DNA from: Amoebophrya sp. A120
Lineage: Eukaryota; Protista; Dinoflagellata
Direction of reading: 5' to 3'
Length of the DNA: 64,000 nucleotides
Assembly: GCA_905178155.1 (NCBI GenBank)
Contig: CAJINV010000001.1
Span: forward strand, 13,266,635 to 13,330,634
The notes under the pieces were generated by a model. That model worked only from the letters and a program-made list of their open reading frames with translations. It was not told the DNA's origin and made no database searches. A program made the position numbers and the translations under genes. How positions within the stretch are numbered: position 1 is the first letter of the stretch; each line of letters begins with the position of its first letter. Shown here one piece after another: positions 1 through 64,000 of the stretch.

Positions 1-2788
1 ACTTCTCCGCCCGTCGTTCGATTTCCTTCTGCTGCGGCCCGCCCTCGTTTTCGTCGTGCTCCTCGAAGCGCTGCACGAAGTAGGCTAAGACTCGGTCCGC
101 GACCACGGCGCGTTGCGCGATGTACAGCCCCTCGTGGGACTTCAAGGTTTGCCGGATGTTATCCAGATCCGCCCGCAACATGTCGCTTGCGGAAGTGATG
201 ATGTACAGCGCCGTCGGGGCGGCGGTGTTCTCCACCTTCGTTCCTAAAACGTCGTAGATGGTCAGGAACCGCGCCAGGAAAAATTGCTCCAATTGCGCGA
301 TCTCCTCGATGGCGTTTATCAGCATCTGGTTCTTCTGTCGCAGAGGCATGGAACTCTTCATGGTCTCCTCCGACAAAACCGTCTGCAAGCGGTGCTGACG
401 GAGCAGCTCCCACAGGCCTCGGACGTAGCGGACAATGTCGAGCGTGACCGTGCGGACTAGGGAATTTACCGTTGAATTGCTGCTGCGGAAGTAGTTCATG
501 GAAATGTGCCGAGCGCGCTGCAGAATATGCCGATCCTGCGGGAATTCGCCCAGGGGCTCGAAGATAAAGGCGCGCGGCACCAACTCATCTTTCGTGCTCA
601 GGGTTCCAAAACCCTCCGTCAACGCCGCGTGGTGGTCTCGGCCCGGCATGAAGTCAAGTAAGCGCTCGCGAAGCAAACCGGTCACGTCTGTTGGTTGGTT
701 TTTTGGATAACGATAAACTACAGTCCATTATACTTACTGGTTCGAAATCCAATTTATTATGCCATAACCAGAAAATCATCAAGAGCGATGCAAAAGCGAA
801 ACATCTTCACATACGACCACATAAGTAGTACCAGGAAATAAAGAAATAACGATCCAAAGTTGTCCTATCTATAAGTCAGAAAAAGCCTACCGGTGGTGCC
901 CCCCTGTTTCAAACGGTGGATTTCGTCTCTTCTCAACCTTTCCAAGTCGTAGACGAAGCAGTTCTTCATGAATTCGCGCACCGCGTTGATCAGAGTGCGG
1001 TATTTGGCCGCGATCCTAGGTTCGTCGCGCTCCAGCGTCCCCGGGAGGAGGCCCATGTTGTCCCCGCCCTCCGGAAGTTTCTCCACTGCGTTCTGGTAGG
1101 CGCCGGGAAGCCGGCGACGGAAGTCCTTCTCGGCCTTGTCCAAACTGTCCTCAAACAGCCTACGAGTCTCGGACAAAAAGTTGGAGATCGACGCGTTTTC
1201 GACACTGTAGAACTGGGCCTCGGCCTGCTCGGGCGTGAGGCCCTCCTTGGCCGCCTCCTCGAGCCGTTTCTTGGCGATCTCGCGATCCTGCTGCAAGGCG
1301 TCCCGCAACTGCGCGAAGATGGTCCGCTCGTCGCACACCAGCGTGATGTAGTGCTCGATGTACTCCTCGATCATGTGGCGCTCGTGCTTGTGCAGCCCGG
1401 GTTCCCAGGGGAGCCGGCTAATGTCAATTTCTTTGGGGTTCAGCTGCCGCTGGTCCGCCGGGTCGTTGATGGACCTACCGCGCAGAATCCGGCGGTACAC
1501 GTTATCCACCATGTCCCGGGCCGCCTTATCGATGAAGTCCTGCCGGGTGATCTCGGTGTGCGCGCGCTCGTCGACCTGCCGTGTGACGGCCATAATCACG
1601 TCCGCGATTGCCTGGTCGTCTTGAAAACTCGGGTCCTGCTCGTAGACGTGTTGCTTCGCCAGCGACATCAGCTCGAGCAGCGTCGCCTGCGCGTTAATCC
1701 TGCCCTTCTTGCTGTCGGCGTCCTCGTAAAAATCGGTCCGGACATTGACAGTTTTCAAATGTTCGATGAAGAAATTCGCAAACTGCCGCACGTCCACCGC
1801 CGAGCGCTTGTGCGCGTTTTCCAGCACGTCGACCGCGTGGGGAAGCAGGTACTGGAGGCACTTCTGGAAACCCTCGTCGGGATCCGGAATGGCGGTGTCC
1901 TTTAGGGCCTTTAACGCGTTCCTGTACTCCTTATCCCACTGCTTCATATGCAGAGCATCCCGGTCAACCAACTTCTTCATGGCGCGTTGCCTGTTGTGCG
2001 TCGTCGATGAAAAATTGAGATCTATCTCAGAAACAGAGTTTGTGTGTACAACCGGATCAGGCACATTTCCATTTAGTGATCGAAGTCAAAAGACACTTGT
2101 TGTGACAAAAAAAACGCACTATTTCAGGAGCTTGCACTATCTAAACACAAAAATCTTACCTTGCCGCTTCCTCCTTTCTTGACCACTGGGTAAACATGTA
2201 CCACCGTAGGAGAAGGGCTCGCAGGTTAAACCATCTCTTCCACTGGACGGACGATAAAAGCGTTCTCTCGAGGAATCTGGCGTAGGAAAATTTCTTGTCG
2301 ACGATCTGCCGTTTCCAGAGCACGAAGGTGTGCTGCAGAACGATGTAGCCCAAAAAATGCTCGTAGTTCATCAACCCGCCTAATAATCGCTTTTGACTGT
2401 TGCTGCGAAACTTCGTGATAGCGTGGAGTTCGTCCACGGAGTGCCCGCCGAACGCGCGCTTGTACTGGGTGTAACTCAGCTTCTGCAGTTGCCCGGGCTG
2501 CGGCAGGTTCTCCGGGATCAACTCGATGAGCGGGGGCCCCTTCGCGAAGTCCACCGCGATCTCCTTCTTCATTTCGGCAATGTGCACGTCCGCCTTGGCC
2601 ATGTGGCCCGCGAAAATCCCGGCCAGCCGCTCCACCTCTTCCACCGCCTCGTCCAGCGACGCTTCCACCTGCCGGGTGGGCTCGTTCTTCTGGTGCAGCA
2701 AAAACCGCTGCATCCGGAAGGCCGTCTCGCCCTGGGGGACGCGCTTCGTCTTGGTCGCATAGTTGGCAGTTTTGTCGGCCACGTCCAT
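1..2788 (-). CDS. Large hypothetical helical/coiled-coil protein; 3 exons visible, runs off the window start
   Basis: ATG at 2788 (MDVADKTANY). GT-AG introns 1991-2159 and 688-890 join ORF 2156..2818, ORF 865..2064 and an open frame from 687 to <1 in frame (EEAAR|QRAMKK; GTT|DVTGLLRERLLDF). Confidence 0.7.
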
Positions 2789-3744
2789 TTTGTCACGATG
2801 TAGTACTGTGAGCACCAAAGAAAAGGAAATTTATTACGACTCGCCCGGTCGTGACAAAAAAATGGGCAAAGCCGCCCTGGAAGGAAAAGAAATTGGGGAA
2901 AACAAATGTTGTGATGGTATCGAAATATTTCTCGTTTTTGAATGTTAAATAGACGAGAATATTGGGGGGTTCTATCTAGTGGCTTAGCAACACCGAGGTA
3001 TTGCAAAACCTGTCACGGACAAGTGTGGGTTTGATAGTTGTACATTCAAGGTCAGATGAAGCGACGGAGACGGACTAGAATCACGACAACGAAATCAAGT
3101 GGATTTTCACATGACAATAGTATCAATTCTTGCACGAAACGCGTGGGCAAAAGGATGGAATTTCAAAACGAACGGTGGTGGAAAACGAACCACGGTCAAC
3201 GCACGAAGAGGACGATGGGGTGACTTACCTTAGTACAAGGGCAACGAGAATTGACCGATTTCTTGGCTGGCGTTCGATTGTAATGCGATTGTTAGTGCAC
3301 ACAAAAAGTTTGCCTTTGGCATGCTACACTTGCACGAATATCAATACGAGTGACAGGTTGCTGCTGTTGAAATGCGTCGTGCCTTTTTGCGTGCGGCTGA
3401 GGAAGCAGATGTACGGACTCTGATGCCGGTAGAGGGTGAACAGTAACGCACAGCAAAAAACCCGGCCGCCAGAGCGAACTACGTTTATGAGAATGTAGAT
3501 AGCAGCCAGCTGCTGCTCTCCATTCGTCGGTGATTGTGATTTTTGTTCCTACCAGAAGCAGATGTTGTGACCAAATGCAAACAGTTTAGTGTACACGATA
3601 AGGAGAAGCAAAATGTACATGAAATTCGATAGATTGTGTGGAATGTCAATCTTCCTTTGAAAGCTAGACCCTAGTCCGTCGACCATGAATTAATGTTGCT
3701 GGAATCGTGTTTGGAACCTGGATGATAGCACTTGCATCTTTCAA

Positions 3745-4236
3745 TCACCAACCCAATGCCTGGAACCTGGGCGCGTTCTGCCGGTGCGCGTCTTCCATGT
3801 GTTGCGACAAGCTTGCAAACTTTGAAAAGTTCTTTCCGCAGGTGGGGCAGTTGTAGGCGTTATTCGGAACGTAATTCGGATTGACCTCGTGCGTGAAATC
3901 TCGGTCACAAATGGCATGATTCAAAAAGTTTGGAGCCTGATTACGCACGAACTGGTACGTCAGGCCAGCTGCTTGCCCCGGGTTCCGGCATTTGGTGCAG
4001 TTACCACCTTCGAAGTGGAGGGCCACACCCGTTGCGGAGTGGAAGCGTTGCTCGCCGCACACCGGACACGCGAGATTGCGGGGGCGGTGCGTCTTTGCGT
4101 GCTGCGCCAGATTGTTCTTGTTGGATTGCCAATTGTTGGCGCCAGATTGAATGCATCGTCCACAATCGTCACACCACACCGCGTTGCAATAATCGCTGTG
4201 ATGCCCGTACCGCTCGCACTCATCGCACCACACCAT
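3745..4236 (-). CDS. C2H2 zinc-finger protein
   Basis: Motifs CDDC..HAKTH, CPVC..LHFE..C and CPTCGKNFSKFASLSQHMEDAH. Likely start MVWCDEC at 4236. Confidence 0.8.
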   Translation of the reverse strand: MVWCDECERYGHHSDYCNAVWCDDCGRCIQSGANNWQSNKNNLAQHAKTHRPRNLACPVCGEQRFHSATGVALHFEGGNCTKCRNPGQAAGLTYQFVRNQAPNFLNHAICDRDFTHEVNPNYVPNNAYNCPTCGKNFSKFASLSQHMEDAHRQNAPRFQALGW

Positions 4237-5322
4237 TTTTGTTGGTTCCTTTTCGTCGTGTAGGTATCTACTAAGTGAGAATACGATCAAAATGTCGCTC
4301 AAGGGCCAGCTGGGTAGAGATCTGAGAATTGTGAGTGGCCAAATGGTGCGCGGAAAACACAGACACAGAATACAAATAAGGTAATTGTCTATAAAAAACA
4401 GTTGTTATCCCTATCGAAAAAACAGAGGTAGCTGCAATAGCCCATATGAAGCATAGTACCACTTTCCCTAAAGCTAAACCTAACCCTGAAAGAATGGATC
4501 GCAAATAAAAGCAGTGTCCATGAGCATGATTGATCTAGGTCATTGCGGTAGAATGATCTTGTCATATTGTCAGAGCTAGATCAATGCATTTCAACACTAT
4601 GTCTGAAGAGGACCACGACGGCTACTTAAACACGACTTCGCCTGCCTCGGCCGCGTTTCCTCACTTCCCATGTATCTGGATAGAGGCGTCACTTCGAACT
4701 CGGTGCAGCATTTGTTCATTTGGTGTTTTGTTGAAGTTCTTCATCTTTCGCCTCCCTTTCCAGGAAAAGCCGAAAGTCCCTTGGTGCAGCGCACCCCCTA
4801 GGTTTTTTTAGAGAGGTTTTTGTTGCTGTTGGAAGTTGATCGGCACGGGGAGCCGATGGGTTTCGAGTTCCGGTCATTTTAGGGTCTTGGACATAATTCC
4901 AATTCGTGGTACGCGAGGGGACGCGTGCAAGTACTGTATTTAGAATTTTCGTCATATTTCGTATCTTTAGATGTGGTGTGAATTCAAGATCGTTTTTGAA
5001 GAACTACGGAGAGATGATGTACTAGATGAAAGCAGACAGACAAAGCTCATGCTCAAGTGCTCCTACTGTCGCACATTACTTGACCATGCCCTGCTAGTCC
5101 TACCCAACCGTGATGGCGGGACGCTTTCCGCCTGAGTCTCTTCCAAGCTGCCCACCGCGTCGCGATGGCTTCACAGCCACCGTGGCTGGAACTCCGAATC
5201 GGAGTCGCCCGGCTGTACGCACTTGAGCCGCGAATCCCGTGCTGCACTGGTGCATTTGCTTCACTACTATCACCATCAATCCCCGCCAATCGCCAGTCCC
5301 TACAACTCGTTCTTGCCGTGTC

Positions 5323-8300
5323 TCATGTGATGCTTTCCAGGTCGTAGTCCGTTTTTTCGTATTTTGCAAGCGAGTAGTCGCTCGTCAAAAACCGCAGATC
5401 GCCGTTGAGTTGTCGCAGCATGCCCCGCCGCAGCGTACCTTCGTCTATGTTCTTCATCCAGGAAACGATTACCTCTTCGCTCGTACTCCTGCTTCCGATG
5501 GCCAACAGAGGGTACGGCATCTCAGTGTCCAATATGAGTGCCATTTTCGTCTCCGAAACTGGCTGGAGGGAACGCAGGGTGACGGCCGGTAAACGACCTC
5601 GGAGGTAGTCGATGTGGGCGAGCAGGGTTTTGGTCGGTACGAAGTTGAACGCAGAGGATGTAGTAGCGTCATTGTAGGTGGAAAACGTCTCCACCACGAA
5701 CCCGGGGAGAATGGCGCCCTTGCTGAAGCCAATGGACAGCTGCACGCCGTGCACGCGGAACTCCGCGGCGGAAACTCCTTTTGCGAGTTGCACCGCGGTC
5801 GGCGCGGTCGCAAACGCCGGCCAGGAGGACAGCTGTTGCTGTTGCACCGCCGCAGTCAAAGCGGTGCCAAAGGAGCCGCCTGCGGTTGGGGACAGAACTT
5901 TCAGCGTCACGTTGTTCGCGACAGTGACGGTGGTCGGAGAAGAGGCCAGAGCGCTCGCCTCGTTTGTCAAATCGGTCAAAGCAGTCGTATCCGCAATCGG
6001 CAGACAGCCTAGACCAACCGGCTCCCCGTGGTTCGCTACGAAACTTGCGATATCGAATCCGGGCGGGAAAAGTGCGGGCGAGAGGAACTTCGACGTCGCA
6101 CCGTTTTGCTGGTACACGTGTATCCAGGAGGCCGTTGCCGCGGTCGGACCCGTGCTACTTCCGGCGAGCAGCCCCGCAATCAGCAGTGGTGACGAAGCAG
6201 AACTCGTGTCTGCAGCGAGACCGCACACGTCTCGAAACTGGGAGCCTTGCGCGAAGCTGTGCGCTGCAGCGGCTTGTCCCTTCTTCTGCGTTCGGAGTTC
6301 GGAATCGGCGATTAAGAACAGCATGTCGTCCAGAAACAAATCTGCGCCGCGCGTCAAGAACTCGCTGCCGGGAAACGTGAACTGACCAGCGCCACTCTGT
6401 GCAGTTTTGATCACTTCGTACGCCCCTTCCCGCACGGCGTCGATGGTCGCGAAGACTAGCGCAACGAGTACCAGCACGAAGAGCAGGCCCGGCGTGAAGC
6501 GGTAGGGCAGTTTGTCGAAGAGCACTGTGTTTTCCAAATAGCGAAACTCCCGACCAATCTCCTCTAGCGGCGTGTACTCCAGAGTGGAAACGCCCGATTT
6601 GTTGAACGCATTCGCCTTGAGCTCGTCCACCTCGTCGACCTCGTAATTCAACCCCGGTGCCGGTATGACTAGCGCACTCGACGAGGGGCCGCCGGGGGCA
6701 CCTCCGTATGGTGGTCCTGAGTTGTCGTGTGGTACGGCAAACGAGGGCTTCTTCGGCTTCATCAACCAAGTGGATACTGATGTGTAAGTGTAGTTCCAAG
6801 GCTGGTCGTGCGGCAAGCGCGTTGGGTCACCGATCATGGTTGTGTCCTCCGCATCTTCCCTTGGTGCCTGGTACATGTGCTGCCGGTACCGTCGCACGGA
6901 CACCTCGTATTTGTGCCTTCGCTTCAACAACCCTTCCAGCAAAACCAGTCCGGACACGGTGATGGCGCTCATGGTGCAAAACGCTACCGCTACCGAGCTG
7001 GTACCGAACTTCAGCTCCATGGGACGGACAAGTCGCGTCTGAGACCGGGCGATCACCAGACACGCGGCGCAGCCCAGCAGAATCCACGTGCCAAGCATGA
7101 AACAAAACTGCGCGACGTTGTCGTACGGCTTGCACCAGTTGCGGCGAAGCAGGTCGAGCTTTTTGCTGAGGTATTTGTCCTGCCAAAGCCGAACGTCGAG
7201 CAGCCCCTGGTAGCTGCGCTCAATGTCGTGCAGCTCGCGCATCAGCGCTTTCGCTCGTCGTGTGTCTTCCTCCACACCTTTGGTATTTGTGGGCGTCGGC
7301 ACATCCTCCGGCCGCTGAATGCCGTCCTCCTTGGAGACTTGTGAGGGCGACGAGGGTGTGAGCATGATCTCGCTCGTCCTTGCCCAGGGCCGGTCCATCC
7401 CGAGTCCTCTGTTCTGCGAAAATAGGGCGGTGGAAGAAAGTGCCATTTCGTGACTGCGGTTCCGTTCGATGCGACCAATCGTTTTATTGGGCACCAGCTT
7501 TGGGTTCTTACTGTCCAGCGGCGTCCCTGCGGCAACATCTTCCGACTCAGGCTCCTGTTCTACCGGCCCGCTCGCCTCGGCTGCCGAGGATCGGACACTG
7601 GAACGCAGTATTCCGCTGGCGATTAACGTTTGGGCGGCGTTGTGCTCGTTGAACCTACCGCTGCCCGCGGTCGTTGCAAACGCCTCGTCCACAGGCGAGA
7701 CAGTCTCTGGGCTTTCGGACGTCGCCTCGCCGCTGTGCTTGGGTGGCTTGCGGTAAAACAGTTGCCCAATCGTCTGCATCCTGCGGAGCCCCGGTGGATG
7801 GTGCATGTCTCCGGGATCCTGCTGTCGGCCCACGATGGAAGCGGACGAAGAGCTTAGGGAGGACTGGTCTTCCGTTCGGTGACTCCCTTCGAGGAAGAGA
7901 GGACGCTTGTCGTTCGTACTGGAGGAGCGGGCTAGGCCGCGTGAACGTGATCTGAGAGCGGATAGAAGGATTTTCAAAGCAAGAACAGGCATCAGTTTCT
8001 TGAAGATCTTGTTTCACATGCATGATGGTAGGGTTGAAAGAACCAAAGAGAACAAGCATCAGCACGTGCTTACTTCTTATCCCCACGACTTACTCCGTTT
8101 CGACTGCGACACACTCCTGCTCCAGTAGTCTTCGACCTTCGTGGCGAGGACGCGCTCCGTCGCCGCGGGCAGGGGTAGGAGTACCCCAGCCTCCGGTCCA
8201 CCCACTCCAGCGATTCGTAGCCGAGTTCCGTTCCACCAAGTTTCCCCGATCGCAGCAGCATCGAGCCAAACTCCGATCCAAACGGCGAAGCGTCCTCCCC

Positions 8301-9708
8301 ATTATCCTCGTCTTTGGAACTACTGCGCTCGGTGCGCTGATCCTCCTCTTCCTCTTCGAAGCTCTGGAAGCTCGTGTTTGTGCCGTCAGATCCTGCTCCT
8401 CCCGGTAAAAATGTGACCGGGCGGCTGGTGGACGAGGAAGAGCCTCCTTGCTGCATCCTTCGGTTCCTCATGTTCGAGGTATGGGTAACAGTATTCCCGG
8501 ACGACGCGGTGGAAGACGACATTGCCGTGTTGCTTCGCATTTTGTAGTTCCCCGAGTCGTTGTACGACCAGTCCCGAGTACCTTTACCACCAGTAGAAGT
8601 GTCTGGCTCCTTGCTCTCCGGCTTCTTCAGCTGCCTTGCGATGGCAATCTGGCGTGGCAAGGACTGCACTTTCTTCAGTCGCGTTGGATGACTGACGTCG
8701 TCACAGGCTGCGACGGTCACCTTCGCACGGTTGCAGTGCTTGTACTGCTCCGAAACGCGAAAGCGCCGGTCGAGATTCAGCGCGCGGTGGATCGCCGTGC
8801 GCATTTCGTTCACAATCGTCCTTCCGACACGAAACCGCAGAACCATAGAGTACCGAACGGAAAGAAGCAGCGTCGCAAGGCTGTAGTTTTTGTATGAGTC
8901 GGATGTTTCACTTTCATTTGAACTTCGGGCATCACTAGTATGAGGAACGAAGACACAGACGCGGCCATCATGCACTGAATTGCAAGTCAAGGAAAAGCTG
9001 GAAAACAAACCCAGTACCAGATACTCAGGCTGCACATGTAAAGTTGCGCCAAGACCGGGTGCTCCAAGATCATTTCGTCCGGCAACGGACCTTCGATGAG
9101 CATGGTAAAGGCCACACCCAAGATCAAAGTGTTGACGATCAACACGGTTTCTGCCTTCTCCGTGATCTGCGACCACTCGTCCCGCAGGTTTTCCCGGATC
9201 GCCGAACGCTATGCATTGCAAATATGTCTGGGTCTGGAAAAATTGGAATCTGTATTGCGTGTCTTGCACTCCTGTAAATTCTGTATTGTGCGACCGACAA
9301 AAGCGCGAATTCTTTGTCATGCAAAAACGCAGTTTCTCGTGCGCATTACACATGAGGAAGCGTCCTGAAAATTTGTCATGCTTGGCTGCACTCAGGAGCA
9401 TCCCCAATCATCGCCACTGAGCATCACAAGTTTCCAGACCCAGACATTTTTACATTTGATAAACGCCGCTCGGAATCGATGTTTTCCTCGTGCTGCACTT
9501 TGGCCTGCAGCATCTCGCGGGCATGCTGGTCGTTGCTCTGCTTCACGTCCACGCGGTGAAACTCCTTGTTGGCTTGCGTCTCGCATTCGTGGATGCGAAG
9601 TGATTGAAGAATGGATTCCTTGTGCAGGTGGTTGGCACGCAGGTGCTCGTTGTATTCGAACCCGAGGTTCACCAGCGGCGTCGCCGCGTCGATGAACGTC
9701 GACAACAT
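5323..9708 (-). CDS. Multi-pass membrane protein of unknown function (~1290 aa); 4 exons, one introner
   Basis: Removing introner 9210-9461 (+1 TSD) and GT-AG introns 8881-9017 and 7952-8073 gives one frame: IDSERRSAIRENLRDEWSQITEKAETVLIVNTLILGVAFTMLIEG...SLSICLATLLLSVRY...GDKKSRSRG...FCFMLGTWILLG. The last join is inferred from phase compatibility only. Confidence 0.65.
9210..9461. mobile_element. Introner-like TIR element, family A (252 bp), TSD AACGC
   Basis: Left TIR TATGCATTGCAAATATGTCTGGGTCTGGAAA; right TIR TTTCCAGACCCAGACATTTTTACATTTGATA. AACGC at 9205-9209 and 9462-9466. Removal restores the ORF. Confidence 0.92.
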
Positions 9709-10725
9709 TTTTTTCTAGATTGCTGTCGTGGTGAAGAGAAGAAGTGTTGTCTATTGCATTCTTGCGTACGTAGTTGTACTTGGCTGAGTATTCGATAACT
9801 CACTGATCATTTCAATAGGACCAGCGGGCAGCGCACAGATATCAAGGCGAGACCTAGATGTATTACGACACCGGGCTTATTAAAGAAACTGTAACCCGAC
9901 AAAGCTCGTGACTGACTCCAATTAGCATCAGGTGTATGCTGGTGCTAGGGATCTTGATCTTCCATCTCGCAATCGCGAGCGGAATCATAACTCCGACATG
10001 GCAACGAAGAAAACGAAACACGTTGGGCACACGACGCGTGGCACTCCAGCACAGCTATGCCGATGATCAACAATTATCACGATCACAAATCGCACGAGGA
10101 CTACGTGACATGAGCTGTCAAGAGTCAGGATCGTCTTCTTGCGTGCACCAATACCAAGCAGCTATCTCCTCCATGCGATTCTCCACTTCTCCTGTCATAA
10201 CCTACACCCTCGACCTTCGGTCCGACCGCAAACATTCCTTCGCATTCCTCTCGATGTCACTCTACTCAGTAAGCAAAATCGAATAAAGATGAAAGTCAAA
10301 GTTCTTGTGACGCGAAAAGGAAAACAAACAATGGCCGCAGTAGACGTATCCTCCTGCGAGATACTACCCACGAAGTAAGCACATTGTGCCAGTTCGTCTC
10401 AAGAATTGCAAAAGAAAATGCAAACGCGTTGAAAGCGCTTGTCCTTCATGAAATGCAAAATCTTGTGACAATTCGTTTGCGTGATTTTTTACCCGAGTGC
10501 AACATCGTATGACAGTTCATTTGTGACACAAGTTGATGTCAGTAAACGTTCATGATTATTTTCATTGTGGTGAAGTAGTACAAGTAGACCATCGGCACGT
10601 ATCATGCGCTTTTGAAATTCATCTATCAGTCTACAGTTATTGCTGTCTCTCATTATGTGTGTTTATGTATCTGATTGATTCTCATCGTGAGTGCAGTATC
10701 ACTTCACAATATTTCATATTTCCTT

Positions 10726-13387
10726 TCAAAGGAATCTCTTCCCACCTCGTCGCCCGCCTCCGCGCTTTTTCACCCGGTTGTTGTACGTCGCCACCGGGTC
10801 CAGCGGTCCGGTTGGCACTACGCCCGCGCGCAAGTCGTGCGCTATTTTCAAACCGGGATGCTTCTGCAGGCCGAGTCCCTCCGCGAGTTCGTAGGACAAG
10901 ACGGGCATCTGCACCATACCACAGCCGGTCAGGATCAGGTACGCCGCCTGGACGACTTGGTCCTCGGAAAGTTGCAGGACGTTGGTGTACAGCTTGAAAT
11001 GGCTAAGCAACGACGCGAACGCGGCGGCGGCCAACGAATTCATGCTGGTCGAAGACACCCACGACATTGTCGCTGCATTCAGGGCTTCGGAATAGTAGTA
11101 CCGTTGCGTGGTATCGAGGAAGTCGACGGTGTTGCGGTTTGTTGTTGAAAGTCGTCCTCCCGATCGGAAGATTTGTTGTTCTTGTTCTTGTGCGCTACTA
11201 GATAAGGAACCTCGCGACCTCGTCGGTTCGGAATTTCTTCCAAGAAGATCATTTGTTCCCGGGGGCAGCGAAGAAACGACATTGTCCGGCAGCACACCAG
11301 CGAGCTGAAAATTCGCACTGAGAACTTGGACAAACTTCGCCTCGTGGTGCGAGAGCAGTAGGTGTGCGCGGCCTGTTTTCCCGGCCCGAGCGGTCCGCCC
11401 CACTCGGTGCACGTACTGCTCGAAGTTGTGCGGCGCGCAGAATTGCAATACCAGGCTTACGTCTGGATAATCCATACCGCGGGCGGAGACATCACTGGTG
11501 AACAGAATCGACGGTTTGCCGTTCGTGCGGAACTCGCAACTGGTGCGCAAGCGCTGGTGCGCGTCCTTGCGGCTGTGGATCTCTAGTACAGGAAAGCGAA
11601 GCAGCTCGCGGAAGAAGGCTGCCATGAACTGTGTAAGTCGAGCGGTTGGGAAAAAAACCATGATCCGGTAATTGCTGGGATTCTGCTTCAACTCCTCAGT
11701 GAGCGCGTAGTGGAGCGCTGGAAGTAAGGTCTCGGCAGACACAAACTCGGCACTTTGATGCATCTTGTCGGTCCGGAGGTAGGTGCTGTCGTTGTTGTTC
11801 TCACTGGCGTCGCAAAGATCATCATCTACTTCTTCGTCGCCCCACTCATCCGTCTCGTCGTGGTTCTCCATTTTTCCAGAAGGTTTTCGATGGTCTGGTG
11901 CACGCCCATTTTCAGCGTCCTCACCGGCGCGCTCCTGGTCACACTCGACCCGCACCACGGAGCCGTCTATCCAGGAAAAAAAGTGTGTAAGTGTAACTTT
12001 CTTTGAGGAACGGCATCACAAATTTGCTCTACATGACAGAGAAAACCTGTCATGCATGGTTTGTAAAGGAAAACACACATGAAAATAGGACTTCATGGCT
12101 GTCTGGCATGACAGGTGTAACTCTGTTGCATCTTCTGCAACACAAATTTACACTTACACACTTTTTTTCTTGCATACCGTCGATGTAGCGCGCAATGACG
12201 TTGGTTTCCAGCGTCGCCGGCAGTGTGGCAGAAAACAGTAAATACCGCAGATTCGGGTTCTGGTTCGCGGTGGTCAAGTAGGAAAGGAGCCGCTTGAGGT
12301 CACCCAGAAAGCCCAAATCGCACAGTCGGTCGGCCTCGTCGAGCACTACGATTTCCAAGTGCTTGAACAAATCGTGGAAGAACAAGGTCTGCTCAAAGTG
12401 GTCCAGTAATCGCCCGGGAGTGGCGATCACGACATTTGGCTTGCGCTTTTTCAGCTCCACACAGTCCATTTTGCGCCCGCGCAAGCCGCCCACGAGGCAG
12501 CACAAACTTGCGTGCGCCGACTCGTGTGGAGGGTTTGCGGCACCTTTGTTGGCAGGGCTAGTGCTGGAAGTTTGCTTTTTCAGTAACGTCTTTTCCGCTT
12601 CGTGGGCGATTTGCATCGCCAGCTCCCGCGAGGGCGCAATTACCAACGCGCGCACACCGGGTGGCGGTATTTCCGTCATTTCCTCATCCTTGCTTTGGTC
12701 AGATGCAAGGAGCGCCGCGGACTCAGCACTGCATCCGTCAACAACTGATGCGCCGTGGTCAGTAGTTGCCCGACTAAAGAGACCAGGCCCTAGGCGCGGA
12801 TCCCCAAGCTGTTTTAGGATAGCAAGGAGATAGCACAACGTCTTGCCACTCCCAGTGGCGGCGCGCACTAGAATAGACTTGGCATCTTCCCGGAACAGCA
12901 CCGGCAGCGCGTGCCGCTGCGTGTCGGTAAATTTGCGAAAGCCGAGCAGGGGCTCGAGGACGGTATCCCGCAGAGTCCTCAACATCGCATCGTCGGGATT
13001 CCGTTTCGCCGAGACGCTGGAAGCGAACGCAGCGATGCTGCTGGCAGCAGGATCTGCAGGCCTTGCTGTCGCAACGGACGGAGTACTCTGGCAATTTTCA
13101 TTTTCTCCGAGCGGCGCCGTACCGCTCGCCGATTCCGATGCACGGGGGCGATACACCACTTTGCTCACCACACCACGGCTTCCGCCCGGAGGAAGAGGGA
13201 AAATCCGATTGCGCCATGACGGTGGAAAAATCTGACGGCGGCTTGCCGAAGGACAGGGGAGCAGAAGATGTTGGAACCCACCGATGCGGCGCCGAAGTGT
13301 CGAGGATCCGGATCCTCGTAAGTGTAGATGAATTACCATTCTCCTAGCCCCGGCGTATCGTCGCGTATGATTTTCATTTTCTATCAA
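10726..13387 (-). CDS. DEAD-box RNA helicase (MSS116/RH31-like), split by an introner
   Basis: Motifs AATGSGKT, PSRELA, TPGRL, DEAD, SAT, then ARGMD and YVHRVGRTARAG. The halves fuse as ARYIDGSVVRVECD after introner removal. Start codon uncertain. Confidence 0.9.
11968..12176. mobile_element. Introner-like TIR element, family B (209 bp), TSD CCGTC
   Basis: TATCCAGGAAAAAAAGTGTGTAAGTGTAA...TTACACTTACACACTTTTTTTCTTGCATA. CCGTC at 11963-11967 and 12177-12181. Collinear with the 57063-57271 copy. Confidence 0.92.
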
Positions 13388-14446
13388 CTTCTACTACGTG
13401 TTTCTCGTGGGGACTCCATGTGGTCTTCAAACTCTAGATGTATTTCCGCGTCACCACGCTCTGCATACAGCTTCTCGCTCTCCCCCGCTGCTGCCGCAAG
13501 AAGTGGTGTCGCCTTTCGACACAGCAGTGTACTTATTCGCCGTTCGTCCTTGTAAAGAAAGACTATAGAGAAGATCCTTTCCATCCAACCGTCCTTTACA
13601 TACACGAAAGATGACGCACCAGTGACGACGCAAGCGATTTACTTATCTGCGTAGTTTTTACACGATTGATGTGGATCCCAGAAGCAAGTTTCTGATACGC
13701 GAAAAGTCATTTCGATCTGGAACTCGATGTTCATCTACACGTCATCTGCGTCCCTGCTGTAGTGCAGCTCTTGTACCACGGCAGATTGCTTCGTGCAGGG
13801 AAAATCTTGAAGAACCGGCCCTGGTCTATTCCCGATTCTTCAAGTCCAGCCGTGGCACTGCGGTTCCCGCGTTCCGCCCCGGGAAGAGGCTAGAAGTAGA
13901 AGCGCCGAGCCATTCCTGGAACATAGTAGAGCATGATCCAAGGTAGGTGAGACGCACAGCATCAACACAGTTGCGTGGGAAGACTGTGACTGAGCAGTAC
14001 GCGGACGCAGCATAAAAACGGAGGGAAGCAGAAAACACGACTCTATCCTAAACCGGTGGTGCTGCTGAACATGTGGATGTGGCTCCTGCTCTTGTTAGTT
14101 CTTGCTAAAGGTTCTTGTCGAAGGTTCTTCGCTGCCCTTCTCGCTTCTTGAGCTTAATCCTTCGTTTGTCGCAAAGTCAGATCATCTAAATTTTTTACCA
14201 CGACTGTGATTTTTCTCGCCGTCTCGGCTCGGTCTCCAATTCGGTGTAAATCGGACGCAGTTCCGAATGAACTTTCTCGACTGCGGTGTCTTTCGTAGTA
14301 CCGCAGAGCAGTTGTCGAGGAGAAGTGAAAGCACAGTCGAATCGTTCGTCGCCTTTGATACACAAAGTTACAGCCTCCTGCAGCTTTACTAACGTGCACT
14401 CAGCTTCTACACAGAGAACAAGCCGCACAAATAATACAGTGGCTTT

Positions 14447-17400
14447 TTATTTCCGGTCGCGGTTGCTTTCCTTGTGGTCTCTGCTCCTAGTTTCCTTTTC
14501 CTTCTCTCGCTCCTTCTCCCGGTCCGCACCGCGGTCCCGGTCCGTCCTTCGCGAATTCTTTGTCGCATCACCGCCCTCGTTGTCGTCCTGCTCCACGAGC
14601 TTGGCCTCCTTTTTCTCCTCATCTTCTTTTCGCTTATTTTTGGCCTTGCTGTCACCCTCGTTGTCGGACTGAAGCTCTATCTCCCGGTAGTTGATGGCAC
14701 CATTGAACTTTGGATGCTTCTTTCTCTTCTGCGGACCTCCCACCTCCGCCTTGCGAAGCATCGGCGTTGCGCCGTCACCCAGGGCATCGACCGCGGCTGC
14801 ACCGTTGTTTTCCTCGTCGTCTCCGAGAAGCTGGTTGCTAGTACCCGCAGCGGCGGCTGTTGCCGGATCGACGTCCATGGTCACGTCACCGGCTTGTTGT
14901 TGCGCACCGGTTATTTGCAGTGGTAGATTCGGGCTGTGTCCCGTGAGCGCTTTGCTGAAGGCGCCAAAGCCGAGCTTTTGCTCCTTTTTCGCCAGCTTCT
15001 TTTTCTTCTGCAGGGCTTTGAGTTTCAACTTTTTCATCTTTTTCTGCTTGAGAACGGTCTTGAAGTTGTTGAATGCCTCGACGCCCATCTTCAGCTGGAG
15101 CTTTTTCTCTTTCTTTTTCCGCTCGATTTTCTTCTCCCGCTTCAAAAAGGCTTGGAGCGACACCTGCGGCAAGGGGTAGTCCGGAATGGGCTCGGGCTTG
15201 GGACCCAGTACGTGCTCGAGATCCTCGCGCCACTCCCCGAAATACATACCGGGCGTGATCAGTAAATGTGGAGGGTACTTCCACGTGCCATCACGTAACG
15301 TCTTCTTTTGCTGCTCCTTGCCCTCTTCAGCAGCGGCCTTCTCTTTCGCTTTCTTGGCCTCCTCGGGGTCGACGCGGAGATATCTATGTATTAAGCATTC
15401 CGATTTCTGTCGTGGTCTGTACCAAACAAAAAACATCAACATTCAAACAAGCATGGGCGGGATACAACGACACGACAGAAGACGAAAAAAGAAAAAACCA
15501 TCAGCACAGCAAGATCTTTCAATTTCAAATACCGCACTGCTAGTACCTTTCCAAATCCCCGAGGCCGAAGGCCCGGTAGCTGGTCTCTTCGATTTTTTTC
15601 TCCAGTTCCCGGATCACCTTGGGCCATTTGCGCTGAAGGTCTTTCCACTGCGTCGTGAGGTCGTCAAAGATTTTTTGGCTCGGCTTTACTTGATCCAACG
15701 TCCAGTCTTTGTAGGTCTTTGTCTTCTCCGCATTTGTCTTCACTTTGTTCAACTTGGTCTCGCACTGTGGTAAAGAAGGAAACGAGAGGTAGGCTTTTCT
15801 TTCAATTTGTTCGACTGACTAGTTTTGAAGAAGTGAAAGATTATCTTCACAAGGCCTGCAACTTCTGAAAACGAGATTCAATCGCATTCGCAATCAGTAC
15901 ATGCCAGCATACGAATCTTAAGTTGTGCTACTAGTAGTAGGTACCGACATAAAAAAGGAGGAAGCCAGCATCTACTTCAAATGTACCTCTGCGTGGACGC
16001 CCGTAAGCTTTTCATTGATCTTTTGAAACTCGGCTTTTTTATCCGCGACCTCCCTTTTCTTCGGATCCGAATCCCTGCTGGCGCGCTTGACTTTGTCAGC
16101 GAAATCCTCGAAGCCCGATTTGAATTCGACTACGCCATCCTTCGCAGCGTTGATGACTTTTTCTAGCACCTGCTTTCGCCGCTCCGCACTGAGGGCTTCT
16201 TTGCCAATTGCTGTCGCTGCGGCTGCAGGTGCAGCGCCGTCCTTTCCAGCTGCTGTCGCAGCTGCTGGAGTGGCTCCAGCCTGGTCCGGTTTTTTGTCTT
16301 TCTTTGCTTGATCCTGCTGCTGATCTACCTTGGCGTTGGCATTCGTATTCGCACCTTCATCGGGAGCTTTATTTCCGCTGCTTTTACCACTCGTCTCTCG
16401 TTCTACTCTTTTACTTTGACTTGGGCGGTCTCGTCCCGCGGACTTGTCAACATCTCGATTCATTTCTTTATCCGCGTGTTTACTGGCCTTGCTTTTTTCC
16501 GTGTTTTCCCGATCCTTTTCTCGGGTTGTCTCCCGCTCAACACGGTCTGATCGGTCCTTCGTGGGTTCTCGATCCCGTTCCCGGAGCTGCTTCTTCTCCT
16601 CCTCAGCCACCGGTTTGCTTGACTTGTGTTCCCTCGAGGAGACACCACTAGCGTGTTCCTTGTCCCCGCTTCTTTGCTCCGCGATGTCCTTTTCCTTGCT
16701 ACCCTCCTTGTTCCGGCTTCGGTCTTTTTCTCCCCGATGGTGCTGTTCCTTCGGCTCGTTGTTCATCTCGCGCCGGTAGCTGTGGTCCTTGTTGTCCCTC
16801 TGCTCCCTGTCTCCTCGTGGTTCGCGTTCGCCCCGCGCCGCCTCCCGTTCGCGCTCCGCCCGCTTCTCTTCCTTCTCCTTTTCGGACTTGGACTTCATGA
16901 CCAACCCGCCTCCGGTTGAAGTCGTTCCTTGATTCGACGTGGTCGTATTCCGGGCGTCCTTGTCCCGATTTATTTCCCGCTCGCGCACCTCCCGATTCGA
17001 CACCATGGACGTGGGTCGGACGTCTTTGTCGCTCTGTTTCGCCGTAATGTAGTGGTCCGGCGCCTTGTTGGGTTTCTCCTCCTTCTTGCTACCGCGGATA
17101 AAGTTGTTGTCCTGCTTATCGCCCCCGCCGCGCTCTCCTCGGTCCTTCTCCCGCTCCGTTGCCCGCTCGCGCTCGCGCTCCCGGTCTTTCTCTCGCGACA
17201 TCACGCCCGCGTCCTGAGATGTGGTGGTCATACACGATACTTCTTGTTGAAGAGATGATTCAGAGCCACTCGAAGATTCTTGCTCTGTAGTATCTGCAAA
17301 ATGCAACTTGGTATTAACAGGTCTTCTGTAGTCTGCTGGTGCTCGGAATGGCAAGAACGGCCCGCGCCCCGCTCTACTCCCAACACCACTTGTTCTTGCA

Positions 17401-18143
17401 TTGAAAGCCATAGTACTCGAGTTCGTGTTGCTTGCATCTTTACCAGTGGCTACACTACTACTGCCCATGCCAACATTATCAACGTCTCGCACACGTTGCG
17501 CTTCTGGCCCCCTCGATTGATCAACAAAATGTTGGGGGGCGACACCTCCTCTAGTACCGGGGGTCGTCGCACTACCTCCGCGGCCATTTCCAGCACTAGC
17601 AGCCACAATCACATCATTTTTAGGCGGTAGCGGCAAGAGACCACCACCTCGCGCACTGTTGCTGTACTCCCTCTTGCTACTAGCAGGACCAGAAGGCTGC
17701 TCCTGTTGTTCATCGAAATTGTCCCTGTTATACGAGGACGAGGACTTCTTAGGTGGTAAAGGGACCAGCTGTACCTTATTTTGTTCGCGCTGCCGCATGC
17801 GCTCCTTCTGTTGGTGTTCCTTGGCCGTCTGGCCGTCTTTCGTTTTCAAAGAAGCTTGCTGCATATTCATCTCCTGGTCCTTGCGCCGAATTTTCGCTTC
17901 CCGGTTATCGTGGTCGCGGTTGGAGCCGGTCCGCTTTTCCGGGACGGGAGATCGGTTGCTGGTGTTGCGGCCCCGGTCCCGCATGTCACGGTGGTCGCGG
18001 TCTTGCGCTCCCCGGTCGCGGTCGCGCCGATCCCCGCCGGTGCCATTGGCCGTGCCGTGCTTGTTCTTCATCCGGTTCTCTTCGTCCCGCTTTTTCTCCG
18101 CCAGTCTGGCCTTCAGCATGTCCGTGTGGCTTCTACTGGACAT
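14447..18143 (-). CDS. Highly charged R/E/D/K-rich low-complexity protein; 3 exons
   Basis: GT-AG introns 15765-15986 and 15384-15546 join ORFs 15972..18143, 15540..15752 and 14447..15442 in frame (VHAE|CETKLNK; DLER|YLRVDP). Confidence 0.75.
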
Positions 18144-19592
18144 TTTTCTTCACTCAGTGCCGTGCTGGGTTTGTCCTCGTTTCGCTAAAAGGAAAAAATT
18201 TCGACGAGATAGCGGTAAGTGCTGATGTTCTTGCCGGTCGATGTTGATGTCGTGGGTGAGGATTTTTCTACAGTGGTTGTTGAGTGTTCTTCAGGGATAT
18301 CTCTTCTGTAGGTGTAGTGTTACTAAACAGACGCTGCGGGGGAGGTTCTGGGGTGAGATAGGAAAGCGGCTGTAGGTTGATAGATTTACTACAACTAAAA
18401 ATCGAGATTGGCGTAGTTGTCAACCAGAGGTCGTTAGTCAGTAGACCGCTCGGAAACCAGTCGTCAGCCTGCGGGTCGTGCTTGTGGGCGCTCCAAGATA
18501 CTGGTGAAGTACACCCGTTTCATCTAGGCAAAGCTCTTCGAGAAAGAAGTCAACCTTTGTCTTGCCAACATCCACATCGCTTTTTTCTTTACTATTTTCT
18601 TAGAGGAGTTGTAGTAGTACTGTACTGTAGTTATTACTGCTCGTCTACAGAAGCTAGTTGCTCCAACCAAAAAATGGATAGCGTTACGGTAGATGAGGAT
18701 TATCGCTGTGGCTGTCAACAAGTGTTGTACATCGCTGCAATTGCAATTGGTATTTGCCTTTACATACTTAATGGTAATTTTCGTGATGATCGAGATCGGG
18801 ATTGCGATTGCGCGTTTACACAGAAACAAATCTGGTTCGGAGGTTAGTTTATTTTCTTCTAAACCCTAGAGCCAAACGTGAACAATACCAAGCAATATGA
18901 TCTAAAAGTAGTTGCTGAGAATGCCTAGAAGGGATTGCGTCTGCGATCTTTTGTTTCTTTTGTGCATCTTCTGCAATTGCTTTTGCTGAGTCTATCTGTT
19001 AGGAGGAATTGGTGCTCTATCTCTTTTCGTGTTTTTGTCGGATGGGTCTCTATGGAGGCTGCGGACACGCGGAATAAACTGGAACTGGAAGCGCTCCAGG
19101 AATGAAAGAACAGTATCTGCACGGTTCAGCGTAGACCTACCCCACCCGTGGCCGCTTGGCGAAACGAACAAATGCAAATCTGCGACACGACTATTCCATT
19201 TTTTAATTCACAAGCTCGGAAAATTGAAGTACAAGCATCTGGATCCAGCATGATGCTGAAAAGAGGTCTGCTACTCTTTGATTCCCACTCCTGTCTTACT
19301 CTGAAATCTTCACGTTCACCTTGACCGCGGGACATTTACATTTTTCTCTCTTCGATAATTTCTGAATATAATACATTTAGACGTTTCCTTCTTCACATTC
19401 GGATTCGCTTGTCGTCGCGCATAAGCATATTAATTGGAGGCATTGGTATTCATTGAAAAAGCAAAAGCAGTGAATTCCAGTTGTATTGCTCTGATTGTAT
19501 TTCATTTACATTTTCAAAAGCAGCGTATCTGTGCCTATTACTATTTACACTGACAATCAATAACTGATCCTCTCTGTCTCTGATCAGTCTGA

Positions 19593-20108
19593 TCATTCAG
19601 TGATAAAGTCTTCGGATTTTCGCCGCTTGGTGGGCGGTGAAATTTTTTCTTCTTTCTTCTCTTTCAAATCGGCTGGTTCCGACTTCTTAGAACAAGTTGT
19701 GCTTGCGCTATCCTGCTTGATTGTAGTTTCCTCCTGCTTTTTGATCCGCTCCGCCGCCGGCGGGACGACCACTTTCAGCGCGGTTGTGTAGGTCATTTCG
19801 CCAACATCGTCGTCTTCCGACTCGATCTCCTCATCTGAAGAATCGCCTCCGCCTAAACCGGAGAGTATGCGGAATACGGGATTCAGCTTTTGCGCTAATT
19901 TGTCCTTCTGTTCTGTTGTCATCTCCTTACCCTTGAAGTCGCTGAACTGCACTACTTCCCGTGTTACCTTCTGCGGCACCCTCGCTTGACCAATCGTGTA
20001 GTACTTCTCTCCTGTGGTTTTTTTGAGCTCAGCCGGGTCGTCAAGATTCGTGATTCGCAGCAACCTAGTGTAGTCCATGGTGCGGTCAAGAAACTGTTGG
20101 CGTTTCAT
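19593..20108 (-). CDS. Hypothetical protein
   Basis: ORF MKRQQFLDRTMDYTRLLRITNL..., with an acidic patch and a C-terminal NLS-like PPTKRRK. Confidence 0.55.
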   Translation of the reverse strand: MKRQQFLDRTMDYTRLLRITNLDDPAELKKTTGEKYYTIGQARVPQKVTREVVQFSDFKGKEMTTEQKDKLAQKLNPVFRILSGLGGGDSSDEEIESEDDDVGEMTYTTALKVVVPPAAERIKKQEETTIKQDSASTTCSKKSEPADLKEKKEEKISPPTKRRKSEDFITE

Positions 20109-20286
20109 TTTCGCTGGCAGTTTGGGCGGAAACGAAGCTAGCAAGGAGTCGCGAAACGGAAAGTTAGAATTTCTGCGGTCGCGGTCGGTTTCGTGATTCT
20201 CCGTAATGAGAAGAAAAACCTTCAAACCTGCAGAATTTTTTTTGTTATTCTTTATAATTGCTCAAGTACTTACAACGCAAGGAACC

Positions 20287-22965
20287 TTATCCGGGTGGAT
20301 CATGCATCAACTTCATGTCGATGTCAACGTCAACACACATCGAGGAAAGGAAAGCAATATCAGTGATACCTGCCGCATCTGCTGCTTGCGCCACACGGGA
20401 ATCTAAGCCTTTCAACTTCGCGATTTCTTCCGCGAGCAGAAAGTCTCTTGCTGTTCTGGCCGCCTCCCCGGCTGTGTTGTCCCTGGTTTCAGTTTCCGCA
20501 GAAGAGGAGGATGAGGATGAGCTCGATGAAGACGAGGATCCCATCATGGTGTTATCCTCACGATTAGGTGCGTATTTGATTCCCACCTTGTCCAGAAAGG
20601 CCACGGCGTTCGCCTTCATGCGAAGACTTTCGAGCTTGGCTCGTGGTTGCTCCTTGCAGCGGAAAATGTCGCTGTTGTCGCCGACACACGGGAACACCAA
20701 AAATCCGCCGGGCGTGAGATATTCCGGATCTGCCACAAGTCTTTCCAGTTCCGCCTGCAGATTTCGTTGGAGTTTCTCCTCACCATCTGGAGTAAGCGTG
20801 AGCACGACACCCCGTATCAGCAGATCGAAGAGCCGCGCGTTTCTCTCTATGGATCGCTTCTTCCAGTCCTTTTTCGAGGCAGTTTCGACGCCCTCCATGC
20901 ACTCGTCCTGCGGCGCAGCCATGGTCTGCCTCGCTGGCGTCGGGCAATTGGTGGGAGTTGCAATCAGCGCGCGCTGCTCGGGAGCTGGGAAGCGCACTTT
21001 TAGGAAGGACTTCGACCACAGATTGATCGGGGTGGGTCGAAACTCTCCGCACAGAAGAGTGGACCCGACGTACTTCTGCGACATGTTGGCATAGTCGTAC
21101 CACTCCAATGCCCAGAAGTTGACTGCCTGCTGTGTTATACCGTCGTCGGCTCCGAAGTATGCGGAAAAATGGGCTCTAATGTCGTCGTCGTCCATCAGTT
21201 CCGGCAGACGCGCGGCTAACGCACCCCACTTCGGAATCTTCAACAGCCGGTAGGCGCCACCGCAATCGCAATGCTCATGAACCAGGATAGGCTGAAAGAA
21301 CATCTCCAGGCCGCCACCCGCAGCCGCAACTGCGCGGGCTAGGACGCTGTCTTTATCTCGGAGGTGCTGCAACTGCTTCTGCGTGAGGCTTTTGCGCGCG
21401 GTTTGCCCCTCTTCGGGAAAAATTTCGTCGTTGCTGTAAATTGACCATGTGGGAAATCCGACCGTACCGCCCTGTGTCAAAAAAGATGGATCTGCTACCA
21501 ATCGCCGCAGTTCCGCGGTCAGCTTCCTTTCGAGCGCGACGTCAGCGCTTTCTTTCTTGGAAAAAAGGCTTTCCGATGGTTCAGTTGTTTGCAACAGGTC
21601 TATCGACCGCAGAATCAGGTAGGTAACAGTCACGCGCGCGCCCTGCGTCACTTCCTCCACATCAAAAGTCACGTCATCAACGCCGGCACATGCGACGCAG
21701 CGCAGCTCGCGGTCGCTTCGCGCGCAACCGGCTTCTTTGCTTCCGAACAGGTAGGCGGGAGTTTCGACCTGCTTGCCATGCGTCCCGTCAAAGCCGGCGA
21801 CAAAGGGGCTGCGGAATCCTTCCGTCGCCGCGTCAAAGGTGGTGGCACCGCCCTCGAAATAGGCGGGTAGTAACACTTTCACAGTTCCTGCCAACGCCGC
21901 TCGCTCACGAGAACTCAATACTGGCACCTCGGTGATCCGGCAAGCCCGTCGATGTCCGTGGTGCTGATACAGCTCAATGCTGTGCTGCTTCAACTCCATT
22001 CCGCCGAAGGATGTCAGACCGAGCGGATCGCGCAGCTGCGGGGTCTTGAAAAGAATTTTCTCTAGCATGGTGGTCAGGGATTCTGGTCCAGCGCGGCTCG
22101 ACCTCGCGCTCGAGGTCGCCGCGGCGTCAATCGTAACCTCGAATTTGTCGCCCTCCAGGGTGAGGACATCCTCGGGGTCCATGGCGAACTTCGAAGCCTC
22201 CTCAGTCTGCGGCGCGGAGCAGGACATCGCGCCAACCAACGGCGCTAGTCTTGCACTTTGTTCAGCCACCATTGCGCTGCGCTTCGCAATTTTTGGAGCG
22301 TCGTTCCTCGCCCTCTCTTCGGCCATTTCGTCCAGCTCTTCCTCTTGCTGCTGCCGCAGGAGGATCTGCTTCGATTTTCGTGGCGGCCTGAACATATCGA
22401 GAAGATGCTCGCATTGCTTGACGGGTGGGGCGTTTTCGTTCTTCTTTGCAGTCCGCTTCGGCGGCGCGAACCCCGACAGCGAATCGGGCTGTTTCGGAGC
22501 GTGAATCGTCACTGTCGTACCTGTCTCAACGATTCGCACCTGTGGCGGCGCCGGGATTGCAAAGTTAAAAGCTTCGACCTTTGGAACTTTTTTCTTCTCC
22601 GCTTCTTGCAACATTTTTCCGAGGTTTTCGCACTTCTTGTCGTTGTACTCTCGCTCGTCCGAGTCGTAAAAGTCCTCGTCGTCATCGTCGGAAATTTCTT
22701 CCACCTCGTCGTCGGAATCGTCACTGTACTCGCCATTGTCCTCTTCTGAGTCGCCTTCTAACGAATCGTCTCCGGCGTCATCCATATCCTCGTCGATGCA
22801 CGAATGATCGTCGTCCGGATCGTCAGAGCAATCTTCGTGCTCGTTGTCCTCCTGCTCCAGCTTCTTTTCTTCCCCCGACATCTGGGCTGGATTATCTTCT
22901 GGCTGCTCGGCTTGCAGCTCAGGTGCGGCTGCAGGAGAGGTAGCGTTTTCACTACCAGCGTCCAT
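20287..22965 (-). CDS. Acidic N-terminus plus degenerate 2OG-Fe(II) oxygenase-like domain with an internally repeated C-terminal module
   Basis: GTVKVLLPAYFEGG...DDVTFDVEEVTQGARVTVTYLI...LVADPSFLTQGGTVGFP resembles the DSBH pattern GSLVVVLP.HEGG..DVEHEVxxVTSGxRVTLTYNL. Recognised by eye. Confidence 0.6.
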   Translation of the reverse strand: MDAGSENATSPAAAPELQAEQPEDNPAQMSGEEKKLEQEDNEHEDCSDDPDDDHSCIDEDMDDAGDDSLEGDSEEDNGEYSDDSDDEVEEISDDDDEDFYDSDEREYNDKKCENLGKMLQEAEKKKVPKVEAFNFAIPAPPQVRIVETGTTVTIHAPKQPDSLSGFAPPKRTAKKNENAPPVKQCEHLLDMFRPPRKSKQILLRQQQEEELDEMAEERARNDAPKIAKRSAMVAEQSARLAPLVGAMSCSAPQTEEASKFAMDPEDVLTLEGDKFEVTIDAAATSSARSSRAGPESLTTMLEKILFKTPQLRDPLGLTSFGGMELKQHSIELYQHHGHRRACRITEVPVLSSRERAALAGTVKVLLPAYFEGGATTFDAATEGFRSPFVAGFDGTHGKQVETPAYLFGSKEAGCARSDRELRCVACAGVDDVTFDVEEVTQGARVTVTYLILRSIDLLQTTEPSESLFSKKESADVALERKLTAELRRLVADPSFLTQGGTVGFPTWSIYSNDEIFPEEGQTARKSLTQKQLQHLRDKDSVLARAVAAAGGGLEMFFQPILVHEHCDCGGAYRLLKIPKWGALAARLPELMDDDDIRAHFSAYFGADDGITQQAVNFWALEWYDYANMSQKYVGSTLLCGEFRPTPINLWSKSFLKVRFPAPEQRALIATPTNCPTPARQTMAAPQDECMEGVETASKKDWKKRSIERNARLFDLLIRGVVLTLTPDGEEKLQRNLQAELERLVADPEYLTPGGFLVFPCVGDNSDIFRCKEQPRAKLESLRMKANAVAFLDKVGIKYAPNREDNTMMGSSSSSSSSSSSSSAETETRDNTAGEAARTARDFLLAEEIAKLKGLDSRVAQAADAAGITDIAFLSSMCVDVDIDMKLMHDPPG

Positions 22966-23893
22966 TTTGCGCGATGACGGACTAGACTGATTTTTCGGCT
23001 GCAGAAGATGTGAACCGATCGTCAAGCACGAACAATTCCTTCAAACTTCAAACTGCGACTGTACCCTTTGGCAAGGCAGCGGCCAGGAAATCATGCTAAA
23101 CACGGACGAAAAAAAAAACCGTCCCAGAGGGAAAAATCAAAACGACGAGACCATGAGTTTGTGTTGATGATGACGACCCGAACTTGTCTGCACTTCTGCC
23201 AATGTCTCTCTCTCCTGCTCTCTTTGTTCTTTGTCTTACTCGTAGTTTCCTTTGAGTTCAAAACCCCTGATATGATTTGAAAAACACAATTTGTAGATCA
23301 TGAAAAAGTTTGGAAAATTCCGATCGGAATTGTTTTTTCTGTCGTTTGAAAGGCGCTCCATTCTCAAACACAAGACTGGGGTATTCGCTAGTGCTATTGA
23401 AAATGATTTGGTTTCTGAAGACCACGACCACGCAATGACTTTCACATCAGTGCGGTGGGTCTTTATTGCGATTTTCTCCGACTACAACGGGCGGGAAGGG
23501 AATCGATAACAACAAAACTAGAAAGAACAAGTGCCATGCTGAACAGAACCCTATCGATCTGTGAGCTCAGTTTCGAGATACAGAACGTTGACCCTACTAA
23601 GTTACACTAGCGGGGGTACATTCCTTGCGAACATAGAGCGTCTCTATGACTATGTTGGGCTTCTTGTAGTAGCATGTAGCAGTTGCTGTGCTGGGGGAAA
23701 GACTGACCACGCAGCGCTGCGGGCCGTTATGCATAGCATAGATGGCGAAAGATATTACCCACGATCTATGGGAATCAAATCGCAAGAAAAATGTTGGTGC
23801 GTTTTCATGTCCATGAGAGAATGAAAGCAAACATGCGAATGCGCGCCCTCAATTTGCGAAGGGGTAAGAATTGAAATCCGCCATCGTGACTAA

Positions 23894-24755
23894 TTATGAT
23901 TCCTTCTTCTCTTCACCCTTCTTTTCGACATATCTGGGAACCTTTGCCCACAGCTTCTCGACTTCTGCCTTGCCCTTTGCCACCAACGGATCGACTTGCG
24001 CGTGGATTTCCTTTTGGAATCTGCCGTAGGTGAACGCTATGTTCCACGCAAGAAACACAGAAAGCAGGAGGCCAAACCAAGACAGGAGGAGGTGCATGCA
24101 GTACCTGTTGTGAATAAAGTCATGACTAGTATCGACACCGTCACAGACAGAGAGGTCTAGATATATTAAAGAGCGAACATGATATCGAAAATCATTCTTT
24201 CATCATGAAAATTCGTAGAAGAAGTTGTACAGTCCAGCCAATGCGGCGCCCGACTGCTTGCAGTCTTGCCATGTGAGAAGAGGCACTGCAACTGCGACAA
24301 GAGACGCACTCTGGTCATATACTTCCACGACGGAAGACGCGACGACCTCCCTGCTCACTATCTGTTCCAGGCAGCATTTTTCCTGTACAAACGCGATACC
24401 TGTGTGTGTATGGCATTATGATGCGTTTCAACTCATGGCAAAATGCATACATTCATAGCTCAAAAAATGTCAGGTGAATTTCACCATCTTCAAAGAGTGT
24501 CTATCAGCTCCGGGTTACTTCGGGAGCGCCATGCATTGTAACAGTGTCCTTTCAACACAGTCAAATCTTTTTACGTCCGGTCATTTTTCCGACGATGCCG
24601 GCGCAGAGGAGGAGAATCGCCGCCCATACGAGCAGCCAAACGAAGAAGTCCACAATGCTGTATTGCAGCACGAGCAGAACGGCGTTCCCCGCAGCAAGCA
24701 CAGCGCCCGTCTTGACCGGGTCCTCCCAACGAAGCAACTGACTGCAGCACGACAT
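23894..24755 (-). CDS. Reticulon-like ER-shaping protein; 3 exons
   Basis: LLRWEDPVKTGAV motif and two long hydrophobic hairpins. Middle exon LLTWQDCKQSG; C-terminal LWAKVPRY. Two GT-AG introns. Confidence 0.8.
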
Positions 24756-25701
24756 TGTCGAGAGAAGTGCAAGTGGGTACAAAGAAATTAAGCAAAAAAG
24801 TGCGAAATAAAGCGGTGGCCGATAGCCCTACAACTTATAGGAGAAAAGTCGCTTACGCTTCCTTTTAGAAAAGAGAAATCAAAGCGAATAATCTCAGTAT
24901 CTACGTCGAATGGGTCCTTGGCCTCAAAATCTTTGCGTATTTTTCAAAAGTGCTCTGTCAATCGTCGCTACGGGCGGCGTAGTCGTAGAGAGAGACAATT
25001 ATGAAGTTACAACAAATAACTATCGCTGGGATCTGAAGGAGCGCGGTGAGTAAGTAGTTGAGAACTTTTTCTTACACTGAGGATTGAAAATAAGCTGTTG
25101 TTCGCGGGGAACCAACGGGATCTTCCTGTCGCTGCGATGATTGATAGAAGATAAGGATCGAACTGTGTGTTGTCTCAAACGAGCCCCTATTATCCTATGT
25201 AATCATGCGCTGATGCTGATCCTCCAAATCCTCAATGCATCAAATGCACATGCTGTACTACGTACATGATCTTAACTCGTCCTGGAACGGAATCAAGGTC
25301 TGTGTCGGTGCATCTGATCCTGCTCTTTCGCAAAGAGGTTTTTCAGTTCTCGCACCACGGTGAACTAATATAGTTAGACATGTTCTTCTTGGGGAGCTAT
25401 AGTATACCTACGACCGATAAAAAATCGTCCATTTAAAGTACTTTGACAGACATCTGCAGTATCCGCCACAGAGTGGCTTCTTGCGAACACAGCATCTTCA
25501 GATGATGCTCCACATGCTCCTCAACACTGTGCGCTGTCTTTCGTTTTTTTCAACTGAGCGACCACTCAGATGTGCACCTGAGGTTCACAAACGATCTTGC
25601 GTTACACGTTTGGCTCTGAGAAGAGACTGCCTGCTGACACAGCCTGCGACAGGCGTGAAGAACTCGTGCATGTTTATTCGCGGCAGCGGTAAAAAGCGAT
25701 G

Positions 25702-28700
25702 CTATCTAAAGCTTGTCGCAGATTCGAGCCGGCGTCGAAAGATTTGACTGGCATCTTCCCGCGGTTGCTTTATTGTACTAGCAGTGGTGCCAGAAGCGGA
25801 AGACGCAGCACTGCTGTAGTTGCATCTTCGCTGCAAGGCGGAGAACCTCCATTGCAAATCCGACAAATTCGGGGGACGAAGAGCGCCGCTGCGCGCTGAC
25901 TTGTAGTGGTCGAACTGCTCCGTAGCCTCCAGTACAGACAATGTGCGCGAGCTCTGCGAATGCCCGTCGCGACTGTAGCGCGACGACATCGTTCTACTGG
26001 CGGGGGCAAAGCCACTCCTGTTTGGCGACGTGTTGAAGGACGCGGAGTAGTTGTTGTTTCCATGCTGCGCCGGCACGAATGGTTCCAGCTTGAGGCCTTG
26101 TTGTGTAGCATCCAGCATGGAGGTCGATCCGCTTTCGTTGAGCAGTCCCCCGTTGGGCGAGCGCAAGCCTGCGACAATGCCGGAAAACCCGTCATGCGAC
26201 TGGTAAATAGGGGTCACCGAGCTGGACGCCGCGCCGAAAGTCCCTGCTCGTGCGTTCGGACTTCCGTGGAACAGCGGGTGGGCAGTGAGCGCGCTCAGCT
26301 CCATGGAGAGAGAAGAATCTAGCAAGGCCGCGCGGCTGGCCAGGAGCGTGCCGGGATCCGACAGCACCGCATCAGTCGTGATGTCCACGCCGCCACACTT
26401 CGACACGCTGCAAGACGAGCTGCGCCCGCGGGTCTTGTTGTTCCGCCCGCTGCGCTGCTGCTCGTACCCCGACCTTTCCGGCTCGTCGGAGCCTGAGGGC
26501 GCGTTGTTTCGACCTGCGAGGGGGTCGTTGCGTCCACTTCCGGACGGTGAGACGTCTTCCAGTGCGGAGTTCGTGCGGGCGACGACGTACTGGGGTTTGG
26601 GTTTCGGCACAAGTGGTTGCGGAGAACCGAGCGGCGAGGCCCCAAACACCGGGGTGTCGATGGCGAAGGCCTTTGCTTTTGCACTGATCGTGCTACTTGA
26701 TGCACCGAAGTGCGTGGAGGTGCTTGCGTCGGGAGGACTGGTCTCTACCTTCAGCGAGGCGCCACGGAACGGAGGCAGTGGGGGCGGCGGCGTTGTGCTA
26801 CCTGAAGTAGAGAAGAGAAAGAGTTCGATTGGTGTTGAACAAAAGAAGTATTTACGTAAGAGGTCATTAACACATGGCGGAGATCGAGTATATTAATTCA
26901 AGACTCTTCGCAGCATTTTTGCAATTCAGCACTCTTTGTTCGGTACCATTTGGATTCCACTTGCTGCTCTTTGATGGTGGGACGAGCGCGCCGGCCTTGG
27001 GGTCGGACCCGCGGCGAGAGGGTGACCGGCTGCTTGTTGCAGAAGACGGGGCGCCACCGCGTTCGGAAGGCGGGCCGCTCGGCGGCGCCGTTCCCCCTCC
27101 GTCCGAGGCTTTGTTGGTCGGCGGCGTTGCGTCGCCCGACAGGAACTCCAAGCCTAGCGAGCGCCACTGCGTCTGCGGTTTTGCCGCGGCATCCGCAGTT
27201 TTGTCGAAAAGCTGCAGCGGGTCGCCTCCCGTAACGCCCTCTCCGTCAAACACAATGGCGGCGCCTTTCTTCTCAAATTCCGGCATGCGCGGTGACCTTG
27301 TGTTCACGGGCTTCTCGTCCTCTTCCTCTTCTTCTTCGTCCGCGAGTTTACTTTTCGGTGGGCCGAAAGGGGAGGTTGGAGAGTCCAGTGACGATTTTAT
27401 CCTCGGCACGGGCGAAGCTTCCGAAGACTTCTCGGTTTTTGCTCCGGGGGAAGCCGAAGCAGCTGCGTCGTCTACTATGTTTTGAATTATTTCCGCGTCT
27501 TGTTTCACCAGTGCTGCAGGAGAAGCGTCTGACTCTGCTTTTTCGGAAAGAACTGGCTCTACCTCTGGTGGAGTGTTGTTTCCGTCTGCTACCAGTTTCT
27601 GGATCGTCGCAATATCCCTGTCCTTGTCCACTGGCAAAGAGACGGATGCTGACGCATCAAAGCTATCCTCCTCTTCCTCCTCGTCCTCTGGTCGCAGGCG
27701 AAACACAAAACCACCATCGTCAGCGGCATGATCAGCGTCCGGTTTACTACTCTCCCCTGCCGCTGGCGCAGCGGGTGGTTTTGGAGTAGTTTGCGCTCCT
27801 GCTACGGATTCTGAGTTGCTGTAGCTATCGCCGTCCTCTTCGGTGAGAGAAACTTCGTAGACATACTCAGACGACGACGAGCCTGCGGGCGCGCTCTGCT
27901 TCGAATCCGGCTTTCCGTTGATGTTGTTCTCGACGCCCATTACAACTGTAATGTTGCCGTCTGGAGGTTCTGTAGCATTCGCATTCGGCAAACTTTTCGG
28001 AAGAGGTGGTGGTGGTGGTGGCGGAGGTACTGGCCCACGTGCATTTGGTGGAACCGGGGGTGGCGCGGGTCGTCTGGCGCTGCCGCTTCCTCCGGTTCGG
28101 GCGGACAAAGCCGCTGGAATCTCCTCGAGCGGTCTGGATTCCAGAGTGAAATTGGAGTCGAGCTCAATCACGTACTCGGACGACGACGCCGAGACAGCAG
28201 TTTCGCCGCCGCGGATCGCGCCACCGTAGTTCACGGGCGTGACACCGCTTTGCAGATCGACGCCGTCGTCGGCTGCTGCTGCATCGGCGGGCGCTTTAAT
28301 CTCCTCGTCCTGGTGCAAAGTTGTCGTGTCTGCTACCTCTACTGTCTCATCCTCCGCACTCTTCACAGCGGTGGATTTTTCCGTCTTGGTTGCAGATGAC
28401 GGCTCGGCGGTGGAAGGAGCCCCGCCTGCGGTGGCCTCTGCGGGAAGCTGTAGCTCGTCTGACGCAGTTTCGTTCTTGAGCTTTGAAATATTATCGCGAT
28501 CCGGCGAGGGGGTCGTGGCGGCGGGCGACGTGCTCGAAGACTCAGCGTCTGCGCCACCGGAGCCGAACATCCGAAAAAGCGCATCGTTGATACCACCAGC
28601 GTCTTCTTCTTTCTTCTTTTCCGAAGATGCTTCAGTGGGTATTGCAAGGCCAGTTGACTTTTCTTGTGCGGATTCCGGCCCGGGTGAAGAGGCAGCTTCT

Positions 28701-31167
28701 TCGCCCGCGGTGTTCAACTTTTCTTTGCCGCCCTGTCGCACCGAGCGGATGCGGAAGGGTAATGGCGAGGGTGACATGGCTACCGATGGGCTGGTTGGCG
28801 AACTACTGGCAGGTGTGTTTTCTCCCTCCTTCTTCGTCGCCAGCGGCTCCAGCTTGCGGGGAGGTGAGGAAGAACTGGGGGACGACGGATTTGCCTGCGT
28901 ATTTGGAACTGTTTCCTCTTGCGCAGTCGTTTTTTCTTTTGCGCCTGCTCGACGTGCGCGATCCGCCTTGCGGTTGGTGTTGCCCTGAATTTTCATTTGG
29001 AGAAAAGTTGATGGGATTTCATTTGCTATATGAAGATTCTCTATTTCTTTGGTTACTCGTCGGAAGCAAATGACACACTTGACACGCAGCATCAGGACGC
29101 AATCGCTATTCTGTCTTGCTACCTCGTAATTGAAATCATCGGAATCCGAAGTCCAATCTTCGGCTTCGACGGCCACTGGCTGTTTTTTCGCTTGAGGTTC
29201 CTCGTTTTTCGTCGTAGCCAGGAGATCCACTCCGAAAAATTGCTTTCCGCGCTTATCAGCCACCGGCCCTAGATTGGACGCTGCCTTCGGAGGGGCCACT
29301 GATGCTGCGGCAGGATCCGGTGTGGCTTGCTCCGCACCCTGATTTTTTTCAACGGATAAGTTGCGTAAAATCGAACTAGATAAACGCAACCACGAGCGAA
29401 AAGCATCGTTGAAAGTTCGCGATGAATGTTTGTTTACCTGTGTCGTCTCTAGTGTGTCGGTACTCTGCGCACCGGACTTAGCAGTGCCGCTTTGATCACC
29501 AGTCGAGCTGGTTTCCGCAACTTCCGCTTCGTACTCCGATGTTCCCGAGCCTGAGTCGGCAGCCTCCTCTGGCGGTACAACCGGCCCAGTCTGTGTGCCT
29601 GCGCTTTGTGGTTGCTCTGGTTCTTCCTGCGTTACCGGCAGCGCCGCAGTCGCTCCTGCAGCCGGACTGTCAATCCCGTCCTCCGGCACGTCGCGCAAAA
29701 GAGGTCCGAGAATTTTTGACATTTCATCCTCGCTGCTGTCGTCTGGTACTAAACCTGCTGCAGAGGACGATGAAGCAGCCCCACCGCCCAGAGCCCCTTT
29801 GATGCCGCCCGAGGCCGCGAGCCTTGTCGTCGCTGCGGCTGCTCCGTTGCGCAGAAAGGATGGCGCGGCCGCGCCGAGCGTGTGAACCCGCGCCGGCGTG
29901 CTGGGTTTCGGCTTCGTCGTTTTCGTCACCACGGGAGACATCATCGGAATCTGTTCGCTCTTCACACTGTCCTCATTATCCAACAGATTCACGACGTCTT
30001 GAGCTGCAACAACTCCGACCGCAGTAGCTTTTTTCCCAGTCAAAGCGCTGCTCGTCCCCTCTTGCTGGATATTTTTAACCGCCTCATCGCCGTCGTCGTC
30101 AACCTGGGCGAGCAGATCGCCTAGCGAGCTTTCGTCGTGGTCCTTTGAGGTGTTGTTTCCACCGTTCTCCGCGGGGAATAGCGCGCTCATATCCTCCTCC
30201 TCCTCATCATCGAACGCCGGAAATTTTGCCTTCTCCTGGCCGCCTTGGTCACCGCCCCCTCCGACCCCCGCCGGGGTATTATTCCCGGCTGTGGGGGAAC
30301 TCAGGGGCGACAGTCCCAGCGACTCATCTACCTCGACGTGCTGCCCGCCGGCGAGGGAATCCGCGTCCTCTGCATCATTCAGTGCACCGGCTCCGGGCGT
30401 TTTATCCTCGTCGTCGTCCATCGAAAGTCCCATCTCATCCTCGTCCGCCAGGTCTTCTTCTAAATCCTTCAAGGAAAACTTCGGCAAGCGCTGCACCATA
30501 TCATCCGGCGTCTATCAACTGCAAAAATGTCTGGGTCTGGAAACTTGTAATGCTGCGTTGGGAATAGTGAATGCTCTGTAATGCACAAGCAAGCATGACA
30601 AATATCTGCGCTTCTTTGTGTTGCAATTTTCGCATGACAAACTGCGTTTTTGCATGACAGGCAAAAGGGTCTCTTCTTGGACACGCATCACAAACCGATT
30701 GGTCATGCCAGACAAGCATGACAAATTTGCACTCTTCCAGATCCAGACATTTTTGCATTTGATAGCGTCCGCGCTGGAGACTGTTCCCGCCCCTCGAAGT
30801 AGTCGGATTCGCGTTTGCGCAACTCGGAGACCACGAAATCGTGATTGTAATCCTCCGCCGTGGTGCGAATGTACTTCTTCGGAATCTGCTGCAGCCACTC
30901 GTCCCACTCCTCGTCATCATCGCCTTCCATGTCCTCCCAAAGCCGCCCCGGGGACAGCATCGGGAGATCCCGCTCCTTCCGACGGGGCCACATGATCCTT
31001 TGGTGCGTAGTTCTCGGATGGTCTATATCTTGCGCAATAGTCAAGGTGTCTGTCGCTTTCGCAAAAGGACCACCCGTCGATTTTTTCTTTGCGATCGATG
31101 TCTCTAACGAAAGTCTTAATAAGCGAAGAGCCAACGAAGAAAGAAGTACATACCAAGCTTGATTCAT
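25702..31167 (-). CDS. Very large low-complexity, intrinsically disordered (S/A/E/P-rich) protein containing an introner
   Basis: ORF 30703..31167 fuses to 26867..30499 after introner removal (QSPARTPDDMVQRLPK). GT-AG intron 26802-26946 joins it to 25702..26649. Probable in-frame introns 28985-29122 and 29339-29437. Start uncertain. Confidence 0.7.
30513..30764. mobile_element. Introner-like TIR element, family A (252 bp, opposite orientation), TSD GCGTC
   Basis: TATCAACTGCAAAAATGTCTGGGTCTGGAA...TTCCAGATCCAGACATTTTTGCATTTGATA. GCGTC at 30508-30512 and 30765-30769. Confidence 0.93.
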
Positions 31168-31670
31168 TTATCGTAGGACGCTTGCGATTGGTAGGTGAGC
31201 CGCAAAAAATGCGGTCGAAAAATAAGGACGAAATCAAATCCACGCAGGCCTCACAGCTTGGAAAATTTCTGCACTTTGGCAACGTTCGCAAACGAAGACG
31301 CAAACAAAGTCAAACCGCTTTGTTTCCTAAAGACACTAACGTGAAAGCTTAGTGCCAACCACCACAACGGAGATCGACTTTTGAGACGTCTCCGTACGCC
31401 TTGCTCTCATGTCATCCTATTTCCTCGTCTCAACTGTTTTCGGACCTTTTCCTGCAAGAGTCCACATTACCACCACACGCGGCCGACCCTATTCATCCCA
31501 GCCCGAGAACACCGGTATTTTCAGCGAGCATCTGTCAATGAGGCCAATGCCACATTACTCCCGCTTAGTAAGCGGTTTGAAAATGCCTGCAATGCGTTTC
31601 TTGTTCGTTGAATAGACGTGCTTATGCGTTTTTACTACGACCACAGGGTATAGTATTCAAGATCCTCGCC

Positions 31671-32176
31671 TTATGAATTTTCCGCTTTTCGATAGTCGCA
31701 TTTTGCGCATTGGTAGTAACACGTCTGGCCTTCGTCTGCGGATCGAGTTTGCCTGGTCCAGAACATCAATCTGTCGTTGCCGCACTTGGGGCAGTCTTGT
31801 ATCATCTCCGCGTAGTTTTCTGCGCCGCTTGGTACCGTGAACGCGTTTTCTTTCTGCCACCTCTTCACCTGTTTGATTTTGGTTTTTGTGATAATTTCAA
31901 ACGCTTCATCGAGTTCTGTGCTCCTCTCGGTGGGACTTCTAAATGCTGAATCTATCAATAGGGAGCTGGACCAGTTCTTGCTCATCTAAAGACAGTTCTA
32001 CTTAAAACGGAAATCAGTACCGCAGCTTCCTTGGTGATTGTGATCGCGGATGAGAGCGATTCTTTTTCTCCTATCATTACATCCCAGCCGCACATTTGAC
32101 AATGCTTTCTATTCGCCTGTGAGTAGTCCAGCACGCTGGCACATATCTTGCAGTAATTTGAGGCGTCGAAAGCCAT
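31671..32176 (-). CDS. RPA12: RNA polymerase I subunit A12 (RPA12/ZNRD1-like, TFIIS-type zinc ribbons)
   Basis: N-terminal CKIC..CQMC; C-terminal CPKC..QTRSADEGQTCYYQCAKC. 35-nt GT-AG intron 31986-32020. Confidence 0.8.
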
Positions 32177-33047
32177 TGCCGCTATTTGGAGTTGTATCTG
32201 GCTTTTCCTTTTCTTTGTCTTAACGAACAAGTATGGACACAGAAGTGGTTTCTGATTGGTATGCCGGGCTAATGTCAAAGTGACAGGACAAAAAAACTTA
32301 AATGCTTCCTCGTCCTGCTCTATATGCTACTTACGCGCCTTTCCTTGGTGTTGGTGTCGCCTGATAAGGGTTGAGGTTCAAATTATGGACATTGGAAGGA
32401 TCGCAGTAGCACCACTAAGCTATCATGTGATCTTCATGGGTGCCCGAGATCACATTCTTATTTTCCGGCCACAAACACGTGACCTTTGGCGGACCTGTCA
32501 GCGGGTGCGTGGATCCTTTCATTTTAGTCTCGGTGTAGGAACTCGTTGATCTAATTCACGATGGTGTCCTCCACGGATTGACATTGAACCTTTCACATTG
32601 CGTCACGACCGAATTTGACCAGACCAAGAAAGTATCGTACTTATTTGCGAGAACTGGAACATTGAATGATGAGATCAAACGACCCTACTTCGTCGCATCT
32701 AGCAAATTGCAGTTGCCTCATCAAGAAAATAGCTCAGAAAATTGCGCATGCAGAGGCGAGTTCATCGGGGTAAGAAAGTCATCTGCTCTCAATCAAGAAA
32801 GCACGGCTGCGAGTGAGGAGGCGAACTTTCTTGGGTTGAAGAGAGATGAAAAAGGGTGATAAGGGTAACTCAAACAGGTCAGTGGTTGGGAAGTTGTGCT
32901 TGTAGTGAGAAGAGTCATTACCATTAGGGGTAGGGGCAGCCTGCAAAAAGAAAGCTCATCAGATTTCGTTGAGATCGGAAGCAAGTCGATGCAACAAGTG
33001 AGTCCTCAAACGCAACAAATAGTTGTCGCTGTTGCAGTCCAAAAGCT

Positions 33048-34054
33048 TCACGAAAACAGCCACGTCGCCGTTCCGATCACGGAGGCCAGCATCATCGCGC
33101 CCTTCGTACTGCCCAACAGACTGGAGGCGCCAGAAATTTGGTTGGGGTTCACACCGCCGCCCGGAGCTCCCGTCGCCGGTGGATCAAAGTACCCGTTCTT
33201 GAAATAGTTCTGTCGTATTTATGTGTAGATTTTCGTTTTCCACTGCGAAGATGAAGAACACATCATCATCATCATCATCATCATCATCTATCCTGCGCGG
33301 GGTGTTGCGCAGAGGGTAATTAGAAGTACTTCTACGTGCTCATACTACACCAGCATGCTCTCTTGGTGCACAAGCGAAAAACCACGAATCTTCAATACAA
33401 AAATGTAATTTCAGGTACGTCCTGTGGATCGCAGAGGTTCTTCATGACCATCCAAAACACGCCCATGTGCAGCTTCTGCCAGCAGGAGTGCCCGAGCGAT
33501 TTGTACCGGTGCTCGCACGCCACACTGCACACCTCGCCTTGGTTGCTGTAGTAGAGAGCCCGAAGATAAAAATGTTTTTGAGGTTCTCTCATCAGTCTCA
33601 ATCATTGTGATTTTGAAAGATAACACATCAAGACATCATTAAATATCATTTACCCTGCGCACGGTGGGCAGGTGCCGTCGCTCTGGCAGCAGGCCATAAT
33701 GCAGGGTGTTCCGTCATCCAGCGTGCTCCCATACTCGTAGGACATTTGGCAGCACTTGGCCTGATTCGGATCCACCAGACAGTCTGCATCCGCGGTTGAT
33801 GTTGATGATACTGACAACGTTGGATCCGCACCACTGGCCAGAACGCAGATGGTAAAAAACGTGCGGACTCGGACTGGGAAGAGTGCGAGCGGTTTGTGTT
33901 TCTTCCCGTCTTGCCTTCTACTGGTCGAAGAGGCGGAGGAGGTGGTGCTTCTGTTGCTAAGTTGAGAAAAAGGAGGTGTCGACAAACTTACCGCACAGTC
34001 GCTGACCATGTCTTCCTCTGCGCACGCCGGTCCTGATCGCTCCAGCACTGTCAT
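33048..34054 (-). CDS. Small Cys-rich, putatively GPI-anchored surface protein; 3 exons
   Basis: Exons ...DCLVDPNQAKCCQ..CIMACCQSDGTCPPCA / RALYYSNQGEVCSVACEHRYKSLGHSCW..LCDPQD / NYFKNG..SGASSLLGSTKGAMMLASVIGTATWLFS*, the last ending in a hydrophobic tail. Start codon and first acceptor uncertain. Confidence 0.55.
33261..33288 (+). repeat. (CAT)9 microsatellite in an intron
   Basis: catcatcatcatcatcatcatcatcatc. Confidence 0.95.
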
Positions 34055-34677
34055 TTTATTGTAGTTGTGACTTTTACTTGAAAGACTAGAGTTCGTTTCG
34101 AAGCGTTCGCGCACAAATCAAAACTTTCTATCTTCCTTGTCAGGTTTTTTTACTCTGAGGAAAACTGGGATGTAAGGACTTAGATCCTCAATCTCAGCAA
34201 AGCGCGGGGACAACTGGGTCGAGAAGTTTTTTTCGAAAAAACAATGTTTCTTGTACGGGTCTTGAATATGGACAATTTGTTTTATCATTTCTCTCGGAAT
34301 ATTCGCTCTCGTCTAATACCCAGGATCACCTGATAGTGATATCCTACCCCTCTCTCAACTTCTATAAAGAAGAAACCCCAGTGCCCGTCACACACTTGTG
34401 TAAACATCGAATCTCTCAGGTGCATCCCAAGAACCACTCTGTCATTTCTCGAACTCAATTAGCTTTAGCTCTTCAAGGCTTATAGCAGTGTTCATGTTCT
34501 TTAGACTTTTTTCTATACCGCAATTTGCTTCGAAAGAAACGATGGTGATGGAAACGGGAACCTTGTTAGCAAAGAACCAGTGGTGTTGAATGAACCTACT
34601 TGGTAAGGAACTTTTCGCTTTTGCGGCTCAGAATCTTGCTTCACCACGCACGACCATTTCGTATCCTGCTCGGCAGA

Positions 34678-36418
34678 TCAAGTCGCCCTTCCTCCAGCTC
34701 GCCTTTCTTGCCGCGACATCCTTCCCGGGGATGGCGAAAATAAAGGCGGCCCGTCGGCCTTATTTTGGCCAGCAGCTGAAAAATCCGGCTGGCCCCGCCC
34801 CCGCTCCGCGCTGTAATCGCTGAAAATACTGCTGGCTTCCTCGTCCTTAAACAGCACGCGACGGCTGCTGTTGGCCGCATTGGGGCTATGCAGACTATCG
34901 TTCTCGTCGTACTCGTCTTCTACGGATTGATCGTCCGCCTGCCCCCCGTCGCGGGTCGGTGAAACAGGACGACTCGGCGTTCGCTCTGCATTCGTGCGCG
35001 CTACATCTGTATTGTTCAGTGTTGACCAATCTTTCCTCAACGTGGTCGAAGGGCAGCGTTTCTTTGGGCTTCAACTTCAAAGAAACACCACAAAACTAAC
35101 ACAAACAGTTTCTCTTGTGGAAGACGTAAACCCACACTCACGAAGCAAAAACAAACATACATGATACCAAGCCGCTTCAATCTTGCGTACAACGCGGTAG
35201 AAAAGCGTCCGCCTAAAATCCAACTATCAAATGTAAAAATGTCTGGGTCTGGAAGAATTCATGTTTGTCATGCTTGTCTGGCATGACCCTTAAATCTGTC
35301 ATGCACATTACCAAAGAGCCCCACTTTTCTGTCATGCAGAAACGTAGTTTGTCACGCAGAATAGGCAACACCTAGAAGCTCAGAAACTTGTCATGCTGAG
35401 CCAGCAATTGTGGCCTCCTCATGATACGCCACGCAGCATCACAAGTTTCCAGACCCAGACATTTTTACATTTGATACCAACAGAGCATGAACAATGCGAG
35501 GGAGCCGACGGCAACCGCAACCCGGAATGCGCCATTCTTCGTGTAGTCCCAAACCGTTCCGAAAACCCCACCCCCGCCTCCACCCCGCTGCGAGGAAGAG
35601 CCGCTCTGGTGCGAGCTACCCGCTCGCGCTCGATGGTGCTGGTGCGAGCGGTGGTGATGGTGCTGCGACGTGGAACTTTCATGCTCTGCCTGCTGCTCGT
35701 AGTGGGCGGCGGGGTCATCGGATGAGAGCAGCGGGTCCACCAGATTCCGAAAGGCGCGGTTAGCGTCCCCGATTGGTCCTGGTTTCTTCTGGACAAATGG
35801 TCTTGTGAGGCCTAAAAATTCGTCATCCTCCGGCGAATTGACGCCCGACAAAATATCGCGCGCTGCGTCCACAGTCGAAGGAGTGAGTTCGGTTCTTTCT
35901 CCGTCTTGTTCAGGACTTTTGGTTATTTTTCGTTGGTTTTCGGCGGACATAATCTCTGCCGAGTCGGGCAACGCTCGTCGTATTATTTGCTGCGATCGCT
36001 GCGGTGTAGAGGCACCACTTTCGGACTGATCATTGCCAAGTGCATCTGCTCTGCTGCCGAAATCACGAGCCTCCGCTGTCCCCGAAGGGAGCAAAGGTTC
36101 GTCCCCAACGTGACTGTTGTGCAGTGTTGTCCCAGCGGTATGTCCTCGTGCTGCTTCCCGCCTCGCATCGGCCTCAATGTCCTCGTTCATTTTGTCGATC
36201 ACAGTCTCCACCGCCTGCACAGAGGGCGGCCGCTCGAGAAGGTTTTGCGGATCGGTCACGGAACCGTCCACGTCCATGTCGGCACGGCGCAGAAGCGAAG
36301 GGTGCTCCGCAGTTGTCGCAGTCGTTAGCCACGGCGACGTGAGAAAAAACGAGAGCGTCGTCGAGCATCTAGCGAAGGAAGGCACTCTCGGCAACGCTGA
36401 TCTCCTGCCGGGCGTCAT
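34678..36418 (-). CDS. Single-pass membrane protein; introner inserted at the TM segment
   Basis: ORF 35465..36418 continues after introner removal as VAVGSLALFMLCWILGGRFSTALYARLKRLGI. A probable GT-AG intron then joins it to 34678..35040. Confidence 0.65.
35225..35476. mobile_element. Introner-like TIR element, family A (252 bp), TSD CCAAC
   Basis: Perfect 30-bp TIR TATCAAATGTAAAAATGTCTGGGTCTGGAA. CCAAC at 35220-35224 and 35477-35481. Confidence 0.95.
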
Positions 36419-36981
36419 GTTCTCTGCGACTGTGCCTGCTCGTACAAGTCCTGCATGTTGTCAGAGATTATTTTCAGCGTTGTCTACACACGTAGTTTAT
36501 ACAGATCTTTTATTCGATATCGATTGTAAGTACGATCAGAACTGGCTTCTTAGAAGCTATTCTAAAATCCTGTGACCAGTTGGAGCACTCTTGCTTCTTT
36601 CATCATAAGGGCACCGGCACCGGCACGACTGCGACGTTACAAAAGTCTTGCAGAACTCACAAACTTACTCTCATTCACCGAAACTTCACTCCCACTCAGT
36701 CACAGTTGCAACACAAACGACAGCAGCGCGCGCGCGTCAAACAAGTGACAGGACGACTAGTAGTAGTCTTTGTCCTTTTCCTTTCTGCTTTAGGTTTAGC
36801 GTGTAGAAGACTGCTTCTGATTGATTCTTCTACGAAAGTGCTTGTTTGTTGCATCTACACCAATATTTAGCATTGCGCACTTCTTATCACCAGGTGCTTT
36901 TGCAGCGCTTGGGGTCCAGCGCTATGGGGTCCAACTAACAGAAAATTTCGGTAAACGTATATTTTTTCTACTTTTACTGCC

Positions 36982-37626
36982 CTACTTAAAAAACCAGTCG
37001 CCCATTTGTTTCACCGCTCGCATCAATCTCGAGCTGTCGGGCCTCGCAAGGTTCATGCGCGCGAGGTACGACGGCGGGTTATAGGTGGACATCTGACTTG
37101 CGAGCCACTCCGAGGCGAAGGGCCTTCGCACTTGTAGCACCGGCACGACGATTGAGTGGCCGTCCAGTTCGAGCACTTCCTGCACCCCGATCAAATCCTG
37201 AAATCTTACGAAAATCTCGTACACACTCTGCCCTCTCCTCGTGGCCACAATGCGACAATGCACGAAGCGCTGCACCTGCGAAAGCACCTCGGGAACCGCG
37301 TAGGGGGGCACGTTGCCGAGAACCACCCAGTAGTGCGCGTCAGAGGCGTCTAGTCGAATAAAATCGAACTCCGGATCGCTACTACCGCCGGTAGCGGAGA
37401 GAAGTATCGCGCGCCGCTGCGTCTGGTGAATATCATAATCGTACTCCGGCTCGTTCACGTAAGCTACTGTGCCATCGTTCCAATCTGCAGAGCTTCTGTT
37501 GCCGCCGAAAAGAAACCCGGGTCTCCAAGAAAAGAAAGACCCATCGTTGTCACCGGTGCTATCGGATACAACACCTCGAGAATTTTCGAGAAACAGAGGA
37601 TGCGAAACTGGAGTAAAGCAAGTCAT
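36982..37626 (-). CDS. RRM-like domain protein (possibly Nup35/Nup53-type)
   Basis: HYWVVLGNVPPYAVPEVLSQVQRF...EIFVRFQDLIGVQEVLELDGHSIV fits an RRM pattern. 5' end unresolved. Confidence 0.45.
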   Translation of the reverse strand: MTCFTPVSHPLFLENSRGVVSDSTGDNDGSFFSWRPGFLFGGNRSSADWNDGTVAYVNEPEYDYDIHQTQRRAILLSATGGSSDPEFDFIRLDASDAHYWVVLGNVPPYAVPEVLSQVQRFVHCRIVATRRGQSVYEIFVRFQDLIGVQEVLELDGHSIVVPVLQVRRPFASEWLASQMSTYNPPSYLARMNLARPDSSRLMRAVKQMGDWFFK

Positions 37627-38958
37627 AACGTTAACGAGAAAAATGAAACAATTGGCAGAACTTTACTAGGGTCTAGCTTGGACGAGGGTGATCTAGGATT
37701 GTATAATGGGTGGGATGCTGCTCATGCGCATGAATTCGGGCGAGAAGAAATACCTCGATGTTCGATCATGAAGTTTGACTTTTTGAATTTCGGAATGAAA
37801 AGTAGAAGCCCGAACTTTCATCACAGTATGAATGACGACAAAAACAACGAGGAACTGCTGAGCGAGTAGTACTAGTAACTTTTTTGCCTTTCTACGAAAG
37901 CCGTTGCACGAAACATCATCAACTACAAACCACAACGAATATTGAGAACGGCAGACGATGCCACGAAACGAACGAAGGACGACGGAACATGATTTGACGA
38001 CCACGTGGCGAGAGACATAACCTATGGACCGACAAAGCGAAAGAACCACGATGACGAGCAGCAGGACGATCACAACAGCAAAAACGGATATGACGAAAAT
38101 TGCGGACAAACGCATGGACGGCCTCTACACTATGGGCATTTGGTGTGCTGCGCACCACTCGTGTAAACATTAAACTTTGTGTAAACACTCGTGTGACGAA
38201 TTTGCAACTTCACAGACAGAAGTAGACTTCGATCGAAATTGAAATTTTTTTGGTGCAGTACGATATTGTTTCTACAAAACAAAGACAAGGTCAAATTGCT
38301 TGTTTGTACAATGGGACAGTGAAGTCGTGGACCCGCTGGACCTGTAATTCATATACGAGAAGCAAATACAAAATAGGAGCGCGCTACAGCATAGGTACAT
38401 AATACAAATACAAGCAGGGAAAATATACTTGCCACACGGCAAAAGAGCTTTTTGCTTTTGTACATTCCAAAGCGGTAAGTAAGTTAAATACTGGTAGAAG
38501 AGTTGCACACAGAGTATAGTTACAAAACTTTAGAGGAATAGTGGAAACGACAGAGCCATACGCATTGATCTGGCTATCGTTATTTATGATGTACAGGTCA
38601 TCTTTGGTTAGTACGCATACAAACACATCCATACGCAGAACTGCTAAGGCAAGTAGGCACTAATTTAAATTTACATCGCTCATCAATTTGGAAATGCGGT
38701 TACATAATTGGTACAGGTAAGAAACGCGAACGGGACTCTCATTATTTTTTACTTTTCTTTGAAATTTAAGCGGTACAAATTTTCTTTGATTTCGTGCGTT
38801 GGTACACTTTTATTCTCTAGAGATACAAAGATATTCTCTGCGTCTGGATTCGCAGCTGGTCAACCTCATCTGTAAAATATTGACGGTATGAACTGCAGCA
38901 TGATGTGCGGGCAACATACACTGCTGCATCGCAGCAGAAACTGGTTGAAAACCTGTTC

Positions 38959-41716
38959 TCACACCAGTTCGTTGAGGTTGGCAAGATGAATCTTCTCAGG
39001 CGACCACTCCCTATGAGAGTGCACTACTCCCACTTCCCCTCGTTTGTGTTTCACGAACAGCAATACAAGCGTCGCCAAGACTGCAGGTTTTGCAAGACAA
39101 ATACACCCGGGATTGCAGTGCTGTTTGAGCTTCCGGAACTTGTCATGCGAAAAGTGCCAAGAGGCAAAGGATGGATTTGGTATTTTGCATGACAAATGAT
39201 GGGGAGGGGGAGTTGTGCACTCTCATACTCCCAAGTGGCGTCCGTGAAGCTGGCGGACATAACTTTCCTGGCGTAGGCCCGCACAAAGTCCATGATCACA
39301 ACCAACTGCAAAATTTGTGCGGCCATGATAGAATAGCTATGCATTGCAAACATGTCTGGGTCGTCTGGAAGACCAATGCAAGATTTTCCATGAATGTCTG
39401 ACATGAGTGACTCTGAACTCTGTGATGGTTAGAGGGAAACAGAAGATCCTCCTGTCTGTGGTGCAAAAGTGCAGCACTCCAGGTCGTGGAATACGCAAGC
39501 GCAACACAACACATAGGAGCTCAAAAACATGTCACGCTTGCATCAGTGAAGACCCCATCATTGATCGTCTTCCTCATGGTCATCGTTCACAGACTCGCAG
39601 CAAAATTGGAATTTTCCACACCCAGACGTTGGCATTTCATAATAGCCGGTCCAATTGATATCAGGGATGAACCACCACCTGGGCCTGTGGTCGTCTTCGG
39701 GATAAAACTCCTCGGTGGCGAAGCACCTGGTGGTGTGATGAAATGATCGATTCGACTGCTCGCAACTGCAACTTCTAACACCATATTGAATATGGGATCA
39801 ATATTAAACCCCGTATAACCGCTGTAAGGAAGCAAACTTCCGCAACCGCAACCCGAAAACAAGTTTTTGGAAATCAAAGAACCGCCGTTTGAAAAACTTT
39901 CTATGGTAAGAACATATGTACCAGAAAATGAATCCACAGCATCTGCCCACGGTCCAGAAGAGCATGGCGTGTGCCGCCATGGCTTTGATCTTGCCAACCT
40001 TGTATCCCAGAGAAAAAAGCTGGCAGGGCATATTGATATTTGTGATGCAAAAATAAACACACAGAAAAATTTGTCGTGGGTGGCCCCATAGCATGCTGTT
40101 TCGGATATGCAATGCAGATTTTTTTGTGTGTTTATTTTTGCATTACAAATATGCCCTGCCAGCTTTTTTCTGTGTGGTACCTTGTTCATGAGGTACAGCT
40201 GTGGAATGACGCAGAGGCTCTCGCACCACATCCCGATAGCCCACAGGGCGTCAAACCTCCAATCCTGGTTCATGTCCCCTCTGAACGTGTAGCCCGCCCA
40301 GCAGGCAAACAGGAAAAAGGGGAGGAAGGGGCGATCATCGATTCTTCGGGGCGTGCAGGTGTGCGCGTAGCCGCCAACGTGGGGTAGGATTTCCCGCTTC
40401 GCCAGGACGCAGTCTCGCTGCAATCTCGCCAGGGCTTTGGTCACGCTCTTTTGGTTCAGAAACTGCACCGCCTCTCGCTGCAACTGGACCTCCATCGCGC
40501 GCGTCGAGGGAGCCCGTTGGAGGCCGGTGAGTTTGGCGGTTGCGTCCGCGGACACTTTCAATGAGGCTTGCTTTCCGACCAAAAGCAATCCGCGGATCCG
40601 CCTTTCCAAATCCTCGAGCTGCGCGTTCTGTGCCTTCCAGGCGTTCCGGCTCCGCTCTTCGGCAGACAGCCTGGACTTTTTCATCTCCCTCCGCACCGAC
40701 TCGGATTTTTCCGCGTCTTGCTTGAAACTGGTAAACATCAGCCAGCAGATCCCCAGGCAGAAAGAGCACGTGCAAGCTTCGATCGCCGAATAAAAGCTCA
40801 ATCCGGTGCCGTCAATGGGCATATACCCGACGAACAGACACGCAGAAATGAGGCGGGACATGCTCGAAAAAGTCTGCAGTAGAATAAAGGAACGCGAGAA
40901 ACCTGGTTTTGTTTGTTATTTAGTTTTTGTTTCATGTTTATGGTCATGTCTTCATGCGTTTAGTTTTTGTTCCGTGTTAATGGTCTTCATGCGTTTTTGT
41001 CAATCGCACGGGTTGAGAAGTACTAGTACCGGGAGTATACTTGCGTCGAGAGCGACTTCAATTTCAAACACGACGAAGTGACTTGCACATCGCGGATCAA
41101 TGGGCGCCAAGTCGAGCGACGATCCAAAACCAAAATTGTGTCTGAAAAATGCATTCAGGTCGGAGTATAATCGTTCGCTCACACAAAAACTCAAGGTACC
41201 TGCTGCGTTTCCGGTGGAAAGAATGTTGAGCATGATCCCCAGCATGGCAGCGGATTGCATTTTTCGTTCGATTGAGAGCAGTACGCTGAGCTGAAAAAGT
41301 TCCCTGTCCGCTGTGTACAGGAAAAAGGTCAGACCGCAAAACACGAAGGAGTAGAGAGCCCAGACGTAGAAGCGCGCGGCGGCTGTGGTTGACGCCTTGT
41401 CTCGCTCGCCAGGCTGCACAGGTGCAGCATACCCGAACGCTTCCTTGATGCTGCTCCAACAGCTAGCGGGGGACGGAAAAAAGGTTTGTTCCACAACCGG
41501 CCGCTCGGCCCAAACCAAAAGCTTCAACTCCTCGACCCTCTCCTTGGTCAGGTACCGCTCGAGAATGTTGTCGGTCTTTTTCTGAGACGATGTCGTGGAC
41601 GAATTTCTCGAGCGAAAGAAGTCTTCGTCTTGGATCGTTCCAAAACCGTAGTCATCACGAACGTCAAGGGGCCGCCCCTCGAAACAGGCGATGTCGTTGT
41701 AGTTGTAGGCAGGCAT
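38959..41716 (-). CDS. ER lumen protein-retaining (KDEL/ERD2) receptor-like protein; 6 exons, three introners
   Basis: Spliced sequence: NAAGFSRSFILLQ..SRLISACLFVGYMPIDGTG..DALWAIGMWCESLCVIPQLYLMNKVGKIKAMAAHAMLFWTVGRCCGFIFWCFATEEF..DINWTGYSIMAAQILQLVVIMDFVRAY..WEWSPEKIHLANLNELV*. GT-AG introns 40903-41199 and 39727-39921. Confidence 0.8.
39012..39227. mobile_element. Introner-like TIR element, family C (216 bp), TSD CTCCC
   Basis: TATGAGAGTGCACTACTCCCACTTCCCC...GGGGAGGGGGAGTTGTGCACTCTCATA. CTCCC at 39007-39011 and 39228-39232. Confidence 0.9.
39338..39641. mobile_element. Introner-like TIR element, degenerate family A (304 bp), TSD ATAGC
   Basis: TATGCATTGCAAACATGTCTGGGTC(GTC)TGGAA...TTCCACACCCAGACGTTGGCATTTCATA. 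ATAGC at 39333-39337 and 39642-39646. Confidence 0.88.
40003..40179. mobile_element. Introner-like foldback element, family D (177 bp), TSD CCTTG
   Basis: ~65-70-bp inverted arms (AGAAAAAAGCTGGCAGGGCATATT..TTTGTGATGCAAAAATAAACACACA). CCTTG at 39998-40002 and 40180-40184. Right terminus is GTA. Confidence 0.9.
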
Positions 41717-42270
41717 GATCTTCTCCAATGCTGAAAGACTTACTCTTCCTTCAGCGAATGCTTGTTGTGTTCTAAATAACGACCTGGTCGTGGCACCTTG
41801 CCTTAAGCTTCAGACCCACTTCTCCTGTGCGTGGTCCCTATCTTGTTTATCCTGATCTTGATTTTTTCTAACACCAATGCGTCGAAAGAGAAGAACAGGA
41901 TGGCGAAGAAGATGCGATGCTAAGACAGAGCTCATGCCGCTTCGCCATCAATACGAATATTGCAGTATATTTTCCTCTCTCAAAAGCGCACACGGGGTAT
42001 GGAAAAATTACGATTGATCCACCATGATTAAAACGAGGTCAATCTGCGACGAGCGATCGAACGAAATACCTCCGAGCCGAAAACAAAAAACTGAACTCAC
42101 CGTAATGGAAGCTGTTTTTCCCTTTAGTCTCTCATGTTGTCACTGACTTTTTCTGTTCTTAAGCTGAAATCGATCCGACATACTGGTCACGCGACGGCAG
42201 CGAAACAGGCTGTGTTCTTGCCTTCAGGGCCTATTGAAAACATCACTATTTTGAAGATGCAGAACCACCT

Positions 42271-43710
42271 TCACTCCTCTGGCGGTTCCACGTACCACCA
42301 GTAAACCCCAGCGCCCGTAACGTGAACTTCATTCGCGGTGCGAAAATCGCACACGGCTTCGACTACCTGCTTCCCAAGAATACCCGCGCCCGCCATAATG
42401 CCGCCGTATTTCACCTTGGAGCTCCACAGCTGGTACAGTGACGCAAGCCGGTCAGAAACGAAATCTCCGCGAATTTGCACGTTCGCGTTGGGATGAGACG
42501 GGTCCCGTGCCGCGTTTGGGTTGTAGTTTGTTTCGATGTCCCGCGTCTTCGTGCTATTTGTTCCCGCAGACGTCCATAAATTCGCGCTGACGTCCTCCTC
42601 CCCCACCAAATCGCTCACGAACAGGAGGTCCACCGACTGATCAGGCAGTTGTGACAACAGCGCCTCCTCGTGCTGCCCGCGAAGGAAGTAGAGGTCAGGT
42701 TTTTGCTGCTGCAGCGGTTGCAGCCGCGCTGCGGTCTGCTGGTACAGCTGCTCCAGGTAAATGTTCTTTTGCTGCAACTGCTCTGCCGTGGTACTACCTG
42801 CGTCCGGACCGGGTTCGGACTGGAAGTACGTATCCACACCAATGTACTGTAATCTGGACTGCAACGAGTAGGGATCGCCGGCTCCAGCCGCATCCTTTGG
42901 TGGAGAAAGGAGATTTACCGGAACGTCCCCGTTGCCAACGCCGATTTGGACCAGTGAAGGCCGTGCTGTACCGAACTTCACTTGCTTTTCCAGCAGAAAC
43001 CGCACTGCGGCTGGCACGTCGGCGGCGAGAAAGTCATGGAAAACAAACACCGGGGTCTGCAGCCCCTCGACAATCCGGATGCCGCGGATGTGGCGGTGAT
43101 ATATCAGTTCTTGCTCGTGTAAGCGCACCCGGTCCCCGACCTTCTTCGCAGCATAGAGCAGCCCGGAAAAAACGTCCTCAGCGCTCGGTGGTCCTGCGTC
43201 TTGCGTCCCTTGACCCGGAGGTGCTACACGCGGCGTGGACGTGGCTTCCAGCGCCTCCTGCAACAGCCCACTCAGCTTCCGCGAGTGGCGAATCCCGCTG
43301 CTGCGGACCCCACTTTCGATCTGGTCAAAGCCCTCGTTGGCGAACAATTGTGTTTGTTTTGCGTCGAATTCCGCGAAGGCTTGTTGAATCTGCTGCTGCG
43401 GCGTTTGCAGCCCGGCCTGCATCACTTGCATCGCGAGCGTAAGAAACAAGGCAGCCACAGTTTGCATGTTTTGCATGCACGCAACAATGAGCGGGCTAGC
43501 TTCCTCACCATGGTCCTGGACGACGTTCGCACCCGCCACGTACTCGAACAGTTGGAAGATGGGCTCCGGAACCGCTTCCTTCGCCGCCTGCTGCAGACAG
43601 GACTGCAACGGCTCCAGCCCGGGCTGCAAGCAAACCTCAGGCAAGGTCGTGCCAGAAACAGTGCGCATTGCCAGGAGCAGCGGCACGACAAAAATCTTTA
43701 GTAGCTTCAT
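42271..43710 (-). CDS. Secreted/luminal class I SAM-dependent methyltransferase-like protein (Methyltransf_24-like)
   Basis: Signal peptide MKLLKIFVVPLLLAMRTVSG. Motifs LVQIGVGNG, YIGVDTY, DQSVDLLFV, WSSKVKYGGIMAG. Confidence 0.7.
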   Translation of the reverse strand: MKLLKIFVVPLLLAMRTVSGTTLPEVCLQPGLEPLQSCLQQAAKEAVPEPIFQLFEYVAGANVVQDHGEEASPLIVACMQNMQTVAALFLTLAMQVMQAGLQTPQQQIQQAFAEFDAKQTQLFANEGFDQIESGVRSSGIRHSRKLSGLLQEALEATSTPRVAPPGQGTQDAGPPSAEDVFSGLLYAAKKVGDRVRLHEQELIYHRHIRGIRIVEGLQTPVFVFHDFLAADVPAAVRFLLEKQVKFGTARPSLVQIGVGNGDVPVNLLSPPKDAAGAGDPYSLQSRLQYIGVDTYFQSEPGPDAGSTTAEQLQQKNIYLEQLYQQTAARLQPLQQQKPDLYFLRGQHEEALLSQLPDQSVDLLFVSDLVGEEDVSANLWTSAGTNSTKTRDIETNYNPNAARDPSHPNANVQIRGDFVSDRLASLYQLWSSKVKYGGIMAGAGILGKQVVEAVCDFRTANEVHVTGAGVYWWYVEPPEE

Positions 43711-44328
43711 CTTTTTTATTCAGACAGAAAAACGGTTGATGTTTAATGTTTGTGCACTCACATTTTTCTTTATGCGAAAACAGGTTGATAGAAATATCAC
43801 GACACGGATATGAACTTCCAAAAAAAAAACACGAAAGCAAACCGTCGTCAACATCGATCATGTAAAAGTGGAAGATCATGCGCAAATACAGTGAATTCAA
43901 AATTCAAATTCAAATTGTTTTCACTTCACTTCGAGGGGTGGTGGTTGGCGGTGGCCTCTTCGCATGTGGCTCACTAGACCGGGGCAGGGAACGACGCAAC
44001 GCTATGCACCACGGGCACGCGACTACCAAATGCCAGTGTGGACGCCAATCCGGGCTAACGTTCTCAATCCCGAGGGGAGTCACGGTAAGAAAATTCTCGC
44101 TAGGGTCTCAGGGGCACATTCTGGATGACGTTTCACTCGCCCAGACCGAAGCTATTTCTAACTACGAGCCTTCTCTGATCTCATCTCGCAGCAAACCTCA
44201 CATCAACATCACTGCCACCCAGCGGGGATCCGCCGCTTCGTCTAGCCGTCGACAGCAGGCCCAAGGCCAGTCTGCTAGACGCGCGCTATCTTCCCGGTCC
44301 CACTGGGGCAGTTACGTGCTCCCGCTAC

Positions 44329-44646
44329 TTACGCAGACGCGAGCTGGCGCCGCTCCCGCAGCGCCCGGATGCGTTCGACGTCGGCCGAAGGGTTCGCAAT
44401 GAGCTCCGCCCGTGCCTCTACCGCCGCCTCGATCGCCTCCTCCGCCGTTGCGTAGAGCTCCGGGTGGATCGTGCGGGAGAGCGGGTAGGGCTCCTCCTCC
44501 CCCGGGACCTTAACCCTCGCACGCGCAACGAGCTTGCCCCGGGGCGCGTCGTACGTGACCCCGACCGGCAGGGCCTTGCTTGCCCCCTGGAACTCCAGCG
44601 CTTGCTTGACCCTTGGCGGATCCTCGGTGTGCTTTTTGCGCTCATC
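44329..44646 (-). other. Orphan AP2 DNA-binding domain-like reading frame without ATG (TE fragment or terminal exon)
   Basis: Frame absent from the ORF track: DERKKHTEDPPRVKQALEFQGASKALPVGVTYDAPRGKLVARARVKVPGEEEPYPLSRTIHPELYATAEEAIEAAVEARAELIANPSADVERIRALRERRQLASA*. Matches the AP2 pattern GVxxD..W/LVA..(sheet)..EEA..AA..AR. Confidence 0.6.
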
Positions 44647-45428
44647 TAAGTGAAAAAACGCATACCATCCCTGTCAAGGTTGTTCTAAGTGAAAAAGTGC
44701 ATGGTTGTTCTTTATTTATATTATAATTCTTTTCTGCACTAATTATGTTGGTTCATGCGTATAGGCCTAACCGTTTCCTCTATGGGTGTCTCTGTTACGC
44801 TACGGGTTCTGCTTTCACTCTAACTACGCTACCCTCATACCTTACCCTAACGCAACAGGAAACTGCGAAACCATCACTGTATCACTCAACGGCAGACCGA
44901 CTCCCCACAGTGAGTGGGGGCTCGCTCTGCCGATATGCTATGAAACTTAGTTGTATGCTATTTTCTATCTGGACGCTAGTTGAAACATGAAACTACAAAA
45001 CTACGAAACTAAGGTCTCTGCTGTAATTCGGGGCGAAAATTACTTGTTGAGTGGTACCTGGGATCTTCTGATCAAATGCCAGGAGCACGCCTTGCTTTCC
45101 ATAAGTAGTACCGCCTGAGAGAAAGAAAGGGAGTACAAGGAAGGAATTCTGAGAATCACGACTCAATGCGTTTGTTTTCGGTGCGTGTGCGCGCATCGTC
45201 ATTATACAAAAGTAGTTCTGTTCTCTGGAAAGGAGAAGTCTTCATCCAGGCTGCTGAAGATTAATCGGTGCGCTACTTAACTAGTACCGGAGCTACTATG
45301 ACGCCCATCTAATTGAGTTGCTCTTGTAAAAACATATTCTGCAGAACAAACAAACACCCTCGTGGAGACAACCACTTCTAGTCAAAAACTCAAAACTCGC
45401 AATTGCGTTCCCGTCTCGTCTTCTACTT

Positions 45429-48400
45429 TCACGCTGCCTCGGCTACCTTCGCTGCCTCCGTCCTCGTATCGGGAGCCGAATTCTGTGTTACCACGATCAT
45501 GGGCTGCTGCACTGGTTGCATCGCTGTTCCTGCCGGCTGAGCGGCCTGTGGCATGACCACCACTCCGCCCTGCTGTTGCATCATCTGCATTTGCTGGAAC
45601 TGCTGAAACTGCTCCATTGTCATCATCACTGGCTGCGCTGCCCCTGCCCCTGCTACGGCTTGCCCCTGCTGCTGTACCACGACTCCTGGTTGTGCTTGTG
45701 CCACCATTGGCTGCTGCATCTGTATCATCCCTCCTGTCTGCACTGGCATCATATTACTTGCCTGCTGCACCTGCACCATCGGCTGCTGCGTAGTTGTCAT
45801 CATCACAACCCCAGCACCCGTCGCACCTCCCTGAACCACCGCTGGCGTCCCGACCATTGCCACCGTGGTCGCCGGCGACTGTGGGTCTATTTTTTGGCCC
45901 ACCGGCGTCGGTGTCCCAGGACAGCAGGAGCAGCAAGAACAGCACCCTCCTCGTGCCTCTTCTTCTCTACGTATCTCGTCCACTATCCTGTCATACCAGG
46001 GCAGGGTGTCAGATTTCGTGTACGCGGTGACGTCTATGAGTTCGCGACAGATGAAGAAGTAGCAATACACCGCTTGAATCTTGGTCCAGCCGAAAGCGGC
46101 CATCGCTGCGACTAAGAAGCTTGCGATCCCCATGACAACGTCGCCATGGTGCTGGAGGCGCTGATCTTTGGATGCGAACATGCGGAGGTCGTTGGCGCGG
46201 TCCACTTGGGTCCAGAGAACGACCTGATTGTTGCAAATGCGGCCGGTCACGGTTTATTCCGATGAATGAATTTGATGCACGACACGCATGCTGGTGTAGA
46301 TAGCATGTAGATCGTTAGGAATTTGTGCGTGTGCCACGCTCACGTTCAAAAAACATCGAGGCAAAACGCAGAAAATCAAAAGAATCAATTACGAAGAACG
46401 CGATCCCCGCACTCAGCAATTTCGTCTTCGGTCCCACCGCCCTGTTGTAAACCGTGTCCGTTCTGCTGAGATAGCCAAACAGCAGCAAGCGCACGAATTT
46501 CTGTGCCGCATTGGCGAAACCGGCGTTCGAAGCCTCCTTGAAGTAATCTCGTGCTTCTGCGTAGAGGGACACCTCGATGTTGAAGGCTTTGAGAATGAAA
46601 TCATACATCGCAGCGAACCACGCTGAAAGCGACGCCGTGTGTCCCCCGTAATAGATCCACACGAAGAACATGGCGAGCTCGATATTGCGCAACGTCCGGA
46701 TTTGTTTTTTGTAAGAGCGGGTGATTTTTTCCCTTGTGGGGGGCTTTTTCATCCACTTGAAGAGGAGCGCGAGAACGAGGACGTAGTAGATGAAGACCTG
46801 TTGAAGTCGATTCTAGCTTAGGGAAGGTGAGAATACGGCAACATAGTTCGACCTCAGCTTCATTTTCATTCCCACCCTTGCTTGCTGCCCGATAGATGCC
46901 CAGTGCGATGTGTGTTTACAAAAGAATTGACATTCAAATACCCCTGTCACGTAGAACCCCTCGTTGACCGTCTCACACGTGTCGTACGCATACGGACCGC
47001 ACTTTTCTTCGACCCACTCGACGCGCACGCAATTCCACGAATGATCATCGATGCGACACATTTTCTTTTTTTGGAAAGCTCCCTGCATCGCACACGGGCC
47101 GTATCCCATGACACAACTCCCAAGTTCGCATTCGTTGAGACAGGTGTACCTGGTGGAGGTGGTTATTTATTCGCACGACGATGCGCGGAGCTACTGCAAG
47201 TTGGTGTCGTGACTGTGAAGTTTGGAAGTCGACGGACAAGAATGAGCAGACAAAAAAAATTGAATGAATTAGTTGTAAAGAAGCGCGCTTTAGGGCGTTG
47301 GCAGTAGCTGTGCCAACAAGGCAAGCTGGCTACTTACAACAGCACTAAAAATTTTCCAACTTACCCTGACCCCGTTGGTTCGTTGCGCCCAAATTCTCCG
47401 ACCTTAATGACCCCCGCGATTTCGCTTTGTGGCCCGGGCTCCAATGTCGCGGAATCTGTTAAGGCGAGGGTGACGAACAAGCAGACTAGCGGGCCCACGA
47501 TAAACCCGATCAAGCTGGCACAAAACCGATGCATCCCCTGTGTGTCGGAACTCACGGCGGCTTCGCAAATTTTCTGCTCTTCTGCGTTTTCGACCGGGGC
47601 GAACAGCGTTTTCATGCGGAGAAAGAAGAAGGTTCCGCAGACGAAGAAAATCTGATTGTGTGGAAAAAGTTTGTTCGGAACTGGGCAGCTACGTTCCTAG
47701 CTGAAAGTACTGATCCTGGCCGGTTGAACCCTCCATCTCCATCTTCATCAACGCCAGGGATCAATGTAGTCAAGAAAGCACAAGCATTTTACGAAATAAA
47801 TGACTTACGATCACAAGCGCCGGAAACACAGTCGCCAGAAACACCATCGTTTTCCCGTCCTTGTCATCCTGCCACTCTTGCTTCTGCTTGTTGTTCGCCT
47901 GCCGCCGTTCGTCTTCTATTGCATCCTTCAAGCATCGATTGTTTCCCTCGACGACTTTTTTGATGTTCCCGCTGTGCGGGCACGCCGCTCGTCGTGCCGC
48001 CCAATACTCGGGCGATCCAGGTACTGGTCCCGCAGGGGGTGTTGCGGGTGCTGGTGCGGGTGCGGGTGCTGGTGCGGGCGCCGGAGCAGGAGGGACGGGA
48101 GCGGGCGCCGGCTGGGATGGAGCGGGCGCCGGCTGGGATGGAGCGGGCGCCGGAGCTGGAGTAGGCGCCGTTCCCGTTGCGGGCGCCGGCGCCGGGGGGG
48201 AAGGAGAAGGTGTCGGTGCAGGAGGTGCAGGGGAGCCACTCGTGTTCTCATAGAGCAGTAAATCCGCCAACGTGACGTATTTTGATCCATCTTGCCGGCC
48301 TTTGACGTCTTGTATCAGGAGCTGGTAGATGTTGAAATCCGATGCTACGGTGGCGGGAATGTCGTGTTCCCACATGTAGCCCGGACCCATCCAATTCACG

Positions 48401-48892
48401 TTCGCTTGGTGGTCGAGATCCGTCCAGGTTACGCCATCGTTCGATCCCTTCAACGTCCACATCGTCGGGGAATCCTTCTCCGCCGTATAAACCCGCACGG
48501 TGTAGCGATCGACTCTTTTCTTCGCGCCATTCGCAAATTGGAACTGTATCCACTGGTACGGCCCGGTATTCGTGTGCCAAAACCAGGTAGCAATAACGCC
48601 ATACGCCGTAGCGCCGTAGTAATTAATCGCGTTACTTTGGGGCATCAAGGCTGAATTGATTGTTGAAAACATATGTTTCTTCGTACGGACTTTTCATCTC
48701 CGAAGCGGATACTGTCCCGTCAGTGTTGGGGGCGGTCGAGACCAAATCGAACCCGGTTGGTGTCGTGGGAGTGCCAGCGTAGCCGCCCGTTCGGGCAACG
48801 GCTGGTTGGGGAGCGACTGTGGTTCCGCCATGGACGAGGATGATATTGGTCAGGAGCTGCAGGAGGGACAGTGGCTGAAGAAAATTCTTCAT
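45429..48892 (-). CDS. Signal peptide + F5/8-type C (discoidin)-like domain + Pro/Ala stalk + multiple TMs + Gln/Met-rich tail; 6 exons
   Basis: YQWIQFQFANG..VDRYTVR..PTMWTLKGSNDGVTWTDLD. Five phase-compatible GT-AG introns, including 48651-48690 and 47652-47808, link ORFs 48632.., 47770.., 47361.., 46813.., 46315.. and 45429.. Confidence 0.65.
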
Positions 48893-49904
48893 GGCCGGTT
48901 TGTTCGGCGTCCTGTTTCCGACGGAGCTACCGAAGGAGAGGAAGGTGAACGGCGCGCTGCTCATCTTCGTTTGCTCGCCATCAGAGTAAGCGATGCGAAT
49001 CTATTTACATAGATACAGCTCCACTGATTACTGCCCGCGGGTATGATGGGGAAGCGCAAGGCCCCTCCTGATGCTGGGGAGACCTACTTATTCCTCTGAA
49101 TCAACACAAATTGATGTCGAAAAAAAAAATCATGCGCAATAGATAGCATTGCGTGTGCGCTTCTTACGGTGAGCGGAAACGGAAAGGCCTTCCGCCAAAA
49201 ATAAAAGTAGAACGCAAGGAGTAGGAGAACACGACTCATACTGGTGAAATGCGCGAACGAGCCTGCTGGGAAGCGTGTTCTAGGATTCTTCTTCAATATT
49301 CCGTTCTGCACAGGTCGGTTCATCTTGATCATATGCCAAATCGGAGCAAGAAACAAAAAAGGTACAGTTTTGTCGGGTGGTCGCGGTGGTGTGTGAGTGA
49401 TGGATGGGCGCGAGTTGGGGTATGGATATCGGGGCATTAAATTCACATGTCGCGGAAACTCTAGAAACGCCGTTTTCAAGGATTTTCTCTTCTCTTTTTC
49501 TTCTGCACCAGAAACGTTGTGCAGTAAAACCGCTTCATGTTCCGTCAAACAAGGCCAACAACGCTTGCAGTGGTCTTGGTAGGACAAACGCAGGAGCAAT
49601 CGTAATCTTCCGGGTTGCGGTAGGTTTCGGAAATCAAAATCATTATCATTATCATATACGAGATTACCGCTGAAGAAATGACTTTCACTAGGTCTCATTT
49701 GGTGTGTTTCAACGTTCCTCGGCGTCGACACTGATGTTGTCATATTGTAAAGAACAGTATCGACGCAAGAATAGCGATTGTGGAGCGAATAGACTATCCA
49801 CCTTCTGTTCATCTTGTCGCAGGAGTCGCAGCTCCGACCATCATTATTTGTTACACGAAATTGACGACGCCACGGCGGCCTTCGTCTCGCAGCTCCCATC
49901 CCTG

Positions 49905-51687
49905 CTAATAGTTGTAAGACGTTGAGGTCGTGCCGCCTCCCCTTTGGATCAGAATTTCCTCGTCCCGCGTGAAGGACTTCAGTTCCCCCATTTGCACATA
50001 GTCGTCGAGAATGGTGACGCGGCCGGTCTCCAGTTCGAAAATACTCCCGACGATCGCGACTTCCGGACAGTCGTGGAGGATGTTCTTCAAAATTCCCAAC
50101 TGTTCCACCACGTTGCGACACACGAGGTTCTCCGGCTCCAACTTCCGTTGCACCAGGCTGAGTTGCTTGTCACAGTCGTCTATGGATTGCAAAAATGTCT
50201 GGGTCTGGAAGATTGCAACTTGTCATGCTAAATCCGAATCATGCAGAAATCTGTGTTGCCTGATTACCAAAAGAGGTCCACTTTTGAACAAGTTAGTAGT
50301 AGTAACCATTTGACTCCTGGCGGGTTGGCGTTAGAACAGATTTAGCCTCTGCCAATGCCTGGGCGTTAGAACAGATTTAGCCTCTGCCAACACCCCTAGG
50401 TGGATACTCGCTCCACGTCCTAACTACCACCCGGCCGCATCCGCAAAACCGCTATCGATTGCTTACGCGTAACTACGGCCAGTGGGCGCTACGTGTGGCA
50501 GAACCCCCTTACCATCCAAGCCCGCGAGCAAGGTGGAGTTTCGGTGTGGCCTTGAAGGGCAGAGGCAGTTTCTCATTCTCATGCAGAATAGGCATGAAAG
50601 AGACCGCACAGCCTCCGTCATGCTAGGTCCCGCATTCCAGACCTAAAAAGTCCTGGAAAACCTGCATGACAAGTTCACATTCTTCCAGACCCAGACATTT
50701 TTACATTTCATATCGTCGATTACCGGGTAGCAGCCGAACCACTCACCGTCGTTTTCCAGCGAGCGGCGAATCCAGTCGATCAACATTTTCAGCGGGTCCT
50801 GGCCCGGCAGCGCCTCCGTCTGCGACCTTGTGCGGGTGAGCCGCGTGACACTAACTTCTGAAGGCTCCGACGGAAGGCTCGGCGTACCTCCGTTCAGACT
50901 GTCTTCGCTGTTTACGCGTAGTCGCGGCCTGCTGGAGTTCACGGGCGAGGAGCGCGAAGTGGGCGAAGTCGAACCCGCCGGACGCGGTGCTGAGGCAGCC
51001 GCGATTGCCCCGCACTTCGTGTGGCCCATGACCAAAACAAATTTGGTACCCAGGTGCTGGCAGGCGTACTGGATCTGTAGAAGGTAGTTTTTCCAAAATG
51101 AATCACGCTTGCGACCGCGAAATTTGAGAGAGACAAAAAATGCAACACTGAAGTTGTGCGACTCAAACGCACGTGGATGTGGGTGTGCATCTGCATACCA
51201 CAATCAGTCCATGAAAACATTAGTATACGCTGCCGCCCACACTGGTTCCCACATAGTTTCCAGCGGTTCTGGTCGTGAACATCTCCCCCTCGCACGCATC
51301 ACAGACACCTTGCGGATTGCACCGACTATCCGCGCACCCGATCACCGCCACTGCGGGCCTCTGGCCCTCGGCAACTTGCCGTCGGTGCAGTGCGTTTGCC
51401 CCCTCTGGCTTCGTCTGGAGCAAGCCGTTCATGTAGCGCATATTCCCAGACTCAAGGCCCTTTTTCAGCTCCAGCGCCGTCATTTGCTGGCACAAGTGAA
51501 AGGCGCCCGTGATGGCGCCGCAGTGCTCACACCGTTGCGTGTAGCCCGGGGAGGAGGAGGCACTACTGCTCGGGGGTCGCTGGTCACTATCCGGCGCGGC
51601 GTCGTCCTCGAACTTGCTTGATGGCTTCGAACCAGCAGCCCCGAGCGGCACGGACTGGGTGTGGTGCGCGAAACTCATGTTTGGCAT
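49905..51687 (-). CDS. Beta-class carbonic anhydrase, interrupted by a 532-bp introner
   Basis: Zn ligands in IGCADSR and GHTKCG. GT-AG intron 51075-51228 (GS|IQYA). After introner removal it reads YPVIDDCDKQ..IVGSIFELETGRVTIL. Confidence 0.9.
50181..50712. mobile_element. Introner-like TIR element, family A2 (532 bp) with nested insertion, TSD TCGTC
   Basis: TATGGATTGCAAAAATGTCTGGGTCTGGAA...TTCCAGACCCAGACATTTTTACATTTCATA. TCGTC at 50176-50180 and 50713-50717. Confidence 0.92.
50294..50558. mobile_element. ~265-bp nested insertion inside the introner (possible retroelement 3' end)
   Basis: Absent from the homologous 262-bp copy at 57324-57585. Has (TAG)3 at one end and a 29-bp direct repeat at 50327-50355 / 50362-50390. 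Confidence 0.6.
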
Positions 51688-52953
51688 TGCCTAATTACGT
51701 GTTGAGTGCGCAAAAACAAGAGCCGAAACTGTACTAACAGAGCCACAGTTGTGTGGTCGCTTCGCGAGTTTTGCACCACGACTAGAGTCCTAATTCCTCT
51801 GCGGAACGACACAGGAAATGATAAAGACGAAAATATTCAGTGACGCAGAGAAACGTCTCTTGGTTTTTCTTTTTCTGTCAGTCTCATCATAGCCTTGGTT
51901 TGCTTTGAATTTTCTCGTTTCTTCGACTCTTTCTCTTGTATTGTTCGTGATTCTTTTTCTCGTCTCGTCAAAATCCTGTCTCATACTTTTGAACGGGGCT
52001 CATTTCGGTTTCGCCTACTCGTACTCCTCTCGAAAGACAAAAAAAAAGAAAGTGCCAAAATGCCCATAGCACAATACAACTAGAAAGATCGCGAAGAGAA
52101 ATGAATTTCGTTCGCGGTTCCGGTTCGCCATTTTTCTAAAACTAAATTAAAAAAGAAAACTGCATGACTGCTCACCGAGCTCACTTCGCCGATCATATAC
52201 TTTAATGAATTTGAGCTTGACTCCGCACAAGAAAATCCAGATTTAGTCCACGCCAAACAGAAAATGTTTTTTGCGTCATGAATGGGCACCATGCAGCCAG
52301 CGAAACAAACTACATGCTTCAATTCCATTTTGATCCACAGATCGTTGTCATTCATCATCCATCTCCTTGACATGATTTCTACTGATTTCATTTCCGCAGG
52401 CATGATAGATTAGGTCTGTGTCTATGTGAAACCGAAACCACCCCTGACTGAGTTGATGTTGACCAGCAATGATATCACAACAACAAAAAAGCGATATGGA
52501 TATCATACATTTTTCTTTCTGTCAGATATCTTCATCGAGGATCTGCATTTTTTGCACCAACGCCCACTAAGAAAAGCCACTCGTGCGGGGGATTTGGGCA
52601 TCTTGATTCATGCAATGATGTTCTGGCCTACAAGAAAGCAAGGTTTGTTTTTACCCGATCAGAATCGATGAGTACATTTGGATTTGCTAAAAGTCAGAAA
52701 CAGCTCCTGCAGTGCTTTTATCCATTTCCATCTTTATGTTAATGTTTATGTTGGTAAAAATAAAAGTTTTCGCGCTGCTACGAGGGCCAGAAACCCCTGC
52801 ACAAACGTCCGACCCCCACCTTTTTCTACGCGTAGAGAGCAGATGAAGACGCCATCGGACCAAGTGCAACTCAAATACTAAAGAGTTCCGTCCGAATAAT
52901 TCTTTCGATCTCCACCACTAGCATCCATGCCCCCGCGTCTTTCATCCACGATT

Positions 52954-55900
52954 TCACGCTATGACCTGCGATTTCCGCCCTTGTGAGCCGAGGAGTTTTT
53001 TGTACAGCCCGTTCTTGTCGATTAGTTCCTGATGTCCTCCTTGCTCGAGCAAAATGCCGTCGCACATCACGCAGATCAAATCGCAGTTCTGGATCGTGGA
53101 TAAGCGGTGCGCGATCGTCACGGTCAGGCGGTTTTTCGTGTCGAGCTTGTCCAGCGTTTCCTGCACCTCCTTCTCGCTCACCGAATCTAGCGCACTAGTG
53201 GCCTCGTCCAGCAGCAAAATCTGCGGGTTGCGCATCAGCGCGCGCGCGATCGCAATCCGCTGCTTCTGGCCGCCGGAAATTTTGTTCCCCCGCGGCCCCA
53301 GCAACTCGGTCCACGTCAGTTGGTTCGTCCCGGGCGTATCCCCGATGAAATTCACGTTTGCCTGTTCCGCGACCCGCTTCACGTCGGCAGCGCTGAATTT
53401 GGGTCGTTCGTCTACTGGAACGCCGTACAGGATGTTCTCCAGCGCATTCAAGTTGAACAGCACCGGTTCCTGCCCGACGTACCCAATCGACAGCCGCCAT
53501 TTGAGCAAATTCACCGCGGTCAGATCGGCGCTGTTATTCAGGGAGATCTTCCCCTTGTTCACATCGTAGTACCGCATCAGCAACGCCATGATGGTCGATT
53601 TCCCGCTCCCGGACGGCCCGGCGAGCGCGACGGACTTCCCGTTCTGTAACGACAGAGTCAGCCCCTGCAGGATCGGGACGGTTGGCCGCGACGGGTAGGA
53701 GAAAAACACGTCGCTGAAGTCGATTTTTTCCATATCGTAGGAAAAAAGTGTTTCACTGTAAGGATTAGGATTTTGCAAGCTTTGCATCACAAGTTTGTTC
53801 TACACCAAAGAGAAAATTTGCCATGCGAGATTCCTAAGGGAAAACACAGCCAAATCCACTGTCTTGCATGTGTGGCAAGACAAACACTTCTCCGATACAT
53901 TTTCTGCATTACAAGTCTACAGTGAAACAGTTTTTTCTTGCGATATTCCAGTGCCGGCGGGTCCGGCTTGTTCCCGTTGCCCTCCTCGGTTTGGTCAATC
54001 AGAGGCACCCGGTCGGCCAGCTCGAAAATGTCGTGCGCCGCGGCCTTCGCCTTCGCGATGGACGGCATGGCGGCGCCGGCTTGCCCCGCACCCATGCCCG
54101 CAAAGATGATGCACATCACTGCCTTGAACATATCGCCGGGGGCCAGCCCCTCGTCCCGCATCAGCACCGCACCGTACCAGAAGCCGACCACGTACACGCC
54201 AAAAATGATTCCGTTGGAGAAGCCGAAGGCGAAACCGGACGGTAACGCCTTCTTCACCTCCTTGTCACGGACGCCAACCACCGCGTTGGAGTAGGTCTTC
54301 CAGAAGTCGTGCTCCGCACGCATGGCGCGCACGGTTTTCAGGTTCAGCACCACTTCCGCCATGATGCCGCCGCTCGCAATCACCTCCGGCGATTCGGATT
54401 CCCCGCCCATACCCATGATCACCACGAAGAGGATAATCATGGCGATAATCAACGGCGGCAGGCACGCGGTCACGACGGCCGCGAGCTTCCAGGAGGCGAT
54501 GTAGGCGAAGGTGAGGCCGCACACGATCGCGGACAAGGTTTCCACCTTTACGCCTAATTGTTCACCGGCGATGTAGCTCAAGTCGGAGCACTGCGATTCC
54601 AGTGCGGCCGTTAGCTTCCCCGGCGTGTGCTCCGGCTCGTCGAAATAGGCCATTTCCTGTTTCAGGTAGGTGGAAAACACCAAACGTCGCGCACGCATGG
54701 TCATGTAACTGCCCGCGTAGGAGTAGCACCCGTTGGCGAAGCAGTAGGTCAACGGGGCGACGAAACCAATGATGCAAAAGAGCAAGACGGACTTGTTCAG
54801 CTCGTCTTGCATTTTGTTTTTGTCGACGATGTAAAAATCGGTCATCGCTTCGATCAAAATGTAGGCGCAGAGTGGCTGGTAGGATCCGTTGCACAGGGAG
54901 AAAAAGAACCCCAGCGGGTAGTACATCAATTCGTACCGCGTGTTCAAACTCAGCAAGCGCTTCATGGGAACCTGAGAGAAGATTAATTTTGGTGCGATAG
55001 CATCCAGAATGAGACTTCTCACTTTGCTTCTGTAGAAGCAAGTTAGATAGAGTGACACATCACAAACTTGGAGTAAAGTGAGCAAAACGTAGGGTAGTGG
55101 ACATTCTCATTTGTACCGTGTATTCCTTCTCGATCTTCGCAAGCCTTTCCTTTTCCTTCTCCTCTTGCGTCTTTAAAACATCCATCGCCATGAGCCGTTC
55201 CTTCGACGCTGACCGCCCCAGCGTCGCCTCTGCAGCGGGGGTCCCATCTGCAATCGAGCCCTCGGTGACCGCGCCGGCCCCGTCTGCTACGGACATATCG
55301 ACAACGGTGGCGCCCTCGGGTGCACGACTCACCTGCCGCGAGAGCTCTCCGTCCTTCGAGGGAATCCGTTCCTCTGCCATGGAAAGCGCTTCTTGCGTTT
55401 CGGTCAACCGGTAGTAGCCGCCCTTCAGTGCCAGCAGCTCCTCGTGCGTCCCTTTCTCCGCGACAGTGCCCTGCTGCAGGAAAAAAATCTGGTCGCAGTT
55501 CCGCACGGTGGACAACCGGTGCGCGACGACGACAACCGTCAAGTCAGAGTTTTTTGAGAGGCTATCGATCGTCTCCTGCACTAACCTTTCACTCTGGTAA
55601 TCCAACGCCGACGTTGCTTCGTCCAGCAATAACAACTTCGGCTTGCGCACCAGCGCCCGCGCAATCGCGATTCGCTGCTTCTGTCCGCCGGAGAATTGCG
55701 ACCCCGCGGTTCCCGGAAGCGTATCCAGCCCCTCGGGCAAACCGGAGACGATATCCCAGATCTGGGCCTGCTTCAACGCGTCCTTGATGGCCTCATCGCT
55801 GGGCCGGTTCTTCAACCCAAAACACAGATTTTCGCGGATCGAGTAATTGAACAGCACCGGTTCCTGCGCGACGTACCCGATTTGCGACCCTAAGGATTCA

Positions 55901-57757
55901 AAACTCAAGTCCTTCACGTTGATCCCGTTGTAGCAAATCGAGCCGCCGCTCACGTCGTAGAACCGCTCAAGCAGCTGAATCATCGTCGACTTACCGCAGC
56001 CCGATTCGCCAACGAACGCGACTTTCTGTCCTGGGGACACCGAGAAAGACACCCCTTTCAAAACACTCACGTCTTTCCGCGTCGGGTAGGCGAAAGTCAC
56101 GTCGGTCGCGTCGATCCGCAAAGCCCCTTCTCCCTCGAGCTCCTTGGTACCCGGAAGCACGACTGGCTTCTCCACGGTCATCATCCACTTCAGATTCTTG
56201 AGCGCAGGTTTTGCCTCAGCGACCGCCTGGATCCAGGGCGCCACACTGCCGATGCCGAACATGCCCATCAGAACGCAGAAGAAGACCTTCATCACGTCCC
56301 CGCCCGTAAACGCCTCCCCGGTCTCCTGGTTCTTCACTCCGTCCTTCACCAAAATTGCCCCGTACCAGAACGCCAAGCCGTAGAGCAAAAAACACACACC
56401 CCACAGACTCCCGACCTGCAGGCCCACGCGCCCCCCGGACCGCGCTTTTCCGGCCCGGGCGTACTCCAAATGCTCCCCGTACCGCTCCAATTCGGACTTT
56501 TCCGATCCAAACGCCAGCACCGTTTTCACCGCTCCGAAAACCTCGTCCGCGACCGCGCCGGCTTTCACGTAGTACTTCATCGTGCCCCCGTTGATCTCCT
56601 GCAGCGCCATCGCGAAGTAGTACGCGGCGAGCCCCATGAAAGGAATTCCCGCGGACAAAACCAGCGCTAACCGCCAGCTCAAGGCAAACGCGAAGATAAA
56701 TCCGGCAATGAACTGGGCGAGATTCTGCACGGCAAGTGCGAAGTTCTTCCCGAGCGCGTCCTTGATCTTGCGCACATCCGTCATCGCGCGGGACGGCACC
56801 GTCATCGGGTCCTTTTCGTCGAACCACGAGGCGTCCATGTTGAGCACGGCTTTGCAGTAGGCTTCGCGGAATTTGCAGGTTTGTCTCGACCCGGCGACGT
56901 CGTAGAGCCAGGTGAAAATGGTCGCGGTAATCCAGCAGACGATCCCAATCACGCCGAACCAAACGAGCAAATCCATCATTTTGTCGTACATGTCGTTGGC
57001 GTTCATGATCCCGACGTCGAAAACCGCACCGAATACGTACGCGATTGCCGGCTGTCCTACGCTATCCCACGAAAAAACTGTTTCACTGTGATGGTTTTGC
57101 AAGATCCGCATCACAAGTTTGCTACACATGACACAGAAAATTTGCCATGCGCGCTTTCCAAGGGAGAACACGCTTAAAAGTCCAATGCCTTGCAGGTGTA
57201 GCAAGACAAATAGTTCTGTGTTCCATTCTATGCATCACAAGTTCACAGTGAAACAGTTTTTTCTTGCGATATACGCCGTACAGCGTAGCGTTGAACCCGC
57301 CGAACAGGTAGCAGGCCTTGTCCTATCAAGTGTAAAAATGTCTGGGTCTGGAAGAATGCGCGACTTGTCATGCAGCTTTTCCATGACCCATGAAGCCTGG
57401 AATGCAGGACCTAGCATGACAGCTTCTGCGCGATCTCTCTCATGCCTATCCTGCATGAGAAACTCCCTCTCGACTTGGTCAAAACTGGGCGACTTTTGGT
57501 AATCATGCAACACAGATTTTTACATGCTTCAGATTTAGCATGACAAGTTCCAACCCTCCAGACCCAGACATTTTTACATTTGATAGGTCCACCCCGTCTG
57601 CAAATTGAAACAGGTCCTTGAAGCCCACCATGGAGTAGTCCTCCTTCTCCGCCTTTTCTTTCGCACCATTCTTGTCGTCCTTCGCGTCTGGCTGGGGCTT
57701 GGTCGGTGTCACCACGTTGCCAGCCGGAGCGGCGGCGGGGTCGTACGAAGACGCCAT
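52954..57757 (-). CDS. Full-length ABCB1/MDR (P-glycoprotein-type) ABC transporter with three introners and one GT-AG intron
   Basis: Two TMD-NBD halves (GESGCGKST/FSGGQKQR/LLLDEATSALD and GPSGSGKST/ISGGQKQR). Joins FADGVDKACY, LYGVGQPA, ALEKIDFSDV. GT-AG intron 54972-55116. Confidence 0.93.
53733..53945. mobile_element. Introner-like TIR element, family B (213 bp), TSD TTCCA
   Basis: TATCGTAGGAAAAAAGTGTTTCACTGTA...TACAGTGAAACAGTTTTTTCTTGCGATA. TTCCA at 53728-53732 and 53946-53950. Confidence 0.92.
57063..57271. mobile_element. Introner-like TIR element, family B (209 bp), TSD TACGC
   Basis: TATCCCACGAAAAAACTGTTTCACTGTGA...TCACAGTGAAACAGTTTTTTCTTGCGATA. TACGC at 57058-57062 and 57272-57276. 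Confidence 0.93.
57324..57585. mobile_element. Introner-like TIR element, family A2 (262 bp), imperfect TSD TGTCC/GGTCC
   Basis: TATCAAGTGTAAAAATGTCTGGGTCTGGA...TCCAGACCCAGACATTTTTACATTTGATA. Flanks at 57319-57323 and 57586-57590 match 4/5. Confidence 0.9.
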
Positions 57758-58406
57758 CGTTCTTGTGGTTGCTTTCGGTTTCGCGTTAACTCTACTTTCC
57801 GAATGCGGCGATGGGTCACATTTGCTCGCAAAAAAAAAAATAAATGTTCCGTTTATTTCTCCGAATTGGGTGGAACGAAGATGACGCAGCAGATAAGTAA
57901 ACGAGAAGATGTTGATACGCGAGACACTACCGTAAGTTTTTTACCACGACACCGACGCCCTGTTGACATACGAAACGCAGTTTATTGAGCGCAATACTGA
58001 AAACGAAGGAAATGCACCTCCACGTGTGTAAGTAGCACCGCAAGAAAACCAGATTCATGACCCTTACCCCTACCCAGACCGACTCCGAATGAAGTGTGCG
58101 AGTGGGAGTGCGAAAAACCAGTTAACTATTACAAACAACCACGACTCACAGTTTGCGATGCCGATGGTGATGCCCCCCCTGATTACATTGCATCTATCGT
58201 TGCTAGACGAAGGAAACATGAGCCATGAGTAGACCATAAATGGTTGCTGTAGAAGCGAACAGAATTTTCTCACCCATCAAGACAGTATCTGTAGGTCGTC
58301 ACCTTTTCAGCGTCCTGTCGTCGAGTAGTCAAACATAATAAACGTTATGTGAATGTGTCAAAAGCATGAAGCTATGTTCGTCCGTCCAATTTGAAAGAGC
58401 CAGGCG

Positions 58407-59513
58407 TCAAGTTTCGTCTCCTACAAGTTCAACAACTTTTGGATAGCCCCCGTCTATTTCGTTGTCGCCCTTCGTATCGACGACTCGAAACCCGAAATCC
58501 CTCGCGCTTGCTCGAAACTTGTCTTCGGCATCAGGCCGGCTCCTTCCAAAGCTGAGAAAGATTCTGAACCTTGGTCTCTTCTGGAGGTGCATGTTTTCTC
58601 GCACAGTGAGGTCACCTCCCGCAGATGAGGCCCTTTTCATTGATACGCCGAGTTGCTCCAAAAGAACGCATATGGTGCGCAGCAGCGGCTCTACCAAATT
58701 CCGGTCGTACACGCATTCAGAGCCCACAATGAAAAAGTCCGACGTGAATGGGCTGCAACTCCCTTTATCGCTTCCAAAATCGTCATGCGTTTTCCTTTCT
58801 TCATGGTCTGCGTCACTTTGTGACTCTCGTGCCTCGTGAGCGTCGACACATATCTCTTTTGCAAGATTGCGTGCGTCCACATTGTCCAGACAACACCAAT
58901 CTAGTCGGCGCACGCTGATTGCCACTTGGCGCTTTCCCGCGCCGTGTTCTATCGGAGAATGATCATGATTGGCCTTTAAATTCGTTTCAGTGATACTCAG
59001 GACTTTCGGATGGTCGGTCAAGTAAATATGGTCTACGTGTCCGTGCGTCTGCTGTGCCAGAATCAACCCCAATGTGCCTGTTCCACACCCGAGCTCAAGA
59101 ACCACGGTTCTTCTCTTATTAGTCCTGAAGCCACTCCCACGAGCTCCTGCGCCATTAGCTTCACCGGTTGGATTGCATCTTGATGCCGGAGTTCCAAGGG
59201 CGTCTGGGTCTGCGAAAGAACTATTTGGTGGGACCTGCTTGTAGTTGTCCTCGGCCACAGTCTTTATACCTGATGTTTCGGTATTTTGCTGCAAGAGTAG
59301 AAGCGGCAAAACCACCTCTGCCAATGCGTTCGTGCCCTCTTTCCAAATCTGGGTTCCGATTTGTTGGCCTGGCCGCTCCACCACATGCACAGCATAACGG
59401 CCCTGGAATGTAAAGACGCTTCTCTTGTCCTGAGCCCGCTTTTCCCGTTCGGCGTGCAAATCCCGCAAAAACGCATTTTGTTCTGCGTACATAGTTTCAG
59501 GCTCAGGCAACAT
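58407..59513 (-). CDS. Protein-lysine methyltransferase (METTL21/Methyltransf_16 family)
   Basis: Motifs IGTQIW, VLELGCGTGTLGL, YLTD, RRLDW, FIVGSECVYD. Confidence 0.8.
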   Translation of the reverse strand: MLPEPETMYAEQNAFLRDLHAEREKRAQDKRSVFTFQGRYAVHVVERPGQQIGTQIWKEGTNALAEVVLPLLLLQQNTETSGIKTVAEDNYKQVPPNSSFADPDALGTPASRCNPTGEANGAGARGSGFRTNKRRTVVLELGCGTGTLGLILAQQTHGHVDHIYLTDHPKVLSITETNLKANHDHSPIEHGAGKRQVAISVRRLDWCCLDNVDARNLAKEICVDAHEARESQSDADHEERKTHDDFGSDKGSCSPFTSDFFIVGSECVYDRNLVEPLLRTICVLLEQLGVSMKRASSAGGDLTVRENMHLQKRPRFRIFLSFGRSRPDAEDKFRASARDFGFRVVDTKGDNEIDGGYPKVVELVGDET

Positions 59514-60857
59514 TGTTGCTACCAAATATAGCCGCCGGGGCGGAGGTAGTGAGGCCGTGGGCGTTTTCTTGCCGGCCGTCGCCTTGGCCGCGCCTTTGCT
59601 TTTTCTGGGCCCGCCATACCGCTGTGCGTAGCGTTAGGCCGCACGGTAGGGCGGCCGCTCGATAAACGTCGCCAATTTTGGCAAATCTCCGAAATTCCTT
59701 TCCGAAAGCCAGCCCTCATGCTATGGGGCCGATCCGGGTGCCACGAGGGGCGCCCAAAAAGCAGAGGAAAATTGGGCCCATAGCACGCGGATTGGCTTTG
59801 CGCGTCTGGGGCGCTTTTTCTTTTTCGCGTTTTTATTTTTCACGCCGGCGCTTTTTGCAAAGCTTCCCAGGCTCTGAAACCGGCGAAAAGGCAGCCGCTT
59901 TCGCGGCCGCCCGAAATGCTCCGAAATCGCGGCCGTGCCATGCTGTTTCGCTGTTCTGATTTCGGGCGCGTTTTTTGCGCGCCCCTTTTTGGGCGCCCCA
60001 AATCGCCAGAAACCAAGGCGGTGGGCGTCTCAGAAGGGCGCCCCTTTTGCCGGCTCCCCTGCGTCGTTTTATCAAGTGCGAATCGATAGTCTTCGACCGG
60101 GCTTGTTTGATATCAAAGCCCCGGCCGCTTGATAGTAGTTGAAAACTTTTTATGTCAAAAAACGCTTCCGGCCGCTTGAAAACTGCCGGGCGTTTTTCAC
60201 GGTAGGTGGCAAAAAAACTCCCCGGTTAGAACCGTTCGGTGACCTCACTACATACAACTGTCGAGAAACTACATTCTATCAAAAACACCTACTGCTCGTT
60301 GTGCATGATTGGCCTGTGAAAATCAAACGCGGTGCGGCAGCGGTTTCTTGACTCTCCTCTCGTGGGTAAAACCTCCATCAAGAAACATTCTTCATCTCCT
60401 TGTTGGTTGATTTTTCATCTCTTGGTCAACAGAGGGAGGGACACTGTGCAGTTTTTTCCTGTGTACGCTTTGTTGCGGCTATTCAATTAAAATTTTTCAA
60501 CTTTTCGTGCTACAGCTGTTCCAAAATTTATGTACAGGGAAACCACATCAACTACATCATCTATCATCCATCAGACTGTGCAGATACTTTCCTGGTACTA
60601 ATATTGCTATCCAATGCATAGTGAACAAAAATGGTATACATTGTGTCGGTGTGTGGGTGTGCTAGTGCCTATGATAATCATGTAATTCAAATAAAGTCAA
60701 ATGGTCCAAATTCAAAAAGTAGATGCTAGAAAAAAATCCGTGACCTGCTTGTGTTAGGTCTTCATTCTGAGACAGAGCCAGAAGCTTCGTAGTATCGTAC
60801 TAGTATCGACGTCACATTCATTTTTATCGCTTTGCGCTTGCCCTCTGAGGAAAAACC

Positions 60858-63800
60858 TCACAACAGTTCCGACGGCACCCCGCGCTTTCCAAACTTCTGC
60901 AAGGCTGTCATGATCCGCAGTAGCGCCCCCGGTGCGGCGGACTTCGTTTCTACCGCCGCAGTCGATGCTGCTTGCTTCGATGGGCTGGATTTCTGCTTCG
61001 CCGACCGTAGCAGACTCTCCCGACTAATGCGCATGGACGGCGACAGACTGCGGAAGGAATTCATGCTTGTTCGCACAGGTGTTGAAGCAGGCTCAGCAGT
61101 TGTGCTTTCCGTTATTTTCTGCTGCTCCTCCTCGCCACTGCTAGCCGTTGTCGTGACCAGTTCCCCAAATTCGGACTTCCAGGCCTCCTCCACAAGCGGG
61201 AACTTATGCAGGTGCTCTTGCACGACGGAGCTGTCGAACCGCTCGAGCGCCGACAGCCCCCCGCGAACCTCCTCCACGGACGGGGGCGGGGGGTCGAGCT
61301 TCTTCTGCTTCGGTTTCAGCCAGTCCGGCATCTCGTCGTAGACCCGCTCGTTCTGCACGCGGATCAGCTTTTCCCGGACCGGTGGCACGAGCGCGAGTTG
61401 CAGGTTGTTCGCCTCCGGTTCCTCCACCTCGTCTACAATTGGAGATAAAAGTTTGTAGTCCACGTCGTCTTCGGCGAAACTGGAGCCAATTTCCTTCACG
61501 GAGTCAATCACCTCCTTCTCCTCCTCGATGGTCAGCGGCCGCGGCTTCGGCGGCTTGAAGGGCAACTTCGCGCGCGTCGGTTTTTTCGCGGACTTCACCC
61601 GATGCTGCGTGAACGCCTTTCCTAATTGCGCCATCGGGATCACGGAGCGCGGTCGTTCCAGTTTCTTCTTCGTCACCGCCGGCGGCGGCTCGATGCGCAC
61701 CACCGCGGGCGAGGAGACCGCGCGCTTGTACTTCTTCGTGTCAACGATCGGGTGGGCCGGGAAATCCTCCGCACGTATGGCGCTCTCAACTGTTACATTC
61801 TCAACTGTTACATGATTTGTCATGCAAATTTACCACCAAGATCGCCACGATTAAGCTGCTTCGCATGACAAACATCCGAAGGGCTAAACAGGATCTAAAT
61901 CTGTGCCAAATCTGTAATGCAAAAGGCGCATCCTTCCTCCTTTCACTTTCGCCGTTCTTGCATTACAAATCCACGTAACAGTTGAGAATGTAACGTTTGA
62001 GAACGCCATAGCACGGTAAACGTCCTTTGAATACGCCGTCCAGAAACAGCGCGGGGAAACCAACTCGACACCCTTGCCCGGTATGGAACTGTCAGGATCG
62101 AAATCGACAAAATCGAAAAATTTGTAATGCGTGAAATGTAGAGCACGTATGGCCTGTGTTGGGGAGCAAGCAAATGAGACCGGTGGCAAGCCTGTTTAGG
62201 GGAAGGCGTTGCGCTGCCAGAGTACCATGACAGGAGCAGTCTTCTTTGCCCAAACAGCATGACAGACTGGATTTTAGTGCTTCCGAAATTTGTCATGCGC
62301 CACTTGGAAACTGAGGCTCCAACTGGTATCGATTTTATGCATCACAAGTTTTTCGATTTTGTCGATTTCGATTCTGACACTTCCATACCCGGACTTGGGT
62401 TGTTAAAACCAATCACATACGCCGGATCCTGCAGGAGATAAACCTCGATTTCCTCGTCCGGACAGAACTGCTTGAAAGTATGGAGTCTGCGGTTGTTCAG
62501 CGACCAGAGTGATCCGTCCTTCTCGTTTCGAATCACCCAGATTTTCGGAATGTCGCGCACCTGCGTGACGCCCTGGTCCAGCTCGTTCAAAGTCTGGTAG
62601 ATGGACCGCCCGTCGTGGAATCGAGTCCGGATGCTGCCCTGCGTGAAGTTGATGTTTTTCGGTTTTTCCCAAATCACCACTTTGAGAACCTTCCTAACCG
62701 GCGCCTTGTAGACCGGCGTGGGACTGAGCGACGCAGCGGCGGAACGCGCTCGTGAAGTAGAACGCCGCGGAGTTTGGAGCACTTGCAGTTCGGAAGATTT
62801 CTTGTCGTCTGTGAGCGTTTCGTGGCCAGAGTTTTCTGCGATGCTGGCATCGGCCTTGTTTTCCTTCTCAACACGAAGCGCGATGTCGCTTTTCGTCACG
62901 CGGAGCGCGTGGTCTTGCGGATCGGCTGTCCTGTTGCTTGTTTCCGGTTTCGTTTTGCTGACACCCTGCAATCGCAGTTGGTCCAAGACAGGCACAACCG
63001 GATTTGCTCGATACTGCTGATCGTTGAAGGCTGAGTGTCCCCCCTGCGACGTGATTCGGGACGCGGCCACCGGAACTTGGGCCTCTGGGGGAATGTGCGT
63101 CTGATGCGGCTGATACACAGCCGGGAGCGGTTTCATCTCGTCGCCTGCCATCAGGCTGCTGAGCATGGTGAACTGGGCAGGCTGCAGCGCACTCATCATG
63201 ATCCGGTTTTGCGTTGCAACCACCTGCGCACTCTGCGCACGCCGCATCTGCCGCTTCTTGGCCTCGACGTCGTCCTGCATCACTACTATATCACGGTTTT
63301 CGTCCGACTGCTCTTCTTCTGACGTCGTGTTCGGCGCGGTGGTTGTGCCATTCACACCCCCTCCCGCTTGTGCTGCTGAACTCGGTCGCAATGCAGATTG
63401 CCCTTGGACGTACGTATTTTGATGCTGGCTCACCATCTTGATGTGTTTCCAAGCAGTTTTGCTCTTGTCTTCTTTGGTTTTCGAAGGTGATGGCGCTGCA
63501 CTACCAGACGCTGAACTTGACGACACCGCCCCAGCAGACTGCGGTCGTGATTTCCGACCACCAGTAGACGCTGCGGGTCTACCCGTTGTCACAGACTGCC
63601 GCTTCAAGCTAGTACCGAGAAACAGGTCCGAGCTGTATCCAAGCGCTGCAAGTTTCTCTTCGGTGAAGGCGGCGATGGAAAAGTCCTCCTGCTCTAGGCT
63701 GCTGTGCTGCCTATCCTTATCGTTATTCCTCTCTCGCGTTGTCGTAACTTTCGTACCGTCCTGCCGCTCAATGACGTACTCTTCATCGGTCGGCGTTTCA

Positions 63801-63940
63801 TCGCTGACGGTCACGATTTCATCCGGAACCAAATCACTGTAGTCTGACGGAGAGGAGAGTGGCTTGTCCATGTTCGCAATATGAAGCGGAGTCGTCTGCG
63901 GCAAGCGCACCGTGCGCGGAAGCGCCGGGCGGGCAGACAT
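60858..63940 (-). CDS. Low-complexity protein with a central ParB/Srx-like domain; two introners
   Basis: INFTQGSIRTRFHDGRSIYQTLNEL..DIPKIWVI..LWSLNNRRLHTFK. Joins NNPSPGKGVELVSPRCFWTAYSKDVYRAEDFPAHP after both introners are removed. Confidence 0.75.
61776..62010. mobile_element. Introner-like TIR element, family E (235 bp), TSD GCACG
   Basis: TATGGCGCTCTCAACTGTTACATTCTCAACTGTTAC...GTAACAGTTGAGAATGTAACGTTTGAGAACGCCATA. GCACG at 61771-61775 and 62011-62015. Confidence 0.92.
62082..62387. mobile_element. Introner-like TIR element, family F (306 bp), TSD CCCGG
   Basis: TATGGAACTGTCAGGATCGAAATCGACAAAATCGAAAAA...TTTTTCGATTTTGTCGATTTCGATTCTGACACTTCCATA. CCCGG at 62077-62081 and 62388-62392. Confidence 0.92.
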
Positions 63941-64000
63941 CGCCTTTCGCTTTGAGTCGTTTTTTTTTGACGATGTTGCTGCATTCTTTTCAGCCCCTGG

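Follow-up and report, generated by a model that had tools for sequence, protein, structure and literature searches.

Inverted-repeat elements with 5-bp duplications as non-GT-AG introns in Amoebophrya sp. A120, and a candidate stem-guided route for their removal

Elements, host genes and related copies

Once its transposon-like elements are set aside, ~64% of the window (the whole 64-kb stretch of DNA analysed here) consists of long minus-strand reading frames. Pfam assigns host genes to DEAD/Helicase_C, ABC_membrane/ABC_tran, Pro_CA and ER_lumen_recept, in agreement with the DEAD helicase, ABCB1, beta-CA and ERD2-like hosts named in the original prediction; the remaining host genes gave no Pfam match. 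That prediction had placed 13 elements in this DNA, and every start position and all 13 lengths proved right. All 13 carry TAT/TAC...ATA/GTA terminal inverted repeats and a 5-bp duplication, and all lie in coding sequence, as had been claimed, here on the minus strand (P ~0.003 for the coding location under the assumption of independent insertions, which these are not fully). The left end is TAT in 13/13, with AAA at positions 11-13 in 10/13, and the single GTA end that had been foreseen belongs to the element at 40003 (GTA/TAC). The duplication is perfect at 12 of the 13 sites where it had been predicted, the element at 57324 matching at only four of five bases (TGTCC versus GGTCC), a detail that had gone unmentioned.

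The element at 9210..9461 (252 nt, family 1; duplication AACGC at 9205-9209 and 9462-9466) resides in a gene that has no Pfam match, and a 209-nt element at 11968..12176 (CCGTC), related to those at 53733 and 57063, sits in the helicase gene between the DEAD and Helicase_C domains. Further 252-nt copies of family 1 are found at 30513..30764 (GCGTC), in the orientation opposite to those at 9210 and 35225, and at 35225..35476 (CCAAC), the latter with a perfect 30-nt inverted repeat. The ERD2-like gene harbours elements at 39012..39227 (216 nt; CTCCC), 39338..39641 (304 nt, degenerate family 1; ATAGC) and 40003..40179 (177 nt, one end TAC; CCTTG). The beta carbonic anhydrase gene contains a family 1 element with a long inner insert at 50181..50712 (532 nt; TCGTC), and the ABCB1-like gene has family 2 elements at 53733..53945 (213 nt; TTCCA) and 57063..57271 (209 nt; TACGC). 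The elements at 57324..57585 (262 nt, family 1; TGTCC at 57319-57323, GGTCC at 57586-57590), 61776..62010 (235 nt; GCACG) and 62082..62387 (306 nt; CCCGG) complete the set, which sorts into about six to seven families where about six had been proposed. A separate multi-copy repeat of ~735 nt, which lacks a 5-bp duplication, lies at 59520-60255, immediately upstream of a start codon.

An independent scan, which asked for TAY..RTA ends, an inverted-repeat score over 28 nt and a duplication with no more than one mismatch, recovers these 13 elements in the window and no others; it finds none in each of 10 shuffled windows, the latter scanned for perfect duplications only; the same kind of scan finds no match in the window for duplications of 4 or 6-9 bp. 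Taking out an element together with 5 nt leaves a stop-free minus-strand frame over 13/13 joints, which bears out the predicted restoration of the frame. Within the elements, the frame of the host gene meets a stop in 12/13 cases and the thirteenth element shifts it, while the genes themselves are long and undamaged, with complete Pfam domains to either side of the elements; the cell must therefore remove the elements. Conventional splice sites offer little help in this respect: a GT-AG register is possible at 40003 alone, and 12/13 elements have neither a GT-AG nor a GC-AG register, in line with the expectation that most could not be spliced as GT-AG.

A further 288 elements from a related assembly (150 loci, 406 kb, reaching 3 kb from the match) served for comparison. 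The related loci contain 278 raw matches with 5-bp duplications, as against at most six for lengths of 4 or 6-9 bp (one at 6 bp), and no non-element sequence is common to the window and these 150 loci. Read in the direction of the transcript, the duplications have the composition of the coding background, and splice dinucleotides are on offer about as often as expected: GT-AG registers in 10/161 related elements versus 6.2, any AG in 80/161 versus 78, and neither GT/GC nor AG in 37/161 versus 41.5. Orientation is evenly divided (52 versus 50 among the 102/161 that align to a window element), and the ends of 185 related elements do not differ with transcript direction. TAT occupies 220/232 core-anchored ends, and A reaches a frequency of 0.89-0.94 at repeat positions 11-13 in a related set that is enriched for family 1. 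The families of the window have in common an inner motif, TTGT(A/C/G)ATGC, which the 3.4 kb of element sequence contains 30 times and the remaining 60.6 kb once; a preference of this motif for the 5' or 3' side (5 versus 0 in the window; 25 versus 15 among 185 elements of the related assembly, P 0.15) is unsupported. The common motif and the constant 5-bp duplication support a shared removal and mobilisation system for multiple families, as originally suggested.

Neighbouring elements cluster 40-80 nt apart; a 10.5-bp period in their spacing was considered and rejected (R 0.14, P 0.21, n=79). The duplications are imperfect in 15/109 related elements and thus decay, which means that removal can do without an exact repeat. 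Mismatches between the copies fall on all five positions (9, 6, 4, 6 and 4 at positions 1-5) and none creates a stop; as a marker of the cut register they were discarded, only 57324 being informative. Of these 29 mismatches 16 are synonymous, somewhat above the expectation of a model with one free copy (P 0.01-0.11), an excess that would fit a variable rather than a fixed cut.

Terminal inverted repeats, a duplication of fixed length, short size, many copies in both orientations and the lack of an ORF make it likely that the elements are non-autonomous DNA transposons (MITEs). No autonomous element with the same ends was found in the 64 kb and 406 kb covered, and two true longer copies (631 and 972 nt) contain short frames only, with no start-to-stop gene evident. 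Pattern scans turned up single matches only (0 and 5 in viral, 22 in prokaryotic sequences), and a partner end was missing from every one of them; Rfam gave no match.

Loss of the elements from transcript-like contigs

The transcript evidence consists of contigs assembled from four sequencing runs of a single sample; that these are RNA is a guess, and they are presumably cDNA-based. In the spliced-looking contigs all seven fully seen elements are skipped by exactly the element plus 5 nt, in 4/4 runs, the gaps being 221 nt at 39012, 309 nt at 39338, 182 nt at 40003, 537 nt at 50181, 218 nt at 53733, 214 nt at 57063 and 267 nt at 57324. These are seven of the gap sizes forecast for the window, and they are absent from the DNA-like contigs. 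At 61776 an RNA-like contig piece stops at 61770, so that only one flank of the expected joint is covered. Eight GT-AG introns are likewise skipped in the four runs; such introns alternate with elements in the same gene at distances of 77-83 nt. Loss does not depend on orientation, since the relatives at 50181 and 57324 are inserted in opposite directions and both are skipped. The joint at 57324 has four sliding bases, and the transcript retains T57319 and loses 57586, which excludes one of six cut registers. Two raw RNA runs yielded only 2 and 4 partial reads.

The elements are kept in contigs of one DNA-like run, where eight element ends are entered by 22-28 nt at ordinary depth. The one element joint listed for this run, that of 50181, scores 0, in contigs that drop rare variants and represent a single stage. 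Some contigs of the RNA-like runs join element ends to other flanks and may stem from precursors or from carried-over DNA. With the elements retained in DNA-like contigs, removal at the RNA level is favoured, as the original prediction had supposed, and we hold it highly probable in conjunction with blind insertion, a predicted stem and cuts within the duplicated 5-mers.

Proposed route of removal and its rivals

The elements would owe their spread to one integrase-like transposase acting in trans, which would bind the TAT end together with the inner motif. This enzyme would place members of every family in GC-rich coding DNA by means of a 5-bp stagger, frequently at 40-80 nt from an earlier insertion; orientation and target sequence are irrelevant to insertion. 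In the transcript the two ends are predicted to form an extended stem that begins with TAT/ATA; folding gave z scores of -8.2 and -2.5, with the ends paired in the prediction. The product seen for seven elements lacks exactly the element plus 5 nt, and the cuts, one inside each copy of the duplicated 5-mer, would be positioned by a constant distance to the stem and not by GT and AG. In the final and least certain step, the ordinary U2/U5/U6 spliceosome core would catalyse removal, splice-site recognition having passed from U1/U2AF to a stem-binding factor; we lean towards such a division of labour, if only slightly. Of the explanation as a whole, MITE-like elements cut from pre-mRNA by the spliceosome core via a predicted terminal hairpin, we are likewise just on the side of belief.

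Farhat et al. 2021 (PMC7789003) recovered almost the complete set of spliceosomal proteins in A120, but not the U1 snRNA. The 3' end of an element, in either orientation, has a U-rich run and often the word GCAT(G/C/T)ACAA 32-44 nt upstream, an arrangement that, as far as sequence can tell, resembles the layout of a branch point. However, 56/185 elements lack this word at their 3' end (more than one mismatch), and it shows no 3' preference. Spliceosomal chemistry normally relies on terminal G residues; roughly one in four of these introns cannot supply them, and this counts against a spliceosomal core.

The same elements might instead be removed from RNA by a non-spliceosomal endonuclease and a ligase (of the tRNA type, the IRE1/RtcB type or a domesticated transposon protein) that measure from the stem and make a cut with a 5-nt stagger. 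Such an activity would account for the independence from GT and AG, for the full two-fold symmetry of the ends and for a removed length equal to the DNA stagger, and it draws further support from the U1 snRNA not found in A120 (PMC7789003) and from the euglenid nonconventional introns, which are likewise stem-bounded (PMC12501133, in the portion consulted). However, no candidate enzyme was seen, the spliceosome is present in full and GT-AG introns are processed 77-83 nt from elements of the same gene, and we regard this route as a tentative option. The same doubtful standing applies to its strongest form, a machine with two-fold symmetry, dedicated to RNA excision and distinct from the spliceosome, that would read the TAT stem and the TTGTNATGC motif; perhaps derived from a transposon end-binding protein, it would reverse on RNA the insertions made with a 5-bp stagger. 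If true, it would amount to a general 'undo' of exon insertions in either orientation, with no requirement for exon sequence.

Other readings fare considerably worse. The original prediction did not consider that reverse transcriptase may skip hairpins between direct repeats; the gaps would then be 'falsitrons' made in vitro, and the real mRNAs would retain the elements or lose them otherwise. Artefacts of this type are reported to be marked by a strong hairpin together with short direct repeats (PMC8240250), the RNA evidence is presumably cDNA-based and the main text of Farhat et al. 2021 (PMC7789003) does not contain 'template switch'. Yet skipping could mimic the gaps without explaining intact genes in which 12/13 elements stop the frame, the main contigs show complete skipping with a summed depth of up to 204, and 57324 is skipped with just four matching bases, which makes the artefact very unlikely. 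Even less likely is a slightly relaxed ordinary spliceosome that takes a half-site from the duplication (A+G giving AG, G+TAT giving GT), such insertions alone surviving. The window seems to speak for it, since its duplications start with G in the direction of the transcript in 9/13 cases (P 0.003) and 12/13 offer GT or AG, but G at position 1 is at background in 111-198 related elements (0.25-0.29), usable registers are not in excess among 161 of them, and 53733, which offers GT, GC or AG in no register, is skipped nonetheless. Unless this genome departs from the related assembly, the comparison thus contradicts the reading. A narrower version, in which the A of the element end and the G of the duplication form an AG acceptor, was rejected on the same counts (9/13 in the window, background level in the 111-198 related elements).

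Least likely of all is excision at the DNA level. Ciliate-type IESs are a precisely excised form of DNA, and a transposase might in the same manner clear the element, along with one duplication, out of a working genome copy. The transposon anatomy with its TA-containing ends is compatible with this, as are DNA and RNA runs that may differ in life stage and contigs that drop rare variants. Against it, the DNA-like contigs enter elements unbroken at eight ends, the RNA-like runs contain element ends on other flanks (precursors or carried-over DNA), and imperfect duplications are tolerated. We know of no separate germline nucleus in Syndiniales; DNA excision would therefore be inherited as loss.

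Our analysis places constraints on the published elements: the duplication has a constant length of 5 bp, targets and flanks are unbiased, both orientations occur, one motif runs across families and mismatches are tolerated. The question thus narrows to a structure-guided cut, for which the stem-guided spliceosome core is our preferred candidate. At stake is the removal of tens of thousands of non-GT-AG introns in this lineage. With ordinary RNA-seq, imperfect duplications can locate the cut site across the genome, and an intron independent of sequence and orientation would establish a new rule of splicing and possibly provide a scarless RNA tool. The clustering at 40-80 nt may reflect footprints of chromatin or of proteins, the chromatin of this lineage being unusual.

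Comparison with known systems

The elements are probably the published introner elements of Amoebophrya A120; the intron class is known, because the anatomy matches that of the A120 introners (PMC7789003) and a 2025 dataset notes a 5-bp TSD and TA/TA termini for one A120 family. The original prediction rightly called such elements reported in Amoebophrya but understated the closeness to those of A120 (same TAT logo, fam38). As described in the parts of Farhat et al. 2021 (PMC7789003) at hand, A120 introners have repeats whose TAT start is followed by seven positions of variable sequence and then by three or more A, flanked by direct repeats of 3-5 nt (5 bp in the legend of Fig. S19; 5 bp here). 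They share with the window inverted repeats at both ends (all 13 elements here), the TAT start followed by a run of A, the lack of fixed splice dinucleotides and co-oriented genes; RNA-seq supports them there, the mean non-canonical intron is 240 nt and GC is 51.2% versus 52.4% here. In contrast to our reading, these passages describe variable repeats and unrelated families and argue against mobilisation by a transposase. The passages mention neither a fixed +5 rule nor insertion regardless of orientation, and neither an inner motif common to the families nor a spacing of 40-80 nt; 'spacing' and 'subterminal' occur nowhere in the main text (PMC7789003). No later work on the removal mechanism in A120 was found in a search outside which most subscription papers lay.

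The A120 families of Gozashti et al. 2025 (PMC12130899; 58 A120 rows in supplement sd07, the part consulted) are mostly 'TIR DNA, unknown superfamily' and, compared by description only, include lengths of 209, 234, 252, 260 and 305 nt as here. One of them, fam38, is annotated 'Ginger; 5-bp TSD, TA/TA termini', with ORFs that resemble proteins of LTR elements. The automatic TSD calls of that dataset differ in ranging from 2 to 6, and its consulted part gives no removal mechanism. IS3EU/GingerRoot elements, in the sections seen (PMC10045372, PMC6839031), likewise have TA..TA termini, encode an integrase-like transposase of their own and enter GC-rich targets without sequence preference, as we infer here; unlike the present elements, which have 5-bp duplications and no transposase found, they make 6-bp duplications, are kilobases long and are not described there as introns. 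Ginger1/Ginger2 have TG..CA termini, which neither the window nor the related elements show.

Canonical U2 introns have GT(GC)-AG ends, from which 12/13 elements depart. The MITE introners of Micromonas and Aureococcus (PMC9860276, as far as consulted) share inverted repeats and duplications, insertion into exons, net-neutral removal and GC-rich, linker-biased targets, but, unlike the elements described here, obtain their two canonical splice sites from different sources, one being supplied by the element and the other by the duplication. The euglenid nonconventional introns (PMC12501133, in the portion consulted) differ in a CAG/CTG-type signature and are not presented there as inverted-repeat transposons with a fixed duplication; they share with the Amoebophrya elements the lack of GT-AG, the paired ends and a cut that is set by its spacing from a paired motif.

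Anatomy of the elements and other repeats

The 13 transposon-like elements of the window, named by start coordinate (9210, 11968, 30513, 35225, 39012, 39338, 40003, 50181, 53733, 57063, 57324, 61776 and 62082), are real, were read correctly in the original prediction and are of an already published kind. Rechecked on the window sequence, all coordinates and lengths are right, and every element starts with TAT and ends with ATA (one end is GTA), the ends being inverted. The claimed 5-bp duplication is perfect at 12 elements, while 57324 matches at only four of five positions. Our own scan of the window returned the same 13 elements and no others; ten shuffled windows gave zero matches, as did duplication lengths of 4 and 6-9 in the window. 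The host frame lies on the minus strand for all 13. As predicted, removing the element plus 5 nt leaves a frame without a stop at 13/13 joints; when retained, 12 elements introduce a stop and one shifts the frame, and with the elements left in, the host genes could not function. Pfam agrees with the hosts proposed (DEAD-box helicase, ABCB1-like transporter, beta carbonic anhydrase and ERD2-like protein). Most elements had been judged unsuited to GT-AG splicing, and enumeration of all equivalent cuts bears this out: 40003 is the sole GT-AG candidate, 57324 permits GA-AG, and 53733 has GT, GC and AG at none of its cut positions.

All recognised genes and the eight RNA-supported GT-AG introns of the window are likewise on the minus strand, a bias resembling the long co-oriented gene blocks described in the available part of the Amoebophrya literature. 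Long foreign inserts separate the otherwise normal ends of some family-1 elements, at 50290-50580 in the window and in the related loci L074 (2991-3962) and L048 (3305-3935); these elements measure 532, 972 and 631 nt, respectively. Removal of the 532-nt element is still exact, and its insert is also repeated in the DNA run X1. Another multi-copy repeat, 59520-60255 (~735 nt), lacks the 5-bp duplication; 6 nt separate its end from the probable initiation codon of a downstream Methyltransf_16 gene. Because the minus strand from 60255 to 59519 reads GTATGT...TAG, this repeat may be a GT-AG intron within the 5' UTR; by length alone it recalls A120 fam26 and fam71 (720-730 nt in the accessible portion of PMC12130899). 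Pieces of intergenic 43917-44673 recur in other transcripts, with loose ends at 43917, 44029, 44052 and 44332. A 114-codon frame within it matches AP2 weakly (E 0.002, under the cut-off), and the stretch is perhaps left over from a different mobile element.

Elements in DNA and their absence from transcripts

Among eleven public sequencing runs listed, X3-X6 derive from one sample whose RNA label was guessed by the tool, and they behave as spliced RNA since their contigs skip eight ordinary minus-strand GT-AG introns. The predicted gaps of 221, 309, 182, 537, 218, 214 and 267 nt are present in all four runs at all seven elements within 38450-58400. Elements 9210, 11968, 30513 and 35225 lie outside both examined regions; among the matches listed, one side of the joint is seen for 61776 and the joint of 62082 is absent. 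The raw RNA runs X9 and X10 place just 2 and 4 partial reads on the window. At 57324, T57319 survives in the transcript and 57586 does not; the base adjoining the 5' TAT therefore falls within the removed part, which excludes one of six registers (equivalent cut positions inside the duplicated 5-mer). Run X1 is DNA, as its contigs cross GT-AG introns unspliced; they extend 22-28 nt into eight element ends at a depth of 39-46, and none contains the 537-nt joint, X1 being a possible source of the window and not independent of it. Its summed depth over the elements, 10^4 to 2.6x10^5 against ~45 elsewhere, indicates heavy repetition and is not a copy number. In short, DNA keeps the elements and transcripts lack element plus 5 nt. 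One single-copy-depth X1 contig joins 57271 to 57063, so that one family-2 element ends just five letters before a second one starts; this head-to-tail pair lies at another genomic site and would leave almost no exon between two introns.

Recognition and removal

A search with a 20-nt end pattern, which skews the set to family 1, yielded 150 loci, all from one assembly of a metagenome collection. Together these loci contain 288 distinct elements (perfect duplications at 245, one mismatch at 43; median 262 nt), 76-97% identical to window elements but with unshared flanks; ~177 of the 193 with sufficient flank score as coding. Many end pairs in L001-L079 with at least two duplication mismatches were excluded, and element density in this assembly thus exceeds the counted value. 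Strand assignment used a codon model fitted to the window, where 13/13 minus calls are not an independent test; calls agree in 263/263 within-locus pairs. Duplication composition equals coding background throughout the 5-mer, apart from G being slightly overrepresented at position 5 (0.34-0.39 vs 0.29), and no motif was found in the flanks. For the 161 orientable of the 245, register counts match random insertion: 10 observed vs 6.2 permit GT-AG, 80 vs 78.3 any AG, 77 vs 72.2 any GT, and 37 vs 41.5 neither GT/GC nor AG. Orientation relative to the transcript is free (52 vs 50 of the 102 alignable to a window element), and when the two ends are compared by transcript direction, they do not differ statistically over 30 positions (a single position at P 0.02). 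Anchored on its inner core, family 1 has TAT at 220/232 ends and imperfect duplications in 15/109.

Exon sequence, GT/AG and strand-specific inner sequence are thereby ruled out as the signal, leaving the symmetric ends, for which folding predicts a paired stem closing on TAT/ATA (z -8.2 and -2.5). In the model we propose, the ends would pair in the transcript and be recognised as a hairpin, and both duplicated 5-mers would be cut internally at equal distances from the stem; such cuts would give the observed product and tolerate mismatched duplications. The catalyst is somewhat more probably than otherwise a spliceosome core in which another factor has taken over recognition from U1/U2AF. This is favoured because the A120 genome encodes nearly all spliceosomal proteins with U1 not detected (available part of PMC7789003), and by the layout of each end which, taken as a 3' end, carries a U-rich run, often with a branch-like word upstream. 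Against it count the absence of that word at 56/185 3' ends, without 3' preference, the lack of both terminal G residues in a quarter of introns, and duplication mismatches that are synonymous in 16/29, above the one-free-copy prediction. The main rival, a non-spliceosomal endonuclease-ligase, is a tentative option that we rate well below the spliceosome core. Reverse-transcriptase skipping could produce such gaps but leaves the intact genes unaccounted for, and DNA-level excision is unlikely, although the DNA evidence covers one run from a single life stage.

Spread and relation to known systems

In all families the word TTGT(A/C/G)ATGC sits 32-44 nt in from the ends, with 30 occurrences in 3.4 kb of elements and one in 60.6 kb outside, and its core lies near an end in 175/245 related elements. 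Neighbours lie 40-79 nt away at 80/367 element sides, where the rate beyond 120 nt would predict 11.7; this excess is overstated because each pair enters twice, once per side, and non-coding DNA contributes to the far rate. Only 11 sides fall at 0-39 nt, a dip that cannot stem from gene-level clustering; neighbour spacing has no helical period. Clustering at 40-80 nt, with few under 35 nt, is seen in L001-L079 and at window 57272-57323 and 62011-62081, and close neighbours in the ABCB1-like gene leave exons down to 47 nt. A duplication of fixed length (5 bp), conservation at the ends, a subterminal word common to the families and insertion in either orientation make the window elements look like non-autonomous cut-and-paste elements, a pattern established for MITEs. 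A single transposase may serve all families; no autonomous copy lies within the 470 kb of window and related loci. The TA..TA ends are like those of IS3EU/GingerRoot, a group with integrase-like transposases, but the elements are not filed there because that group makes 6-bp rather than 5-bp duplications (PMC10045372 and PMC6839031, in part).

The accessible text of Farhat et al. 2021 (PMC7789003) reports RNA-supported non-canonical A120 introns with inverted repeats, direct repeats of 3-5 nt and a logo of TAT, then seven variable positions and at least three A, counting 29,850 of them in 1,954 families with the mechanism given as not known. Ten of the 13 window elements fit this logo in full, and GC and gene co-orientation agree, making A120 or a near relative the probable source of the window. 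Gozashti et al. 2025 (PMC12130899), as far as available, list 58 A120 families, most of them TIR DNA of unknown superfamily with similar lengths and one annotated 'Ginger; 5-bp TSD, TA/TA termini'. The elements are of value for a mechanism still unsolved and for the constraints that this analysis adds; those constraints were not met in the portions of the A120 literature consulted. In the available excerpts, Euglenid nonconventional introns work alike (PMC12501133), whereas algal MITE introners, unlike the window elements, use canonical sites (PMC9860276).

Follow-up and report, generated by a model that had tools for sequence, protein, structure and literature searches.

The window analysed here, a 64-kb stretch of the Amoebophrya sp. 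A120 genome, carries three 252-bp repeats of one family (family A), each lying within a coding exon between perfect 5-bp target duplications:

9210..9461, plus strand: 252-bp introner of family A, in antisense orientation relative to the host gene; duplication 9205-9209 / 9462-9466; forward motif starts 9250, 9281, 9314, 9334 and 9373 (three degenerate), inverted motif 9421-9430
30513..30764, minus strand: 252-bp introner of family A, in sense orientation relative to the host gene; duplication 30508-30512 / 30765-30769; minus-strand motif starts 30724, 30693, 30660, 30640 and 30601
35225..35476, plus strand: 252-bp introner of family A, in antisense orientation relative to the host gene; duplication 35220-35224 / 35477-35481; motif starts 35265, 35296, 35329, 35349 and 35388, with inverted motifs close to 35281 and 35436

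The copies have TAT..ATA ends and 30-bp inverted repeats (perfect in the copy at 35225), and they show the traits of a MITE, being short, with terminal inverted repeats (TIRs), a target duplication and no coding capacity, each copy having stop codons in all six reading frames or in five of them. As reported in the first-pass annotation, all three are exactly 252 bp long and align without gaps once 30513-30764 is reverse-complemented, with forward motifs at element positions 41, 72, 105, 125 and 164, an inverted one at 212, and divergent spacers such as positions 81-104; the copy at 9210 has two to three mismatches in three of its five forward motifs. That annotation had passed over a further inverted motif at positions 57-63 in two of the three copies, the 5-bp duplications, the location in coding exons and the fact that the repeats belong to a known kind of spliced non-canonical intron. 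Pairwise identity is 53-56/60 in the inverted repeats, 43-50/54 (80-93%) in motif columns and 69-82/138 (50-59%) in spacer columns.

Ten additional introners bring the window total to 13, the 5-bp duplication being perfect in 12 and matching at four of five bases in the remaining one:

11968..12176, unstranded: 209-bp introner of a non-A family, in a helicase gene between the DEAD and helicase-C halves
39012..39227, unstranded: 216-bp introner of a non-A family, in an ER-lumen-receptor gene
39338..39641, plus strand: old decayed 252-type introner of 304 bp, in the ER-lumen-receptor gene
40003..40179, unstranded: 177-bp introner of a non-A family, in the ER-lumen-receptor gene
50181..50712, minus strand: family-A 262-type introner with about 270 additional internal bases
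53733..53945, unstranded: 213-bp introner in an ABCB gene
57063..57271, unstranded: 209-bp introner in the ABCB gene
57324..57585, plus strand: family-A 262-bp introner in the ABCB transporter gene; duplication 4/5
61776..62010, unstranded: 235-bp introner of a non-A family
62082..62387, unstranded: 306-bp introner of a non-A family

Within these 13 elements, which total 3,419 bp, the motif YTGTSATGC is present 32 times, compared with twice in the remaining 60,581 bp, an enrichment not due to chance. The decayed copy at 39338 contains many insertions, is 52 nt longer than 252 bp, and its motifs and right repeat are eroded.

The three 252-bp repeats are Amoebophrya A120-type introners, a kind already described, and not lone MITEs. 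The host protein at 9210 corresponds to P0122 (named Amoebophrya sp. A120; 100% identity over 86% of the query), which continues across the copy, and both P0122 and P0121 cross the site exactly as expected with the element and one duplication taken out. With the copy at 30513 taken out, a 132-codon open frame becomes continuous with the 1,210-aa ORF at 26867-30499, and with that at 35225 taken out the frame stays open for 62 further codons; from this restoration of the frame we infer that both are spliced. One piece of contig 11 from run X3 ends at 35477, and the upstream exon of this third host gene found no relatives at E 0.001. At 53733, ABCB homologues align in one piece only after the element and five bases are removed. 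Contig 12 of run X3 has 266 nt at this locus, the length predicted after removal of the elements at 39012, 39338 and 40003 together with one 195-nt GT-AG intron, and the prediction gives an open frame; judging from this length arithmetic, even the decayed copy at 39338 is apparently still exactly removed. In the catalogue of copies described below, where 75 of 187 sites were testable and 24 of these were strand-discordant, the flanking frames fit removal of the element plus 5 bp at 34 of the 51 strand-consistent sites, against one third expected. Raw RNA runs gave 95 reads on the stretch for X11, almost all from a repeat of another locus, and none for X12, so that these two runs carry no information on removal. 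In keeping with a repeated family, 8,447 contigs of run X1 match a 16-kb stretch and are stacked on the elements. An origin as a giant-virus or bacterial repeat is ruled out by the GT-AG introns and poly(A) end in run X3 and by the A120 protein.

A120 introners are non-canonical introns with inverted repeats and direct repeats of 3-5 nt (Farhat et al. 2021, PMC7789003; Gozashti et al. 2025, PMC12130899), the repeats reading TAT, seven variable bases and then at least three A (PMC7789003). All three copies fit this formula, and they share with the described introners the direct repeats at exon borders, the location in genes and the membership of a repeated family of similar copies. A120 TIR families of 252, 256-261, 278-279, 149, 209, 305 and 319-322 bp have been tabulated, among them fam12 with 331 copies of 252 bp (PMC12130899); the same lengths recur here, the match being one of length. 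In the portions of PMC7789003 and PMC12130899 available to us, we found no description of the internal motif, its spacing, the A/T period or the insertion scars reported below.

For comparison among copies, a catalogue was compiled from the window and from at least 154 loci found by one pattern scan, all in assembly JACKZZ01, giving at least 187 copies in all, which were chosen by exact repeat match, with TAY ends and a target duplication matching at four or more of five bases; most come from this one other assembly. Viral contigs gave no matches. Among the matches listed, family A comprises at least 127 copies spanning 240-324 bp (17 at 252 and 24 at 262), at least 39 of the 252 type and at least 88 of the 262 type. 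The target duplication is a perfect 5 bp in 171 of the 187 listed copies and imperfect in 16, and none is of 6-8 bp. Codon-position counts of the duplication are 15, 5 and 3 in the catalogue and 4, 4 and 4 for 12 window elements, with no bias in the window, and no weight is placed on the catalogue figures. The family-weighted end profile has T, A and T at 1.0 each (TAY being preset) and A at 0.66-0.90 at positions 11-15. The flank profile is flat, and a preference for a target sequence was rejected. At nucleotides 4-10, left and right ends match in 16 of the 127 listed family-A copies (17.7 by chance), and these terminal haplotypes are mixed between ends, between subfamilies and even between families; trees of copies are therefore approximate, because copies exchange ends.

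The motif, in the fuller form RYYTGT(C/G)ATGC, is common to ten families whose interiors are otherwise unrelated (between-family local scores 22-76, against self scores of 98-524). At 19 of the 20 ends of these families the distance from the end to the outermost motif is 36-39, 45-50 or, in the rarer class, 60 bp, and these offsets are phased at 10.5 bp (R 0.60, p 0.002). Among 70 motif pairs the best period within 8-14 bp is 10.25 bp, exceeding all 300 randomisations, but a period of 16.5 bp fits as well (0.58 vs 0.57). A single spacing class of 30-33 bp holds 15 of the 40 same-direction pairs, and without it the fits are 0.49 for 16.5 bp and 0.52 for 10.25 bp; since 16.5 bp fits equally, pair spacing alone cannot pinpoint a helical period. 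The proposal of phased binding to one face of the duplex is supported by the end offsets and by a shared 11-nt deletion, with pair spacing ambiguous, and of the intervals 31, 33, 20 and 39 bp, said to approximate whole turns, the last corresponds to 3.7 turns and not 4. Runs of A/T recur with a period of 11.75 bp across the ten families, and the same peak appears when the analysis is confined to the 13 window elements or to the three 252-bp copies; it persists after masking of the motif and is absent from 292 non-element tiles. A nucleosome-type A/T period of 10-10.5 bp was rejected, there being little power in that range.

On the tree joining the three 252-bp copies, no insertions of 2 nt or more are found, against about 16 expected at the terminal-branch rate, and to this extent the absence of indels remarked on in the first-pass annotation stands; family-wide it does not, given the length range of 240-324 bp. 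Resident family-A copies among those listed carry many insertions, mostly of +3 (one base added to a 2-bp duplication) and +6 (one base added to a 5-bp duplication); no element with a 2-bp duplication that might be the source of the +3 scars was recognised among the listed inverted repeats. Insertions of 3 nt or more hit motifs, spacers and inverted repeats alike, and the statement that the copies are unlike a MITE in neutral decay is not supported, since resident copies do decay. In the same listed copies, 88 indels of 2-8 nt are private and none is common to sister copies, where 29.6 shared would be expected; for 1-nt indels the figures are 42 private and 15 shared (18.2 expected). The only shared large deletion is one of 11 nt, in five copies. 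Spacing is thus kept in the lineages that spread, as the idea of selection on geometry requires, but sequence is constrained too: motif columns are 91-94% conserved, and the spacers, far from free, keep the 11.75-bp A/T rhythm. Private substitutions, even in scarred copies, are about half as frequent in motifs as in spacers (0.037 vs 0.094; 0.018 vs 0.059). Host-level selection could be an alternative source of this last difference.

Orientation counts of 7 sense and 10 antisense and of 19 sense and 14 antisense indicate that these asymmetric elements occur both ways round. Each copy folds, pairing its termini in a long stem (z -5.5 to -7.7), and covarying internal structure is absent (double change in 4 of 41 predicted pairs, covariation term +0.39), as is any Rfam match across the window, so that a conserved RNA fold was rejected. 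Both orientations, the lack of internal covariation, the unlike ends at nucleotides 4-10 and the apparent removal of the copy at 39338 point to the DNA rather than the RNA level.

We therefore consider that the elements are probably small non-coding DNA transposons which insert into coding exons and are removed together with one duplication, and whose internal spacing is kept for re-mobilisation and not for splicing. An integrase-type transposase would act in trans, cutting at the TAT..ATA ends, and a single DNA-binding protein, which might be another domain of the same transposase or an architectural protein supplied by the host, would bind the motif copies of all families on roughly one helix face. 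A/T runs spaced more widely than the helical repeat would favour a tight interwound loop, joining ends merely 110-320 bp apart. After insertion the copy would be spliced either way round and its geometry would become dispensable, and it would gather +3 and +6 scars and cease to spread; the fixed spacing is likely kept because only geometry-intact copies can mobilise again. More tentatively, the sampled A120 families, whatever their TIR, may share one DNA assembly code, consisting of the helically spaced motif and the 11.75-bp A/T rhythm, that builds an interwound complex for a single mobilising machine, this machine or its repair leaving the frame-preserving scars. Neither a transposase nor a motif-binding protein was found, and six unpaired ends inspected contained no recognised transposase-like frame.

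It is unlikely that the motif array is instead a splicing signal read by a host RNA- or chromatin-binding factor in removing these introns, which lack GT-AG borders, with motif and spacing selected by the host. Splicing and the motif are both common to all families, U1 snRNA is given as undetected in A120 in the available text of PMC7789003, and the excess of private changes in spacers and the long terminal stem could be read in the same way; however, the use of both orientations, the insertions spread equally over motifs, spacers and repeats, the lack of internal covariation and the consistency of the copy at 39338, with +52 nt and eroded motifs, with exact removal all argue against such a signal. 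Homogenisation of length without selection on spacing appears quite unlikely. Under this view, frequent gene conversion or gap repair templated by thousands of copies, or else fast, error-prone copying by master lineages, would maintain the modal length as spacers drift. It would account for the shuffled terminal haplotypes and the near-neutral sharing of 1-nt indels, and if error-prone copying in little time were the source of the lineage substitutions, internal branches would be scar-free without selection; in addition, the few imperfect duplications (among copies ascertained at four or more of five matching bases) indicate a resident time short relative to lineage divergence. Nevertheless, it leaves unexplained why families with unrelated interiors have motif offsets stepped by about 10 bp and one A/T period, and why motifs persist longer than spacers. 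Finally, the geometry might be a chromatin signal, addressed to nucleosomes or to a DNA-packing protein of dinoflagellates, by which a copy becomes accessible as a donor, and no part of the transposition complex. A/T runs at regular intervals are known as classical signals for packaging (PMC4132750), and all families share the signal, but we regard this as improbable, since the period is 11.75 bp and not the nucleosomal 10-10.5 bp (PMC4132750), window DNA outside the elements lacks it, and the motif offset is anchored to the element ends.

The reading as re-mobilised DNA transposons bears on how the tens of thousands of non-canonical introns of A120 have spread. The A120 genome paper, in the text available, reports no transposase, gives the origin of these introns as undetermined and argues against general transposase-mediated mobilisation (PMC7789003), a view from which ours differs in that the present data suggest selection at the DNA copying step. 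A motif common to unrelated families offers a bait for the missing protein, the spacing rules suggest mutants (+5 vs +10 bp) that would separate transposition from splicing, and the A/T period of 11.75 bp gives an exact physical hint as to how the complex is shaped. Should +3 and +6 scars also reach exons, they would be a source of mutation leading to the rapid protein change that has been reported in the genus; under a single shared machine, each such scar would lengthen a protein by one or two residues and help drive rapid protein evolution.

Comparable internal arrangements are known in other transposons. In the Emigrant/Lemi1 MITEs the transposase binds internal subterminal repeats cooperatively (PMC1636448), and ISY100 and Mos1 have phased A-tracts, periods above 10.5 bp having been proposed to favour an interwound transpososome (PMC4132750). 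In those systems the repeats or periods are confined to one family, whereas here one motif and one period span ten families that differ in their repeats and have unrelated interiors, and the elements also serve as introns. With respect to their ends, the elements resemble the IS3EU/GingerRoot DNA transposons, a group with an IS3/integrase-like DDE transposase. Members of that group have TA..TA termini (PMC10045372) and usually 6-bp duplications, the duplication here being 5 bp and never longer among the listed copies. A120 family 38, tabulated as 'Ginger; 5-bp TSD, TA/TA termini' (PMC12130899), has the same ends and the same duplication length as the elements described here.

The copies at 9210-9461, 35225-35476 and, in reverse complement, 30513-30764 are each 252 bp long and align without gaps, and the motif positions and spacers quoted in the first-pass annotation are present in them as stated. 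All three end in TAT..ATA, carry 30-bp inverted repeats and are flanked by a perfect 5-bp duplication. In pairwise comparison the three copies are identical at 53-56 of 60 terminal-repeat positions, 43-50 of 54 motif columns and 69-82 of 138 spacer columns. A structural scan detected 12 elements in the window and a relaxed scan a decayed 13th; their repeats are of several kinds, and together they make up 5.3% of the window. The motif (YTGTSATGC) is element-specific, with 32 exact matches in the 3,419 bp of the elements versus 2 in the remaining 60,581 bp. The features discussed individually are:

9210-9461, plus strand: 252-bp family-A copy
30513-30764, minus strand: 252-bp family-A copy
35225-35476, plus strand: 252-bp family-A copy
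39338-39641: decayed copy in the ER-lumen-receptor gene, which also holds 39012 and 40003
50181-50712: 262-type element whose interior is enlarged by about 270 bases that include a short direct repeat; it has no recognised repeats of its own
53733-53945: element in the ABCB gene

The elements themselves are already known. Judging from the accessible parts of the sources, they share the anatomy of the A120 introner elements reported in PMC7789003, and their lengths, the only feature compared, are those of A120 TIR families in PMC12130899, whose supplementary table includes a 252-bp family of 331 copies and enters family 38 as '5-bp TSD, TA/TA termini'. The TA..TA ends also recall IS3EU/GingerRoot; because duplications there, in the part of PMC10045372 consulted, are usually 6 bp, as opposed to 5 bp here, and no transposase was found at the unpaired ends inspected among the matches listed, we did not file the elements under that group.

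In all 12 elements of the structural scan, two minus-strand open frames become continuous once the element is excised together with one duplication. For 9210 only two relatives were found, P0122, which its source names Amoebophrya sp. A120 and which matches 86% of the query at 100% identity, and P0121 (92%); the sequence of both across 9210 is the exact product of this excision. Homologues of the ABCB gene align in one piece across 53733 only with the element and 5 bases removed, and not with +0, +4 or +6 bases. In sequencing run X3, presumed to be RNA, GT-AG introns are skipped and poly(A) stands at the end. Its contig 12 represents the stretch between 39005 and 40179 by 266 nt; by length arithmetic this is exactly the remainder after 39012, 39338 and 40003, each with one duplication, and a 195-nt GT-AG intron are removed, and the predicted product is a single open frame. 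For 30513 and 35225, restoration of the frame suggests removal as introners. Among the matches listed at other loci, 75 of 187 elements could be assessed from separately called flank frames, 24 of them with discordant strands, and 34 of the 51 strand-consistent cases fit removal of the element plus 5 bases. Of 23 confidently framed sites (listed loci and window), 15 have the first base of the duplication on the third codon position; the 12 window elements are distributed 4, 4 and 4 over the codon positions.

An X3 contig at 32706-34074, with its poly(A) end at 32706, skips GT-AG introns 33210-33418 and 33546-33653, so canonical and non-canonical introns occur in neighbouring genes. In run X11, some 90 raw RNA reads align solely to the family-A repeat at 35225-35256 and then run into another locus, indicating transcription there of a copy that is either unspliced or intergenic. 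One X3 contig with T for C at 30696, inside the element, may represent another copy. All genes examined in the window lie on the minus strand, resembling the unidirectional clusters reported for Amoebophrya in the accessible text of PMC7789003.

A pattern scan returned at least 154 loci, every listed one from assembly JACKZZ01, the nearest listed copy being 3% from 35225. Together with the window, the listed loci hold at least 193 elements, 187 of them shorter than 400 bp; the duplication is perfect in 171 of these 187, the catalogue itself having required at least 4 of 5 matching bases. Family A (252- and 262-type) has at least 127 copies up to 330 bp. Since these span 240-324 bp, with modes at 252 (17 copies) and 262 bp (24 copies) among the matches listed and the window, the absence of indels first noted in three copies does not extend to the family.

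The proposal that motif spacing is helical stands in part. Ten families have at least three copies among the matches listed and the window; their interiors are largely unrelated and all carry the motif. Its outermost occurrence lies 36, 37, 37, 38, 38, 38, 39, 42, 45, 45, 46, 46, 47, 47, 47, 48, 48, 49, 50 and 60 bp from the 20 ends, offsets that fit a 10.5-bp period with p 0.002; p values here are optimistic because the families possibly descend from a common ancestor. For motif pairs separated by up to 90 bp, a search over 8-14 bp with two fitted parameters favours 10.25-10.5 bp, and in 7 of 8 variants the fit exceeds that of each of the 300 randomisations. When the range is widened to 20 bp, 16.5 bp fits as well (0.58 versus 0.57), both periods being fractions of the dominant 30-33 bp spacing, and therefore the helical reading rests mainly on the end offsets and an 11-nt step.

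The further claim that selection acts on geometry and not on sequence is not supported, given that the spacers are not free: AA/TT runs recur every 11.75 bp, with a pooled power of 7.3 against a block-shuffle maximum of 2.5 (10 families) and autocorrelation peaks near 12, 24, 35, 47 and 59. Seven of 10 families peak at 11.0-12.0 bp, and the signal is stable when any one family is dropped and persists (11.5) with 11 bases masked on either side of every strong motif. The 13 window elements show it by themselves, as do the three 252-bp copies (0 of 500 shuffles); scarred copies show it less strongly, and 292 non-element tiles lack it. In the part of PMC4132750 available, periods above 10.5 bp are related to interwound negatively supercoiled DNA, with a role in transpososome formation proposed for two transposons; by analogy, the same reading may apply to these introners.

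Indels were counted in 126 family-A copies (matches listed and window) against the nearest modal-length copy. There are 177 insertions (66 of 1 nt, 19 of 2, 51 of 3, 13 of 4, 6 of 5, 15 of 6 and 7 longer) and 62 deletions (42 of 1 nt, 6 of 11 nt); an 11-nt deletion ahead of the first motif is common to five copies. On trees of the interiors, a caveat to which is that copies exchange ends, all 88 indels of 2-8 nt are private, versus 29.6 predicted from branch lengths to be shared (p 7e-8 and 2e-9), and the sharing of 1-nt indels, at 15 of 57 versus 18.2 predicted, agrees with expectation. Exchange is implied by nt 4-10 of the terminal repeats of family-A copies, where a small number of end haplotypes recur in shuffled form on left as well as right ends, across subfamilies and even in different families. 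A duplication of at least 2 bp is included in 44 of 51 +3 insertions in family-A copies (38% expected by chance), and one of at least 5 bp in 12 of 15 +6 insertions (0.9% expected); the duplicated stretches are usually separated by a single additional base of no fixed identity. As the target duplication of the element is likewise 5 bp, +6 insertions are probably footprints of excision or of an aborted insertion. Both sizes preserve frame and were counted in intron DNA, where frame selection is not expected. Insertions dominated by +3 and +6 were observed in family-A copies of the scanned loci and, in the window, at 39338-39641, 40003-40179 and 53733-53945.

A merely recent onset of scarring is argued against by the growth of insertion number with terminal branch length (rho 0.49 and 0.33) together with 0 insertions on 1.67 units of shallow internal branches; fast error-prone copying could also leave internal branches scar-free. 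Single copies fold strongly through their terminal repeats, but 31 aligned copies revealed no covarying interior, the elements occur in both orientations relative to the gene, outer ends are not matched within a copy, and decayed 39338 is consistent with exact removal; these last four points favour the DNA over the RNA level. Against this, private changes are about half as frequent in motifs as in spacers, scarred copies included, so that the motifs may play a role in splicing. The most likely reading, held with moderate confidence, is one of MITE-type introners that an integrase-like transposase would mobilise in trans, with one shared protein sitting on the phased motifs; this binding and a shape-coding A/T rhythm would be needed for end pairing, and splicing would use the ends and the duplication independently of internal geometry. 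Binding of a transposase to internal repeats is reported for the Emigrant MITE in the accessible text of PMC1636448. In the introner and transposon literature searched, as far as accessible (including PMC7789003, PMC12130899, PMC9860276 and PMC12005148), we found no description of the shared motif, spacing, 11.75-bp period or scars, which figures, supplements or subscription papers may hold.

Some listed loci contain ends without a nearby partner (L006 from 894 onward, L074 at 894, L075 and L048 at 929); L074 and L075 probably mark both termini of a single element, about 970 bp long and carrying a nested insertion, and in L048 and L075 a T-rich tract directly follows the first motif. At L024 (1315-2114), a family-A end and first motif are followed by AT-rich DNA and unrelated repetitive sequence, with no partner end in the 800 nt up to the contig end, possibly the end of a long element. 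In the window, 59705-59999, just upstream of a methyltransferase gene, has weak inverted repeats and neither TAT ends nor a 5-bp duplication. At L018, a tandem array of a 17-bp partly palindromic unit (1654-1818) adjoins elements.

Follow-up and report, generated by a model that had tools for sequence, protein, structure and literature searches.

A conserved, positioned internal word in TAT…ATA introners of Amoebophrya sp. A120 with unrelated terminal inverted repeats

How the introners of the parasitic dinoflagellate Amoebophrya move and are spliced is stated to be open in the portion of Farhat 2021 drawn on here (PMC7789003). The window analyzed, a stretch of 64,000 nucleotides of Amoebophrya sp. 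A120 (contig CAJINV010000001.1, positions 13,266,635 to 13,330,634, forward strand), raises this question for 13 elements of families A to F that differ in their terminal inverted repeats (TIRs). The initial annotation had proposed that one internal motif is shared by these otherwise unrelated families and serves as the binding site of a single trans-acting factor, either a transposase or an excision or splicing factor. Is there such a word, and what is likely to read it?

Results

Introners of the window

The elements are listed below with their target site duplications (TSDs) and exact motif positions (strand as + or -), followed by a negative control.

9210..9461, family A introner (subfamily 1), TSD AACGC, motifs 9314+, 9373+, 9421-
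11968..12176, family B introner, TSD CCGTC, motifs 12013-, 12047+, 12106-
30513..30764, family A introner in the orientation opposite to that at 35225, TSD GCGTC, 7 exact motifs
35225..35476, family A introner, TSD CCAAC, perfect 30-nt TIR, 5 exact motifs
39012..39227, family C introner, TSD CTCCC, motifs 39140+, 39187-
39338..39641, degenerate family A introner, TSD ATAGC, TIR 16/25, no exact motif
40003..40179, family D introner, near-palindromic, TSD CCTTG, motifs 40040+, 40140-
50181..50712, family A introner (subfamily 0), TSD TCGTC, motifs 50220+, 50664-
53733..53945, family B introner inside an ABC transporter gene, TSD TTCCA, motifs 53784-, 53906-
57063..57271, family B introner, TSD TACGC, motifs 57108-, 57232-
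57324..57585, family A introner (subfamily 0), TSD TGTCC/GGTCC, motifs 57365+, 57414-, 57538-
61776..62010, family E introner, TSD GCACG, convergent motif pairs 61817+/61863- and 61912+/61960-
62082..62387, family F introner, TSD CCCGG, motifs 62122+, 62257-, 62290+, 62339-
59520..60257, multi-copy repeat of 738 bp without TAT/ATA ends and without the motif (negative control)

The 5-bp TSD is perfect in 12 of the 13 elements. The family B introner at 11968..12176 separates the DEAD exon from the Helicase_C exon of a helicase gene on the minus strand; a search with the DEAD-box part returned no closely related named sequence. The introner at 35225..35476 has a fold z of -7.7, and that at 50181..50712 carries about 270 nt of additional interior. 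In the DNA-like run X1 the summed contig depth of the elements is orders of magnitude above that of unique DNA, a value that does not represent copy number. The elements match the published A120 introners, which Farhat 2021 describes, in the sections cited, as non-canonical introns of ~240 nt in 1,954 families, with a hairpin structure, short direct repeats of 3–5 nt and an inverted repeat made up of TAT, 7 variable nucleotides and AAA (PMC7789003). The TAT-start inverted repeat, A-run, direct repeats, non-canonical splicing and hairpin are common to both, whereas the duplication in the window is uniformly 5 bp. The A120 family lengths in the part of Gozashti 2025 used here (~149, 209, 252–261, 278 and 305 bp; PMC12130899) likewise match the window families.

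One motif recurs in nearly every element

The motif YTGTNATGC has 42 exact matches in the window compared with 3.52 expected and with a maximum of 8 in 100 dinucleotide-shuffled windows. Thirty-nine of these matches lie inside 12 TAT…ATA inverted-repeat elements comprising 3,115 bp together, a density of 12.5/kb as against 0.05/kb in the remaining window; dinucleotide shuffles of the elements themselves gave a mean of 0.5 motifs and a maximum of 4 (500 shuffles). No exact site occurs in 11 canonical introns (1,803 bp) or in the 738-bp control repeat. The positions quoted in the initial annotation (9314, 9373, 9421, 12013, 57108 and others) are all exact matches, and its description of the word as present in nearly every element, rare elsewhere in the window and weakest in the degenerate copy at 39338 is borne out, the last having no exact motif and four one-mismatch sites. 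In its extended form the motif reads AAW-Y-YTGT[C>G>A]ATGC with an A-rich 5' flank (AAW-Y), and the middle base is constrained and avoids T (C 499, G 282, A 152 and T 8 among 941 sites). Seven of the 13 elements have inward-pointing exact motifs within ~42 nt of each end, and 4 (A9210, C39012, B53733 and B57063) have them at one end only, so "often" was a fair wording for the inverted motifs said to sit just inside each TIR. Neither end has one in B11968, where a one-mismatch site lies 31 nt from the right end, or in A39338.

In the related assembly JACKZZ01, loci totaling about 600 kb were surveyed and elements were found via TAT…ATA ends, TSD and TIR alone, with the motif unused; a 4,757-bp call at locus L065 spanning RPB1 exons was a false element and was removed before counting. 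The RPB1 at this locus has alveolate relatives at 61–64% and a EukProt match at 86%, with no named Amoebophrya among the matches; the lineage is judged from the features of the elements. The motif is present in 301 of the 310 elements, which form 17 subfamilies, with at least two copies in 270. Element-like DNA has a motif density of 10.7/kb versus 0.27/kb elsewhere. The commonest interior 8-mers across the 17 subfamily consensuses are all motif words, with GCATGACA occurring in 14. In a boundary search blind to TAT, a 5-bp duplication plus TAT was the most frequent outcome (279 of 598 calls), and among 34 consensus ends TAT is found at all 34 and A at positions 11–14 in 28–32. Motif count showed no correlation with TIR score in four families; with best-hit identity it correlated significantly in family 1 alone (rho 0.49) and marginally in family A. 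Viral contigs gave 15 matches to the convergent-pair pattern, none of them within a TAT…ATA element that has a TIR and a TSD, and these are taken as chance.

Conservation and geometry of the motif

Conservation in all 17 subfamilies is higher at the motif columns than in the rest of the interior, and the motif changes 2–5 times more slowly. When disjoint pairs are binned on independent columns, divergence in the motif plateaus at ~0.065 while that of the other columns climbs from 0.085 to 0.31, with ratios across the bins of 0.42, 0.49, 0.43, 0.31 and 0.21; binning on total divergence inflates the trend (0.64 to 0.18). Such a plateau would follow if the motif is kept in copying lineages while inserted copies drift. 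Already in the closest pairs the motif is conserved 2-fold better (ratio 0.42), so selection after insertion, for splicing or chromatin, may also act.

All 18 consensus sites closer than 50 nt to an end lie at 31–32 or 39–43 nt from it, and the nearest tandem motif spacing is 31–33 nt in 14 of 23 cases. Rayleigh R is 0.45–0.51 over periods of 9.5–11.5 and is thus not period-specific, and the related subfamilies are not independent. In families 3 and 6 most ends lack an inward site within 60 nt, and in family B such a site is present at one end only. A strict 32/40 asymmetry resembling the 12/23 rule was discarded, being confined to subfamily 1, with the others at 39/41, 41/42 or one-sided. The degenerate bases of the two end motifs match in 31 of 105 family A elements compared with 33.8 by permutation, and the end-motif offsets are equal in only 1 of the 105; the end motifs do not co-vary and are not an extension of an RNA stem. 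Repeated, in both orientations, at set distances from the termini and more conserved than the interior, the motif has the features of a subterminal site.

TIRs differ between families but match within elements

TIR positions 11–30 are unrelated between families, with 7–8 of 20 identical for F versus subfamily 3 and for C versus E, and they differ even on homologous interiors, as is consistent with the earlier proposal that the TIR sequence is free to vary. Within families they are conserved (ratio 0.5–0.7), and changes are shared by both ends 90 times versus 50 expected (maximum 79 in 2000 permutations). TSDs accompany 372 of 400 same-family end pairs but 0 of 12 hybrid-end pairs. Families can thus differ freely in TIR, but the two ends of any one element have to match.

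The families are "otherwise unrelated" only in part. Of the 26 cross-family window pairs, 24 have interiors without similarity at p<0.005 once the motif scaffold is set aside, whereas the interiors of F and subfamily 3, of subfamilies 6 and 9 and of 4 and 13 are homologous under different TIRs (motif-preserving shuffles, 0 of 2000 for each pair). Families C and E gave z 8.5 with a narrow mask (60 shuffles); a wider mask gave 3/2000 at the consensus level and 130/1000 between the two window copies of these families, and with 136 comparisons made this homology is downgraded to suggestive. With the threshold loosened to a z of at least 4, 14 of the 17 subfamilies join up. Short joints in DNA contigs (62313 to 53898; 57355 to 62281) hinted at module swapping. 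Mosaic elements are doubtful, since 0 of 313 elements have halves from different groups and no hybrid-end pair has a TSD; the joints are probably unsampled relatives.

Precise removal from RNA-type contigs

RNA-type contigs skip the element plus one 5-bp duplication. These contigs come from one sample of one study, their "RNA?" label is guessed, and they do not reveal splicing efficiency. Of the 11 elements in RNA-covered ranges, 7 are directly skipped as element+5 and 2 more via coordinate arithmetic. The skipped length is 257 (252+5) for 30513..30764 in 2 of 4 runs, and in 4 of 4 runs it is 257 for 35225..35476, 221 for 39012..39227, 182 for 40003..40179 and, despite the lack of an exact motif, 309 (304+5) for the degenerate 39338..39641. 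For 50181..50712 it is 537 (532+5) in X3 and X5 but not in the DNA-like run X1, and for 53733..53945 record 14 of X5 connects 53727 to 53946. The piece coordinates of X3 record 12 imply that 61776..62010 and 62082..62387 are removed as well. Of the remaining two, 57063..57271 is one-sided, with an RNA contig piece that stops at 57057, and 57324..57585 has no demonstrated skip. The raw RNA run X9 gave only repeat matches, with 99% of reads running on into unlike sequence.

Subfamily 1 elements are spliced in both orientations. Only family D, which at 40003..40179 can also be read as a minus-strand GT-AG intron, fits GT-AG, and no fixed splice dinucleotide suits all 13 elements. A 3' splice site of the form ATA|G was suggested by 9 of 13 window TSDs starting with G on the transcript strand, but finds no support in 313 elements, which show no excess (G-first 88, C-last 84).

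Search for the mobilizing protein

Of the 311 ORFs in the JACKZZ01 loci that reach 190 aa, the 115 longest contain no transposase or integrase family by Pfam, and neither do 22 window ORFs; PF00665 (rve) had no match among the ORFs scanned in either, and no long coding element lies within 6 kb at the loci examined. With TIR and TSD, high copy number and no transposase ORF, the elements are non-autonomous (MITE-like).

Canonical Ginger transposons have TG…CA termini and a TSD of 4–5 bp, and hAT elements a TSD of 8 bp. The 5-bp TSD here fits Ginger and argues against hAT membership, which was rejected; the TAT…ATA termini do not fit Ginger, so the name is used for a similar way of working and not for membership. 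In the cited parts of the supplement to Gozashti 2025, A120 fam38 is listed as "Ginger, 5-bp TSD, TA/TA termini", an 808–810 bp TIR family with ORF remnants, integrase-related (Copia/Gypsy-like) ORF homology and without the expected Ginger termini (PMC12130899). It resembles the window elements in TSD and termini, a comparison of descriptions and not of sequences, and this Ginger-like family would be the best lead to the factor.

Discussion

The motif is a conserved, positioned word, and we think it probable, with some reserve, that it is a double-stranded DNA site of one trans-acting copying machine, for which a DDE transposase of the Ginger/integrase type, or a helper of one, is the likely candidate. 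Of the initial proposal, the conserved, positioned signal across unrelated TIRs stands, with binding by a single factor putative, while the branch invoking an excision or splicing factor is disfavored. Three findings make a DNA-level mobilization site, like the subterminal sites of transposases, likelier than a splice signal: a copy lacking the exact motif is spliced, elements in either orientation are spliced, and the end motifs show no stem-like co-variation. Under this reading, the protein would be loaded by arrays of sites that start 3–4 helical turns from each end and follow one another at 3 turns, and would direct the cut to the invariant TAT…ATA termini, generating the 5-bp duplication. 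For the family-specific part of the TIR, agreement of the two ends would suffice; once transcribed, this part may form a stem that joins the exon ends for the observed removal of the element and one duplication.

Evidence for such a machine has to be weighed against a host DNA-binding or chromatin protein, for example a bending helper akin to IHF or a factor positioning nucleosomes or DVNP, which would bind the motif and aid several family-specific transposases reading their own TIRs. The conservation of TIR positions 11–30 within families fits this equally well, and the concerted changes at both ends, the absence of hybrid-end elements and the roughly helical motif spacing agree with it; a Tn7-like element that depends on IHF offers a precedent (PMC10201428, as excerpted). 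It would, however, need many transposases, and none is reported for A120 in the cited portion of Farhat 2021 (PMC7789003) or found in the loci and window ORFs scanned. The invariance of TAT and the 5-bp TSD over all families suggests one catalytic enzyme, and the motif is nearly absent from host DNA (0.05–0.27/kb). We consider this alternative unlikely. We regard as quite unlikely an RNA signal for a factor that excises non-canonical introns, such as a protein substituting for the missing U1. All elements tested are introns, U1 is reported missing in the material consulted, the motif is kept even in the closest pairs, and with both orientations in most elements a strand-specific reader would always find a site. 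Yet the copy at 39338..39641 is skipped in every run without an exact site, though it keeps the four one-mismatch sites, asymmetric arrays are spliced either way round, the end motifs fail to co-vary as a stem, and the spacings cluster at 31–33 and 39–43 nt in a manner resembling double-stranded DNA.

That the word is a functionless relic of an ancestor common to all families, as homologous interiors under different TIRs and the loose linkage of most subfamilies would allow, is very improbable and largely refuted by the slower change of motif columns relative to the neighboring interior; most cross-family window pairs share nothing beyond the motif scaffold, and the number, orientation and position of the motif vary between families while its sequence is kept. 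A by-product of composition, through TG/CA richness from CpG decay or AT-rich interiors, would account for a word rich in TG and CA, but can practically be discarded: element shuffles give 0.5 motifs where 39 are observed, the middle base avoids T (8/941) and the positions are fixed.

Arrays of this kind have precedents in the subterminal repeats of Lemi1/Emigrant (PMC1636448), the sites bound by Hermes BED (PMC10368747) and the TnsB sites of the Tn7 family, spaced by helical pitch (PMC10201428). As described in the parts of these reports cited, they likewise combine a short terminal signature with repeated internal sites for protein binding in both orientations, often arranged unequally at the two ends, in which spacing matters. 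In those systems both the sites and the TIRs are those of a single cognate transposase family, whereas here the putative site spans unrelated TIRs, and the elements differ further in being precisely spliced non-canonical introns. MITE-derived introns of Fritillaria also have TIR and TSD and are non-canonical but, in the section of the review cited, prefer certain splice dinucleotides (PMC11282704), in contrast to the window elements. What unites the window families is a single internal motif and its spacing grammar; the cited sections of Farhat 2021 report no internal motif (PMC7789003), and a YTGTNATGC-type motif was not found in the literature searched on these elements.

A tentative extension of the copying-machine reading, possible though doubtful, is a split code in which one enzyme would read only TAT…ATA and phased YTGTVATGC, the remaining TIR being unread, kept by self-complementarity and doubling as a splicing stem. 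If true, one mobilizer could spawn thousands of "families" of self-removing introns, which would account for the published paradox of ~2,000 families without a transposase; the portion of Farhat 2021 cited rules out mobilization by a general transposase (PMC7789003).

The motif can serve as bait for pull-down of the binding protein, and it gives a search rule for the autonomous element, namely an ORF between TAT ends with phased motifs. Its mutation could separate copying from splicing cleanly. A single cis-word common to nearly all TAT…ATA families suggests that nearly all of these families are one system.

Distribution of the motif in the window

The 13 introners of the window, 177–532 bp long, were located without reference to the motif, by searching for local inverted repeats and for TAT…ATA termini flanked by 5-bp duplications. 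All 13 start with TAT and end with ATA, and the 5-bp target duplication (TSD) is perfect in 12. Exact matches to the motif YTGTNATGC number 42 across the window, compared with 3.52 expected (100 dinucleotide shuffles, maximum 8). Of these, 39 fall in 12 elements, corresponding to 12.5/kb in elements and 0.05/kb elsewhere, and shuffled element sequences contain a mean of 0.5 matches (maximum 4 in 500 shuffles). The remaining element, 39338–39641, has no exact motif and four one-mismatch sites. The initial annotation described the motif as present in nearly every element, weakest in this degenerate copy and rare elsewhere, which agrees with these counts, and every motif coordinate it gave was correct on checking. 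Two weak TAT…ATA candidates, 2918–3631 (terminal inverted repeat, TIR, 15/25) and 4390–4566 (13/25), may be old relics or chance; a stray exact motif at 3278 sits inside the former.

Generality in a related assembly

A single scan with the family A TIR gave 144 loci (~600 kb once merged), all from JACKZZ01, a related assembly whose RPB1 is alveolate; the best matches of the window elements are 85–97% identical. Using TAT…ATA ends, a perfect TSD and a TIR of at least 15/25, with the motif not used, 322 elements were found, 11 of these in the window, compared with two for a displaced-TSD null; family A is over-sampled by design (155/322), other families having entered as neighbors. One 4.7-kb call was false and was removed from the set. 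The elements form 14 TIR clusters and 17 subfamilies with at least three members (288 elements). The motif is present in 301/310 locus elements, 270 of which carry at least two copies. The interior 8-mers most widespread across subfamilies are all motif words, the fuller form being AAW-Y-YTGT[C>G>A]ATGC with a middle T almost excluded. Outside element-like DNA the motif is rare (0.27/kb), and neither any of 11 canonical introns nor a 738-bp repeat of a different class contains it. Other features of the window and loci are as follows.

Window 59520–60257: the 738-bp multi-copy repeat (also in L064, at 88% identity, and in L065), which contains a 15-bp inverted repeat at 59747–59999, lacks TAT/ATA ends and a clear TSD, and is close in length to published A120 fam26 (730 bp)
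L065:11017–11988: family A element within the RPB1 gene, with a ~700-nt insert between ~19-nt direct repeats that include the motif
L011:1603–2034: family F element with an internal 111-bp TAT…ATA inverted-repeat segment, possibly a nested insertion, with its own 5-bp duplication
L012:2628–6083: C-5 cytosine DNA methylase gene (PF00145) of JACKZZ01

Relatedness of the families

The families were initially described as otherwise unrelated, and 24 of 26 cross-family pairs of window copies indeed show nothing below p = 0.005. Among consensus sequences, however, with motifs and 4-nt flanks fixed and the remainder shuffled 2000 times, three pairs with different TIRs (F/subfamily 3, subfamilies 6/9 and subfamilies 4/13) score above all shuffles. 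C versus E is reached by 3/2000 shuffles, yet the pair aligns end to end, and BLAST places a family A interior beneath a different TIR (80% over 211 nt). These tests indicate that TIRs have diverged on shared interiors and make common descent of the whole set plausible; confinement of the motif to globally homologous families, which the initial annotation held would refute its reading, was not found. Its proposal that the TIR is free to vary holds between families but not within one element, as the two ends of an element must match: a TSD is present in 372/400 same-family end pairs and 0/12 hybrid pairs. TIR positions 11–30 change together at the two ends (90 versus 50 expected), whereas positions 4–10 do not (82 versus 72). 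In family A, close pairs differ more at terminal positions 4–10 than in the interior (0.155 versus 0.085), and the left allele is independent of the right (identical in 19/155 versus 21.5 expected); one terminal allele, TAT-GCATTGCAA, matches the motif with one mismatch.

Removal of the elements from RNA

Splicing was read from contigs of runs taken as RNA by guess, from one sample of one study; these also skip 11 GT-AG introns and therefore behave as spliced RNA, whereas a DNA-like run retains the elements. The removed length is exactly the element plus 5 nt. Removal is direct for seven elements (30513, 35225, 39012, 39338, 40003, 50181 and 53733), is derived from contig-piece coordinates for 61776 and 62082, and is visible on one side only for 57063; removal is not seen for 57324, and 9210 and 11968 lie outside the ranges compared. 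A GT-AG reading is possible for element D only. The interior of element 50181–50712 is enlarged by ~270 nt that include a ~30-nt tandem duplicate, likely a nested foreign repeat, and removal of the element is still precise. A single RNA contig from one run (side 30 nt) skips 443 nt at 44202–44646, with non-canonical ends and neither TIR nor motif; this is perhaps a chimera, or else a non-canonical intron that lacks the motif. All recognizable genes and spliced introns of the window lie on the minus strand, like the co-oriented blocks described for Amoebophrya.

Constraint, geometry and function of the motif

The motif is more conserved than the remaining interior in 17/17 subfamilies, and its divergence plateaus near 0.065 (140 disjoint pairs) whereas control columns climb to 0.31; it is under constraint. 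Consensus sites near the ends lie at 31–32 or 39–43 nt, with none between, and tandem spacings are 31–33 nt in 14/23, a DNA-like geometry whose period is not fixed by a formal periodicity test. Families 3, 6 and B deviate from the two-ended pattern. In family A the two end motifs do not co-vary (31/105 versus 33.8), and end motifs sit at equal offsets in 1/105, which disfavors a role in an RNA stem; copy 39338, which lacks an exact motif, still folds to a long terminal stem (z −2.9 versus −7.7 in a young copy). Even the closest pairs have a motif/other divergence ratio of 0.42, favoring some selection after insertion. The copy lacking an exact site is skipped in 4/4 runs, and splicing of subfamily 1 occurs in either orientation, arguing against a required splice signal; the contigs give no measure of splicing efficiency. 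A candidate factor was looked for in 22 ORFs of the window and, of the 311 ORFs of the loci, in the 115 longest; none was found, and the loci contain no long coding element. The motif is a real, general and constrained cis-element; as to mechanism, we infer that it is, more probably than not, a double-stranded DNA site for the mobilizing machinery, preferred over an RNA stem or required splice signal on the constraint, geometry and splicing results. The site of a host helper factor and, slightly less probably, a splicing signal are unlikely but serious alternatives.

Relation to known introners

The elements match A120 introner elements (TAT, seven variable bases, A-run) of Farhat et al. 2021 (PMC7789003), and family lengths match rows in the Gozashti 2025 supplement (PMC12130899). 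The elements are already known, and the shared motif appears undescribed. It is found neither in the accessible text or supplement text of Farhat et al. 2021 ("ATGC", 0 matches), whose figures, including the logos of Figs S24–S25, could mention it, nor in supplement files 1–12 of the 14 of Gozashti 2025, nor in the accessible portions of reviews and surveys; Roy et al. 2023 or Henriet et al. 2019 could also mention it. Searches on Amoebophrya introners or non-canonical introns and on Syndiniales introners with transposase gave no paper on the motif, and TGTCATGC with transposon gave no relevant title among the matches listed. A layout with subterminal binding sites is itself well established, and with the shared motif, how Amoebophrya introners are mobilized becomes a testable question.

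Follow-up and report, generated by a model that had tools for sequence, protein, structure and literature searches.

Terminal inverted repeats of intron-like elements in Amoebophrya sp. A120 are mirrored between subfamilies and not within single copies: a possible role of rare arm conversion

The window analysed in this study is a stretch of 64,000 nucleotides of Amoebophrya sp. A120 (assembly GCA_905178155.1, contig CAJINV010000001.1, positions 13,266,635 to 13,330,634) and contains numerous short elements with terminal inverted repeats (TIRs), none of which has an assigned strand. The family-B element at 11968..12176 (209 bp, TAT...ATA, GTGTAAGT-core subfamily) lies inside a DEAD-box helicase gene on the minus strand and is flanked by a 5-bp target duplication (11963-11967 / 12177-12181). 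Positions 10-28 of its arms, comprising an A-run plus a variable core, correspond to 11977..11995 (plus strand) and 12149..12167 (minus strand). Two further family-B elements belong to a TTTCAC-core lineage. One of them (53733..53945, 213 bp) exhibits an inherited G/C mismatch at position 16 and a private 6-nt insertion of the form 5-mer,N,5-mer. The other (57063..57271, 209 bp) is situated in an ABCB transporter gene on the minus strand, with a 5-bp duplication at 57058-57062 / 57272-57276 and the corresponding arm segments at 57072..57090 (plus) and 57244..57262 (minus). Its inner motif TGT[ACG][AT]TGC, present as two copies 31 bp apart at 57201..57239 on the minus strand, recurs as a pair at 12106/12137 and 53875/53906.

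Family A is represented by elements at 9210..9461 (family-B-like architecture with another core), 30513..30764, 35225..35476 (arms complementary at 30/30 positions) and 57324..57585 (duplication 4/5 identical, 52 nt from 57063). Family-A arms also bound a 532-bp element at 50181..50712, and similar but offset arms a decayed element at 39338..39641. Additionally, the window includes an element with a C-rich core (39012..39227, cluster 5), a near-palindromic one with TAC at one end (40003..40179, cluster 6), a cluster-7 element with one 15-nt tandem unit present in both arms (61776..62010) and a cluster-8 element whose 84-nt arms are 79% complementary (62082..62387). Elements were observed to cluster 40-80 nt apart. 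A composite element at 57063-57585, considered because of a 545-bp match to other loci, was rejected, as the spacers are unrelated.

For a broader view 448 elements, 96 of them family-B copies, were collected using a target duplication of at least 4/5 identical positions and TA termini as filters; TA termini were also seen without this filter. The duplication is a perfect 5-mer in 367/448 elements and 4/5 identical in 81/448, and the longest exact boundary repeat is 5 in 367/448 and 6 in one. The positional profile consists of TAT, seven less-conserved bases and then at least three A. Arms are complementary at 25-27 of 30 positions in 11968, 53733 and 57063, and pairing at positions 10-28 ranges from 0.79 to 0.98 among 386 elements. 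The collection falls into at least 14 clusters, with at least five core types within the collinear family B. Consecutive inner motifs are spaced by 31-33 bp in 283/677 cases (348 elements not chosen by search pattern), a recurrence which may be likened to DNA-binding arrays. A search of 120 loci of viral contigs with a generic pattern yielded chance matches and no element. With TIRs, a fixed-length target duplication and no open reading frame these sequences resemble MITEs, and they are likely short, non-autonomous TAT...ATA DNA transposons with 5-bp duplications. Like the MITEs of TIR DNA transposons they are short, non-coding and TIR-bounded, and form subfamilies with their own TIRs. Unlike MITEs, they are spliced precisely from exons, in either orientation, and no autonomous partner was found in the loci examined. 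As to known superfamilies, the TA..TA termini are shared with IS3EU/GingerRoot, for which the part of PMC10045372 used here gives 6-bp duplications in place of the 5 bp found here; the 5-bp length falls within the 4-5 range given there for Ginger2. One A120 family, fam38, is filed as 'Ginger, 5-bp TSD, TA/TA termini' in the portion of PMC12130899 file 8 considered here.

RNA-like contigs lack the elements, which DNA retains. Two junctions were seen whole, and at both the element has been taken out together with one duplication and with no GT-AG at the cut: 53728-53945 (53733 and one duplication, 218 nt) is absent from an RNA-like contig (X3 record 10), and 50176-50712 (537 nt) is skipped in contigs of runs X3 and X5 but not in X1, whose contigs retain the element ends, with 0 at the listed 50175-50713 joint. 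X3 and X5 are RNA by guess; the same runs also skip two GT-AG introns. For 57063, RNA-like contig pieces stop at 57057, which fits the same kind of removal with one side seen only. In raw-read run X9 only family-A arms were matched (90-95%). At 11968 the orthologue P0125 aligns without an extra residue once the element and one duplication are taken out, an alignment that shows the pre-insertion state and not a splice product; a GT-AG cut, which adds 3 nt, is likewise in frame. GT-AG at both ends is possible at only 29/333 target sites. A stop-free frame was found in 402/440 cases, and in 392/404 versus 364-373 for wrong joins, a test of low power that was given no weight.

It is likely that the elements are of the same kind as the introner elements of A120 (Farhat et al. 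2021, PMC7789003; Gozashti et al. 2025, PMC12130899). According to the parts of these papers used here, both have TAT, then seven variable bases and an A-run; in both, the intron ends carry inverted repeats, direct repeats measure 5 bp, removal is non-canonical, coding capacity is lacking and genes are on one strand. Below the best protein matches of the DNA analysed here, the named sources include Symbiodinium and Chromera. The boundary direct repeat of 3-5 nt by which introners are recognized is present here, as are the inverted repeat, the repeated family and the non-canonical removal from RNA, with 11968 not observed in RNA and 57063 seen on one side. Both fam23 and fam4 of A120 are listed as 209-bp TIR elements in the portion of PMC12130899 considered, and family B matches them by length only. 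In the same parts of the two papers families are grouped by inverted-repeat identity and a hairpin is proposed, whereas subfamily-level mirroring, inherited mismatches, arm exchange, 31-bp phasing, +3/+6 insertions and 40-80-nt clustering are not described there. Aureococcus-type TIR introners use canonical splice motifs (PMC7789003, section 16, as far as used here), unlike the present elements, whose junctions at 53733 and 50181 lack GT-AG.

The earlier note had started from the 209-bp elements 11968-12176 and 57063-57271, and its description proved accurate: both are collinear with GCATCACAA at position 46 (GCATCACAA sits at position 52 in 53733), their left arms differ at positions 16, 20, 22, 24 and 28, and their right arms mirror every change. 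The chance that five changed sites out of a total of 13 sites coincide in both arms is 1/1287, before letter matching. Positions 4-9 also differ, but are unmirrored, and within-copy identity there is 0.67. Pairing, which was thought to be preserved, is indeed kept at the five sites in 11968 and 57063, but not cleanly at site 22 across the family (80 copies: CC 58, AA 4, unpaired 18). The copy at 53733 is intermediate in its letters only; as a transitional form it does not qualify, since it has the 57063-type core with the inherited mismatch at 16. This left G/right C state is found in 22/57 copies of its subfamily.

Within family B the arm identity inside copies at positions 16-28 is 0.863, compared with 0.713 in family-wide shuffles (p=0.0002) and 0.861 in shuffles within interior-defined subfamilies (p=0.34; 80/96 copies). 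The expectation that left and right arms resemble each other more than different copies do thus holds family-wide and fails within subfamilies. Arm mirroring lies between subfamilies and not within single copies, and mirrored variant sites amount to 4/98. In TIR elements, mirroring of the TIRs between subfamilies is to be expected in itself, and mirrored changes in such arms are no proof of RNA structure. Subfamily consensus cores differ at 4 to 10 of 13 sites, with interior distances of 0.37-0.45; between family-B subfamilies, core and interior diverge at about the same speed, which on a collinear body is another difference from MITEs. The load of 5′ and 3′ arms is not clearly different (215 vs 243).

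The earlier note had also suggested that one arm is copied from the other during transposition. Hairpin-primed recopying at every jump would fit near-palindromic families, such as the element at 40003 and the 'palindromic' rows in the part of PMC12130899 file 8 used here. It is refuted by the mismatches at 4-9, 16, 17, 22 and 23, which stay the same throughout subfamilies whose 18-29 copies occupy different target sites, and the within-subfamily shuffles likewise speak against it. This mechanism can be considered eliminated, with hardly any probability left to it; as a rare event, arm copying stands, and can explain new TIR types upon a persistent motif scaffold.

A selected RNA hairpin, whose stem would bring the exon ends together so that they can be spliced non-canonically, is somewhat unlikely as an explanation. 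Only insertions above a stem threshold would survive in exons and seed copies, while the core would drift by ordinary compensatory change. The terminal stems fold strongly (z -8.5, -7.5, -3.8), but these scores do not discriminate because any inverted repeat folds well. A hairpin role, proposed in PMC7789003 (section 11, within the part used here), would suit the precise removal without GT-AG, which so few sites offer. Fewer singleton changes fall at 16-28 (0.027) than in the interior (0.035; p=3e-4), which agrees with a selected stem and means that the core is subject to some constraint or ascertainment. In families other than B, G-U on the sense strand is more frequent than A-C at 16-28 (106 vs 69; p=0.006 in one out of 12 tests), yet family B itself exhibits 32 G-U vs 34 A-C (40 vs 44 orientations) and all families at 10-28 175 vs 158 (p=0.38). 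Comparison of the arm with the interior in this respect gives p=0.17, pairing amounts to 16.15/19 for 286 coding sites and 16.3 for 70 non-coding ones (p=0.36), and the sense strand is the better folder in 205/398 (p=0.23). An 18-copy subfamily, nine copies of which are in coding sequence, retains three core mismatches, and inherited mismatches include G/C and A/T pairs, which give no wobble in either orientation. Selection on the RNA hairpin, the other mechanism of the earlier note, was unsupported in 4/6 tests; there is little sign of RNA-stem selection, and a weak form of it may at most be acting.

Co-evolution of TIR and transposase appears improbable as well. Here the core at 16-28 would be a family-specific binding site, with one transposase per core type that both ends fit. 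In the large family A the core is indeed near-invariant while interiors diverge, and family-specific TIRs are the rule for MITEs (textbook; PMC7789003, section 16, as far as used here). Many cores are built of two direct half-sites at a distance of 5-8 nt (10/20 consensus cores, not all independent, reach p<0.05), and sites 16 and 24 of family B are the equivalent position of two half-sites. The clusters and family-B core types would, however, need many transposases, and the family-B core keeps pace with the interior in its divergence. A search of 584,599 bases of loci yielded no transposase, and none is reported for A120 in the part of PMC7789003 considered; the open reading frames of two long elements had no Pfam match, and one homologue was found, P0124.

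We consider it slightly favoured, at a probability of roughly 55%, that an arm is occasionally overwritten by another through gene conversion or template switching and that the changed copy then founds a subfamily. On DNA, a trans-acting protein would bind to the A-run, to the terminal TAT and to the phased array of motifs, so that the core at 16-28 would be under little sequence constraint. Short tracts of conversion, covering about positions 10-33 but not 4-9, could pass between the two arms of one copy or between arms of related copies, and amplification would fix the symmetric state. Near-symmetric ends are perhaps mildly favoured, and arm symmetry would permit splicing in either orientation. 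Consistent with such conversion, four copies, which between them have both types of end and several interiors, carry in one arm a complex family-A variant made up of two substitutions and an insertion of 3 nt; the copy at L123:5849-6125, whose positions 4-9 stay different, has this variant in each arm. Inherited mismatches at 10-28 were repaired seven times in family B vs 0.8 expected, and 14 times vs 1.1 expected in all families, several of these 'repairs' being mosaics between subfamilies or ancestral states. The right arm of 11968 has G at 16, where its nearest relative L129 has C, making it a candidate for conversion from its left arm. Right-arm G16 occurs in four copies which do not form one clade (p-AU 7e-5); in L207, position 19 also shows a mirrored change and position 8 a swap. 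Left G at 16 is found in 25 of the 57 copies of the 53733 subfamily, three of them with right G too. This internal control is not significant (3/25 vs 1/31, Fisher p=0.31), and p=0.004 is reached only against a background of 3/228. Against conversion it has to be said that direct cases are few and that all except the window's come from one metagenome assembly, in which a mis-join is possible. Among 28 copies with an arm indel of at least 2 nt, none had the identical indel in both arms. One copy flagged for a shared arm indel was rejected, as it has two different insertions. A test for shared arm variants by rare 9-mers gave a weak result, with 4 vs 1.4 in family A, and family-B matches came partly from rare subfamilies.

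Known precedents, as far as given in the parts of the papers used here, are TIR-TIR recombination with conversion in ISWpi1 (PMC3004938) and template switching, which makes multi-base compensatory changes (PMC8794818). There, likewise, a single event gives one arm the sequence of the other. These cases concern single bacterial loci or rRNA stems, whereas here the process would run across a multi-family intron population and, unlike there, arms would also pass between copies.

For A120 introns, splicing without GT-AG or a detected U1 and movement without a known transposase are an open question according to the part of PMC7789003 used here, and the present analysis names separable cis-parts: TAT, A-run, core and 31-bp motif array. 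One speculative and rather doubtful extension is a transposon-intron superfamily, in which one enzyme would read TAT/A-run plus the 31-bp-phased array and the 13-nt core would be a sequence-free module of symmetry only. Excision would leave frame-keeping +3/+6 footprints, and an arm footprint copied across would found a new TIR family. If true, exonic footprints would lengthen proteins by one or two residues and contribute to driving the fast protein evolution of Amoebophrya. Frame-keeping +3/+6 insertions were found as such; insertions of the form k-mer,N,k-mer are footprint-like, and several cores are themselves of the form 5-mer,N,5-mer.

Left and right arms (terminal inverted repeats) of the family-B elements co-vary mainly at the level of subfamilies. 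Re-measurement in the window bore out everything claimed for 11968-12176 and 57063-57271, from their coordinates and lengths to the motif position and the five differences seen in mirror; these arms also differ at positions 4-9, there without mirroring. The window has 13 elements built alike: each runs TAT...ATA and is flanked by a 5-bp direct repeat, perfect in 12 of them. The region is eukaryotic and the genes scored there lie on the minus strand, with 11968 interrupting a DEAD-box helicase gene, and 53733 (53733-53945) and 57063 an ABCB transporter gene. Elements 40003-40179 and 62082-62387 each consist of two halves that are long inverted copies of one another, as though an end had been joined to a second copy of itself, and 59520-60257 is a second high-copy repeat type (~740 bp, GC-rich) not detected as a TAT...ATA element.

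One pattern scan of metagenome contigs yielded 119 stretches in 118 loci; all elements came from one assembly (103 of 118 loci), and four other contigs gave none. Filtering for 18/30 arm pairs, 4/5 of the repeat and one inner motif left 448 unique elements, window included, and clustering on interiors alone produced 14 clusters with at least five members. Family B comprises 96 copies, including 11968, 53733 and 57063, and the window copies diverge by 5-7% from their nearest relatives. Of the 96, 73 match the search pattern; it specifies the A-run in a single arm and leaves the core (positions 16-28) free.

Family B consists of interior-defined subfamilies with differing cores, the interiors of 11968 and 57063 being 65% identical. 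In 80 of the 96 copies (16 with shifted arms or in groups under three were left out), left/right identity at positions 16-28 was 0.863, against 0.713 in family-wide shuffles (p=0.0002), but 0.861 in within-subfamily shuffles (p=0.34). The mirroring thus holds between subfamilies and not within them, where just 4 of 98 variant copy-sites are mirrored, three of them at polymorphic site 28. Sites 20 (TT 56, GG 20) and 24 (CC 53, GG 22) co-vary cleanly, and unpaired states are many at 16 (GC 25), 22 (AT 12, TA 4) and 28 (GA 8, AG 5). Subfamilies 37-45% apart inside differ at 4-10 of 13 core sites, mostly in mirror, and closer ones at 0-3 of 13. A notable remainder is this largely mirrored core change between subfamilies together with two subfamilies that differ in core and yet have identical asymmetric 4-9 ends.

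Element 53733, which had been called intermediate, instead belongs to a lineage in which a mismatch at 16 is passed on, and an 18-copy subfamily carries three inherited mismatches. Because of this inheritance, arm-to-arm copying at each transposition is refuted and ranks as extremely improbable among the explanations. Repairs of inherited mismatches at 10-28 exceed the point-mutation expectation (7 vs 0.8 in family B, 14 vs 1.1 overall), although some of them are mosaics or ancestral states. G16 in the right arm recurs on separate branches (p-AU 7e-5), with counts of 3/25 vs 1/31 that do not differ significantly (p=0.31); 11968 has G16 in both arms, its nearest relative G/C. The clearest case of arm copying is a family-A arm variant (two substitutions and a 3-nt insertion): four copies, with either end type, have it on a single side, and a fifth has it on both sides with its outer bases still different (5/123 in total). 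Among 28 private arm indels there was no true mirrored case. Arm copying is thus real but rare; it involves short tracts and occurs between copies as well as between ends. PMC3004938 and PMC8794818 contain precedents. At L207:292-500 and L175:15621-15839 (metagenome loci), 5 or 8 outer bases are exchanged between left and right arms, as arm recombination would yield.

The best explanation, with a probability of roughly 55%, is that one arm is rarely converted and that founder amplification would follow. That selection on an RNA stem shapes arm pairing, one of two mechanisms offered in the earlier note, seems rather unlikely, even though predicted stems are strong. Using transcript strands from a codon model (220/222 calls concordant within loci; 411/448 elements stranded), family B was found in 40 sense and 44 antisense orientations, and sense-strand G-U and A-C mismatches were balanced in family B (32 vs 34) and in all families (175 vs 158, p=0.38), also when arms were compared with interiors (p=0.17). 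The sense strand is the better fold in 205 of 398 cases, and pairing is equal in coding (16.15/19, n=286) and non-coding sites (16.3, n=70, which may include transcribed sequence). In favour of a stem, G-U exceeded A-C at sites 16-28 outside family B (106 vs 69, p=0.006, one of 12 tests), and core singletons are rarer than interior ones (0.027 vs 0.035, p=3e-4), a difference open to ascertainment. A loose pairing threshold is compatible with these data.

Contigs of X3 and X5, runs from one sample whose RNA nature is a guess, lack 50176-50712, and X3 contigs lack 53728-53945, each corresponding to an element plus one repeat, without GT-AG. Two GT-AG introns are likewise absent from X3/X5 contigs that omit the elements. 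In run X1 the count for the listed 50175-50713 joint is 0, and element ends are retained in the contigs of this run. For 57063, contig pieces end at 57057, matching the expectation for precise removal, with the far side not among the pieces listed; for 11968, no junction showed up in RNA. Element 50181-50712 (532 bp) has family-A arms, yet is precisely removed, and a repeated piece found separately matches its middle. In X9, an RNA run from 2026 that carries the same species label, family-A arms match window 57499-57585 and 50191-50267 at 90-95% identity, and none of the window's genes was matched; the family may be common to a related strain.

All families share TGT[ACG][AT]TGC. Among the 348 elements that were recovered independently of the search pattern, 283 of 677 consecutive motif spacings measure 31-33 bp, about three DNA turns, and spacings of 93 and 124 recur as well; a mobilising protein may bind this motif array. 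That family-specific transposase sites account for the arm pattern is less probable still than stem selection, although both can act jointly with arm conversion and founder amplification. In the subfamily consensuses (arm positions 15-30), two direct half-sites 5-8 nt apart make up many of the cores (p<0.05 in 10/20), several of which are exactly 5-mer,N,5-mer.

The elements are of a known kind and the pattern is real. Their anatomy agrees with the A120 introners of Farhat et al. (2021; PMC7789003), which makes A120 the presumed host; among 41 of the 58 A120 rows in supplement file 8 of Gozashti et al. (2025; PMC12130899) there are 209-bp TIR families and one family entered as '5-bp TSD, TA/TA termini'. 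TA termini and 5-bp duplications point to an integrase-type DDE enzyme; IS3EU/GingerRoot (PMC10045372) differs in its 6-bp duplications. No transposase was found in the window, the metagenome loci or the ORFs of long elements. An 815-bp element (L156:5132-5946) has arms as in window 61776 and resembles A120 family fam38 of PMC12130899 in length and ends; no Pfam family matches its ORF, for which one homologue, unnamed, was found (P0124, 84%). Within the literature searched, with most subscription journals outside it, no paper was found that deals with co-varying arms or with footprints in these introners.

Among private insertions in 401 copies (L121-L238 and window), lengths of +3 (122) and +6 (31) are in excess, next to +2 (31), +4 (23) and +5 (11). 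A k-mer,N,k-mer form is seen in 103/122 of the +3 (control 43) and 19/31 of the +6 class (control 2.7), for example at window 53761-53766 and near 40030. A 5-bp duplication plus one base would yield the +6 class, a sum that does not cover +3; both classes resemble footprints of excision or repair that keep the reading frame. Insertion seems targeted beside existing copies: in the same loci and the window, 98 of 346 gaps between neighbouring elements measure 40-79 nt, with unrelated spacers, as at 57271-57324 and 62010-62082.
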